Shown here piece by piece: positions 1-64,000 of a DNA stretch of 64,000 bases; position 1 is the stretch's first letter; each line of letters begins with the position of its first letter. This DNA comes from Malacoraja senta. Taxonomy: Eukaryota. The stretch lies in NCBI GenBank assembly GCA_038087875.1, contig CM075988.1:6076001-6140000 (forward strand), given 5' to 3'. The translations under genes and the position numbers were made by a program. The notes below the pieces were generated by a model. It saw only the letters and a list, made by a program, of their open reading frames with translations. It was not told the origin of the DNA and ran no database searches.

Positions 1-29
1 TATTATAGAGATTCTCAAAGTCTTTAAGA

Positions 30-1000
30 ATCATTGCAATGGGCCAAGTAATTCCAGTTTATGCGATCCTGTGCAAAAACCTCTGCATTCACTTGACAGA
101 ACCGAAGTTGCTGACTGCAAATCATAACTTCCGAGATCTGAGGGACTGGATGGTCCGCGATTGGATTGTGTGCAGAATTGAACAACGTACAAGATTGGGG
201 AGAGGTCACGGATCATCGTGATGGCAAGGAGTCACCGTAGAGCTGAGAGGCTTGACATGAAGTTGTTATATGTGCAGATCTACATTGGGAAAGAAATGCC
301 TGAACATAAGATGCCACATCAGTCTTGGGCATGATAGCAATGGATCTCATCACAGCCAAGACCAATACCTATTGACAAGTGGCTATTTATCCAGCATCCT
401 GGAAATAGTTTACATCAATAGAACTAGATCATCAACTATTATTCATAAGTTGACAGCACCTTTGGCCAGACATGATATTGCGATGGGAAAACACACATTG
501 CTTTGGATGAGTTTCCAGTTTTCAGCGACGTGGGAATTCACTCATGCATCATGGTCACCACACTGGCCACAGTCCAATGGAATGAAAGAGGATATTTTAA
601 AGGCAATCAACTGCTACCGAGAAAAGCAAATAATGAAACATGGTGCCGGCTAAGACTCGTGGAACACGGACATACACCGATGCCAGAGTTCAGTCAAAGC
701 CAAGTTTAGGGACTGATGAACTGTCAAAGAGAGCAACAGCCACAGGTGGGGAAACCTAACACTCCAAATGGAATAAGCAGATGGAGGAAAAGAGAGAAGG
801 AAAGTAAACGTCCGACTACAACATGATAGCGAAGAAACTCCCACCACTCGAAATTCGACCATGATACCAACCAGGAAGAAGCAGGGAAGCTGGAGTCGTT
901 GGGCACCTGTCACCATATCGACCCTGAAACCTGTGCACTGAGGATTGAGACAGGCGTGACAGACATAGAAATATACATAAGAAGACTGTGGAAGAGGAGC
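30..1000 (+). mobile_element. Degenerate Ty3/Gypsy LTR-retrotransposon pol (integrase) relic
   Basis: ORF 270-653 reads YLLTSGYLSSILEI..SSTIIHKLTAPLARHDI..FSATWEFTHASWSPHWPQSNGM. This resembles the rve integrase pattern (YL..VDYYS..E....S..VI..LK..FARHG.P..F...W.F.H..SSP.YPQSNG). Frameshifted; boundaries approximate. Confidence 0.75.
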
Positions 1001-1159
1001 AGGAGACCAAAGCCAATAATGAACTCATGATGGGGTGGAAGATTGCAACCTTCACGTGGTTCACCCTGTTTCGACGAATGCAATCAACCCGGCGTGCACA
1101 ATCAAATAAGATCAAATAGAACAAGTTGTCCCACAACTTTAGGCTGTGCACACCATACG

Positions 1160-1300
1160 CAAGAAGAAGAAGAAGAAGAAGAAGAACTCAAGATGATGCA
1201 CCTCAACTCTTGTTCAACTGGGACACAATGACTAGCAACCAAATCATGGCTCTCTGAGTGCTATTACAACCAAATCATGGCTCTCTGAGTGCTATCTCTG
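1160..1300 (+). repeat. (GAA)n microsatellite followed by a two-copy ~30 bp tandem repeat (caaccaaatcatggctctctgagtgctat)
   Basis: Directly visible. Confidence 0.9.
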
Positions 1301-1731
1301 AGAGCTATTAGAAACCAAAGCATCTTGTGAGCTTTGTGCTAAACCTGTGTATGTGTTGATTGAAAGTTTGCATTGAAAATTTATGTTGGCGGCTCGTCAG
1401 ATTATGTTAAGAAATAGCTTACATTTTCTGGAAGCTAATGCATATGAATTTATTTGTGTTTATTGGAACACTAGGAGTGTGGACTTACCATTTTATTGAA
1501 TGTTGAAATCAGCACAAACTGAAACAACTGTACAAGGAAAGATGGAGAAGATGTCCTGCCCTCCAGTGCCAACTGACAGTAATACAATTTAAGCATCCAG
1601 CATCCAGGGCTGGAGTTGTTGGCAAGATGGCGGATGACCACACTGCAGGCTTGTGAGTAGCCCAGAAATAATTTCATATTTTGACACCAAGAATATGATA
1701 AGGAATACATTATTTAACAAACTATCAACTG

Positions 1732-2036
1732 CTCCCCGTTGGATTGAAATTGTCGTGGTCGGGGAGCTTGAGTGTCTCAGTGACCCCTAGAGCTATGCCA
1801 GCAGGAGATTTGTCTCCTGTTAGGGTCTCCCATGCTGGACAGGTCGAAGGGTAGAGGCGAGACGAAGAGCGATCCACTGGTCCTCCAGGTTGGAGGTTGA
1901 GCACAGGGCTAACAACCCTGTCTCGTAAAACAAATATGTTACAGAAACAGCAACTGAAGGAATCAACACTACTGAGTGGAGGACCTTCGTTGCTGCCCTA
2001 CATGCCAGGAGGCATAATAGGCAGTAAGTAAGTAAG
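1732..2036 (+). mobile_element. Bipartite non-autonomous RTE-type retroelement (RTE 5'UTR fused to RTE 3' end)
   Basis: 5' part has RTE-like UTR motifs (agggtctcccatgc..caggtc; gggctaacaaccctgtctcgtaaaac..gttacagaaac). 3' part is tggaggaccttcgttgctgccctacatgcc plus a (TAAG)n tail. Flanks tatcaactg / tatctactg look like a TSD. Confidence 0.7.
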
Positions 2037-2115
2037 TATCTACTGGAGACAGCATAATGCAACGGTTAGATTTAGGCACACCCCAAGATAATCCCTGCAA
2101 CAATGTCTTGAGGTT

Positions 2116-2260
2116 CACAAAAATGCTGGAGAAACTCAGCGGGTGCAGCAGCATCTATGGAGCGAAGGAAATAGGTAACGTTTCGGGCCGAAACCCTTCT
2201 TCAGACTGATAGGGGGTGGGGAGAAGAAAGGAAAAAAGGAAAAGGAGGAGGAGGAGCCCG
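2116..2260 (-). mobile_element. Short Penelope-derived element with minimal hammerhead core
   Basis: Minus strand CTGAAGA-A-GGGT-TTCG-GCCC-GAAACGTT at 2177-2204; 13-bp TSD atgtcttgaggtt at 2103-2115 and 2261-2273. Confidence 0.8.
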
Positions 2261-2286
2261 ATGTCTTGAGGTTGATGTTTATAGTT

Positions 2287-2586
2287 TTTAGAGATACAGC
2301 GCGGAAACAGGCCCTTTGGCCCACCGAGTCCGCTTCGACCAGTGATCCCGGCACATTAACACTGCCCTGCACACACTAGGGACAATTTACACATACACCA
2401 AGCCAATTAATCTACGGCTTTGGAGTGTGGGATAAAACCGAAGATCTCGGAGAAAATCTACGTGGTCACGGGGAGAACGTACAAACTCCGCACAGACAAC
2501 ACCCGTAGTCGGGATCGAACCCGGGTCTCCGGCCGCTGCAAGCGCTGTAAGGCAGCAACTCTACCGCTGCGCCACCGTTTCCGCCC
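2287..2586 (-). mobile_element. HE1-type tRNA-derived V-SINE
   Basis: Reverse complement shows A/B-box head (tggcgcagcgg..ggttcgatcc), V-domain (gtctgtgcggagtttgtacgttctccccgtg) and CR1-like tail (gggcctgtttccgcgctgtatctctaaa). Confidence 0.9.
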
Positions 2587-3644
2587 TTAATTATGTGACT
2601 GACCTTCAGCAACCATAAACGCTTTCCTTGAGTCTCTTTGTCCTTTGACCAAGGCTCCCAGGTGGCACACTTAGCAAATGTCTGCCTTGGTGTCAGAGGT
2701 AGTCCTCTCACCCCTTCTCTGGAACACAAATCTTTGGTCCATATCTGGTCCAAACTTGTAGCGGGATCTTGAGATAAGGACTCCAGGAAAATCCAAACTG
2801 GGCATCAGTGAGCGTGATATTGGTGAGCAAGTGCTACCCAATGCATTTTTGACACATCTTTGGCCACTTTGGTCAATGACTGAGAGCAGGCAGATTAAAG
2901 AGCTGAAGTGTAATTGTTCTGTTTTTTTTTGTGGGAGATTTTGGGCAAATGTCAGTGTTTTAACTGTACTGGAACCTCTAGATCATCGGAATGGCCAGTT
3001 CGAGAGCATATCGCCACACTCTGGCGGGGACGTTGTGTGATTCCTTATCCTTTTGTGTATTTAGTGCTCTCAGCTGCATCTTGATACGTGTAGAGTGGAT
3101 TGAATTGGGGGAAGGGACGCAGGAGGAAGTCAAATTATCTGCATGCTCCTTTCAGCTGAAACGGTTGCAAAATGCTTCAGTAACACCAATGTTGAGAACG
3201 GGTATATTCTTAGAGTCATTCCCACTTGTTAGCTGTTCAATTATCCACCATACTTCTTGACTGGACATGACAGGACTGCAGAGGTCTGAGCTGATCTGCA
3301 GGTTCGGTCTGCGATATTTGTCAGTGTTCCACCCCCTTTACGTCTGCTGCTTCTTCTTTAGTGGTTTCAGGTCGGATCAAGTCGAACATTGGCAGAGACT
3401 GGTTGCACTGAACAATCGTTTTGTGTTGGGAATGCCTCGTGATATGATGTGCGTCAGAGGAGAGGAAAATTTGCGACAAGCATAGATCAAGCGCATGAAA
3501 AATAACTGCTTCTGATATCTCATGCTTTGATAACGAGATATCACAGATTTAGATTGAACGTAGGAGATGGAGAATTATCTTCGCACGTAAGCAGAAAGGA
3601 ATCACATTGCTCATTTGATACGTAGGTTTGTGGAAAGAGAATTA

Positions 3645-3883
3645 AGGCCTGTCCTACTTGGGCGTCATTTGCGCGTCACGCAGGTGGCGCGCGAAGATTT
3701 TGTGAATCCCCCAAATCCTGGGGCGCCACGCACGACCGCGTATCACTGCCTACGTCACCACGCACCATGCGCGCGTAATGCATGCCATGCGCGCATCACG
3801 TGCGCGTCACGACGCATGCATCGTGGCGCGTAAATGATGTCGCGTAAATGACGCGCAAATGATGCCCAAGTGGGACAGGCCCT
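3645..3883. mobile_element. MITE, PIF/Harbinger-like
   Basis: TIRs (a)ggcctgtcctacttgggc / gcccaagtgggacaggccct, TTA flanks, CpG-rich interior; same family as 46030-46305. Confidence 0.8.
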
Positions 3884-4789
3884 TTAGGCCCAGTATTCAG
3901 AACAAACTATCTCAGAGACACATTAGAGAGATTTTGGGGAAAATGTAAATGAGGGTTGACTTGATTAGTTTTCAAAGGAAGTCATACTTTTAAAAAAATC
4001 GAAATAAACTTTATTCAGGATAAAAAATAAATACAAAACAAGAGGAGTGCAAAATTCCTCCGACATTCTCCATGGCTATACATGTTCCCAAAAACCGTCA
4101 TTATGCCCGGCACCCTTGCCACTCATGTGGCCCCCTGGGGTGAAGGAGGTGGTACTGCATCAGTGAACTGAATCACCACACATGTGAAGAATAATCGGAT
4201 GTGCACTTGGTAGAGTTTATTGGAGAATTTGGAGTTTATTGGAGAGTTTACTTGGAGAGTTTATTGAATTAATTCCAAGTAGTAACAGATTTATGAGGAA
4301 ACATAAGAATCTGCAAGTTCAATATGTGCAGAGCCAAGTATTTCTGGAACTGCAGTCATTGCTGTGTTCTTAAATATTGTTATTTGGTGATCCATTTAAT
4401 ATCTTTGCACCTATTTTGCAGAGACGTCTATTTTTTATCCCTTGATTTTGGTAAATGGTGTTGTGTTCTCGTTGATTTTCTAGATAATATAATTATTGAT
4501 GTATTTTTTCTAAACTAAAGAATATTTCTTCATTTAAGCCTTCCTGAAAAGCAATTCAATGTAATGTAAACACTCTCCAATGCTACGTTGTGTGTCATCT
4601 AACCACTCCTAACCCCTTCTCCCAATTATTCCAGTTTACAGTTGGGTATTGGACTGCTTATTCCCAGATGAAAAAGTGATTTCCTGCTTCCTGCCTCTTC
4701 TCATTTCTAACTGGATTTCTGCTCATGATGATAATAGGCATTTGCTAACCTACTTCACGTAGCCAGAGGTTTTTAGGAGTTTTCACGCA

Positions 4790-5332
4790 TTGGAGTATTG
4801 TGGGCACCATATCTGAGGAAGGATGTGCTGGCTCTGGAGAGGGTCCAGAGGAGGTTTACAAGAATGATCCCAGGAATGAGTGGGTGAACATATGATCGGC
4901 GTTTGACAACACTGGGCCTGTACTCGATGGAGTTTAGAAGATTAAGAGGGGACCTCATTGATATGTAACGAATAGTGAAAGGCTTGGATAGAGTGGATGT
5001 GGACAGGATGTTTCCACCAGTGGGAGAGTTTAGGACTAGAGGTCACAGCCTCAGAAATAAAGGACGTTCCTTTAGGAAGGCGATGAGGAGGAATTTCTTT
5101 AGACAGACGGTGGGGAATCTGTGGAATTCTTTGCCACATAAGGCTGTGGAGGCCAAGTCAATGGATATTTTTAAGGCAGAGATAGATAGATTCTTGAATG
5201 GTTCGGGTGCCAGGGGTTATGGGGAGAAGGCAGGAAAATTGGGTTAGGAGGGAAAGATAGATCAGCCATGATTGAATGGCGGAGTAGACTTGGTGGTCCG
5301 AATGGCCTAATTCTGCTCCTATCACTTATGAT
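4790..5332 (+). mobile_element. CR1 (HER1-like) LINE 3' fragment
   Basis: RT C-terminal peptide (KGLDRVDVDRMFP..RTRGHSLR..LWNSLP) and CR1 3'UTR (gatcagccatgattgaatggcggag..gaatggcctaattctgctcct). Confidence 0.9.
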
Positions 5333-5334
5333 GT

Positions 5335-7827
5335 TATAATGGGTGACTTCAAACTACATATAGATTGGGTGAATCAAATTGGCAGGGGTGCTGAGGAAGA
5401 GGATTTCTTGGAATGAATGCGGGATAGTTTTCTAAACCAACATGTAGAGGAACCAACGAGAGGGCAGGCTATTCTAGACTGGGTATTGAGTAATGAGGAA
5501 GGGTTAGTTAGCAGTCTTGTTGTGCGTGGCCCCTTGGGCAAGAGTGACCATAATATGGTTGAGTTCTTCATTAGGATGGAGAGTGACATAATTAATTCAG
5601 AAACAAGGGTTCTGAACTTAAAGAAAGGTAATTTTGAGGGTATGAGACGTGAATTGGCCAAGATAGACTGGCAATTGATTCTTAAAGGGTTGACAGTGGA
5701 TATGCAATGGAAGGCATTTAAAGACTGCATGGATGAACTACAACAATTGTTCATCCCAGTTTGGCAAAAGAATAAATCAGGGAAGGTAGTGCATCTGTGG
5801 ATAACAAGAGAAATCAGGGATAGTATCAAAACAAAAGATGAAGCATACAAATTAGCCTGAAAAAGCAGCCTACCAGAGGACTGGGAGAAATACAGAGTCC
5901 AGCAGAGGAGAACAAAGGGCTTAATTAGGAACGGGAAAATAGATTATGAAAGAAAAACTGGCGGGGAACATAAAAACTGACTGCAAATGTTTTTATAGAT
6001 ATGTGAAGAGAAAAAGATTAGTTAAAACAAATGTAGGTCCGTTGCAGTCAGAAACAGGTGAATTGATCATGGGGAACAAGGACATGGCAGACCAATTGAA
6101 TTACTACTTTGGTTCTGTCTTCACTAAGGAAGACATAAATAATCTGCAGGAAATAGCAGGGGACCGGGGGTCAAATGAGATGGAGGAACTGAGTGAAATT
6201 CAGGTTAGCCGGGAAGTGGTGTTAGGTAAATTGAATGGATTAAAGGCCGATAAATCCCCAGGGCCAGATAGGCTGCATCCCAGAGTAGTTAAGGAAGTAG
6301 CCCCAGAAATAGTGGATGCATTAGTGATAATTTTTCAAAACTCTTTACATTCTGGAGTAGTTCCTGAGGATTGGAGGGTAGCTAATGTAACCCCACATTT
6401 TAAAAAGGGAGGGAGAGAGAAAACGGGGAATTACAGACCAGTTAGTCAAACATCGGTAGTGGGGAAACTGCTAGAGTCAGTTATTAAAGATGGGATAGCA
6501 GCACATTTGGAAAGTGGTGAAATCATTGGACGAAGTCAGCATGGATTTACGAAAGGTAAATCATGTCTGACGAATCTTATAGAATTTTTCGAGGATGTAA
6601 CTAGTAGAGTGGATAAGGGAGAACCAGTGGATGTGTTATATCTGGACTTTCAGAAGGCTTTCGACAAGGTCCCACATAAGAGATTAGTATACAAACTTAA
6701 AGCACACGGTATTGGGGGTTCAGTATTGATGTGGATAGAGAACTGGCTGGCAGACAGGAAGCAAAGAGTAGGAGTAAACGGGTCCTTTTCAGAATGGCAG
6801 GCAGTGACTAGTGGGGTACCGCAAGGCTCAGTGCTGGGACCCCAGCCATTTACAATATATATTAATGATTTGGACGAGGGAATTGAATGCAACATCTCCA
6901 AGTTTGCGAATGACACGAAGCTGGGGGGCAGTGTTAGCTGTGAGGAGGATGCTAGGAGGCTGCAAGGTGACTTGGATAGGTTGGGTGAGTGGGAAAATGC
7001 ATGGCACATGCAGTATAATGTGGATAAATGTGAGGTTATCCACTTTGGTGGAAAACCGGAAAGTAGACTATTATCTGAATTGTGGCCAATTAGGAAAAGG
7101 GGAGATGCAACGAGACCTGGGTGTCATGGTACACCAGTCATTGAAAGTAGGCATGCAGATGCAGCAGGCAGTGAAGAAAGCGAATGGTATGTTAGCATTC
7201 ATAGCAAAAGGATTTGAGTACAGGAGCAGGGAGGTTCTACTGCAGTTGTACAGGGTCTTGGTGAGACCACACCTGGAGTATTGCGTACACTTTTGGTCTC
7301 CTAATCTGAGGAAAGACATTCTTGCCATAGAGGGAGTACAGAGAAGGTTCATCAGACTGATTCCTGGGATGTCAGGACTTTCATATGAAGAAAGACTGGA
7401 TAGACTCGGCTTGTACTCGCTAGAATTTAGAAGATCTTATAGAAACTTACAAAATTCTTAAGGGGTTGGACAGGCTTGATGCAGGAAGATTGTTCCCGAT
7501 GTTGGGGAAGTCCAGAACAAGGGGTCACAGTTTAAGGATAAGGGGGAAATCTTTTAGGACCGAGATGAGAAAAACATTTTTCACACAGAGAGTGGTGAAT
7601 CTCTGGAATTCTCTGTCACAGAAGGTAGTTGAGGCTAGTTCATTAAGAGGGAGTTAGATGTGGCCCTTGTGGCTAAAGGGATCAGGGGGTATGGAGAGAA
7701 GGAAGGCATGGGATACTGAGTTGGATGATCAGCCATGATCATATTGAATGGCGGTGCAGGCTCGAAGGGCCGAATGGCCTACTCCTGCACCTATTTTCTT
7801 TTGTTTCTATGTTTCTATGTTTCTATG
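5335..7827 (+). mobile_element. 5'-truncated CR1/HER1 LINE, ORF2 (endonuclease C-term + RT), disrupted
   Basis: ORFs 5417-5860, 5946-7217, 6811-7461 and 7466-7657 carry [30 protein letters not shown] and FANDTKL (FADD altered); stops and frameshifts; (TTTCTATG)n tail. Confidence 0.95.
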
Positions 7828-9342
7828 ACTGGCAAAAGAAGAATGTAAATGAAATGTTGGGCTATGGGATTCGAGTGGCCACTGCTTGATATAGACCTGA
7901 CCATAGCAATGATTTGATACCTTGGATCGATTTGATTTGTAGGGAAATATCTTTCGAAGATAGACACAAAAACCTGGAGTAACTCATCAGGACAGGCAGC
8001 ATCTCTGGAGAGATGAAATGGGTGATGTTTCGGGTCGCGTCCCTTCTTCAGACCTTTCATATCTTTCATTAATTATTCAGATATGTTTATTTAAAGGCAA
8101 GGAATTTGATTGCACCATTGTTACAAACTCAAAAAAATGCCACAAAAAAAAATCAACAGATCAGTCAGCATCTGTGGAGAGAGAAGTGGCCAAGGGTTTG
8201 GCTGTGTCACCCTTCATCGGGATTTGGATGGAGTGAGATACGTTAGTTCTCAGAAGGAGAGAAGGTGGGGGGAAAAGCAAATGGAAAATCTGTTTCTGTT
8301 TGTATATCATGTTGTCTTTGTGTTTCTTATCCCACTTGTATAAGTCAGGCCAAACACGGAGGTCCCAAACTCTTATCCTTATCACACTCATCACACAGAC
8401 CAAGAAGCTTCAGGCTCTGGTAAAAGCTATTATTAAATCATTTTACAGATGCTCTCTGACTTGATAGTTAGTTAGTGCATTAGTTAGTTATTTAAGTTTA
8501 TTGTATATGTACCGAAGTAAAGTGAAAAGCTTTTGTTGCGCGCTAACCTGTCAGTGGAAGGGCTATACATGATTACAATCGAGCCATTTACAGTGTACAG
8601 ATACATGATAAAGGGAATAACGTTTAGTGCAAGAAAGTGTTGCTGTTGGAGTAGAGGTTTAAAAGAGTGGAGCGATTGTAATTAGTGATTACAGGTCCAC
8701 TTCTTTGACCAGCACACAAAGAGTCGCCGGGCTTGGGCGCCATCTTGGAATATATGGCACTTCTTGTTTTTATTTCTGACTTCCAGCCTCTGCATTATTT
8801 TTTATTGTAATTTTCTTATACTTGTTGCAAAGTATGAGTATTTTCCTAGAATTGGTTGCTATAATCAGATGGCGTAAGGTTGGCATTGACTCAGCAATCT
8901 CACAGCAAAGAGGGTTGACTGTATAGGTGTGACTATTTAATCTTTTGTAAGGTTTCTGGAGTTTGTTTGAAAGTTAGCTGACTTGACGTGCATGACTCTG
9001 ATGGATATATTATTGTTCTGGCAATCTTCAACATCGACCGGCAGTAAATTAGTATTTAGAGCACATCACTCACGAAGATTTCCTTCAAAGAGATTCAACT
9101 TTTCTCTTAATGTGGATTCAGATCTAATTCTGAGAAAATAGGACAGCTTTCACTGGTGTGAGGAAAGGTTGTGGAGCTCAGTGTGAAAGACAAAGTGTTG
9201 CAGTGACTCAGCGGGCCAGGCAGCATCTGTGGAGGGAATGTACAAGCAACGTTTCAGCTCAGGACCCTTCTTCAAACTGCCTGTGCTGCCTGACCCACTG
9301 AGTAGCTCCAGCGTTTTGTATTTCACCCTCGATTCCAGTGTT

Positions 9343-9546
9343 GGTGTGTGTGTGTGTGTGTGTGTGTGAGTGTGTGTGAGTGTGTGAGTGTGTGTGTGTG
9401 TGTGTGTGTGCGTGTGTGCATGTGTGCGTGTGTGCGTGTGTGCGTGTCTGTGTGTGTGCGTGCGTGCGTGCGTGTGTGCGTGTGTGCGTGTGTGCGTGTG
9501 TGCGTGTGTGTGTGTGTGCGTGCGTGTGTGTGTGTGTGTGTGTGCA
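9343..9546. repeat. (GT/GC)n compound microsatellite
   Basis: Directly visible. Confidence 0.95.
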
Positions 9547-9547
9547 T

Positions 9548-10015
9548 ATTATTATTATTATTATTAAACTTTATTACAGACTCAAGGTCCAGATAAAAGA
9601 TGACATTACATAGAATACATTGCATATAAAAACACAATAAATTACATATAAAAGCTTAGTAAATTAGTAATAAGAGCACCATAAATTATATACAAAACCA
9701 CAATACCTGGTTTAAGATCCAGAATAAAAGAAAGGCCAGTTTCGTACAATGAGACAACTATACCAATGTCCCCACAGCTGGGATTGGTGGTGTGTATTGC
9801 TAAACCTTATGTTTGATAAGACCAAGATGATTTCATTTTCTGAGTCATTAATTCGGCAAATAAATGTATGCATAAGATTTCTTAGGATAGCTTGTAAAGT
9901 ACTGACTCCTGCAGCCACAAACATTTCCCTTGCACTACACCATCTAGGTTACTTTTGTAGTATTCTCATGGCATCATTATAAGCCACTTTAAGTCTCTGT
10001 AAACTTGATTTTCTG
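9548..10015 (-). mobile_element. Non-LTR retrotransposon 3' end, RTE-X-like
   Basis: Minus-strand peptide ..LKVAYNDAMRIL....MFVAAGVSTLQAILRNLMHTFICRINDSENEII; AATAAA plus (AAT)n tail. Confidence 0.65.
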
Positions 10016-10825
10016 TGGAAAGTGGCAAGATTGCCGTTTGAACGCTAGCCCAGCTCAAGGTGATGGGAGAAAAATGGAATCGGCAGCAAGTACTCAGCAG
10101 AAGAGCATCTGTGGAGAGTGAACAGAGCTAATCAAATCTCTTCGCAGATGCTGCCAGAGCCATTGAATATATTCAACATTTTCTGTATTGAATTCTGATT
10201 TCCAGCATCTGCAGTATTTTGCCTATCGGTGTGTTGAAAATCTTTTGTCTTTTGATGACTGTTCACAAATAAGGGTTGTAGACAAGAATATGCTGTTCGA
10301 CTCCTTGGAATTATCTCATTGACTACCTCAGGCTTCTCATTACTGTAATTATCTGGTACAACATTCCTTGGGTAACTTAATTAGGTAATAACCCTGATAG
10401 TCAGAAGTATCCAGTACTTGATACAACACAGGTACTGTCATCATTTATATTGCAGACATTTAATACCCTCACCATCTATTATCCAAAACCTAATCATACG
10501 ATACCCAAACTGTCCAAACCCTCTAAATCTCTAATTATCTGACACCATTCCCACACAACAATCAGCCACTGGTCTTTAATGAATGATGCTGATTCTAATA
10601 TACAAACCTAAAGCAACACAGAAGTTGCATTGGATTATCATTGCTAAAATTGTTCCTATTGTCAGCAACACCTTTACTGTTGCCGGGCTTATCCTTGTGT
10701 TCAGATACAAATCACTTTAAATTCTATCGTCTGTCTCACCTTACGTGCTTCCCTCAGTATCTTATATACACCGGTCAGAGTGAATGACCTTTCTACTTTG
10801 AAGATGCCCCTTAGTCATTTTCAAC

Positions 10826-11073
10826 CCCTCTCCCTCTCCCTCCCCCTCTCCCTCTCCCTCTCCCTCTCCCTCTCCCTCTCCCTCTCCCTCTCCCTCTCCC
10901 TCTCCTCTCCCTCTCCCTCTCCCTCTCCCTCTCCCTCTCCCTCTCCCTCTCCCTCTCCCTCTCCCTCTCCCTCTCCCTCTCCCTCTCCCTCTCCCTCTCC
11001 CTCCCCCTCTCTCTCTCCCTCTCCCTCCCCCTCTCTCTCTCCCTCTCCCTCTCCCCCCCTCTTTCTCTCTCTC
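10826..11073. repeat. (CCCTCT)n polypyrimidine microsatellite
   Basis: Directly visible. Confidence 0.95.
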
Positions 11074-11250
11074 TGATTTCCCTCATTTGTCTATTAATCA
11101 GTCAAGTGTCTTTACTATCCATGACCCCCCCATATTTCAAACTTACCTCCTAAATTCACATCTAAGTTGCTAATACATCTAACAGACAAATTATGTCCCA
11201 CCATTGACCTTTGCGGGTACACCACTGGTAATAGACATCCAATACTACCT

Positions 11251-11345
11251 ACTGAAGAAGGGTCTCGACCCGAAACGTCACCTATTCCTTCGCTCCATAG
11301 ATGCTGCCTCACCCGCTGAGTTTCTCCAGCATTTTTGTCTACCTC
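11251..11345 (+). ncRNA. Minimal type I hammerhead ribozyme motif within a Penelope-derived repeat
   Basis: CTGAAGA(11252-58)-A-GGGT-CTCG-ACCC-GAAA-CG-TC: intact core, stem II and palindromic ACGT stem III. Stem I is very weak. Confidence 0.65.
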
Positions 11346-12199
11346 CAATACCACTCTGTCACTAAATCGATATTGGATTCAATTAACCAACTTGCCTTGG
11401 ATCCCATGTACCTTGACCTTCTGGATTTGATCTTGGACTCGATCAAATGCCTTACTAAACTCCATGAAGACAACATCTATATAATGGTGGCTAATGAAGA
11501 TGCAGAAATTTCCAGCAGGACTCCAGTAATCACCTCCTTTGTTTCCTGTAGAAACCTAGGATAGATCTCATCTGGCCTGGGTTCTTATCCTGAAGTGCTT
11601 CAGTCTATCCATCTACTCCTTCCCAGACTCGTTACCCTCCATCTTCTTCACCTTGGTGAATACAGACCAGAAGTATTCATTTAATACCTTGTTACATCCC
11701 TGGATCAATACATAGACTGCTCATTTAGACTATAAAGGGACCAGAGCTCCCCTCACCTCTTTCTACCACCTATCTCCCTTCTGCTCCAGTCTTGAAGAAG
11801 GTTTCTAGCACAAAACATTTTATGTTCACTTTCCACCTCTAATGTTACCTGACCCACTGAGTCCATCAAATATTTAGTTTTTTGTGCAAGATTTCAGCAT
11901 TTGCAGTCTTTTGTGCTTCCTTTTTGTTCTTGATCAAACCGTTAACGTTCTATGTCATTGAAGGTTCTCTGACCTTGCAATCTTTACCTTTCATCCTTAC
12001 TGAAACATGCTGATGCTGACCTCTTAATAACTCACTCTTAAAAGACTCACACTAATCGGATGGCATTTTACTCACACCTATCTCCACCCAGTCCATTTTC
12101 ATCGTCCTCAACGCTATTAAAGCAGCCTTTTCTCCAAATTAGTTTCCTACAAGCTGAAACCAAGCAGGACGGGCATCACTGGACAAGCTCAATGCTCAC

Positions 12200-15100
12200 T
12201 TTGAAAGGGAGAACAATGATGTACCTTCATGAGCCCCTAAAGTCCCCGATGATCCCATGATCTCAGCCTCTGAGGACAATACCAGCAGTTCCTCCTCAAG
12301 GGGGAACCCCCAAAAAGCGTCTGGCCCTGGCTGTGTACCTGGTCGCATTCTCAAAACCCGTGTGCAACAATGGGCTAGAGGTTTAACGGACATCTTCAAC
12401 CTCTCACAGCTATGATTCAAGATTCCCATCTGCTTTAAAAGGATAATTCTAAGTTTGGTGTCCAGGAAGTACAAGGTTCATATCTCCAAAAACTACTGGC
12501 GACACTCATATCCATTGTGACGAAACTCTTTGAGAAGGTTATATATGACGTAACTCAATTCCTGCCTCAGTAATGACCTGGAAACATAGAAAATAGGTGC
12601 AGGAGTAGGCCATTCGGCCCTTCGAGCCTGCACCGCCATTCAATATGATCATGGCTGATCATCCGACTCAGTATCCTGTACCTGCCTTCTCTCCATACCC
12701 CCTGATCCCTTTAGCCACAAGGGCCACATCTAACTCCCTCTTAAATATAGTCAATGAACTGGCCTCAACTACATTATGTGGCAGAGAGTTCCACAGATTC
12801 ACCACTCTCTGTGTGAAAAATGTTTTTCTCATCTCGGTCCTAAAAGATTTCACCCTTATCCTTAAACTGTGACCCCTTGTTCTGGACTTCCCCAACATCG
12901 GGAACAATCTTCCTGCATCTAGCCTGTCCAACCCCTTAAGAATTTTGTAAGTTTCTATAAGATCCCCCCTCAATCTTCTAAATTCTAGTGAGTACAAGCC
13001 GAGTCTATCCAGTCTTTCTTCATATGAAAGTCCTGACATCCCAGGAATCAGTCTGGTGAACCTTCTCTGTACTCCCTATATGGCAAGAATGTCTTTCCTC
13101 AGATTTGGAGACCAAAACTGTAGGCAATACTCCAGGTGTGGTCTCACCAAGACCCTGTACAACTGCAGTAGAACCTCCCTGCTCTTATACTCAAATCCTT
13201 TTGCTATGAATGCTAACATACCATTCGCTTTCTTCACTGCCTGCTGCACCTACATGCCTACTTTCAATGACTGGTATACCATGACACTCAGGTCTCGTTG
13301 CATCTCCCCTTTTCCTAATCGGCCACCATTCAGATAATAGCCTACTTTCCTGTTTTTGCCACCAAAGTTGATAACCTCACATTTATCCACATTATACTGC
13401 ATCTGCCATGCTTTTGCCCACTCACCCAGCCTATCCAAGTCACCTTGCAGCCTCCTAGCATCCTCCTCAGCTAACACTGCCCCCCAGCTTCTTGTCATCC
13501 GCAAACTTGGAGATGTTGCATTCAATTCCTTCGTCCCAATCATTAATATATATCGTAAATAGCTGGGGTTCCAGCACTGAGCCCCACTAGTCACTGCCTG
13601 CCATTCTGAAAAGGACCCTTTTACTCCGACTCTTTGCTTCCTGTCTGCCAGCCAGTTCTCTATCCACATCAATACTGAACACTCAATACCATGTGCTTTA
13701 AGTTTGTATACTAATCTCTTATGTGGGACCTTGTCGAAAGCCTTCTGAAAGTCCAGATATAACACATCCACTGGTTCTCCCTTATCCACTCTACTAGTTA
13801 CATCCTCAAAAAATTCTATAAGATTCGTCAGATATGATTTACCTTTCTTAAATCCATGCTGACTTTGTCCAATGATTTCACCACTTTCCAAATGTGCTGC
13901 TATCCCATCTTTAATAACTGACTCTAACATTTTCCCCACTACCGATGTTAGACTAATTGGTCTGTAATTCCCCGTTTTCTCTCTCCCTCCCTTTTTAAAA
14001 AGTGGGGTTACATTAGCTACCCTCCAATCCTCAGGAACTACTCCAGAATCTAAAGAGTTTTGAAAAATTATCACTAATGCATCCACTATTTCTGGGGCTA
14101 CTTCCTTAAGTACTCTGGGATGCAGCCTATCTGGCCCTGGGGATTTATCGGCCTTTAATCCATTCAATTTACCTAACACCACTTCCCGGCTAACCTGGAT
14201 TTCACTCAGTTCCTCCATCTCATTTGACCCCCGGTCCCCTGCTATTTCAGGCAGATTATTTATCTTCCATAGTGAAGATAGATCTAAAGTAGTTATTCAA
14301 TTGGTCTGCCATGTCCTTGTTCCCCATGATCAATTCACCTGTTTCTGACTGCAAGGGACCTACATTTGTTTTAACTAATCTTTTTCTCTTCACATATCTA
14401 TAAAAACATTTGCAGTCAGTTTTTATGTTCCCTGCCTGTTTTCTTTCATAATCTATTTTCCCTTTCCTAATTAAGCCCTTTGTCCTCCTCTGCTGGACTC
14501 TGAATTTCTCCCAGTCCTCTGGTAGGCTGCTTTTTCTGGCTAATTTGTATGCTTCATCTTTTGTTTTGTTACTATCCCTGATTTCCCTTGTTATCCACGG
14601 ATGCACTACCTTCCCTGATTTATTCTTTTGCCAAACTGGGATGAACAGTTGTAGTAGTTCATCCATGCAGTCTTTAAATGCCTTCCATTGCACATCCACC
14701 ATCAACCCTTTAAGAATCAATTGCCAGTCTATCTTGGCCAATTCACGTCTCAAACCCTCAAAGTTACATTTCTTTAAGTTCAGAACCCTTGTTTCTGAAT
14801 TAATTATGTCACTCTCCATCCTAATGAAGAACTCAACCATATTATGGTCACTCTTGCCCAAGGGGCCACGCACAACAAGACTGCTAACTAACCCTTCCTC
14901 ATTGCTCAATACCCAGTCTAGAATAGCCTGTTCTCTCGTTGGTTCCTCTACATGTTTAGAAAACTATTCCGCATACATTCCAAGAAATCCTCTTCCTCGG
15001 CACCCCTGCCAATTTGATTCACCCAATCTATATGTAGATTGAAGTCACCCATTATAACTGTTTTACCTTTGTTGCACGCATTTCTAATTTCCTGTTTGAT

Positions 15101-16320
15101 GCCATCCCCAACTCCACTACTACTGTTAGGTGGCCTGTACACAACTCCCACTAGCGTTTTCTGCCCCTTAGTGTTTCGCAGCTCTACCCATATCGATTCC
15201 ATATCCACCAAGCTAATGTCCTTCCTTTCTATTGCGTTAATCTCCTCTCTAACCAGCAACGCTACTTCATCTCCTTTTCCTTTCTGTCTATCCCTCCTGA
15301 ATATTGAATATCCCTGGATGTTCAGCTCCCAGCCTTGGTCACCCTGGAGCCATGTCTCCGTGATCCCAACTATATCATAGTCATTAATAGCTATCTGCAC
15401 ATTCAACTCATCCACCTTATTACGAATGGAGCCACTTTAATGTGAATACCGCAATGACAGATCGACAGCGAATTCAATCTCGATGGCTCTTCACTCAGCA
15501 CTCGACCAACTTGGACAACAGGAACACATGCTTTTCTTTCATTGACTGCAGCTCGGTGTTCAACACCATCATCCCTTTCACACCTATCATCAAACTCAGG
15601 GAACTGGGTCTCTGCTGTCCTCGATGCAACTGGAGCCTTGACTTCCTCATTGGAAGACCTCAATCAGTACCGATTGGCAACAACACCTCCTCCCGCTAAC
15701 CATCAGCACATGGCCATCTCAAAGCTGCATGCAGAGCCCCCTGCTCAGCTCCCTCTATACCCATGACTGTAGACAGACACTAATATGACTGTTTTTGGAG
15801 GACTGTTCACCTATCCTCATTGATGGGCCACTGGTGGAGAGCGTCAAGTTCCTGGTGTACACATCTCTGCTGATCTGTCCTGGGCTCAGCATATTAATGC
15901 AATCACAAAGAAAGTTCACCCATGCCTTAGTTTCCTCATAGGTTTGAGGAGATTTAGCATCCTATCGCATTGACTGTGGAACCATTACAGGTGGAAGGCA
16001 AGCTGACTGGTTGCATTACAACGTGGTGCGGAAATGCGGACACTCAAGAATGAAGGAGGCTGCAAAAAGCGGTGGACTTTGCCCAGTCCATCAGGAGTAC
16101 TGACCTCCCTACCATCGGAGAGATCTGTTGTACAGGAAGCTCCACTTCAAGAAGGCAGCTAATGCCATCAAAGATCCACACTATCCTGACCATGCTCACG
16201 TCTTGCTGCTGCCATTAGGGAGAGGATACTTCAGCCTGAGAACTGGTTCCTCAGATTGGAGAACCGCTTCTTCGTCTCAACCATAAGGTTCTTGAACCAC
16301 CTTGCACTAACCCTAACCAC
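12200..16320 (+). mobile_element. Degenerate Rex1/Babar-type LINE RT, split by a CR1 insertion
   Basis: 12300-12580 encodes NP.KASGP..VPGRILK..TDIFNLS..CFK; it resumes at 15427 with ..[49 protein letters not shown]; tgga is duplicated at both junctions. Confidence 0.85.
12581..15428 (-). mobile_element. CR1/HER1 LINE, near-complete but disrupted ORF2 (APE endonuclease + RT)
   Basis: ORF 14948-15415 has APE motifs DIVGITETWL, GVVYRPPN and IMGDFN; RT in 13250-14218; C-terminus in 12668-13039; 3' tail at 12581. Confidence 0.95.
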
Positions 16321-17207
16321 AACCCGACCTCAGCTCCCAACTACAGAGTTTGCTTTGTGATGATTGCTACTTCCTATTTTGCTTTATCATGGTCTAATGT
16401 ATGGAATGGAACACTTTATTGTCACATGTGACAAGACACAGTGAAATTCTTTGCTTGCCTACCCAAGGTATGCAAATAGTCGCTACATAAAGGGCACTGA
16501 CGAAGTTACAAAGTACCCCCGCGCCAGTTCCTTCTTTGTTCTCCCCCTCCCTCACAGAGGTCCCCCCACGTTGTTCTGAGATTAACTGACAATTTATTCT
16601 ATATTTCTTGGTGTTGTTGTGTCTAACGAGCCTGCAGGGCTGCAACAAGTACAGATTTCATTGTTCTGGTTCATATTCAGCGCACATGGCAGTCTGGACT
16701 CACGAACTGTGGGGGACTGTACTATCCCACAGTCCCTGCTGCAGCCTCAGTCACAGGGCTTTGAGCTGGGTTTTGATATTACCTGAAAACCTCCCCCAGG
16801 CTCTCCCCCCATTGTTACTTTTCATCTCTCTTCTAATGATCTTACATTGCCCAAAAGATGTTTTGTTGAAATTGCAGAGGAAGTTGCCACAGTAGGCTGT
16901 GGAGGCCGTCAATGGATATTTTTAAGGCAGAGATAGATCTTGTTTAGTACGGGTGTCAGGGGTAATGTGGAGAAAGCAGGATAATGTGGTTAGGAAGGAG
17001 AGGCAGATCAGCCATGATTGAATGGCGGAGTAGACTCGATGGGCTGAATGGCCTAATTCTGCTCCTAACACTTATGAACTTATGACATAATTCTATTTGG
17101 TTGAGTTGAATTTTAAGCTTGCTATTGATGTTTGACTGAACTGAGATCTCTACGTGGATTGAAAGGGCATTGCTGAATTGTTGGTCTTGTTCCTGGCTAT
17201 CTTTCAG

Positions 17208-17330
17208 CTGACCCACCGTTCAGTGCTTTGCCAGCGGTGATTGGCGCTGCCGTGGTCGGGATGCTGGTTGCCGTTGCCGGGACCATGTTGGTGTTTCGGT
17301 ACGTTATACGGAACCGTGAAAACATTCCAT
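17208..17330 (+). CDS. VSIG10L2: Transmembrane exon of a type I membrane protein, VSIG10L2-like
   Basis: ctttcag| ... |gtaagt; 123 nt, phase 1-1. Encodes (A)DPPFSALPAVIGAAVVGMLVAVAGTMLVFRYVIRNRENIP. The ADPPFSA.PAV.GAA pattern matches the VSIG10L2 TM segment as recalled; not searched. Confidence 0.8.
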
Positions 17331-17377
17331 GTAAGTAACTAACATCCTGCTCGCACATAAATTGCTTTCAGAACTAA

Positions 17378-18552
17378 GGGCGGCGCGGTGGGGCAGTGGT
17401 AGAGTTGCTGCCTTACAGCGCCAGAGACCCGGGTTCGATCCTGACCACGGGTGCTGTCTGTATGGAGTTTGTACGTTCTCCCCATGACTGCGTTGGTTTT
17501 CTCCGAGAACTTCGGTTTCCTCCCACACTCGAAAGAATCCATGGTAGAATCTGGTGGACATGATAGGAATGGGAAGAGAATAAAGAAAAGGGAATGAATA
17601 TGGGATTAGTGTAGCTGGGTGGTTGATGGTATTGATATTGGTATGATTTATTATTATTATGGGTCTAGCGATCTCCCTGTACACCAGCACTATCCTACAC
17701 ACCAGGGACAATTTACCAGAGACCCGGGTTCGATTCTGACCTCAGGTGCTGTCTGTGTGGAGTTCGTACGTTCTCTCTGTGACTGCGTGAGTGAACTCTG
17801 GGTGCTCCTGTTTACTCCCAAAGACGCGCAGGTTTGGAGGTTAAGTGACCTCTTTGAAATTGCCCCTGGTGTGACGGGAGTGGATGAAAAAGTTGGATAG
17901 CATAGACCTAATGTGAACAGGTAATTGATGGTCAGCATGGACTCGGTGGGCAGAAGGGCCTGTTTCCACAAAACTAACAAAACTAAACTAAGCACTGGTT
18001 CACAACGCCAAAGACCCCGGTTAGATCCTGACCTTGGGCGCTTTCTGTGCAGAGTCTGCACGTTCTCCCTGTGAGCACGTGGGTTTCCTCTGGGTACACT
18101 AGTTTCCTCCCACATAACCAGGACATGTGGGTTTGTTGGGGTAATTGATGTCTGTAAATTGCCCCTGGTGTGTAGGTGCAAGGTAGAATCTGGTGGACAC
18201 GATGGGAATGGGGAGAGAATAAAGAAAAGGGAATTAATATGGGATTAGTGTAGATGGGTGGTTGATGGTATTGATATTGGTATTGATTTATTATTATTAT
18301 GTGTCTAGAAATCACCCTGTACACCAACACTATCCTACACACTAGGGACAATGTACAATTTTACTGAAGCTAATTAACCTACAAACCTGCAGGTCTTTGG
18401 AGTGTGGGATGAAACCGGAGCACCCGGAGAAAACTAGAGGTCACAAAACTAGAACATACAAACTCCATACAAACAGCGCCTGTAATTAGGATTGAACCCA
18501 TGACTCTGCCACTCCAAGACAGCAACTCTACCACTGCGCCACTGTGCCGCCC
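17378..18552. mobile_element. Cluster of HE1/V-SINE pieces in both orientations
   Basis: + copies from 17378, ~17716 and ~18003; - copy ~18315-18552; V-domain motifs in each. Confidence 0.85.
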
Positions 18553-18865
18553 CAAACACCATGGTTAGATGGAGGGTAATGACTGAGAGACAGAAATATG
18601 TGTTTGGTAATGATACATTTTCAAGTGAAAGCCGGTATGAATCCAAATGACTAGGTTGTTCCATAATATTGACCGTTAACTTCAGAAGCAGCTGCTGTAT
18701 TTTCTATAATTGCAGCCTGAACACTTTACACATCTAAAGCACATTGAATTAAATGAAATAAGTTTGTTATCAGATCTTTGCATACCAACAGTGTTCCCTT
18801 AACTAATTCATGGATTATATTGAGACGTTGGTACTTTTTAATGGTTGATTATCTCTTCCTCCCAG

Positions 18866-18890
18866 GGTTACATGACCTGCTGTTTCAACA
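18866..18890 (+). CDS. VSIG10L2: 25-nt cytoplasmic micro-exon of the same gene
   Basis: tcttcctcccag| ... |gtaagt; phase 1-2; (W)LHDLLFQ(H), in frame with both neighbours. Confidence 0.75.
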
Positions 18891-18940
18891 GTAAGTACAT
18901 CACCTTACTTGTGCCTTGGAGTGCCAGACTGTATATTTTC

Positions 18941-19926
18941 ACAATGCATCACAGCTTGGTTTGTGAACAGCTCCATCCAAGACTGCAAAAAATTGCAGAA
19001 AATTGTGGATGCAGCTCAGACCATCACTCAAACCAACCTCCCTTCTATTGACTCCATTTATAGACAATAGACAATTGACAATTGGTGCAAGAGTAGGCCA
19101 TTTGGCCCTTTGAGCCAGCACCGCCATTCACTGTGATCATGGCTGATCATCCACAATCAGTACTTCATTCCTGCCTTCTCCCCATAATCCCATGACTCCG
19201 CTATCTCTAAGAGCTCTATTTAACTCTCTCTTGAAAGCATCCAGGGAATTGTCCTCCACTGCCTACTGAGGCAGAGAATTCCACAGATTCACAACCCTCT
19301 GTGTGAAAAAGTGTTTCCTCATCTCCGTTCTAAATGGCTACCCCTTATTCTTAAACTGTGGCACCTGGTTCTGGACTCCCCCAACATCGGGAACATGTTT
19401 CCTGCCTCTAGCGTGTCCAAACCCATAATAATTTTATATGTTTCAATAAGATTCCCTCTCATCCTTCTAAATTCCAGTGTATACAAGCCCAGTCGCTCCA
19501 TTCTTTCAACATATAACAGTCCTGCCATCCTGGGAATTAACCTCGTGAACCTAAGCTGCATTTGTACCTTACGCTGCCCTCGGCAAGGCCAGCTGCATAT
19601 CCAAGGACGAGTCGCAACGCGGCCACTCCCTCTTCTCCCTTCTCCCATCAGACAAAAGGTATAGATGTGTGAAAACGCACAGGGACAGTTTCTTCTCAGC
19701 TGTTATCAGGCAACTGAATCATCCTACCACAACCAGAGAGCAGTGCTGAACTACTATCTACCTCTTTGGTCACCTTTACACTAAACGTTATTCCCTTATC
19801 ATGTATTTATACACTGTAAATGGCTCGATTGTAATCATGTATTGACTTTCTGCTAACTGGATAGCACGTAACAAACGCTTTTGACTGTACCTCGGTACAT
19901 GTGACAATAAACTAAACTAAACTAAA
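18941..19926 (+). mobile_element. Rex1/Babar-type LINE 3' end interrupted by a minus-strand CR1 3' fragment (19063-19558)
   Basis: CITAWF.NSSIQDCKKLQKIVDAAQTIT.TNLPSIDSI continues after the insert; near-TSD catttata / catttgta; (CTAAA)n tail. Confidence 0.85.
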
Positions 19927-21324
19927 TTGATCAAGTATTCAGCTCTTCTGGCTGGTCTGGAAAGATCTCTTCATGGCTCTCTCTGGGTGCCACTCAAAGC
20001 TTAGATTTCTCTTGAGAACTTCTATTATCCTTCTGTATTCACAATCTATTTTTAGGGATAATTCTCACTCTGAACATCCTTTTGTGTGAAATGAGCACTT
20101 CTGTATTCCACTCCCGATCCAGCTGTTCCTGGTTTTCTTCCTTCTGTATTCCCTCTCAGTGGGAACATTACGTTTTATTCACTCTATTAAATCCCCACTC
20201 AATGAATGACCCTTCAATCTGCCGTAATCAAAGGACGATAAGCCACCACATTTGAACCACCTGTTCCCGTTTAACCCGTTAATCCTTGCTATTATTCCAG
20301 CAGAATGATTTTCCAGTGACCACTTGTGGCTGAGGTACTGATTGTCCTGTTCTGCTGAATGGTCCGGTGGAGCCTTTTAGTTCCCCCCCTCTTTGCTTGC
20401 AGTGGCCGAAGTGATTGCCTGCTTAATATCAATGTTATCAAAGATTATGTAGCAGGAAAATGTTACAGAGACGTTTTACAATGTGTCTGAGAACCTTTTG
20501 AGCTGATTGTTGACGATCTATGTAGGGAAGGGACAATCCTGGACCTAATCCTAATTAATGTTGCTGGCTAGGAAGTTGAAATGTTATTTTGTAGATAGTG
20601 GCTAATTGATTACGGAATTATTTGATTACGGAAAAAGGATTGAATATACCAGAAATCCCGAATTAAGTCGCAATATCGTAAGATAAGGCCTGACTGGGAA
20701 CAGATGCGGAAGATTGGTCCACATCCACCAATTTGGAGTTATTCGAAACTGAAATACAGCTTAGTTTATTGTCACATGTACCGAGGTATAGCGAAGAGCT
20801 TTTGTTGTGTGCTAACCAGTCAGTGGAAAGACAATACATGATTACAATCGAGCCATCCACAGTGCAGATACGTGATAAAGGGAATAACGTGAATAACGCT
20901 TAGTGCAAGATAAAGCCCAATCAGGACCAATGTGTTTCCAGAAGGGTGAAAGGTATGGACAGCAAGCCCAAGCCCAAGGAAAATGTGGACATCGAGAGAT
21001 GTTGAGAGCTGAATGAAAAAAATAAAATCTTGTATATCTACAGAAATGAAAGCTGAGAAAGCTCTTTAGATGTATAGAAATTGTATGGAGGATTGAAAAA
21101 AGAAATGGGTTATTGAGGGAGAATGAGATGTCACTTGCGGATAAGATTAAGGAAAATCCCAAAGCATTATATAACTACAGTAAGGACAAAATAATAACCA
21201 GGGATAGAGTAGAGCTTCATTAGGGAATAAAGTGACAATCGGTTTATTTTGACATGCATACTACAATTAAAATACTTTGTCAGTGTGCTATCCTTATGGT
21301 AGACTACCTGTACAACGATCAGAT

Positions 21325-21503
21325 GTGCAGGAAGGAACTGCAGATGCTGGTTTAAACCGAAGATAGACACAAAAAGCTGGAGTAACTCAGCAGGACAGGC
21401 AGCATCTCTGTCTAAAGAAGGGTCTCGACCCGAAACGTCAACCATTCCTTCTCTCCAGAGATGCTGCCTGTCCTGCTGAGTTACTCCAGAATTTTTGTGT
21501 CTA
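21325..21503. mobile_element. Penelope-derived short element with inverted arrangement
   Basis: gacacaaaaagctggagtaactcagcaggacaggcagcatctctg is mirrored by cagagatgctgcctgtcctgctgagttactccag..gtgtc around a degenerate hammerhead core. Confidence 0.8.
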
Positions 21504-21825
21504 ACGTCTTGTACTTAATGGTCAGCGTGGACATGGTGAGCCAAAGGGTCCGTTTCTTTACTGCATAATTCTATAACTATAACTCCTTGATATAGGTTTG
21601 GCACCTATAAAAGAGGTCTGTAAAGATTTTATACAAATCACAAATATGATTGAAGGGACCTACCTGTAAAGGAGAAGCATTGTGCAGATGTAATTATTTT
21701 AAAGGATCAGTTGAAGGGAAGGCTGGAGCTCTGCATGGGTATTTTTGTGCCTGACGCTGAGTTGAAATGTTGCCAATGAATAGAGATGGTCTTAACTCTC
21801 ACCTTGCTTTCCACCAACCTCCTAG

Positions 21826-21953
21826 TGAACTGCAGGAGCAGATTAACTTGCCGGAGGATGCTGAGGTTGCGTTGCCATCCGAGGGAGAAGATCCTGAGGC
21901 TGCGTTGCCATCCGAAGGACAAGATGCTGAGGCCAGCAGGGAACAGACGGAAG
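21826..21953 (+). CDS. VSIG10L2: Acidic cytoplasmic exon of the same gene
   Basis: Branch-like cttaac plus pyrimidine tract ..cctag| ... g|gtatca; phase 2-1; ELQEQINLPEDAEVALPSEGEDPEAALPSEGQDAEASREQTE. Confidence 0.7.
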
Positions 21954-22111
21954 GTATCAGATGGATTTTCTATCTCCTTTTTTTTGCCTCCTTTGGTCCC
22001 ATCGGTTCACGGCATGAGAAATGGGCAACTGATCTCCGGAAGCTGCCCCCCAAACTGGCCTGGGTTGACTCCTCTCCAAAGTAGCTCCTTTCTAAAACAC
22101 AAATGCGTTTT

Positions 22112-22377
22112 GGGCAGCACAGTGACGCAGCGGTAGAGTTGCTGCCTTAAAACACCAGGGACCCGGGTTCAATCCTGACCTCGGGCACTGTCTGTGTGGA
22201 GTTTGCATGTTCTCCCTATGACTGCGTGGGTTTCCTTCGGGTTCTCCAGTTTCCTCCCACATCCCAAAGACGTGCGTGTTTGGGACGTGGGTGGAATTAG
22301 TGTACTGATTGCTGGTCGGTGCGGACTCAGTGGTTGAAGGACCTGTTCCCACACTGCATCTCTAAACTAAACTAAAA
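22112..22377 (+). mobile_element. HE1-type V-SINE
   Basis: tRNA head, V-domain, (CTAAA)n tail. Confidence 0.85.
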
Positions 22378-22633
22378 TACTGGAGGAAGTCATCGGGTCA
22401 GACAGCATCCGAGGAGGGAATGGGCAGACAAAGTTTTGGATCAGAACCTTTCTTTAGTCTGAAGAAGAGTCCGGCCCAAAGCATTGTCTGTCCATTCCTT
22501 CCCCAGATGCTGCCTGACCCGTTGAGTTCCTCCAGCACTTTGTGTTTTGCTGGTAATCCCAGATCCTGTAGTTTCTTGTGTCTCAGCTCCTATCTAGCTC
22601 TGTGTGGGAAAAGTCCGTAACACGTTCTCTCAG

Positions 22634-22756
22634 ACCCATGTCAGATGCTCTCAGCTATGCCTGCTGAGGACCAGACCCCCCTGAAAGAAGAGCAAAGCAA
22701 CATACCTTCATCCAATTGTCATGGAGAATTTTCCTCTGGTTGCAGTTGGAAAAATG
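22634..22756 (+). CDS. VSIG10L2: Cytoplasmic exon of the same gene
   Basis: ttctctcag| ... g|gtgcat (weaker donor); 123 nt, phase 1-1, open frame (D)PCQMLSAMPAEDQTPLKEEQSNIPSSNCHGEFSSGCSWKN. Confidence 0.55.
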
Positions 22757-23017
22757 GTGCATGTTTCTATTGAGAGACATCGATCATAATCTAGAAGCCC
22801 AGAGTTAATACATTTTTTGGAAAGGTGTGTTAGTTTACAATATCTGATCCAATCTTCCATATGCTGTATAAATAGTGACCCAGCAATTAATCCGATATCG
22901 GGCTTTCGGCTGAAATTTCTCCGGAAGGTTGTGGACCTCATTCCAGATCTATCCCTGAATCTGGAAGTATGTGTTTGCAAACTTCTGGACTTCTTGCCTG
23001 ATGGGAGAGGGGAGAAT

Positions 23018-23706
23018 TATAGCTAAAATAAAACAATTCCTCCAATTTGACGACCTCGAAAAGATCATCCACTCATTTATCTCCTCCCGCCTTGATTACT
23101 GCAACTCCCTTTACACTGGCATCAGCCAATCATCCCTGTCCCGCCTGCAATTATTCCAAAACGCCGCAGCGAGACTCCTGACGGGCACCCGAAAAAGGGA
23201 CTACATCACCCCGTTTCTGGCCTCTCTCCACTGACTCCCAATGCGGTTCCGAATCAATTTCAAGATCCTTCTTTATGTATACAAAGCCCTTAACGGGCTT
23301 ACCCCCACCTACATCAAAAGCCTGCTTACCCACCACACCACCCCCAGGTCCCTCAGATCAGCCGACTTGGGGTTACTGACCATCCCTCGGTCTAGGCATA
23401 AGATCAGGGGCGACCGCACTTTCGCGGTTGCAGCTCCTAGACTATGGAACAACATCCCTCGTCCCATCAGAACTGCCCCCTCAATCGACTCTTTTAAGTC
23501 TAGACTTAAAACTTATTTCTACTCTCAATCCTTTCTTGAGGTCCTCTGAGGGAGCGCTGTATGTATGTATTTATGTATGTCTTGTTGATCTATGTACCAC
23601 TGTATGTAGCACGTTAGTACCTGCACTAATGTAAAGCACTTTGGTCAACGAGAGTTGTTTTTAAATGTGCTATAGAAATAAAATTGACTTGACTTGACTA
23701 GACTTG
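23018..23706 (+). mobile_element. L2-clade LINE 3' end
   Basis: SSRLDYCNSL..LQLFQNAAARLL..ITP.LASLH*LP..FKILL..APRLWN..FKSRLKTY; tail aataaaa(ttgac)n. Confidence 0.92.
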
Positions 23707-23738
23707 AATGTGTTAACAGTTTTACTCTAAACCTGCAG

Positions 23739-23851
23739 AGTCCAGTCCCGGAGCTTCGGGAGAGGAGGCAGGCACCACAGATGCGACCGTCAAGCCTTCA
23801 GTCAATGATGAGCAGGACGAGGCTGCAGCAACTGAGCCACCCGCTTCCTGA
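23739..23851 (+). CDS. VSIG10L2: Terminal coding exon of the same gene
   Basis: ctctaaacctgcag|; phase 1; (E)SSPGASGEEAGTTDATVKPSVNDEQDEAAATEPPAS*, TGA at 23849-51. Confidence 0.65.
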
Positions 23852-23956
23852 GGGCCGGAGGGAGCCGCTGGAGTTCCTTCCCCATTGTGGAGCACCAAAA
23901 CCTTCATAAAATCTCAATAGTTCATTGCTCGACTAATTTGAAAACAACACACGTAC

Positions 23957-23962
23957 AATAAA
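23957..23962 (+). promoter_or_regulatory. Candidate polyadenylation signal AATAAA
   Basis: About 105 nt after the predicted stop, in non-repeat sequence. Confidence 0.45.
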
Positions 23963-25020
23963 CACCATATGAGCTCAATTGTTTCTGATCATGTACTGCC
24001 TGGCAACTAGAAAGAATTACAATTGTATGTCCTTTACGGTGACACATTGGTGCAGTTGCTGCCTCACGGCGCCAGAGACCCGGGTCGATCCTCATCTCGG
24101 GTGCTACCTGGGTGGAGTTTGCACGTTCTCCCCGTGACCGCGTGGGTTTTCCCCAGGTGCTCCGGTTTCATCCCACATTCCGAAGACGTGTAGGTTTGTA
24201 GGTTGATTGGCTTCTGTAGGTTTTGCACAGTGTGTAGGATAGAACTAGCGAAAGGGTGATCGCTGGTTGGCTTGGACTCGGTGGGCCGAATGGCCCATTT
24301 CCTTGCTGTCTCTCTGAAATTAAAACTAATACTAAATTAGGGAAACATTTCCCGGCTTGTTATTTTGATTAGGAGTGTAGGGCCATTTCTAACTGGCTCA
24401 CCACCCGCCCAGTCTGCTCCTTGTACATTCTCCAGTGGACACCTTGATTGCTGTTTGATCCCACTGTTTCTAATGGGATCTTTGATGACATCTGATTCCC
24501 ATGAGGGTTTGTGCCAGACATCATTTTCTTTTGGGAATTGCTATTGGTAGCATTGCAAGGGAAAACATTATTGGAATAATAATGGAATAATCAGAGGAGG
24601 TAGAGTAGCTCAGCAGTAACATTCCGATCGATATCCCCGGAGAAAACTTATGCGGTAACAGGGAGAATGTGAAAATGTCACACAGACAGCACCTGTTGCC
24701 AGGATTGAACCTTGGTCCCCTGAGAACCCCGTTCAATCCTGGCTACAGGTGCTGTCTGTGTGGAGTTTGCACTTACCAGGTGGCCCCTTGACCTCTGGTG
24801 AGGCAGCAACACTGCTGCATTCCCATGAACCCAGATTCTAACACTCACTGGGGACAATTTACAGCAGCCAATTAACCCACCAACTTGCACTGCTCCAGGA
24901 TGTGGGAGGAAACCAGAGCACCCAGAGGAAGCCCACAGGGTTGCAGGGGAAGCTTCTGCAGATGCACCATAGGAAACATCCTGTCAGGTTGCATCACATC
25001 CTGCCTAAGACCCCTGAAAT

Positions 25021-25416
25021 CAAAGATCCTATAGCGGAGCAAGATAGACCACTCCTGCTAAATGCAATGGGCTGACGTGTAGTACGCAACGGAGCGGAAT
25101 GTGGGCCTTTTTTTCATCCATTTCCGTAACCCGACCCGACCCGACTCGCAGTATAATCAACGTTGCGGGGGAACAGTTTGTGTTAATAAATTAAAATTCT
25201 GAAAATGAGGAGAAGATTTTTACCAAATAACTTTTATTTTTACGAGGATGTTTCCGTAACCGGCTTCCGATCTCCGCACTGGTATCCTATGGGATCTTTT
25301 GTGTGGGGACGGAAGCCGGTTACGGAAATGGAGCCTTAAATTACCCATGAATCTGCCCATGACCGTACTACGTCTTTTTCGTCGAGTGGACCATCTTGCT
25401 CGCTGTAGGATCTTTG
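25021..25416. mobile_element. 396-bp MITE with CAAAG termini and 8-bp TSD (P-element-like or hAT)
   Basis: ~33-bp imperfect TIR caaagatcctatagcggagcaagatagaccactc / gagtggaccatcttgctcgctgtaggatctttg; TSD cctgaaat at 25013-25020 and 25417-25424; inserted in a Rex1-like fragment. Confidence 0.85.
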
Positions 25417-25721
25417 CCTGAAATCGCAGAGAGTAGTAGATGTGGCCCAGTCCACCAGACTGGCCAGACTTCCCACCATTGACACCCATGCTACCTCATC
25501 AAAGCAGTCAACATAATCAAATACCCACTCCCCGGTCATTCTTTCATCTCCCTGCTTCATCTGACAGAAGGTAAAGAAGCTTGAAAGCGCGCACCACAGA
25601 CTCAGGAACAGCTTCTGCCCCTCTGTGATCAAGCTTCTGCATGTCCCTTCCACAAGCTAGGGGACTGATCCAGTCAACTCTTGACCCCATTGTGAACATT
25701 GGACTGGGTTTATGGAACTGA

Positions 25722-26550
25722 TTTGGATTTGGATTTGGATTTGGATTTGGATTCAATTTATTGTCATTGTCTTCAATTAAGAGACAACAAAATACTATTT
25801 TCCTTACAGTCATACAAGTAAAAAAACACCAAACACAGAACACAATAGTTCACAACACAAACATCCCCACAGCGGCACCAACGTTCCCCACTGTGAGGGA
25901 AGGAACCAAAGTCCAGTCAACCTCCTCGCTGATGTTCCCCAATGTTCACCCGTGGTCAGGGCCTCCCGAGCACCCCGCAGTTGCCGCTACGGGCGGCCTG
26001 ATGTTCAGGCCCTCTCGCTGGGAACGATGGAACCCCGGCGTCGAAAGGTAGAACATCCTCAGCTGCCTGGACCTCTGAATCGGCCACCTCCCACCGGAGT
26101 CCGCGGCTCCCGATGTCCACAGGCCGAGCTGGGCGGAGATTCACGCTGGCGACCCCCGACAAAGGGTCCCAGGACTCCGCGATGTTAGTCAGCGCCGCCT
26201 GCGTTGAGAGCTCCGCAACCACAGCTCCGCGATATCGATGCAGCAGGTCCAACACTCTGGTGCTCCGAACGGACTCGCCCGCTCCGCGATGTATCCAGCG
26301 CTGCGTTGCCGCTGATGAAGCTGTGGTCCGGTCCCGGCAGGAAAGGCCGCGCCAATCCAGCTGGTAGGCCGCGAGGAGGGGGGCAGGACGCGACTCGGAT
26401 AATAGTTACATCCTCGCCAGGAAGTGACTGAAGGATGATTTCCCCCTTATTCCCCCTCTTCCCCCCACATAAAACACCAAAGAAAAAAAACTAAAGAACA
26501 TACTTTAAACATAACAAAAATAAAAAAGATACCAACTGATGCGCTAGAGT
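25722..26550 (-). mobile_element. GC-rich non-autonomous retroelement; relatives at ~48955-49310 and ~52352-53175
   Basis: Shared module aaacatcc(a/c)(c/t)cacag..cactgtga..gaagg; LINE-like AATAAA plus short-repeat tail on the minus strand; T-rich 5' part; no convincing ORF. Confidence 0.6.
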
Positions 26551-27183
26551 GCTGAGGACTAAGGGTAGGCATTTAGAACGGAGATGAGGAAAAACGTTTT
26601 CACCCTGAGAGTTGTGAATCTGTGGAATTCTCTGCCTCAGAAGGCAGTGGAGGCCAATTCTCTGGATGTTTTCAAGAGAGAGTTGGATAGAGCTCTTAAA
26701 GATAGCGGAGTCGGGATATGGTGAGAAGGTAGGAACGGGGTACTGATTGGGGATGATCAGCCATGATCACCTTGAATGGCGGTGTTGGCTCGAAGGGCCT
26801 AATGGCCTACTCCTGCACCTCTTGTCTATTGTCTATTGTCTAGCTATATTCTGCACTTTCTATCTTAGTCTTTGCTCTACCTGTTGTACTTTGATTTGAT
26901 TGCATGTATGTATACTATTATCTGATCTGCTTTAATAGCATGCAAAACAAAGCTTTTCACTGTACCTCAGTACACATGACAATAATAAACCTAAACCTAA
27001 ATATGTGCAAACTCCACACAATCTGCACACAATCAGTAAATCATACTATGCAAGGGCGCAATCATAAATAATTACAAAACTGCAACAATTGCAGTGTTGG
27101 AATAGTAGACTTCATCGAGGCAATACACTAGGAGGCGCCATGTTTCGGGCACCATCTTGTGCTCTTCAGTCGTCAAGTTGTTA

Positions 27184-27860
27184 AGGGCCTGTCCCACTTG
27201 GCCGTCATTCCGCGCCATTTACGCGACCTGCTAGCGTGTGGGTAGCGTGTGGGTAGCGCGTGGGTAGTACGTGGGTAGCGCAGGACGGGTCCATGGAGTG
27301 GTGTGGAGGAGTGTGGAGTGGCGTGGAGGAGTGTGGACTTCGTCCTGCACGAAATCTTCGCGCGCCACCGGCCTGTCGCGAAACTGACGGCCAAAGTGGG
27401 ACAGGCCCAAGACCCTGGCGCGGCGCAACGTCTCACCTCCAACAGCAGCAGAAGCAGGCAAACGATCGCCGAGCTCGGCCTGGGGCTCACGGCCGTTGCG
27501 GATCCGGATCCGCCCCCCACTCCTACTCCCAGAGCGGGACCAAGACGGTTGGAGATAGACACAAAATGCTGGAGTAACTCAGCGGGACCGGCGGCATCTC
27601 TGGAGAGAAGCAATGGGTGACGTTTCGGGTCGAGACCCTTCTTTCAGACTGAAGAAGAGTCTCGACACGAAACATCATCCATTCCTTCTCTCCAGAGATG
27701 CTGCCGGTCCCGCTGAGTTACTCCAGCATTTTGTGTCTATCTTCAAATGACGTCACACGCTCTCCAGACGGCTGTGCGGACGCATGATGACGAGCGCGAC
27801 CGTCGCGCGTCTGTCACTACCGGCCTGTCACGTAAATGACGGCCAAGTGGGACAGGCCCT
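27184..27860. mobile_element. Composite Harbinger-like MITE (one left TIR, two right TIRs) containing a Penelope-derived palindrome
   Basis: agggcctgtcccacttggcc at 27184; gccaaagtgggacaggccc ending ~27408; ggccaagtgggacaggccct ending 27860; TTAA flanks. Confidence 0.8.
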
Positions 27861-28329
27861 TAACTATAATATGTAGTCTTATCATGGCCCTAATGGCCCA
27901 TTGTCCTGGCGGACAATGGGCCATTAAGGCCATGATAAGACTACGGGTCGGCGTTGCAGGGAGCTCACTACTGGGATGACTTTGAAAATCCTGTACCAGG
28001 TGGCCCCTTCACCCACGGTGAGGTCCAGAGACCTCATTTCAGGCATTTATTGTCTCTGAATCTCATCAGAATTACAGTTTGCTCTCTGAATAAAATAAGA
28101 CATTGCTACCCATACACTCACCGCTGATGAGTCACCGTTGAATATGTAACCAAATACCACGAAAACAAACTGAATAAATGATTTAGCAAAATAGATCAGT
28201 GTATTATTTGTAATTTCTTTTTTGTTACTCTTCTGTGGGCAAAGAGTGACAGGAAATAACAGAGAAACAATGGGCAGAGGTTCTCTTTTATTTTCTCACC
28301 ATCATGATTCATGTAAAGACTATTGATGA

Positions 28330-29540
28330 GTGAATGAATGAATGAATACTTTATTGTCATTATAACATGTAAACATGTACAACGAAATTAGAAATGCCAA
28401 CCAGTCAGTGCACACATTTTCTTAGAGCAAAAGTCTAAGATAAACAACTAAACGAGAGCATCCTTACCAACTGCATCACAGTATGGTATGGCAACTGCTC
28501 TGTCTCCGACCGGAAAGCACTGCAGAGGGTGGTGAAAATTGCCCAACGCATCACCGGTTCCTCACTCCCCACCATTGAGTCTGTCCAAAGCAAGCGTTGT
28601 CTGCGAAGGGCGCTCAGCATCGCCAAGGACTGCTCTCACCCCAACCACAGACTGTTTACCCTCCTACCATCCGGGAGGCGCTACAGGTCTCTCCGTTGCC
28701 GGACCAGCAGGTCCAGGAACAGCTTCTTCCCTGCAGCGGTTACACTACTCAACACTGTACCTCGGTGACTGCCAATCGCACCCCCCCCCCCCCCCCCCGG
28801 ACACTCCTCCCACCAGGATTTATTAGATTAGATTTATTTATTTACTGCTCATATTTATGTCGCTCTTCTAGGGAGATGCTAACTGCATTTCGTTGTCTCT
28901 GTACTGTACACTGCACAATGACAATAAAGTTGAATCTGAATCTAAAATAAATAACATGAAAAAAAACACATTCTTCTGTCGATTTCCCAGTCCCTTTGGT
29001 GTGTAGCGCACCTGTACTCATTTGGTGGCTACATATTTATTGCTGTGGGATAAAAACTGTTTTTTAGTCTGTTTGTCCTTGTCCTCATTGATCTGTACCG
29101 TCTGCCTGACGGCAGCAGTTCAAACAGGGAGTGACCGGGGTGGAAAATGTCCTTTATGATCTTCTGGGATTTTATGAGACAGTGGGAACTGTGTAGGTCC
29201 TCCAAGGTGAGGAGAGGGCAGCCGATAATCTTCTGGGCGTTGTCAATTGCCCTCTGGAGTGCTTTCCTCTTAGCCGCTGTGCAGCTGGTGTACCACACGC
29301 ATACACAGTATGTTCAGATGCTCTCAATTGAGCATCGATAAAAGGATAGCAGCAGTCTCTGGGTGATGTTGTTCTTCCTGAGCACCCTCAGGAAGTACAG
29401 TCTCTGCTGGACCTTTTTCAGCAGCGCAGAGGTGTTCACGCTCCAAGTCAGGTCCTCCTCAATGTGGATTCCCAGGAAGCGGAAATCCACCACCCTTTCC
29501 ACACAGTCCCCATCGATGGTTAGTGGTGTAATGTCCGTTT
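28330..29540 (-). mobile_element. Rex1/Babar LINE 3' fragment (-) with a second Rex1 3' fragment (+, ~28450-28943) nested inside
   Basis: - strand: FRFLGIHIEEDLTWS..QRLYFLRVLRK..FYRCSIESI..LPSGRRYRS. + strand: LQRVVKIAQRITG..LLPSGRRYRSL..NSFFP. Near-duplicated tctaa(g/a)ataaa(c/t)aac at the junctions. Confidence 0.88.
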
Positions 29541-29857
29541 CAATGATGCTGGCTTCATTGTAGTTTTTTCCGTTCTCATTTTCCTGGCTGATGCTGGTAG
29601 ATTTGCTCCCATTGCCGACCTCTGTGGCCGACTTTGTGGGCCGGTGTCGTGGCTCCTAGGCGGACTGTTCTGCTACCTTTGGGCTACTCCCAGAGGCCAT
29701 GACCTTTGTTGGTCCAGAAAATCGGGGTGGTGGGCCTGAATTACCGAATCTTCAACAAGCCACTTTCAGGATGAAACATTCCTGCCCAAAATAACTTACC
29801 ACCAACATTATTTACCTTCATGGCCCCATTTTGTTCACCATTTTCAATACTTCACAC

Positions 29858-30170
29858 TTTAGTTTAGTTTAGAGATACAGCGCGTTAACAGGCCCTTCGG
29901 CCCACCGAGTCCGCACCGACCAGCGATCCCCGCACACTAACACTATCCTAGCGACAATTTTAAATTTTTACCGAAGCCAATTAACCTACAAACCTGTACG
30001 TCTTTGGAGTGTGGGAGGAAACCAAAGATATTGGACAAAAGCCACGCAGGTCACGGGGAGAAGGTACACACTCCATACTGACAGCACCTGTAGTCAGGAT
30101 CGAACCTGGGTCTCTGGCGACATAAACGCTGTCCGGCGGCAACTCTACTGTTGTGCTACCATGCCGTCCC
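29858..30170 (-). mobile_element. HE1-type V-SINE
   Basis: Full head/V-domain/tail structure on the minus strand. Confidence 0.88.
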
Positions 30171-30699
30171 AACTCAATTAAAAAAATATATAAACACCTC
30201 CAATCCCACTAACTGCTGCTCAGGACATAATGATTCATGGGACCATTTCTGCCCATCATTTCCCAATTAGCCCCATCACTTTCCCTCTGTTTCCCATTTT
30301 GCCAATTAATCCAATCTACAATTCCATCGTGGGCCCCACGAGAGATTCCCCCATCAGACATGCCTCACGACAAAAGCCTTGGCAAGGGTTTGATGTAAGT
30401 CAAGTTCCAGAAAACTTCCCAAGTGTGTTGTGACCTCAAAGAGTTTAGAAAAATCTTTGCATGACCTGCCTTTCATAAAGCTGTCAGTTTGGATTTGATG
30501 CTGATTATGTGACCTCTTTCAAGTTTGGCTTCACCACTTTCATAGCTACACATTGTCAGCATCATTGACAGATAATCCCTCGCCTTCTGTTTCTAATTTT
30601 AATGCCGAAGAAAGAATGCAGGAGTCCCAGGAGACCACCATTCCCATCTATATTATCACTGACTCAATGAAGTATTGAAAACCACTGCACCATTGCTGA

Positions 30700-31515
30700 T
30701 TGGAAACATTCCATGTTACAGTTGTACACAACGTTGGTGAGGCTGCATTTTGAGTACTGTCTTCAGTTTCGGTCACCCTGATATAGGAATGATGTTGTTA
30801 AGCTGGAAAGAGTGTGGAGAATATTTATGACGATGTTGCCAGTGTTTGTGGACCTGAGCTGTAGGGAGAGATTAGGCAGACTAGGACTTTATTCCTTGGA
30901 GTGCAGGAGGATGAAGGGTGATTTTATAGAGGTGTGTACGATCATGAGGGGAAGAGATACGGGTAGATGAACTCAGAGTCTTTTACCCAGAGTAGGGGAA
31001 TCAAGATGCAGAGGATATAGGATTAAGGTGAGAAGGGAAAGATTGTAGTAATTCATGCGTTGTGAGTAAAACAATCTTTATTGGCAAACACAATTGTTCA
31101 ATTGTGCGTTAAGTGAGAGCTCTAGCAAGGTCTCTGCTGCTGCTGTCGGACACACCTGTGGACTGATGACAATCTGCACTCGCGCCAACCTCCCGCCAAA
31201 CTCAGTCATGTGACCATTCCACCTCAACTGACGAGGGTTCGATCTATAAGTGGCTCAACCACCAGATGGCGCCACAAGATTTTATAGGAATCTCAGGGGA
31301 AACGTTTTCATACAGAGGGTGGTGTGTATGTGGAACGAGATGTCAGAGAAGGTAGTTGAAGCAGGTACAATAACAACATTTAAAAGACAGTTGTACAGGT
31401 ACATGGATAGGAAAGGTTGAGAAGGATATGGGCCAAATTGGGCAGGTGAGACTAATATAGATGAGGCATCTTTGTCAGCATGGACAAGTTGGGCCGATGG
31501 GCCTTTTTCCATGCC
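30700..31515 (+). mobile_element. Old CR1 3' fragment interrupted by a solo LTR
   Basis: LYTTLVRLHFEYC..LERV..RLGLYSLE-like sequence, continuing after 31280. Confidence 0.8.
31044..31276 (-). mobile_element. Solo LTR, 233 bp
   Basis: TG...CA ends, 4-bp TSD agat (31040-43 and 31277-80), AATAAA near the minus-strand 3' end. Confidence 0.8.
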
Positions 31516-31702
31516 CCATTACTGAATGACTCATCCATTGCAAGAAAACTGAGCTAAGTGGCTGGTTGACAAGTCTGAGAATAAAGAGAATTGATTTAAT
31601 TCATTAATGTCTCAATCAACTACTGTAACTTCTTTAGGTGGAAGAAAGTCAGGGTATTGAGACGAAAACGTCTCTGAGAAAGTCAGGTATATTGGGACAA
31701 AA

Positions 31703-32285
31703 AAGACACAAAGAGCTGGAGTAATTCATTGGATCAGGCAGCCTCTCTGGAGAATATGGACCGGTGATGTTACAAGTCGGGACCTTTCTTCAGACTGATT
31801 GTAGGTGTTTGGAAACAAAGTTGGAAGAGTGGAGGGGTACAAAGTCTGGCGGGTAATAGGTGGATGGCAGCATCTGCAGTTCCTTCCTACACAGGTAATA
31901 GGTGGATGCAGGTGAGGGGGCATGTTTTGATGTACACAATGGTTGGACAAAGGCCAGAGATGAAAAATCAGGCGTGAGACAAAAGGATAGAAGAGTCGCA
32001 AATTGTGAAGCTAGATGAAGGAATGTAGGTGGAAGGGGAGAGGGAAGGGAGAAATAGGTGGATGCCCAGATGGGAAAAGGGTTGGGGGGGGAGGGGGGGT
32101 GGCGAAATGGGAGGGTGGCAGAAGAAGGGGATGGGTGAAGTTTGTTTTTGGCTAATTTGGAGATTCAATATTTATACCATTGGGTTGTAAGTTCCAAAGT
32201 GGAATATGAGGTGCTGTTCCTCCGTCACTCTGGCAATGGAGGAGGTCCAGACAGAAAGGTCAGCATGAGAATGGGAATAGGAATA
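31703..32285 (-). mobile_element. Penelope-like element 3' end: GIY-YIG endonuclease C-terminus, 3'UTR and hammerhead-bearing terminus
   Basis: Minus peptide SHSHADLSV..EEQHLIFHFGTYNP resembles the PLE C-terminal motif (HS..DL.V....EE..LIF.LG.L.P.G.N). It is followed by a pyrimidine-rich UTR and the same ctgaaga..agatgctgcc..tactccagc module as the short copies. Confidence 0.8.
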
Positions 32286-32364
32286 ACAGGGGCATAGAGG
32301 TTGTGACATCATGTTGCAGTTGTACAAGACGTTCATGAGGCTACACACGTTGAGCTGGTGCCTT

Positions 32365-34330
32365 ACATAGAAACATAGAAACATAGAAAATAGGTGCAGG
32401 AGTAGGCCATTCGGCCCTTCGAGCCTGCACCGCCATTCAATATGATCATGGCTGATCATCCAACTCAGTATCCCGTACCTGCCTTCTCTCCATACCCCCT
32501 GATCCCTTTAGCACAAGGGCCACATCTAACTCCCTCTTAAATATAGCCAATGAACTGGCCTCAACTACCTTCTGTGGCAGAGAATTCCAGAGATTCACCA
32601 CCCTCTGTGTGAAAAATGTTTTTCTCATCTCGGTCCTAAAAGATTTCCCCCTTATCCTTAAACTGTGACCACTTGTTCTGGACTTCCCCAACATCGGGAA
32701 CAATCTTCCTGCATCTAGCCTGTCCAACCCCTTAAGAATTTTGTAAGTTTCTATAAGATCCCCCCTCGATCTTCTAAAATCTAGCGAGTACAAGCCGAGT
32801 CTATCCAGTCTTTCTTCATATGAAAGTCCTGACATCCCAGGAATCAGTCTGGTGAACCTTCTCTGTACTTGCTCTATGGCAAGAATGTCTTTCCTCAGAT
32901 TTGGAGACCAAAACTGTACACAATACTCCAGGTGTGGTCTCACCAAGACCCTGTACAACTGCAGTAGAACCTCCCTGCTCCTATACTCAAATCCTTTTGC
33001 TATGAATGCTAACATACCATTTGCTTTCTTCACTGCCTGCTGCACCTGCATGCCTACTTTCAATGACTGGTGTACCATGACACCCAGGTCTCGTTGCATC
33101 TCCCCCTTTTCCTAATCGGCCACCATTCAGATAATAGTCTATTTTCCTGTTTTTGCCACCAAAGTGGATAACCTCACATTTATCCACATTATACTGCATC
33201 TGCCATGCATTGCCCACTCACCCAGCCTATCCAAGTCACCTTGCAGCCTCCTAGCATCCTCCTCACAGCTAACACTGCCCCCCAGCTTTGTGTCATCCAC
33301 AAACTTGGAGATGTTGCATTCAATTCCCTCGTCCAAATCATTAATGTATATTGTAAATAGCTGGGGTCCCAGCACTGAGCCTTGCGGTCCTAGTCACTGC
33401 CTGCCATTCTGAAAAGGACCCGTTTACTCCTACTCTTTGTTTCCTGTCTGCCAGCCAGTTCTCTATCCACATCAATACTAAAACCCCCATTACCGTGTGC
33501 TTTAAGTTTGTATACTAATCTCTTATGTGGGACCTTGTCGAAAGCCTTTTGAAAGTCCAGATATAACACATCCACTGGTTCTCCCTTATCCACTCTACTA
33601 GTTACATCTTCGAATAATTATATAAGATTCGTCAGACATGATTTACCTTTCGTAAATCCATGCTGACTTTGTCCAATGATTTCACCACTTTCCAAATGTG
33701 CTGCTATCCCATTTTTAATAACTGACTCTAGCAGTTTCCCCACTACCGATGTTAGACTAACTGTTCTGTAATTCCCCGTTTTCTCTCTCCCTCCCTTTTT
33801 AAAAAGTGGGGTTACATTAGCTACCCTTCAATCCTCAGGAACTACTCCAGAATCTAAAGAGTTTTGAAAAATTATCACTAATGCATCCACTATTTCTGGG
33901 GCTACTTCCTTAAGTACTCTGGGATGCAGCCTATCTGGCCCTGGGGATTTATCGGCCTTTAATCCATTCAATTTACCTAACACCACTTCCCGGCTAACCT
34001 GGATTTCACTGAGTTCCTCCATCCCATTTGACCCCCGGTCCCCTGGTATTTCCGGCAGATTATTTATGTCTTCCTCAGTGAAGACAGAACCAAAGTAGTT
34101 ATTCAATTGGTCTGCCATGTCCTTGTTCCCCCATGATCAATTCACCTGTTTCTGACTGCAAGGGACCTACATTTGTTTTAACTAATCTTTTTCTCTTCAC
34201 ATATCTATAAAAACTTTTGTAGTCAGTTTTTATGTTCCTTGCCAGTTTTCTTTCATAATCTATTTTCCCTTTCCTAATTAAGCCCTTTGTCCTCCTCTGC
34301 TGGACTCTGAAATTTCTCCCAGTCCTCTGT
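32365..34330 (-). mobile_element. 5'-truncated CR1/HER1 LINE (RT), disrupted
   Basis: ORFs 32446-33099, 33139-33375, 33390-33593 and 33828-34118 are near-identical to the other CR1 copies; (TTTCTATG)n tail. Confidence 0.95.
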
Positions 34331-35072
34331 TACAGCACTGGAGACCTGGGTTTGATCCTGACCTGAGGTGCTGTCTGTGTGGAGTTTGCACATTCTCCCT
34401 GTGGCCGCGTGGATTTCCTCATAGTGCTCTGGTTTCCTCCCACATCCCAAAGACGTGCGGGTTTATTGGTGAATTAGACTCTGGAAATTGCCCCTTGAGT
34501 GTAGCGAGTGGATGAGAAAATGGGATAGTGTGTGCGGGTGATTGATGGAAGGTGTGGACTGGCTTCCATGCTGCATCTCTAAACTAAACGGTGGCGTAGC
34601 GGTAGAACTACTGCCTTACAGCGCCAGAGGACCCAGGTTCGATCCTGACTACGGGTGTTGTTTGTACAGAGTTTGTACCTTCTCCCTGTGACCACATGGG
34701 TTTTCTCCAGGTGTTGTTGATTCCTCCCACATACACATCAAAACATACAGGTTTGTGGGTTAATTGGCTTTGGTAAAAATTGTAAATTGTTGGATAGAGC
34801 TTGATGGGCTGAATGTGTGTGTGTGTGTTAGTGTGCGGGGCTTGATGGTTGGCATGGACTCGGTGGGCCGAAGGGCCTGATTCCGCATTGTATCTCTAAA
34901 CTTTAAAAAACCTGCACGCCTTTGGAATGTGGGGAGAAAACTGGAGCACCCAGTGAAAACCCACGCGGTCACAGGGAGAACGTGCAAACTCCTTACAGGC
35001 ACCACCCGTGGTCAGGAGCGAGCCCGGGTCTCTGGCGATGTAAGGCAGCAACTCTACCGCTGCGCCACCGTG
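34331..35072. mobile_element. Three adjacent HE1/V-SINEs (+, +, -)
   Basis: V-domains at ~34370, ~34655 (+) and ~34940-34990 (-). Confidence 0.85.
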
Positions 35073-35623
35073 CTGGCTCTTTATCTCTGAGGGAAGCGGA
35101 GAACAGGGTCAGAGTCCACGGATTTGATCTTAATGCTTTCCGTGGGACAGTCTCATGTGGCGGAGCTATTGACAGTCTTCCCATCAAAGGGAGATCACTG
35201 TAATATCTTCAGAAGAGGTTTAACCAGGGAAAGGTCACTGCAGAGTGCTTACATATGTTTGCCAGTCACACTTTAATATATACCCTGTAGTCAGGAATGT
35301 ACTTTCTCTATTTCACTGCTGTATTTGTGGTCAAACACACAGATGCCTGCACATAACATCACTTCCCGATACCCTGCTGCACATTCCGAGACGTCTAGAG
35401 AGTGTACACCTGCGTCTCCCTGATAATCAGTTCTCCTCGCCATTATCCATCTAATCACTTCCACAAGCTGGGGGGAAGGGAAGCAACATTTGGCATCCTC
35501 TTCATATCAGTGCCATGGTTATCAGAGATTCCTGCTCGATTAGTACCGGGCAACGGCATTTACAACAGTCTGGTATAAGAGAGTAAGACTCTCTTACTCT
35601 TACTCTCTGCCCTTACACTCTCT

Positions 35624-35946
35624 GGGGCAGCACGGTGGCGCAGCGGTAGAGTTGCTGCCTTACAGCGCCAGGGATCCGGATGCAATCCTGACCACGGGTG
35701 CTGTCTTTACGGAGTTTGTACGTTCTCACCGTCACCTGCGTGGATTTTCTCCAGGCGCTCCAGTTTCCTCCCACATTCCAAAGACGTACAGCTTTGTAGG
35801 TTAAATGGCTTCGTGAAAATGGTGAATTGTCCCCAGTGTGTGTAGGATAACGTTAGTGTGCAGGGATCACTTGTCGGCGCGGACTCGATGGGCCGAAGGG
35901 CCTGTTTCTGCGCTGTATCTCTAAACTAAACTAAACTAAACTAAAC
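35624..35946 (+). mobile_element. Full-length HE1-type V-SINE
   Basis: ggggcagcacggtggcgcagcggtagag head, V-domain, gggccgaagggcctgtttc tail plus (CTAAA)n. Confidence 0.92.
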
Positions 35947-35990
35947 ATAAGCAGGCTTCAATGCAAATTCTTCTTGTTGTTTTATTTTTG

Positions 35991-35992
<2 letters not shown>

Positions 35993-36061
<69 letters not shown>

Positions 36062-36075
36062 CATTATTATTATTA
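35993..36075. repeat. (TTA)n microsatellite
   Basis: Directly visible. Confidence 0.95.
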
Positions 36076-36741
36076 AGCGAATAAACATTTAGTGCAAGAT
36101 AAAGTCCAGTAAAGTCCCAAAAAAGATAGTGCAAGGGTCGCCAATGAGGTAGATGGGAGGTCAGGACCACTCTCTAGTTGCTGATAGGATGGTTCTGTTC
36201 CCTGATCACAGTTGGGAAGAGACTGTTAGCTCAGTGGTCATGTTTTGTTTAGAGATACAACAGGGAAACAGGCACTTCAATCCATTATCACAAAGTGACG
36301 TTGTGACAAGAAGTCATAATTTGGCCACCAAAGCAAAGGCAAATATTTTTTAAATGGTGAGATACTTGGACAATGATGTTCAGAGAGACCTGAATGTCCA
36401 TTTACAGCAGGCACTGAAAACCAACATCCAGAAAACCAACAGCAAGAGAATAGAAAGGTAAGTGTTAGTTTTAATTTAGTTTTGAGATACAGCGCAGAAA
36501 CAGATCCTTCGGCCCACCGGGTCCACATCGACGCACATTAACATTATCCTACACACACTAAGGGCAATTTTTACACTATACCAAACCAATTTATCTAAAA
36601 ACGCATAGGTCTTTGGAGTGTGGGACAAAACCGAAGATCTCGGAGAAAACCCACGCGGTCACGGGGAAAACATACAAACTCTGTACAGACAGCACCTGTA
36701 GTCAGGATCGAACCTGGGTCTTAGGCACTGCAAGCACTGTA

Positions 36742-36985
36742 AGATGGCGGTCAGAGGGGAGAGTGGACGCTGGCACGGTTTAGCTGCCGCTGCTCTCTCC
36801 TCACATTGTGTTTCTGATTTTCTTTTTTTGTGTCTTTGGATTGAATTCTGTCTTTCATTTGTGTAATTGTGATGTCTTTATAACTTATTTTATCCCGATT
36901 ATTTGTTTCTTTGTTAAACTCTGTAAGGTGTCCTTGAGACTTTGGTATAGGCGCCCACAAATAAAATGTATTATTATTATTATTA
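36742..36985 (+). mobile_element. Short element with AAGATGGCG start and L2-like 3' tail, inserted in a minus-strand HE1 SINE (36475-37005)
   Basis: Begins aagatggcgg and ends tgtaaggtgtccttgag..aggcgcccacaaataaaatg(tat)n; the SINE head resumes with aactctaccgctgcgccaccg. Confidence 0.7.
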
Positions 36986-39939
36986 ACTCTACCGCTGCGC
37001 CACCGTTCTCTGTTATCCCACTACTTCTGTATATCACCTGTATATATTCTCTGTATATCAACGTTACTCCAGGCTCCCCTTCTCTCCCCCACCATCCCTC
37101 CCACTAGTCCTACATTTCACCCCCCATCTTTCTTCTTTATCAGAGTTCACCATCTTGGAGACACTTGGATTGTTTTCTCCGGAACGTCGGAGGTTGAGGG
37201 TAGACCCGATGGGAGTATCTCTAATGATGAGAGGCATGAATAGAGTAGACAGCCTGAACCTTTATCCCAGGCTTAAGGTGAGAGGGAGGAAGCTTAAAGG
37301 AGATGTGCGGGGCAATTTGTTTTGCAGAGGGTGGTGGTGGGTGGTGGTGGGTGGTGGTGGGTGGTGGTGGGTGGTGGTGGGTGGTGGTGGGTGCCTGGAA
37401 CGTGCTGCCTGGGAGGGTGGTGGTGGGTGCCTGGAACGTGCTGCCTGGGTGGGTGGTGGAGGCAGATATAATAGTGGCATTCAAGACAGGCAGAAGATAG
37501 ACATCTAAAGTGGAGTAACTCAGTGGGACAGGCAGCATCTCTGGAGAGAAGGAATGGGTGACGTTTCGGGTCGAGACCATTCTTCAGACTTAGATAGGGA
37601 CATGGATATACAAAGGATGGAGGTATATGGATCACGTGCGGATAGATGTTAGTTTATCTTGGCATCATGTTCACCACAAACATTGTGGCCAAAAGGCCTG
37701 TCCCTGTACTGTTCTATGTTCCATGATATATCTGTACCATTTTATCTTCTCCACTGATCACCTCCAGCCTCGGTCACTATCTCCACCCATCCCTCCCCCA
37801 CCTCACACGTCTGACAATCAACTCCTCCTCAACCTGGATCCACCTATCACTCACCAGTTCTTACTCCAGCCCTTCCCCTCACCTCTCTCTCTCTCCCCCC
37901 TACACCATGTCTGAAGAAGGTGTCTCGACCAGAATCATCATCTGCCCATTTCCCCCAACAGTGGGAATAATCGGACAGCACAGTGGTGCAAGAGTAGAGG
38001 TGCTGCCTCACAGAGACTGGGATGGGTTTCAATCACCACCACCAGTCGCTGTCTGTTCAGAGTTTTGTACGTTCTCCCAGTGACCGCGTGGGTTTTTCTC
38101 TGAGTGCTCCAGTTTCCTCACATATTCCAAAGGCGTGCAGGATTGTAGGTTAATTACTTCTGTAAATTGTCCCGAGTGTGTTGGATAGAACTAGTGTACG
38201 GGTGATCATTGGTCGTGTGGAGTCGGTGGGCCGAAGGGCCTGTCCCCACGCTGCATCTCTAAACGAAACGAAACTAAGCAAAGCTGCCTGACCTGCTGAG
38301 TTCCTCCAGCAGTTGAACGATACTTTATTGGCATGTGTGACAAATCACAGCGATATTCTTTGTTAGACGCATAATGCGGGAGAGGCAGCACTCCGGAGAG
38401 AAGGGAATGGGCGAGTTTTGGGTCGAGATCCAGAAGGGTCGACTCGAAACATCGCCCATTCCTTCTCTCCAGAGATGCTGCCTCTCCCGCTGAGTTACTC
38501 CAGCATTATGTCTCCTTCGATTTAAACCAGCATCTGCAGTTCTTTCTTACACGTGATATTCTTTGCGTAGCCAAGGTTTGCAAAGAGTTTGTTTTTTGCT
38601 AAATATTCCAGCGTCTGCAGCTTCTTGTGTTTCCCAGAGGCTTGTAGTGCAGGAGTGAGGAATTCTTGCTCCACTTGTGTGGAGCTTGATGCCGTCTGCA
38701 CGTGGAGTATTGTGTGAAGTGGATCTCTCTTCTCGTGAAAAAGACATATTAGCCATACAGGTGCAGCCCAGAGGCACTGGGACTGGTTCTATGGATGGGG
38801 GGTTTGCTAAGAGGGGAGATTGAATAGACTGTGCATTGTCTGGGACTTAGAAGAATAAGATGAACTCTCATTGAAACTCAGGTCTATAGGACATCACAGG
38901 TGAAAATAGGAAGATTCTTTCTTTTGGCTGAAGAATCCAGAATCAGCTATAGGCTATTTAGTTTAGTTTAGTTTGGTTTAGAGGTACAGTATGGAAACAG
39001 GCCCTTCAGCCACCGATTCCATGCCGACCATCGATCACCCGTACACACTGGTTTCTATGTTATCCCACTTTCTCATCCACTCCCTACACACTGGGGCAAT
39101 TCACAGAGGCCTAACCTACAAACCCGCACGACTTTGGGACGTGGAAGGAAACCGGAGCACCCGGAGGAAACCCACCGGTCATAGCGAGAATGTGCAAACT
39201 CCACACACAGAGAGCAGGTGAAGGGAGGATCAAACCTGGGTCTCTGGCGCTGTAAGGCAGTGGCTCTAGCAGTTGTGCCACTGTGCAGCAGTTCCTCCTG
39301 AGATGAGAGTGATTTCTTCATGCAGCAGGTGGCAATTGATCTTTGTAATCTTCACCTAGACTGTGGAACTTCAGAAATTGAGTTCATTCAAAATGCAGGT
39401 GAGTAGATGTCTGAGGATGAAGGGAATCGAGGGATTCAGCAAGAATATGGTGCCAGGGGTCCATTAGTCATGAGCGTGATGAATGGAGAGCAGGATTAAA
39501 CAGTCGCATGACAGGCTCCCACCCTAACTTCTCATGTTCCTATTACATACAGGAAAAGTTGATCTAAAAATCAACTTTTTTTGGCCAGGACATCTTTTGT
39601 ACGTGGCTGATGTAATGGTGTCTATCATGCATGAACACAGCAAGACTGGGTTAACTTAGAACAGAGACAGGAAATGGCCAGGACAGGCAATAGCTTCCAG
39701 TATCAATTCCAATGGGCATGATCTCTTTCCCCTTCCTTATGCTCTCCAGATGGATGGCTGGAAATGGTGCAGCCAACACCCTGGCTATCAGGCCCAGCTC
39801 CCTAATAACAGGCTGGTCCCAACGGCCGTTTGCCGTGTAGATTCACCACCCATACGTCTGGCAAGGTGTCACGTTCCAGTCAGAGTCAGAGTGGATGAGT
39901 TGATCAAGGCTGGTGGAAGGGGCTGCAGGGTGGAGAGGT

Positions 39940-40637
<698 letters not shown>

Positions 40638-42739
40638 CAGAACAGATGAGATTTCTCATTAGAGAATAGGAATGGAATCAGTCCAAGCTTGTCTGTTTTC
40701 CTATGGATCTTCAAACTGGATGTGATGGAATAGAGTTACTCACTAAATCTGCTGTCACAAAGCTCACAGTTTGCATCCATGAATCCTAATGCAATACAAA
40801 TTAAATCTTTGCCATTATCTTTCTCTTTCCACAACCAACCCCATCGCTCTTCAAAGCAAACAAAGCATATTTTAAGGGTGACCTGATAAAGTATATAAAC
40901 CCATGACAGGTATAGATCAGATAGACAGTCAGAACCTTTCTCCGAGGGTGGAAAAGTCAAAGACTGGAGGGCATAGCTTCAAAGTGAAAGGGCAAATTTT
41001 AAAGGAGATGCTGTACGCAGGACCAGCTTTTTGACACAGAGGGTGGGTGGTGCCTGGAACACGCTGCCAGGGTGGTGGTGCAGGCAGGTACATGTGTGGC
41101 TTTTTGGAGGCTTTTCGATAGATGCACGGGTACAGAGGGATATGGATCATGTGCAGGCAGAGGACGTTAATTTAACGTGGCAACATGTCCAGCGCGGACA
41201 CTGTGGCTGAAGGGCCTGTTCCTGGGTAGTACTGCTCTATGTTCTATACGTGCAGCAAGGTTTACAACCGGCACTGAGGTGGCAACTACTGCTGGTCTTG
41301 CTGACATTGAATGAGTGGTCAGTTCCACCCAAGAACTGAGGACAACCCCGCTGCTCTTTATCACACGCTGGGCTGCTCAGTGACCAGACAGGAGCTCAGG
41401 TCAACATCTCAGCTGGATGTGTACACCTCTCACTTCCTCCGTTAAACACTATATAGAGGTAGAGGAGATACAAGGAACTGCAGATGTTGGTTTACAAAAA
41501 AAACATATAGTGCTGGAGTAACTTATAAGATTCATAAGACACAGAAACAGAATTAGACCATTCGGCCCATCAAGTCTACTCCGCCATTCAATCATGGCTG
41601 ATCTATCTCTCCCTCCCAACACCATTGTCCTGCCTTCTCCCCATAACCTCGGACACCTGAGGTTGTCCTGCCTTCTCCCTGTATCCTTTGACAACCTTCC
41701 CAATCAACAGCCTATCAATGTCCTTTTTAAAAATACCCAATGATTTGGCCTTCACCTCACAAGAATTCCACAGATTCTCCGCCCTCTACCTAAAGAAATT
41801 CTTCCTCATCTCCATTCCAAAGGTAGGTTCTTTTATTCTGAGGCTGTGCCCTCTGGTCCTAGACTCTCCCACTAGTGGAAACATCCTCTCCACATCCACT
41901 CCAGTGGATCAGCGGGTTAGGCAGCATCTCTGGAGATCGTGGATAGGTGGCGTTTCAGGTCGGGACCTTCTTCAGACTGACGGCGAGGCTATAGTTAGAG
42001 GCCAGTTCACAGGATTTGAACCTGCAACTTTGTCACGCCAAGTCAGGAGGGTTACACAATGAATTTCAGAAAGTACCCTTTATAAGAAGGAAGGAAAACA
42101 CAAATTATGTTCCTTGTCACTAACTACCAACCCAACCAACTGCCAATCCAATTACTACCAGTCCAACCGACTGACTACCAATCAAACCAGCTGACTCCAT
42201 GTCCAACCAACTAACTATCAGTCCTGCCAGATGTGTCAAGGAACCTAAATGATAAGCTTCAAACGATCTTTTAGAGTATTCTGTACATATATTTTCAGGG
42301 ATTCCCAATTAGTTTTGATCTCTGGATGCTTGATACAGCTCCATCTAGCTGTAATTCTAGAAGTTGCCACTAGGTGGAGAGCATCGCCCAGGAATGGTCT
42401 GTGACCTGTTTCACACCAGCTTGGGAAAGATTGCAGCAAAACGGGCCAGTGATTGAGACGGGATTCAGTCTGTAGCAAGATCCTGCACCTTCATTGACTC
42501 ATCATTGCTTGCGTGTGGGGTGGCACAGCAGCGTGAGTGAGGCACGCATCCACTGGCAGGTCACAGATTGCGTTTGTAGTTGGCAAGCAGCGACCAAGCC
42601 CACCAACATTGAGTTAAAATGAGAAACAATTTCTTTGGCTTGATACATGTGTTCATCTAAAAAAAAATGGTTGAATAAAAGTAATTCTCCATCCCTATGA
42701 ACAAATGCTGGCAAAGCAAACGGGTGGCGTCTGGACTAA

Positions 42740-43049
42740 TGGACCCGTCCCACTTAAGCGATTTTTTCGCAACTACAGGTGACTAGTTTGTCTCCACATG
42801 TTCGCCATTGGTCGCCGGGAGTAGTCTCCTCAGTCACGCTAAAAAGTCGTAGCGTCTTTCTGGTCATGTTGAAAGTTTTTCGGCGACAGTGGGTTTGATG
42901 CCAATGAGCGTAGCTCGACTTCTCCTGACGTAGGTGCTGCGCAGGTTGTCGCCAGGATGATGTAGGGTGTTGCCGGGTTTTCGGCGACCTGCTACGGCTA
43001 TGACAGTCGCCGGCAGTTGCCTAAAAAATCGCCAAGTGGGACAGGCCCA
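42740..43049. mobile_element. Harbinger-like MITE
   Basis: tggacccgtcccacttaagcgatttttt / aaaaaatcgccaagtgggacaggccca TIRs. Confidence 0.8.
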
Positions 43050-44170
43050 TTACATAGGCTGGTTAAAATAACAGACAGGTGGCAGGACTGATAGTTGACC
43101 TGACCCATTCCTTCCCTCCAGAGATGCTGCCTGTCCCGTTGACTTACTCCAGCATTTTGTGTCAATCTTTGGTTTAAACAGCATCTGCAGTTCTTCCTGC
43201 ACAGGACTGATAGTTGGTTGGACATGTGGTCAGCTGGTTGATTGGTAGTCAGTTGGTTGAACTGGTATTCAGTTGGTTGGACTGGTAGTTAGTTGGTTGG
43301 ACTGGTAGGCAGTTGTTTGGACTGGTAGTTAGTTGGACTGGTAGTTAGTTGGACTGGAAGTTAGTTGGACTGGTAGTTAGTTGGACTGGAAGTTAGTTTG
43401 GACTGGTAGTTCGTTGTACTGATAGTCATTTGGTTGGATTGATGTATGAAAGGATTGGCTGTCGATGTCTGCCAGTGGAAACCAAGTCTCATTCTGCCCA
43501 GTGCATTATCTGTTTCAGATTATTATTAAGAGCTGATAATTTGAACTTGTTCCCTGCAATTGGCATAAGGTTGAGTTTCCAGGAATTTTCTGCCGGATAG
43601 AACTGGTGATAAATAAAATAAGATATAAACCCTTGGCCATCCAAGGACCTGCATGAGCAATGTACAAAAATAACAGAACAGAGGTTTACAAACAGCCAGT
43701 ACATTCTTAGTCCCCCCCCCCCTGGCCATTCCCAGGATATTTTTGGTGGTCAGACCCGGGTCTTCACCACCCAATGCCCTGAATGAGGATATTTGAGCAG
43801 GGAAAGTCCCATAGAATTCCTAGGGTTTAGCCACTATGGGTCCTATCACCACCTACAGACTGGTGCAGAACAAAGTCAACCTCTTACAGTATATTGACAC
43901 AATAAAACAGTTAGCGGAAGGTAAAGGGGAAAAGGTCGAGGACTCTTTGATAAAGACAGACACCAACAGCGATACCTTTTTTATAAGACTGGAGGGTGGC
44001 TAATGTATTGCCTCTGGTTAAGAAGACTGCTTAGAAAGCCATTGGGACTATAGACCAGTAACACCTGTGGTAGGAAAGTTACTACAAAGGATTCTAAGAG
44101 ATAAGATATACATATCAAAGGCAGGAGTTGAATAGGTAAAGACAGTGTGGCTTTGTGCTTGGGAGAATGT

Positions 44171-44654
44171 AGGGCCTGTCCCACTTGGACGACATTTTCG
44201 GCGACAGCCTGAAAAGAGGTTGTGGTGTCTTGGTCGGGGCGTGATGCATGTAGTGACGCATGTAGTGACGCGCGGTGTCTCCCTGCCACCCCTGGATTTT
44301 GGAATGTTTAAAATCTTCAGGCGACATCTGGGTGTCTTATCATGTCCTGCGCCCTGTCACACGCTGACCTATGCTGTCGTGCGGGTGTCACACGCTGACG
44401 TTGACGTTAATAAACTATTTATTTCTTAAAAAGTTATTGGTCCTTAGATTTATTGTAGATAAGTTAATTTCCCAATGTGATTATTATTCTTCGGTGTAAC
44501 CTTCTTGTGTTGTGGAGGTGGGTGACGCGGAGTGTCGTAGCTTGACGTGACGGTGACACGGTGTGCCGTACAACTTGACGGTTTTTAGGGCAACTACGGG
44601 CGTCAGTCGCTGACGTTCGCAGTTGCCGAAAAATCACAAAGTGGGACAGGCCCT
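44171..44654. mobile_element. Harbinger-like MITE inserted in an old CR1 RT fragment (~43985-44940)
   Basis: agggcctgtcccactt / aagtgggacaggccct; CR1 peptide DWRVANV..YRPV before and LTNLIEFSEEVTK after. Confidence 0.82.
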
Positions 44655-46029
44655 AACGTCTCACAAATTTGATTGAGTTTTCTGAAGAAGTAACCAAGAA
44701 GGTTGATGGGGCAGTTCTGTAGACATTGTCTACATAGAAGATAGACACAAAATCTCGCCCTGAAACTTCACGCATTCCTTCTATCCAGAGGTACTGCCTG
44801 TCCCGCTGAGTTACAGCAGCATTTGCGTCTTTCTTCAGTGTAAATCAGCACCTGCAGTTCCTCGACACACATTTTGTCTACATAGACTTCAGCAAGACGT
44901 TCGATAAGGTTCCACAGAGTAGGGCTGCTCCTGGAAGGTTGGATGAGAGGAATGGATAGGGTGAATGTACACTGTTTTTTTTCTCAGGGTTGGCGAATCA
45001 AGAACTAGGGGGGCATACATTTAAGGTGAAAGGGGAACGTGTTTAATAGGAACCTGAGGAGCAACCCTTTCACAAGATGGTGGTGCGTACATGGAACAAG
45101 TTGCCCGAAGAGAGTCTCGACCCGAAACATCACCCATTCAGAGTCTGAAGAAGGGTCTCGACCTGAAACGTCACCCATTCCTTCTCTCCAGAGGTGCTAT
45201 CTGTCCCGCTGAGTTACTCCAGCATTTTGTGTCTACCTTCGATTTAAACCAGCATCTGCAGTTCTTTCCCACACAAGTTGCCAGAAGTAGTTGAGGCAGC
45301 TACAATAGCAACATTTAAAAGATATTTGGACATGTACACTGATAGGAAAAAAAAGAGAGGGATCTGGGCCAAACGCGGGCAAGGGGGGACTAGGATGGAA
45401 TGGAGCAATTGGTCACCATGGATGAGTTGGGCTGAAGAGCCTGTTTTCAATGCAGTAGAACCCGATGACTCTATAAAGATTAACACCAACAAATTATGTT
45501 TTATGGAGAAAGGCACTTTATGGAGCCTTAGTGGTTCCTTATGCAGAGTCAGACCCACTCTCAAGAGAGTCTTTTCTTGCAAGTGGGTCAGCAATAACGT
45601 GTTTATGTAAAGGGAGAGATGTTTTTAATTGTAAATACTCACGAATAATAAGGAGCGAATTAGGAGGCTGGACATGTCTATTTGGGTTATACATCATGGA
45701 AACAGGCCCTTCGGCCCAACATGTCCATGCAGACTGGGTGTTATAACTGAGCTACTCTGTTTGCGTGCATATGGTCGTCGCGCTCTAAACCATTGCTATC
45801 CATGTACATATCTAAATGTACTCTCTCTCAACAGCCTCCTCTGGCAGCTTGTTTCCGCAGCCTGCATGAAAAATATTGCTCCTCTGGTTCAGTTCCGTTT
45901 CCCTTAGAGATTAGTTTAGAGATACAGCATGGAAACAGGCCCTTCGGCCCTCTGAGTCCATACTGACCATCCATCACAAAGAGTGATTGCTGCCCATTCT
46001 ATTCAGAGGTAGATTCTACAAGAAACTTA

Positions 46030-46305
46030 AGGACCTGTCCCACTTGGGCGTTATTTGCGCGTCATTTAATCAACATCATTTACGCGTCACGATGCACGAC
46101 GCGACATAATTTATGCATCACGCACGCATCGTGACGGGCACGTGACGCGCACATGCCATGCATTACGCGCGTATGGCGCGTGGTGAGACGTGGTGGCATA
46201 GGCAGTGACGTGCGGTCGCACGAGGCGCCCAGGATTTGGGGATTCACAAAATCTTCGCGCGCCACCTACGTGACGCGCAAATGAAGCCCAAGTGGGACAG
46301 GCCCT
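46030..46305. mobile_element. Harbinger-like MITE, opposite orientation to 3645-3883
   Basis: aggacctgtcccacttgggc / gcccaagtgggacaggccct; TTA on both sides. Confidence 0.82.
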
Positions 46306-47828
46306 TTACTAACACTCTGTGATTCCTCAAAACGCCTGTGAAGGACGGAAGTGGAACATAAAAATGTACAGCACAGGAACAGGCCCTTCGGCCCACAACG
46401 TCCCTGCCGAACAGGATGTCAGGTTAAGTTAATCTCCTCTGCCTGCGCCTGCTCCTTGTTCCTCCACTACCTGCATATCCATGTACAATGTCACTGTTGT
46501 ATCTGCCTCCACCAACACCCCCGGCAATGCAAATATTTAAATTTTGTAGTGTAATAGTAGCCAAACCCAGCAACAAGGAACTGCAGATGCAGGTTTACAC
46601 AAAAGGACACAAAGTGTTGGAGTAACTCAACAGGTCAGGCATCATCTCCGGAGAACATGGATAGGTGACGTTTCCTCAGTCTGAAGAAACCGACCCGGAA
46701 TCGTGATCTATCCATGTTCTTCAAACATTCTGCTTGACAGGTGTCAGAGGTATGGGGAGAAGGCAGGAGAATGGGATTAGGAGGGAGAGATAGATCAGTC
46801 ATGATTGAATGGCGGAGTAGACTTGATGGGCCAAATGATCTAATTCTACTCCAATTTCCTTATGACCTTTGACCAGTTGGGTTACTCCAGCATTTTGTGC
46901 CCAGTTGCCAAGCTAGAATATTGGGAAGAACTTTCTCATCAAGCATAAGAAGGTTGATATTTTACACCAGTCAGTGAGTGAGTAAGAGAGTTATCACAAT
47001 ATTCTTCTTTATTGGGAAGAGAACTGTTGGGAAGAGAGCCTGTTTCCACGCTGCATCTCTAAACTAAACTAAACTAAACTTAACTAAACTGAACTGAATA
47101 CAAAGTAAGGAGGTAATGCCTCATTTGGATATAGTCTGGGTGGCACCACACTGAAAGACTGTACACAGTATTAGTCTCTCGATTAATGGAAGGATATCAA
47201 TGCATTGGAGGCAGTTCAGAGGAAGTTTACTCAATGTACTTGGCTTATGGAAAAGGTTGGACAGGCTCAACTCGTATCTACTGGAATTCATAGAGTGAAA
47301 GGGGCCTAAAATATATAAGATCCTGACAGGGCAGATGTGGGGAGGACTTATCCACTTGCAGGAGTACCTAGAACAAGGACTTGCTGTTTAAAAATAACCC
47401 TAACTCTAACTCCTTTTTTGACAGTTTAATTTAGTTTAGAGATAAAGCAAGCAAACTGGCCCTTTGGCCCACCGAGTCCATGCCAACCATCAATCACCCG
47501 TTCACACATAGTTCTTTGTTATCCCACTTTTAGGCCCATTCCCGACACACTAGGGGCAATATAATGTGGAATAAAATGGAACAGCACTTTCTGGTTCATA
47601 CCAAAGATAGACACACAATCTGGAGGAACTCTGCTGATTAGGCAGCACCTCTGGAGAAAATGGATAAGTGATGTGAAGAAAGGTTTCGGCCCGAACGTTG
47701 CCTATCTCCTTCGCTCCATAGATGCTTCTGCACCCGCTGAGTTTCTCCAGCACTTTTGTGTACCTTCAATTTTCCAGCATCTGCAGTTCCTTCTTTAACA
47801 CAAGTGATGTTTCAGGTTGGGACCCTTC

Positions 47829-48124
47829 TTAAGGATAAGGGGGAGATCCTTTAAGACCGAGATGAGAAAAACATTTTTCACACAGAGAGTGGTGAATCTC
47901 TGGAACTCTCTGCCACAGAGGGTAGTTGAGGCCAGTTCATTGGCTATATTTAAGAGGGAGTTAGATGTGGCCCTTGTGGCTAAAGGGATCAGGGGGTATG
48001 GAGAGAAGGCAGGTACGGGATACTGAGTTGATGATCAGCCATGATCATATTGAATGGCGGTGCAGGCTCGAAGGGCTGAATGGCCTACTCCTGCACCTAT
48101 TTTCTATGTATCTATGTATCTATG
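47829..48124 (+). mobile_element. Young CR1 3' fragment
   Basis: LRIRGRSFKTEMRKTFFTQRVVNLWNSLP..GYGEKAGTGY plus CR1 3'UTR and (CTATGTAT)n. Confidence 0.9.
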
Positions 48125-51100
48125 ATAACCCAGGACCAAGGCTGAACCAGAGGTATGTCAGTGTAGACCTTGGCATATGACCCAAACCTGCTTGCTCTTC
48201 CACCACACAAAAACCTCGAGTGTCCTTCCACTCTCCAGTGCCCCATCCTTCAGCACGCTCTGGGGAGATCAGGCTAATTAGACCGCGTGAGCCCGAGTCA
48301 TGACGTCTTCTGACATCGCTGCTGAGAAAGGGACAGAGGAAGACAGTGTGGTGGAGAGCGGGGGTTTAGCTGCACCTGTCATGCCTGATTCACACACCTG
48401 GACTAATTCCAGGGTCTCTGTCATCTTCCGTTATCACTTATTCATGACGTGGTCAGCACCTGAACTCAGGGCCTTGCGCACAGAAAAATGATTCTCACTT
48501 CCCTCCTTGCAGTCTGTCCACTTCAGGATCATGTTCCATTTTGAGTTCAGTCTTGGAATACAATCACTACTAGAAATGCATCATGTAGCCTCTCTCCGTC
48601 TCACTCTTCCTCCTGCACTTTCCTTTCTATTTCTTCTCAGGGTGTGGATGCCACTGGCAAAGTTAATGAAAAATATTTGCTTCTGAGCTAGTTTGCTTGA
48701 TGATTAAAGAAGGGTGTTCAGAAGGGCGACACGGTGGCGCCTCACAGCGCCAGGGACCCGGGTTCCATCCTGACTACGGGTGCCGTCTGTAGGGAGTTTG
48801 TACATTCTTCCTGTTCCCCGTCCGCCAAGCCTACGGGTCAGGTCTTCACAATCGCAGGAGTGAAATGAGAGCATGGTCAAATTGGTGTGGGTCCTTGATG
48901 AAGCTGGCTGCCTTTTTTTGAGGCAGCATCTCCTGTAGATTCCTTCAATAGCGGAATTGAATTGAATTGAATTTCTTTATTTGTCATTCAAAAGCAAGTT
49001 TGAACGAAATGTCATTATCATGCAGTCATAACAGTAAAAAAGCAACAAAACACACAATGAACACAATTTAACACAAACATCCATCACAGTGACTCTCCTC
49101 CAGACGCCTCCTCACTGTGATGGAAGGGAAAATCTTATCTCTTCCTTGCTTCTTCTCCCGTGGTCAGGCAGCAAACTGCTGCGTCGAGGTGATCGTGGCT
49201 CCCGATATTGAAGCCCCCGCCGGGCGATGGAAGATCCCGCGGCCGATTGTAAGCCGCGCCGGGCGACGAAAGGCCCTGCGAACGGGCCGATTCAAGCCTT
49301 GCGATCAGTACCCGTGATGGAACAGGCAATGCCCCCACTTTGTGTAGGCTGCTTCATTCCTGGGCTATCGAGTTGCCGAACCAGGCCGTGATGCCTCCTC
49401 CATTGTTCCCTGCATTGCAATGAATTTCATTAACCACTACACTGTATAATTTTGAAAGATCTCATATAAATGCAGGTCCCGACTCTCTACTTTCTGATTC
49501 AAATCCTGGATAAACATTGGCCTCTGAATTTTTTATGCTTGGGATTTTTTTATTTCCTTAGAGCAGTACGCACCTTTAGAGAGATCCTGATTGAAAAGAA
49601 GGCATTTATTGTTTGCAACTTAAGTGGAGCGCTGCTGAAAAAGACTATGACTAAACAGAAACAGATGAAGCACTTAGGGCATGAAGATATGTGGCGATGT
49701 CAGGAAACCCCAGCACATTTCGTCACGGGGCAATGAGAGGATAGCTGATGATGAGAGTTGATGCATTTAATGGCGGAGGTGAAGGTGAATATACAAAACT
49801 TTTCCCGATGTCGAAACAAGGAACTGCAGATGCTGGTTATTACACACAAGGGCACAAAGTGCTGGAGTAACTCAGCAGGTCAGGCAGTATCTCTGGAGAA
49901 CATGAGTGGCTATCTGACACCAGAACACAACTGTTGCCTCATTAAATATCTCACACTGACCCAAGCTCCCAGAGAGGAAAGTTAAAATCTTTTTCCATAC
50001 TCGGGATATTAAAACTGAGAGCGCATAGGTTTAAGATGAGTGTAAGGAGTTGAGGGGTAAGTTTTTTTACACACAGAGTATGGTTAATATCTGAAACCAG
50101 CTACCAATGAATTTAATTACATTGACGTTAAAGATCCAGCATGGAAACAGGTCCGTTGGCTCACCAATTTCCACGGCGACCATCGATCACCCCTTCACAC
50201 TAGTTCTATGTTATCCCACTTTCTCGTCCATTCCTTACACACTGGGGACAATTTACAGAGGGCCAATTAACCAACAGACCCACGCATCTTCTGATGTAGG
50301 AGGAAGCCAGAGCACCCGGAGGAAACACACGCGATCACAGGGGAACGGGCAAACTCCACACAGACAGCACACAAGATCATGAATTGAAAGCGGGTCTCTG
50401 ATGCTGCACCACTGTGGCATCCTTAATGTGGTGGCATAATTAGCTGCAATTATTACATTGAGGAGACATTTAGATTGGCAGTTAGAATTATATGATCGTA
50501 ACATAGGCAAGTTGAAAGGTTGGCATAGACAGGATGGGTTAAATGGACGGTTTCTATGCTGTACAACTCTATTACTCAATGTAGACACAAAGAACAGCAG
50601 ATGCTGGTTTACACCAAAGATAGACACAGAGTAACTCAGCAGGTCAGACAGCATCTCTGGAGAGAAAGGATGGGTGGTATTTTGAGCTTGGACCCTTCTT
50701 CAGACAGAAGATTCTGTAAGCCATTATGACCAGTACAGCAAATCAGTCAGAATGCATGTGGCAGAATCGAATGTGTGAAATCGGTAATGCTGGTGCAATG
50801 ACCGTACCAGCAGGACATTCGAGTGACTTTCATCCCCGCAAGCCAGCTACTGCCTGAACTCTGGGGGCAGGACCACTGCCCCGTCCCGAACAACTGCACC
50901 GGAATTTCCTGAAACCCCCATAGATCAAGTAACCATTTCTCTTCCAGAATCAATACTTCTGTCACTAATAAATCAAAGTAGTCTGAGAATGATAGCTGAA
51001 GCACCCTACATGCTTTGGCTAAATACAAGATGCTGGAGTAACTCAGCGGGCCATGCAGCATCTGTGGAGAAAAGGAATAGGTGACGTTTTGGATCGAGAC

Positions 51101-52969
51101 CCCTCTTTAGACTCTGGCATCTGCATTTCCTTCCCACACATGCTTTGGCTGACTTGATAACATCATATGGTTAATGAGCATGGACGCAGACCCTTCAGCC
51201 CATCGTGTCCATTCTAACCACCAATCATCCATTTACACTACATATTTTATTTTCCTCACACTCCCATCTTCCCAATTCTACCACTTACTCACAAACAAAA
51301 AGACATTTACACTGGCCAATTAACCTGCCAGCCTGCACTTTTTTAGGGGTGAAGGTTTCATTCATTGTTCCTCATATCTCCTTATGTGGTTGATGGTTGG
51401 TGTATGGAACAGGCTGCCAGAGGAGGTCGTTGAGGCAGGTACTATAACAGTATGTAACAGACACTTGGACAGGCACATGGATAGGAACGTGCAGGAGAAA
51501 TGGGCCAAACACGGGCAAATGGGACTTGCTTCGATGGCAGAACTTGGTCGGCATGGAGGAGTTAGGCCGAGCTCCTATTTCTGTGCTGTTTCACTATGAT
51601 TCCAGGTTCAGGAACAGCTTCTTCCCTACAGACATCAGGCTATTAAACACTACAACCATTAAGCTCTGAACTGCAACGACCGGCCCCTCAGGTTTCCTCC
51701 CACACTCCAAAGACATACAGGTTTGTAGGTTAGACACAAAAAGCTGGAGTAACTCAGCGGGACAGGCAGCATCTCTGGAGAAAAAGAATGGGTGACATTC
51801 TTCAGTCTCGACCCGAAACATCACCCATTCTTTCTCTCCAGAGATGCTGCCTGTCCCGCTGAGTTACTCCAGCTTTTTGTGTCTACCTTCAGTTTAAACC
51901 AGCATCTGCAGCTCCTTCCAACACAGGTTTGGAGGTTAATCAGCTTCGATAAAATTGTCCCTAGTGTGTAGGATAGTGCTGGTGAATGGAGTGATCGCTG
52001 GTCGGCACAGACTCGGTGGGCCGAAGGATATGTTTCCCCGCTGTATCTCTAAAGTCTAAAGTAATCTCTAAAGTAAAGTCCTCTTATCCTGGCTGGTGGG
52101 GTTGTGGGATAAGTTAACAATCGTAAATCTGGAAGAATAGATTACTTGCCCCTGTAAAATCCCATCAGTGTGTGTTGGACATTGAGTTGTTGAATAATCC
52201 ATTTTGCCTGATCATTGAATGGTCAATGAAAATGACATCCACATATTCGGAAGAGGGTTCCGCTGAACACACTCTCTTTAGAATAAATTTTTGAATTGTC
52301 TCTGTTGCTGTTTGTAATATCTGCACAATGGCATGGTGGAAATAAATAATTTCATACTCATACTCATAATCATACTTTATTAGCCATGTATGTTTTGCAA
52401 CATACGAGGAATTTGATTAGCCATACAAATACTAATAAAAAGCAACAGAACACACAAAATACATTTTAACATAAACATCCACCACAGTGACTCCTCCACA
52501 TTCCTCACTGTGATGGAAGGCGAAGAAAAGTTCAATCTCTCCCTTCTTTGTCCTCCAGCGGTCGGGGGCCTCGAGCCTTCCGTTGACGGGACGATCTTAC
52601 TCCCGTAGCCGGCGGCGGGCTTCCTCGTCGGGGCGATCAAGCTCATGCATCGGGGGGGATCTCAGCTCCTCCTCGCCGGGCGATCTCCCTCGAGTCGGGG
52701 CTGGTCGACGTCGTGCGGCTTCCAGAGCTTCCCGACTCGGTCTCTTACCCGAGACTGCGAGCTCCTTGATGTTAAAGTCCGCAGGAGCGTCGATCCCAGG
52801 CAAGGGATCGGCTCCGGTGGTAAGTCCACATCCCCGTGGTGGGGCTTGAAGTCAGTCCAGAGCAAGTCTTCCACCTCCACGATGTTAGGCCGCAGAACAA
52901 CCAGAGATACGATCCGGAAAACAATCACATCTCCAGCAAGGTTAGAGAATGAAAAACAAGTTTGCCCAG

Positions 52970-53070
52970 ACCCCCTCCCCCACCCCCTCCCCACCCCCTC
53001 CCCCACCGCCTCCCCCACCCCCTCCCCCACCCCCTCCCACACCCCCTCCCCCACCCCCTCCCCCACCCCC
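52970..53070. repeat. (CCCCCTCCCCCA)n repeat, G-quadruplex-prone on the minus strand
   Basis: Directly visible; lies inside the element at 52352-53175. Confidence 0.9.
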
Positions 53071-56059
53071 ACATAAAACAAACCGGAGAACATTAACACA
53101 AACTTTTAAAACACACTAAAAATAGACAAAAGAAAGACGAAAAGGACAGACAGACTGTAGGCGATGCTGCCATCGAAGCCCCACCTGGTGGTATTTCTTG
53201 AAGTACTGAAGGCTAAAACTGCAGGGGCAACAAGGAAATGCTAGCCATTGGAATCATGTTTGGAGAGGGGCGATAGGTTTGGAGCCCCCTGTCTTGTTGT
53301 GGTCCCTTTCCCCTATCAAGCCCATAACTTCAGCCCCCACAAGGTTCTGATTAGCCTTTCACCCTGCAGAGACTTGCTATGGAGTTTGGCTGTGGATTGG
53401 TGCTATCAAGCAACCAGAACCACAGGCCAACAAGCATATGTAATGCCTGTGGCCTCCTCAATTGGAAACAGATTTCTGTTCCCTGGTTCCTCTGATACAT
53501 AGAGTCCAAATGAAGTTTTAACCCCTTTCTTCTCCGTCTCACTCCAATTGTTTGTTTATTGAAGCAGGTTAAAGTAAAGTCAACTGGTTCTCTTGCTCTC
53601 TCTGTTTATCCTGGTGAGGTTAACGCCTTATAAAGGTGCCTTCAACACAAAGACCCTTTCCGCTATTTCCCTTGGAGCAATGGATTTACCCTCAACGGTC
53701 ACGGAGGGGCATAATTACAAGGTAAGGGGTAGTCTATTAAGGCTAAGGCTCGTCGGAATTCCTTCTCAGAGGGTGATGAATCTCTGATGGTCTCAACCCC
53801 GGAGGTTGTGGAGGTAGGATCTTTGGAGGTACATGAAGAGGAGGTAGATAATCTTCTGAAGCTAGCACCATGGCGCAGCGTTGGAGTTGCTGCCTTACAG
53901 CGCCAAAGACCTAGGTTTGATCCTGACTACGGGTCCTGTCTGCATGGAGTTTGTATGTTCTCCCCATGACCTTGTGGGTTTTCTCTGGGTGCTCTGGTTT
54001 CCTCCCACACTCCAAAGACGTGCAGGTTTGTAGCCTAATTGGCTTTGGTAAAAATTGTAATTTGTCCCCAGTGTGTAGGATGGTACAAGTGTTCGGGGAT
54101 TGCTGGTCGCTACGGACTTGTTGGGCCCAAGAGCCTGTTTCCTTGCTGGATCTCTAAATTGAACTAAACCAAACTAAACTTGGGTAACACAGGACTCTGG
54201 GGGACTGGTCGAGAGGAAGAGTTGAGACTTTGGACAGATTAATCTCGATCACACTGAATGGTGGGGCAGCCCTGAGGGGCACAGTAACCTACTCCTGCTC
54301 CTATTTTCTTGAGCTCCTGTGTGATTATGGTACAAAACATCGAACGGTACAGCATAGGAACAGGCCTTTCAGTTCACGATGATTGTGTCAAACCTGGTGC
54401 CTATGTCTGAAGAAGGATCTCGACTCAAAACGTCATCCATTCCTTCTCTCCAGAAATGCTGCCTGTTCCGCTGAGCTACTCCAGCTTTTTGTGTCTATCT
54501 TCGGTTTAAACCAGCATCTGCAGTTCTTTCCTACACATGCCTATTAAACTAATCCCTTCTGCCTGCACTTGATCCATATCCCACCATTCCCTGTATATCC
54601 ATGAGCCTATCTAAAAGCCTCTTAAACACCACTATTGTGAGAGAGCCACTGTATCTGCTGGCAACACTGTCCCTGGCAACGCATTCCAGGTATCCACCAC
54701 TCTTTGTGTAAAAATCCTGCCCCACACTTCTCCTTACATTCTCTCCCACTCAGTTCAAGTTCGAGTGAGTTTATTGTCATGATAGGACAATGAAATTCTT
54801 GCTTTGCTTCAGCACAACAGAACATAGAAGGCATTGACTACAATGCCCTCCATCCTGGGAAATGTGTCCTGACTGTGTAACGATGTGTTTGATCGCTCCA
54901 CCCTGAGAGAGCACCTGTGAAGATGCTTCTACGCGTAGTCAGCATGTGTGGAGTGCAAAAGATGGAGTTGAAACACGACTATGAACCCAATCTTCTTGAT
55001 TAGCGAGGGTGTCAAAGGTTACGGGGAGAAGGCAGGAGAATGGGGTTGAGAGGGAAAAATAGATCAAATAGCCATGATCAAATGGCGGAGCAGACCCGAT
55101 GGGCCAAATGGGATCATTCTGTTCCTATGTATTATGAGCTTATGAATCGATGATAAGCTCTGAGGTAAAATGGAAACTGGAGAGCAGACACATTCCTTCT
55201 CTCCAGAGATGCTGCCTCACCTGCTGTTACTCCAGCATTTTGTATCTGCTTTCGATTTTACCAGCATCTGCAGTTCCTTTTTACACATGGAAACTGAAGT
55301 AGTCTCCATGGAACCCTCTGTCGATGGTAAAAGCATGTAAAAGCTTGTAGCCAACAAACCTGCAAATAAGTTGTCAGCCTCAAACACTTGCATCAGTCAG
55401 AAGCACAGTGTTCCTGAATCAGAAACTTACAGGGCTCTCTTATTTAATTTAGTTTAGTTTAGTTTATTGTCATGTGTACCGAGGTACAGTGAAAAGCTTT
55501 TTTTGAGTGTTAACCAGTCAGCGGAAAGTCAATACATGATTACAATCGAGCCATTTACATTGTATAGACACATGATAAGGGAGTAACGTTTTAGTGCAAT
55601 AAGGTTTAGTCTTATCCATGTCGTAACCCAGTTGAGTGCAATATTGAGGAATTGCTCAAACTTTTAAATGGACGTCTCATCTGTTCTCCCAGCTCGATAT
55701 TAATGTTGGTAACTGAAGAAAAGTGGACAATGTGTCAGAAGGAACTGCAACCGAAGATAGACACAAAATGCTGGAGTAACTCAGCGGGACAGGCAGCATC
55801 TCTGGAAAGAAGGAAGGAAGGGGTGATGTTTTGAGTCGAGACCCTTCTTCAGACCTTCAGAGAAGTGGAAAATGTTCTTGCGTGATCTCTGATATTTTTA
55901 CTCCCCAGTAAACAATACCAGAATGCTTATTTGTGCATTTTGTATTCTCCAATTTGGCTGCTGCAGTTCTGGCAGCGTGACAGTCACTGTTATACTTGGA
56001 CCATTCTGACCATATGAGTGTTTTATAACTGATCACAGCTGCTGAGAGTTGAATCCACC

Positions 56060-56663
56060 TAACCTCAGGCAGTGATCCACTGAGTACATGCCCCAATCAG
56101 CATCAACGGTGCCAAAGTGGAAATGAGTGAGAGTTACAAGTTCCTAGGCGTGAATATCACCAAGTCTGTTGCCGTCCAACCAATGGAGGAAACGACAGCT
56201 AAAATATCACACCAACACCTCTGCTTCCTCAGGAGGCTGAGAAAATTTGGCATGTCTCTAACAGCTCTTACGAACTTCTACAGATGCACCACAGAAAGCA
56301 AACTAGCGGGTTACCTCATGGCTTGGTTTGGGAACACCTCCACACAAGTTCAGACTGTTGTGCATGAAGCCCATGTACATCGCACAGACCAGTCTCCATC
56401 TACCCGTGACGCAGCCTCGGGAAAGCAGCCGACATAAGCAAAGACTTGTCCCACCCCAATCATTGGTTGACAAAAATGCTGGAGAAACTCAGCGGGTGAG
56501 GCAGCATCTATGGAGCGAAGGAATGGGTGACGTTTCGGGTCGAGACCCTTCTTCAGACTGAATGTTCCAGCATCTGCAGTTCCTTCTTAAACACCACCCC
56601 AATCATTCCTTCTTCTCCTTACTCTAATTAGGCAAGAATTTAATTTAATTTAATTTAGTTTGG

Positions 56664-56695
<32 letters not shown>

Positions 56696-56940
56696 TCACG
56701 TGTACTGAGGTACAGTGAAAAGCTTTTCTTGTGTGCTAACCAGTCAGCGGAAAGACAGCGGACATACGGCAGCTTGAAAGCGCGCACCACCAGACTCAGG
56801 AACAGCTTCTTCCCCTCTGTTAGCAGACTTGTGAATGGTCCCTCCATAAGCTAGGGTGCTGTCTCCATTCTCCAAGCTACCTCATTGCGGACATTGGACT
56901 TTTTCTCTGGAAGTGTTGCATCGTATTTCTGATATCTCTG
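56060..56940 (+). mobile_element. Degenerate Rex1/Babar LINE 3' part with Penelope-derived and Rex-tail inserts
   Basis: SYKFLGVNIT..LCFLRRLRKFGMS..LTNFYRCTTES; insert 56465-56592 flanked by ccaccccaatcatt. Confidence 0.8.
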
Positions 56941-58255
56941 GTATTTTCCTCTTTGCTCTATCTTTTGTAGACTTTAGCCTCTTAGACTTTGGAGATACAG
57001 CGTGGAAACAGGCCCTTCGGCCCACCGAATCTGCGCTGACCAGCAATCACCCCGTACACTAACCTCCACACGCTAGGGACAATTATACAACTTACCAAAG
57101 CCAATTAACCTGCAAACCTGTACGCCTTTTGAATATGGGAGGAAACTGGAGCACCTGGAGAAAACGCACGCTGTTATATGGAGAAGGTACAAACTCCATA
57201 CTGACAGCACCCGTAGTCAGGATCAAACCCGGGTCTCTGGTGCTGTGAGGCAGCAACTCTAATGCTGCGCCACTGTGCTACCCCAGATGTGGGGAAATGA
57301 GAGATTATCCAATTTTGCAGAAAAAAAGGAAAAGTAGACTATTTTTAAATAACGTGACATTATTAAATGTTGGCGATCAGAGCAATAAGGATGTGCGCTG
57401 GCCCTGTGAGGCAGCAACTCTACCGCTGCACCACTGTGCCACCCTAGCTTGTGATTGACTTGATGGCATTCATGTTTAGTATTATCTGATTTGTTTGGAT
57501 ACACGCAAACAAAAGCTTTTCACTGTGCCTCGGTGCACTTGACAATAATAAACCTCAACTCAAATCTGAGTGCAGTGATGACAAAAGTGTTTCCTCACCA
57601 AATTGTGACAGTGAGAGGTGTGAGTGAGCTGAGGCTGAAGGGTTTTCTGGAGTGGGGGGGTGGTGAGACGAGATGAAGGCAGGAGGGGAGGACTGGAGTG
57701 AGGGCAGGGGGTGGGAGACTAGTGAGTGATGTTTGATCACCAGAGGCAAAGCTTGTTAACATGAACCAAGTGCCCTACAATAACTTGCTATTTAAAAGTC
57801 CAGGGAGTGACATTACCATTAACGTGACTGAAACTTGCCATCAGCTATGGGAATGTTAAATGTTGTCCCCGATTTTTAACTTGATAATCAAGGTATCATT
57901 CAATGCAATTTTTAGACAGATTCACATCAGTTCAATTAGACATCTGGAAAAACTCTTCTGGTTTTGATAATTGGCTCATTATTTGGGTGTCCAATGTCAT
58001 TATGTGGCAGTGTCATAAGGAGCACAGACACACAACCTGATTCAATCATCTGTGGCTTCCAGTCGCTTTATGCAAAAGCCTTTCATTCATAGATTGGAAA
58101 CAGGCCTTGTTTATTGGGCTGTAAGTGAGGATGTGGGGCCTGGCTGTAAATAACCCCAAAGGCACTGGTGTCATTTCTTACTTTACCTTGTTAACCGGTT
58201 TAATCAGTTGGCGACTTACTAGTAAACACAGGCAAGTGTGAGAATCACTTCTCAG

Positions 58256-58645
58256 AGTGTTGTGTGCGTATGTGTGCGTGTGTACGTGTGTGTCTGTGCC
58301 TGTGTCGCGTGTGTCTGTGTATCTGTGCGCGTGTGTGTCTGTATGTGCGTGTTAGTGTGACTGGTGTGCTTTGTAAGCATGCGAGCAAACATGCGTGTGC
58401 TGTGTATGTGTGTGTGTGGGATGCAAGTGAGGTGGGTGTATGCATGCTGTGCTGTGTGTGGATGTATGTCAGTATGTGCTCATGTTTGTGTGCATGGGTG
58501 CTTTGTACATGTATTTGTACACACGTACATGTGGAGTGTATGTGTGTGCATGCTTGCGTGCTTGTACTTGTGTGCACTTGCATATGCAGTGTGTATCTGT
58601 ATGCTGTGCACCATGTGCATGTATGTGGGTATGTGCGTGTACATA
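58256..58645. repeat. Degenerate (GT)-rich simple repeat
   Basis: Directly visible. Confidence 0.9.
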
Positions 58646-58727
58646 TGAGCTCGGAAAATGAAACCTCAGTGGTCTGATGGAGCAGTGTGAAAGGGGTAAG
58701 TATTAGTGTGTGTGCCTCCTGTGACTA

Positions 58728-60830
58728 AACATAGAAAACAGGAGCAGGAGGAGGCCATTGGGCCCTTCGAGCCTGCACCGCCATTCATTGTGATCATGGC
58801 TGATCATCCACAATCAGTAACCCGTGCCTGCCTTCTCCCTATATCCCTTGATTCTGCTAGCCCCTAGAGCTCTATCTAACTCCCTTTTAAATTAATCCAG
58901 TGAATTGGCCTCCACTGCCCTCTGTGGCAGAGAATTCCACAAATTCACAACTCTCTGGGTGAAAACGTTTTTTCTCATCTCAGTTTTAAATGGCCTTCCC
59001 TTTATTCTTAGACTGGCCCCTGGTTCTGGACTTCCCCATCACTGGAAACATTTTCCTGCATCTAGCTTGTCCAGTCCTTTTATAATTTTATACGTTTCTA
59101 TAAGATCACCTCTCATCCTTCTAAACTCCAGTGAATACAAGCCCAGTCTTTTCAATCGTTCCTCATATGACAGTCCCGCCATCCCAGGGATCAATCTTGT
59201 GAACCTATGATGCACTGCCTCAGTAGCAAGAATCTCCTTCCTCAAATTAGGAGACCAAAACTGCACACAATACTCCAGATGTGGTCCCACCAGGGCCCTG
59301 TACAACTGCAGAAGGACCTCTTTACTCCTATACTGAAATCCTCTTGTTATGAAGGCCAACATTCCATTAGCTTTCTTCACTGCCTGCTGTACCTGCACGC
59401 CAACTTTCAGTGACTGGTGTACAAGGACACCCAGGTCTCTCACCACTAGCCACTGCCTGCCATTCTGACAGGGACCCGTTTATTCCTACTCTTTGTTTCC
59501 TGTCTGCCAACCAATTCTCTATCCATGTCAATACCCTACCCACAATACGATGTGCTCTAATTTTGCCCACTAATCTCCTGTGTGGGACCTTATCAAAGGC
59601 TTTCTGAAAGTTCAGATACATTACATCCACTGACTCTCTCCTTCATCCATTTTACTTGTCACATCCTCAAAAAAAATCTAGAAGATTAGTCAAGCAGGAT
59701 TTCCCCATCATAAATCCATGCTGACTTGGACCAAACCTTTTACTGCTATGCAAATGTACCGTTATTATTTCTTTAATAATTGACTCCAGCATCTTCCCCA
59801 CCACCGATGTCAGGCTAACTGGTCTATAATTCCCGGTTTTTTCTCTCGCTCCTTTCTTGAAAAGTGGGATAAGATTAGCTACCCTCCAATTCACTGGAAC
59901 TGATCCTGAATCTATAGAACATTGGAAAATGATCACCAATGCATCCACGATTTCTAGAGCCACCTCCTTGAGTACACTGGGATGCAGACCATCAGGCCCT
60001 GGGGATTTATCAGCCTTCAGTCCCATCGGTCTACCCAATACTATTTCTCGCCTAATGCAAATTTATTTCAGTTCCTCTGTCTACCTAGATCCTCTGTCCT
60101 CTAGTACATCTGGGAGATTGGTTCTGTCTTCACTAAGGAAGACAGAACAAAAGTATCTGTTCAACTCTTCTGCCATTTCCTTGATCCCCATAATAATTTC
60201 ACCTGTTTCTGCCTTCAAGGGACCCACATTTGTCTTTACTAATCTTTTTCTCTTAACATACATTTTTTTTTTTTTTTTTTTTTAATTTTTATTTATTAGA
60301 AGTACATTACATTACAACCACATACATTAATACTCGTCATTTATATCTTCTTACAATTAATGTACTCCCTTTATTTATTTTTTTACACTAGAGAAAGAAA
60401 AGATTGAAAGAGAGAAGAAAGTGAAGGAAAAAGTGCAAGTGTAGAAAAGTGTAGAAAATGTAACAACAAAAAAGGACGAAGACCCTATAAGAGCGAAATT
60501 AAAAACAAAAAGAAAAAGAGTTAAGAAATAGGCCCTAAGAAAAGAAAAGAGAAAGAGAAAAAAAGAGAAACAAATGTTTTTTTTTGAGCATCACGTAAAT
60601 AGGACATACCAACTCTTCAACTATCATCCCCCCTTACCCGACCTCAATTTTTTATTTTTTTTAAAGTACTTTTGCACCCTATGTTTGTAATAATTCTATA
60701 AATGCATAAAGAGGCTTTTACTAACCTTCTTTATATTCTTGGCCAGCTTACCCTCGTACTTCATCTATTAACCCCTTTTTGTTACCTTCTCTGTCCTTTG
60801 AAACTTTCCCAATCCTCTGGCTTCCCGCCA
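58728..60830 (-). mobile_element. CR1 LINE (second subfamily), internally deleted, with a poly(A)-tailed insert at ~60263-60704
   Basis: ORFs 59039-59446, 59367-59630, 59667-60038 and 60081-60263; VASG is joined directly to RDLGV (RT core missing); the insert starts with a long T run. Confidence 0.9.
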
Positions 60831-61408
60831 CTCTTTACTCTACTAGATGGGACATTATCGGTTTAGTTTAGAGATACAGCTGGTTCTGCGCTGTATCTCT
60901 AAACTAGATTTAACTAAGCGAAACTAAACTAACTAAACTAAACTAAAACTAATCAGTCTGAGGAAGGGTCTCGACCCGAAACATTACCCATTCCTTCTCT
61001 CCAGAGATGCTGCCTGTCGAGTTACTCCAGCATTTTGTGTCAACCTTAAGCTAAACTAAACTGTCCCTGCTGACCAGGTTGACATTCTGTGCTAACCCCA
61101 TATCCCCTAAACCTTCCTCTCCACATTCCTGTCAAGTTTATCAAGACTGTTTTGTAGGTTCACCGCTGAGATGTTGCAGGTGACCTGCTTTCTCCATCGT
61201 GGAGAGAAACATAAGGACAGCCAGTGTCCACGTGCCCTGGTACTGCCTCCAGCGGCCGGGTCTGATCCTCATTTCTGGAGCAGTCTGTGTGGAGATTTCC
61301 TTTCCAGATGCCCCCCCCCCCCTGCATTATCCCAAAAACATGCATTGAGGTGTGGCAATAGTTTGCTGTAAAATGGCCACAAGTGTGGAGGTGAGTGGTA
61401 GACTCTGG

Positions 61409-62122
61409 CAGGCATGGAACTCGCTATCAAAATATGGAGGGGACCGGAGGACAGGGGGGACACATGCGCACACTCACACACACGTGCGCGAGGCTCCGGA
61501 GGCTCAATCCAGCGCTAAATGCAGCTCAACTCTGCCTGTCTCGCCGAGTTAACCTACAGCCCTGCCTGAACTGACGGGACACCAGCGCTGCTTCTCCGCG
61601 CTGGCCATATTTCCCACAAGCCCAGGCAGGTTCACCTGGCGGGACAGGCAGAGTTGAGCTGGGTTTAGCGCTGCTTCTCTGCGCTGGCTGTGGGCCTGGG
61701 GGCGCCGCGCCCGTTAGACTCCCGACCTCTCTGGCCACCCGTGGAGGGGGGCACTCGGGTGGGGACGGGACAGGGCCGGAGACCCGGCCGGGATCGATCC
61801 TGGCTGCGGATGAGGCACAGGTCTGTGCCACGTCTCCCTCCTCCAATCACCGCGCTCTATCCTCAGTCCCACCCCCCCCACTCCTCCCTCCTCCAATCAT
61901 CGCGTTGAATCATCATGTCCCGCCCCATTGCCTGCTGACCGACGTCTCTCTCGTCCAATCGGCGCCCTCGATCAGCAGTCCCACCTCCACTGTCTCGCGG
62001 AAAGAGGAGATTTCACCGGGTTTTAAAATCCGGAATACAAAAACTTGGGGGGGATGTCCCCCACCTCTCAAAACATGGGTGGGGACGTGTCCCCTCTGGC
62101 CCCCCCGGGTTTTCCGCCCCTG
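61409..62122. mobile_element. 714-bp GC-rich non-autonomous hAT-like DNA transposon
   Basis: 8-bp TSD gactctgg (61401-08 and 62123-30); CAG..CTG ends with imperfect TIR caggcatggaa / ttccgcccctg; subterminal ggggac / gtcccc motifs. Confidence 0.78.
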
Positions 62123-62399
62123 GACTCTGGGGGGAGCTGATGGGAATGTGGGCAGAATAACAAGATTTATGTGAAGGACGAGTGCACATGGGTGATTGAT
62201 GGACAGCATGAACTCGATGGGCCGATGGGCCAGTTTCCATGCTTTAAAGGTTACGACTTTATGCTTGGGGATTGGAGCCTGTGCAGGGGTTAGGATTCAG
62301 TCAGAGCTCCAATTATTAGGTTTTAGCAAGAGACAAAGTGATTGTAACGTTATGCAACGTAATTCATGGTGTCAACAGGGGCAGCCCAGTGCAGAGGGG

Positions 62400-62716
62400 G
62401 GGGCACAGTGGCACAGTGGGTAAACTTGCTTCCTCACAGCGCCAGGGACCCGGGTTCGATCCTGACTATGGGTGCTGTCTGTACGGAGTTTTACGTTCTC
62501 CTCATGACCTGCGTGGGTTTCCTCCGGGTGTTCCAGATTTCTCTCTCATTCCAAAGACGTGCTGGTTTGTAGCTTAATTGGCCTCTGTAAATTGCCCCTG
62601 GTGTGCAGGATGTAAAAGTGGGTAACATGGAACGAGTGTTTGGGTGATGAACTCGGTGTGCCGAAGGGCCTGTTTCCAAACTGTTTCTCTCAACCAAACT
62701 AAACTAAACTAAACTA
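62400..62716 (+). mobile_element. HE1-type V-SINE
   Basis: tRNA head, V-domain, (CTAAA)n tail. Confidence 0.88.
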
Positions 62717-62929
62717 ACCTGTTGGTTGAACAAGAAGTGTTGGAGTGATCCAGCGGGCCAAGCAGCATCTCTGGAGGACGTGGGTAGGTGACGTTTTGGG
62801 TCGGGACCCTTCTTCAGACTTGTGATGTTGGTCCTCCAGAGACACCACCCAACCTACAGCACTTGGTGTTCTATCCAAGATTCCAGCATCATCAGTATCT
62901 CCATCTCAACTGTTGGTGTTGTCCTCAGT

Positions 62930-63320
62930 AAGGTCACAAGGCTGACATTTTGCTGCATTAAAGGTGCTACAAAACTGGCTCTGAGCCCCACGGTGCGAAG
63001 GTGATGCATTCACATCAGCATCTGGGGAAAGTTGCCAGATGTGTCCTGTCCACAATATGCAGGAAACATCAAATCTAGCAAATTGCTTTTCCATCAGACT
63101 ACCCTGAGTCATAGCAAAGGTGATGGATGATGTTGTCAGCAGCTGGTCTCGGGTGGTATACCGCAGTAATTTCCCACCTTATCCTGGTGTTTGCTCTAAC
63201 AGGACCACTGACCTCTGGGCAGGGCTCGGCACAAAAGCTAAACTTGGAAGGTGAGGTGAGAGCGATTATCCTTGAATCTGGGGCAGAAATTATTCTCGCG
63301 AGACACCAAGGACCTCCAGT
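62930..63320 (+). mobile_element. Highly decayed LINE RT fragment
   Basis: Traces of W..A.VCPVH....SNLAN..PI..L...AKVM and GEVR.I.L motifs across frames. Confidence 0.45.
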
Positions 63321-64000
63321 TCCGGAGCTTCCAGTTCAGTTCAGTTTATTGTCATTAGTGCTAACCAGTCAGCGGAAAGACAATACATGATTACAATCGA
63401 GTCATTCACAATGTATGATAAGGGAATAACGTTTAGTGCAAGATAAAGCCAGTAAAATACGATCAAGGATAGTCTGAGGGTCACCAATGAGGTTCCCTGC
63501 ACCACCCAGTCAGATGTGGGAGGTGGGAACGTTTGCTGATGATTGAATTTCGACTTTAGACATTAGAGATACAGTGCGGAAACAAACCCTTCCGTCCACG
63601 AGTCCATGCCAACCAGTGAACCCCATTACACTAACGCTATCCTACAATTTAGGGACAATTTTTACAATTACAAATTGACAATTTCCACCAAAGCCTGTTA
63701 ACCTACAAGCCTGTACGTCATTGGAGTGTGGGATAAAACCAGAGAACCTGTAGAAAACCCACGCGGTCACGGGGAGAACATACAAACTCAATACAGACAT
63801 CACCGGCCTGACTTTGCTAAAAATAATAAATTGTTCCTCGTGTGTAGGATAGCGCTGCTGGATGGGGATTGCTAAAAATAATAAATTGTTCCTCGTGTGT
63901 AGGATAGCGCTGCTGGATGGGGATTGCTGGTCGGCGCGGACTCCGTGAGTCGAAGGGCCTGTACCTCCAAACTAAAAAACGAAACACTTTAAACTTTAAT

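What the first reader, a model, noticed from the sequence alone, without database searches (positions are those of the whole stretch)
2103..62820. Dense family of short, TSD-flanked, hammerhead-bearing Penelope derivatives (retrozyme/SINE-like system)
Seen: about twenty 100-200 bp copies of one module, gtCTGAAGA-A-GGGT-CTCG-ACCC-GAAACGTC-acccattcc..agatgctgcc..tactccagc..cagcatctgcagtt. Examples lie at 2177, 8020, 11252, 21413, 27620, 37560, 41950, 45145, 54407, 56529, 60958 and 62790. Several inserts have clean duplicated flanks: atgtcttgaggtt (2103/2261), caggactgatagttg (43083/43202), acaagttgcc (~45097/45273), acaggtttg.aggtta (~51717/51924) and ccaccccaatcatt (~56451/56593). Stem II varies compatibly (GGGT-CTCG-ACCC vs GGGT-TTCG-GCCC). 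The same module ends the GIY-YIG-coding fragment at 31703-32285. Known: Penelope-like elements carry minimal type I hammerheads with a palindromic stem III that can cleave as dimers, and an extra base after CUGANGA is tolerated. Inference: these are ribozyme-processed, non-autonomous RNAs mobilised by a PLE RT, seeding self-cleaving motifs through introns at about one per 3 kb.
Basis: partly seen in the sequence, partly recalled or inferred. Interest (0 to 1): 0.78.

Follow-up and report, generated by a model that had tools for sequence, protein, structure and literature searches.

The report
Penelope end-pieces carrying uncut minimal hammerheads
This short, very abundant repeat is real and carries a minimal hammerhead-ribozyme motif, but its copies keep the ribozyme uncut and decay like neutral DNA, so they are likely leftover end-pieces of a Penelope-type jumping gene, a known kind of element, and not a new self-cleaving RNA system.

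Summary
In detail: 42 matches at about 35 loci, 0 in a reversed control; TSDs at 14 of 36 loci against 1 of 60 in a null; about 125,000 contigs per DNA run lie on one copy. The anatomy is that of Penelope pseudo-LTRs: a minimal hammerhead, an optional ~36-nt 3' tail and inverted head-to-head pairs. 'Ribozyme-processed retrozyme' is not supported. 21 of 42 copies begin 0-5 nt upstream of the core, at most 3 near the cleavage site. There are no tandem arrays. Only 5 of 24 core-spanning copies are intact, stem I has 2 bp, and the catalytic G12 is lost in 10 of 28. The core is conserved between source lineages (p=1e-7) but not within copies (p=0.31). Best reading: Penelope RT primes internally at two sites of an uncleaved RNA and likely runs off its 5' end at a transcription start. 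Two insertions look twin-primed on one RNA. The GIY-YIG identity of 32161-32291 rests on recall, not on a tool hit, and 'introns' is unverified. This scan already noted the same kind of motif in three shark windows.

The parts
2103..2273 (-). Copy with 13-bp TSD; runs ~50 nt upstream into pyrimidine-rich parent sequence; ends without tail (site A); core intact; TTCG/GCCC variant
7947..8067 (-). Copy with 9-bp TSD; 5' end at the core edge; site A end
8150..8219 (-). Old degenerate copy
9185..9324 (.). Head-to-head pair, neither arm with a full tail
10136..10215 (+). Old 5'-truncated copy with tail
11235..11354 (+). Copy with intact core; 11-bp TSD (1 mismatch); site A end
11788..11907 (+). Old copy with pyrimidine-rich upstream run-on and tail
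21325..21507 (.). Head-to-head pair, one arm with tail (B), one without (A)
22363..22585 (.). Head-to-head pair joined at the core's 5' edge; arms are each other's nearest copy; A/B ends (tail degenerate)
27549..27746 (.). Head-to-head pair centred on TCAGACTGA; arms share rare variants; one arm has an intact core; A/A ends
31699..32295 (-). Longest copy: frameshifted coding remnant (32161-32291), ~370-nt pyrimidine-rich 3' region, then the module; core decayed
   Evidence: endonuclease identity recalled, not tool-confirmed
31852..31908 (+). Tail-only insertion (27 nt) with 15-bp TSD, nested in the long copy
37491..37591 (-). Copy with 5' end at the core edge; site A end
37824..37957 (+). Old copy with pyrimidine-rich upstream run-on (weak 27-nt match to the long copy's 3' region, E 0.06-0.09)
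38281..38314 (+). Fragment
38350..38565 (.). Head-to-head pair with 11-13-bp TSD; arms share rare variants; A/B ends
38601..38627 (+). Tail-like fragment (weak, E 0.012)
41467..41496 (-). Tail fragment
41903..41979 (-). Copy starting at TCAGT; 3' part missing
43083..43216 (+). 5'-truncated copy with tail and 15-bp TSD; starts 0-5 nt from the cleavage site (ambiguous)
44726..44886 (.). 14-nt inverted site-A end plus sense copy with tail; 13-bp TSD
45096..45282 (+). 36-nt partial duplication plus full copy with tail; intact core; 10-bp TSD
46570..46738 (.). Head-to-head pair, one arm with tail, the other cut short
46870..46906 (+). Fragment
47578..47833 (-). Older copy split by a nested insertion
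47666..47810 (+). Nested copy with tail and 9-bp TSD; TTCG/GCCC variant
49813..49911 (-). 5'-truncated copy with tail; starts a few nt 3' of the cleavage site
50584..50706 (-). Copy from core edge to tail
51008..51150 (.). Inverted module (5' end to site A) joined to a sense tail, no overlap; 13-bp TSD; twin-priming pattern
51717..51938 (.). Head-to-head pair with 16-bp TSD; arms share rare variants; A/B ends
54398..54544 (+). Full unit 54405-54537 (133 nt) from GTCTGAAG to tail end; 7-bp TSD (at chance level); used for the read lay
55170..55296 (+). Copy starting at the cleavage site after 8 other letters; tail; 10-bp TSD
55721..55875 (-). Copy with partly deleted tail; 13-bp TSD (1 mismatch)
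56451..56607 (.). Inverted module (5' end to site A, intact core) joined to a sense tail, no overlap; 14-bp TSD; twin-priming pattern
60915..61062 (+). Copy starting at ATCAGT inside a simple-repeat tail; site A end
62720..62832 (-). Copy from core edge to site A; 7-bp TSD (at chance level)

Best explanation
These repeats have the layout of Penelope pseudo-LTR-plus-tail fragments, likely made when the element's RT-endonuclease primes internally on an uncleaved RNA and copies about 100-135 nt to a fixed 5' end that is likely the transcription start. Steps: (1, inferred) a Penelope-like element is transcribed from an initiator-like TCAGT just 5' of the hammerhead core; (2, inferred, TSDs shown) the endonuclease makes staggered nicks 7-16 bp apart; (3, ends shown, priming inferred from the anole element) RT starts at one of two internal sites about 36 nt apart, site A before the tail and site B at its end; (4, shown) copies stop at the same place 0-5 nt upstream of C3 or are truncated earlier; (5, inferred) priming of both nicked strands on one RNA gives the inverted pairs; (6, shown) the inserted hammerhead then decays at the neutral rate while the core stays conserved between source lineages, so any ribozyme function would lie in the parent element.
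For: 3' ends fall in two classes, 16 with tail and 20 without of 36 scorable hits (one of the 20 has a partly deleted tail). Genome-wide, loose ends pile behind 54536-54538 (3,505 contigs in X1, 4,376 in X3) with unrelated sequence beyond (agreement about 0.34). A 30-40-bp optional tail, inverted 5'-truncated copies and TSDs are described for PLEs (PMC8557442, PMC3846280). In the anole element the tail lies between two internal RT starts, both strands are cut and extended, and hammerhead cleavage is not needed (PMC11167929). 27 of 42 hits start at model column 10 or less; 21 start at columns 3-8 with unrelated flank, TSD or an inverted arm upstream, 4 run on into pyrimidine-rich parent sequence, 1 is interrupted and 1 starts at column 10. 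At 56451 and 51008 the inverted arm and the sense tail cover adjacent, non-overlapping parts of the RNA, which fold-back copying cannot produce. In 4 of 7 head-to-head pairs the partner arm is the nearest of 30-33 copies. Rare variants are as frequent in the core as downstream (7/249 vs 81/1848, p=0.31), shared variants are not (3/249 vs 186/1848, p=1e-7). G12 is changed to A in 10 of 28 copies. A Penelope pLTR holds an internal promoter and TSS (PMC2377424) and an Inr-like TCACT is reported in a rotifer pLTR.
Against: No RT or full ORF was found in the window and no genome is held; the coding remnant got no tool confirmation. No raw RNA reads were available, so the TSS is not shown. In D. virilis the place equivalent to this boundary is the 3' end of an intron, with the TSS about 120 nt further upstream, and here too the site reads as pyrimidine tract plus CAG. 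In 3 of 7 pairs the partner arm is not the nearest copy (ranks 3, 9, 22). A/B arm pairing is 7 of 9 scorable two-arm insertions, not significant alone. None of 9 full-5' copies of the commonest subfamily (assigned by eye) runs on upstream, against 5 of 17 others (p=0.13), which leaves a separate short master open. The loop II CpG decayed in only 3 of 28 copies, against 30-50% at three other CpGs.
Confidence: 0.52

Rival explanations
1. A self-propagating non-autonomous short element (SINE-like solo pLTR): short copies are themselves transcribed from the internal promoter and re-copied in trans by a Penelope RT, whose internal priming regenerates the same 135-nt unit without any ribozyme cleavage.
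For: About 125,000 contigs per DNA run on one copy; fixed 5' and 3' ends; 0 of 9 full-5' copies of the commonest subfamily run on upstream; paired arms share rare variants, which points to many source loci; non-autonomous pLTR-forming PLEs are known in algae (PMC8557442) and pLTRs acted in trans in a rotifer.
Against: The anole protein needed RNA reaching ORF position 172, beyond the main RT start at 111-118, and solo copies stop at the tail end; the 0 of 9 contrast is not significant (p=0.13); other subfamilies have long copies in the window (2107, 11788, 31699, 37908).
Confidence: 0.2
2. Same Penelope fragments, but the fixed 5' end is set by something other than a transcription start: an RT stop, fold-back or endonuclease cut at the quasi-palindrome TCAG-N-CTGA, or the 3' splice site that overlaps it.
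For: The pairs at 27645 and 22456 invert exactly at this quasi-palindrome; palindromes at inverted junctions were read as self-priming in rotifer PLEs (PMC3846280); upstream pyrimidine fraction is 0.84-0.92 in three run-on copies, followed by CAG or CAT; the D. virilis intron ends at helix I.
Against: Simple one-arm insertions (54404, 55750, 7953, 62723) end at the same place without any fold-back; several copies keep unspliced TCAG and no common exon-like sequence precedes the core; the non-overlapping arms at 56451 and 51008 need two priming events.
Confidence: 0.2
3. One reading: ribozyme-processed retrozyme RNAs, cut out by dimeric hammerheads and perhaps circularised, are retrotransposed by a Penelope RT.
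For: The motif has the minimal-hammerhead hallmarks and a core conserved between lineages; 1 clear and 2 doubtful copies start near the cleavage site; animal retrozymes derive from PLE pLTRs and occur in the one chondrichthyan sampled (bioRxiv 2026.07.22.740005); one contig joins the tail end to about the cleavage site (table 5c).
Against: 21 of 42 copies keep the core at their 5' end; no tandem arrays; no permuted copies in the window; stem I is 2 bp and the predicted fold buries the core in another hairpin (stem I pair probability at most 0.0002 in 5 copies); 1-3 of about 14 internal 5' ends near one site is within chance; 8 of 9 tested frog retrozyme dimers did not cleave.
Confidence: 0.06

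Closest known systems
[quoted passage not shown]
   Same: CUGANGA and GAAA core, extra base before stem II, G10.1-C11.1, palindromic 15.2-16.2 with no loop III; mostly solo copies spread through the genome, some as close opposite-strand pairs (100-700 bp in that paper).
   Different: Stem I is 2 bp (4-5 bp in the S. mansoni families of that paper, 2 bp in D. virilis); stem II is 4 bp; copy density is much higher than the 2,000-9,000 motifs per genome reported there.
Poseidon element PAc of the green anole (Frangieh et al. 2024, PMC11167929)
   Same: Two internal 3' end points bounding a tail, AC-rich start site, insertions formed from both strands, hammerhead left uncut.
   Different: Here seen as genomic products only; no ORF or RT was found; 4 of 12 tail junctions share ACA with the target, whereas PAc initiation was described as not homologous to the cut DNA.
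Penelope of D. virilis and Pen families of Adineta vaga (PMC2377424, PMC3846280)
   Same: Inverted pLTRs, optional 31-34-bp tail, 8-10-bp TSDs, palindrome at the inverted junction, internal promoter or Inr-like motif, solo pLTRs.
   Different: There solo pLTRs were few and often lacked TSDs; here they are the dominant, TSD-flanked form with a fixed 5' end.
Animal non-LTR retrozymes (PMC7229834; bioRxiv 2026.07.22.740005)
   Same: Non-coding, PLE-related, type I hammerhead, very high copy number possible.
   Different: Retrozymes are head-to-tail tandem repeats with a hammerhead in each unit and make circles; these copies are dispersed singles and head-to-head pairs.

Membership tests
PLE minimal type I hammerhead | Core CUGANGA...GAAA with NUH after a palindromic 15.2-16.2 pair | tested here: met
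   Majority letters at all 11 core columns; 301/325 cells; complete in 5 of 24 copies
PLE minimal type I hammerhead | [quoted passage not shown] | tested here: met
   A at column 13 in 26 of 28; first stem II pair G-C in 14 of 21 cells, 17 of 21 paired
PLE minimal type I hammerhead | Helix I of 4-5 bp | tested here: not met
   2-bp run in the four copies that have any; the D. virilis variant also has 2 bp
PLE minimal type I hammerhead | Covariation of stem pairs | tested here: inconclusive
   84% of cells pair but no measure exceeds shuffles; copies are decayed
PLE minimal type I hammerhead | Self-cleavage as dimer or with protein | not testable with these tools
   Needs in vitro assay
Rfam hammerhead families | Covariance-model hit | tested here: not met
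   No hammerhead family among 14 matches at E<=1; minimal forms are expected to be missed
EN+ Penelope-like element | Optional 30-40-bp 3' tail | tested here: met
   16 of 36 hits with and 20 without a ~36-nt tail; sharp end at 54536-54538
EN+ Penelope-like element | Inverted 5'-truncated copy next to the insertion, tail at one end only | tested here: met
   10 two-arm insertions; 7 of 9 scorable have the tail on one arm, 2 on neither, 0 on both
EN+ Penelope-like element | Variable short TSD | tested here: met
   14 of 36 loci vs 1 of 60 null
EN+ Penelope-like element | ORF with telomerase-like RT and C-terminal GIY-YIG endonuclease | tested here: inconclusive
   Only a ~45-codon frameshifted remnant; no hit; the one hit is an unrelated repeat protein; no RT motifs in the window
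EN+ Penelope-like element | Internal promoter and TSS in the pLTR | not testable with these tools
   Only contigs were offered
Animal non-LTR retrozyme | Tandem repeat with a complete hammerhead in at least two consecutive units | tested here: not met
   None of 39 tandem-repeat rows is the module; one 36-nt partial duplication at 45105; head-to-tail joints in 1-4 contigs per run among the 15 of 155 joints shown
Animal non-LTR retrozyme | Unit ends defined by the cleavage site | tested here: not met
   At most 3 of 42 5' ends near the site; 21 at the core's 5' edge
Animal non-LTR retrozyme | Monomer circular RNA | not testable with these tools
   No raw RNA reads
SINE | Own source genes independent of the autonomous partner's transcript | tested here: inconclusive
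   0 of 9 vs 5 of 17 run-on copies, p=0.13
SINE | Pol III promoter from tRNA, 5S or 7SL | not tested
   No dedicated test; the Rfam scan showed no such RNA over the module

The most novel reading that the evidence does not exclude
A solo pseudo-LTR is a self-sufficient 135-nt retroelement: an internal start at its 5' edge and internal, twin-primed RT initiation at its 3' edge (aided by 3-nt TGT:ACA pairing, telomerase-like) regenerate the unit with no poly(A), no Pol III promoter and no ribozyme cut. Its roughly 10^5 genomic copies would then be a natural record of the Penelope integration mechanism.
Probability: 0.2. Interest if true: 0.6.

Novelty: new member of a known kind. Interest (0 to 1): 0.3.

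Why it matters
As a ribozyme finding it is ordinary: solo minimal hammerheads from Penelope elements were described in 2014. Its value is mechanistic. How Penelope elements form tails and inverted repeats is still open, and these very short, very numerous insertions show both ends, the TSD and the junction in 150-220 bp. A genome-wide tally could test twin priming at two internal sites, primer-template microhomology and the meaning of the fixed 5' end without any bench work.

Tried and rejected
No whole genome was held, so counts are for the window plus one read lay. Rfam scan: no hammerhead hit; the 14 weak matches include hairpins from the inverted pairs and are not memberships. Endonuclease confirmation failed in five ways: word searches, Pfam, phmmer over 1.84 billion proteins, whose single hit P0001 is a repetitive protein with no Pfam family, and the ESM Atlas; short frameshifted queries make these blanks weak. 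Pattern scans of metagenome and viral contigs found nothing. No RNA holder was listed; X15 and X18 are only guessed RNA, so nothing is said on expression. Loose ends before 54405 (466 in X1, 643 in X3) are not independent proof of the 5' boundary, because longer copies are clipped there too. Loose ends before 54487 were rejected as a junction hot spot: their letters continue the module. An extra G before the 5' end in 4 copies (a possible cap trace) is within chance. Supplement searches for the family found nothing (one file of PMC4209133 was not searched; bioRxiv supplements are closed and may list this family for the one chondrichthyan sampled). Lunse et al. 2017 on dimer cleavage was not held and is recalled only. 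A covariance model was not built. Repbase and Dfam could not be searched.
Full report
Observation. A profile HMM built from 14 window copies finds 42 matches at E<0.01 and none in the reversed window. They lie 21 on each strand and, with tail matches, cover 6% of the window at about 35 loci. A TSD score of 9 or more occurs at 14 of 36 loci and in 1 of 60 mismatched-flank pairs; 7-8-bp matches are at chance level. Laying public contigs on 54340-54600 at 82% likeness placed 127,918 contigs of run X1 and 124,569 of X3 (contigs, not copies), and runs labelled as three organisms (A, C, D) hold the module. That the host is a cartilaginous fish is my inference from recalled repeat content; no call names it.

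The motif. Read as RNA, the head of the module is a minimal type I hammerhead: CUGAAGA, one extra A, a 4-bp stem II, GAAA, a C-G palindrome and GUC, the hallmarks listed in PMC4209133 (parts 1-2 of 4 read). Rfam does not detect it. Stem I has only 2 bp, and in five copies the predicted fold pairs the core with the downstream CCCAUUCCUUC-like stretch, leaving stem I at probability 0.0002 or less. Stem pairs form in 84% of cells but covariation does not exceed shuffles; the GCCC variant is a one-sided change in two copies. Only 5 of 24 core-spanning copies are complete.

Selection. Among 32 copies of 60 nt or more, variants seen in at most two copies are as common in the non-CpG core as downstream (7/249 vs 81/1848, p=0.31), while variants shared by three or more are rare in the core (3/249 vs 186/1848, p=1e-7). 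G12 sits in a CpG and is changed to A in 10 of 28 copies; the stem III CpG decayed in 11 of 31, a downstream control in 9 of 30, and the loop II CpG in only 3 of 28. The contig lay gives a similar picture (stem III CpG 22% and 32% changed, control 23% and 24%, depth-weighted). I read this as selection on the source elements and none on the inserts. The cut-off of two copies is arbitrary and HMM detection favours conserved copies.

5' ends. 27 of 42 hits start at model column 10 or less. 21 start at columns 3-8 with flank, TSD or an inverted arm upstream; four run on into pyrimidine-rich parent sequence, one is interrupted and one starts at column 10. The long copy at 31699-32295 shows that the parent extends at least 500 nt further, so the boundary is not just the edge of my model. 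Hammerhead cleavage would give 5' ends at column 34 and remove the core. One copy starts there (55188) and two doubtfully (43098, 49851), within chance for about 14 internal ends. No tandem array of the module is among 39 tandem-repeat rows, and head-to-tail joints have 1-4 contigs per run among the 15 of 155 joints shown. Tandem units are what define animal retrozymes (PMC7229834, passages; bioRxiv 2026.07.22.740005, parts 1-3 of 5).

3' ends and architecture. Of 36 scorable hits, 16 carry a ~36-nt tail ending in ACAC(A) and 20 stop before it. Genome-wide the tail end is sharp, at 54536-54538, with unrelated sequence beyond. Ten insertions have two head-to-head arms; of nine scorable, seven have the tail on one arm, two on neither, none on both. 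These are the described PLE features (PMC8557442, PMC3846280, PMC8969392; passages). In the anole element the tail lies between two internal RT starts, both strands are cut and extended, ribozyme mutants insert normally and no reads end at the cleavage site (PMC11167929, parts 1-2 of 4). At 56451 and 51008 the inverted arm covers the RNA from its 5' end to site A and the sense arm covers only the tail, which fits two primers on one RNA and not fold-back copying. In 4 of 7 pairs the partner arm is the nearest copy in the window, in three it is not (the nested pair at 47674, a control, ranks 26 of 30). At 4 of 12 tail junctions the last three letters ACA are also in the target (p=8e-5 against ACA frequency; post hoc, and 44873 would be a fifth by eye).

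The partner. The remnant at 32161-32291 reads in two frames and looks to me like the last part of a Penelope endonuclease, but that is recall: five searches did not confirm it, and no PLE RT motif is in the window. PLE membership therefore rests on the non-coding anatomy. No host exon was found among 112 of 198 frames scanned, so the intron claim is open.

Mechanism. Most likely these are direct products of a Penelope RT-endonuclease working on the 5' end of uncleaved element RNA: internal priming at A and/or B, run-off at a fixed 5' end, TSD from staggered nicks. What fixes the 5' end is inferred. TCAGT is initiator-like and Penelope has an internal promoter (PMC2377424, sections 14 and 18), but in D. 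virilis this position is an intron end, and the site is also a quasi-palindrome. An independent short element cannot be excluded.

Novelty. Solo minimal hammerheads from PLEs, including opposite-strand pairs, are in print. Seven literature searches (judged from listings and abstracts) showed no description of this family or of twin priming in PLEs, but Repbase, Dfam, subscription journals and bioRxiv supplements were not visible. Three earlier notes of this scan reached a similar verdict on other (shark) DNA; I saw them after forming my reading and they are not independent support. Verdict: new member of a known kind, with moderate value as a record of Penelope integration.

Noticed in passing
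window:54501-54537 (read lay): The best-supported joint is tail-to-tail: the module up to 54501/54502 joined to the opposite strand from 54535-54537, in 43 contigs of X1 and 31 of X3. It could be insertion into older copies at site A, beside the palindrome GGTTTAAACC, or a derived repeat. Unexplained; no example in the window.
   Followed up: no
window:31852-31908: A 27-nt tail-only insertion with a perfect 15-bp TSD, nested in the long copy's 3' region.
   Followed up: partly
window:45096, 51008, 51717, 55733 (and 44723 by eye): The tail's last three letters ACA coincide with the first letters of the target duplication, suggesting primer-template pairing or a TGT cut preference.
   Followed up: partly
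module columns 7-45, e.g. window:11252-11295: A predicted hairpin pairs the hammerhead core with the sequence just after the cleavage site (-8 to -10.5 kcal/mol against about -4 for the ribozyme fold), a possible off state that protein binding could relieve.
   Followed up: partly
module columns 20-21: The loop II CpG decayed in 3 of 28 copies, against 30-50% at three other CpGs.
   Followed up: no
window:5000-7750, 12550-15450, 32380-34200, 58700-60300: Large, fairly young LINE copies (RVT_1, E 1e-28 for 5943-7214; CR1-like by recall), 77-97% alike over 300-nt blocks.
   Followed up: no
window:17382-18135, 22116, 24032, 34299, 35629, 53864, 62403: A second abundant short family (families D3, D5, D15, D19), often ending in AAACT repeats; probably a tRNA-derived SINE (recall). 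Several module copies sit in or beside it.
   Followed up: no
window:27150-27850: The inverted pair at 27549-27746 lies in a GC-rich stretch and is flanked by GGGACAGGCCC/CCAAGTGGGAC-type sequences that recur at about 3560-3730, 43030 and 44000-44400, perhaps a MITE-like family.
   Followed up: no
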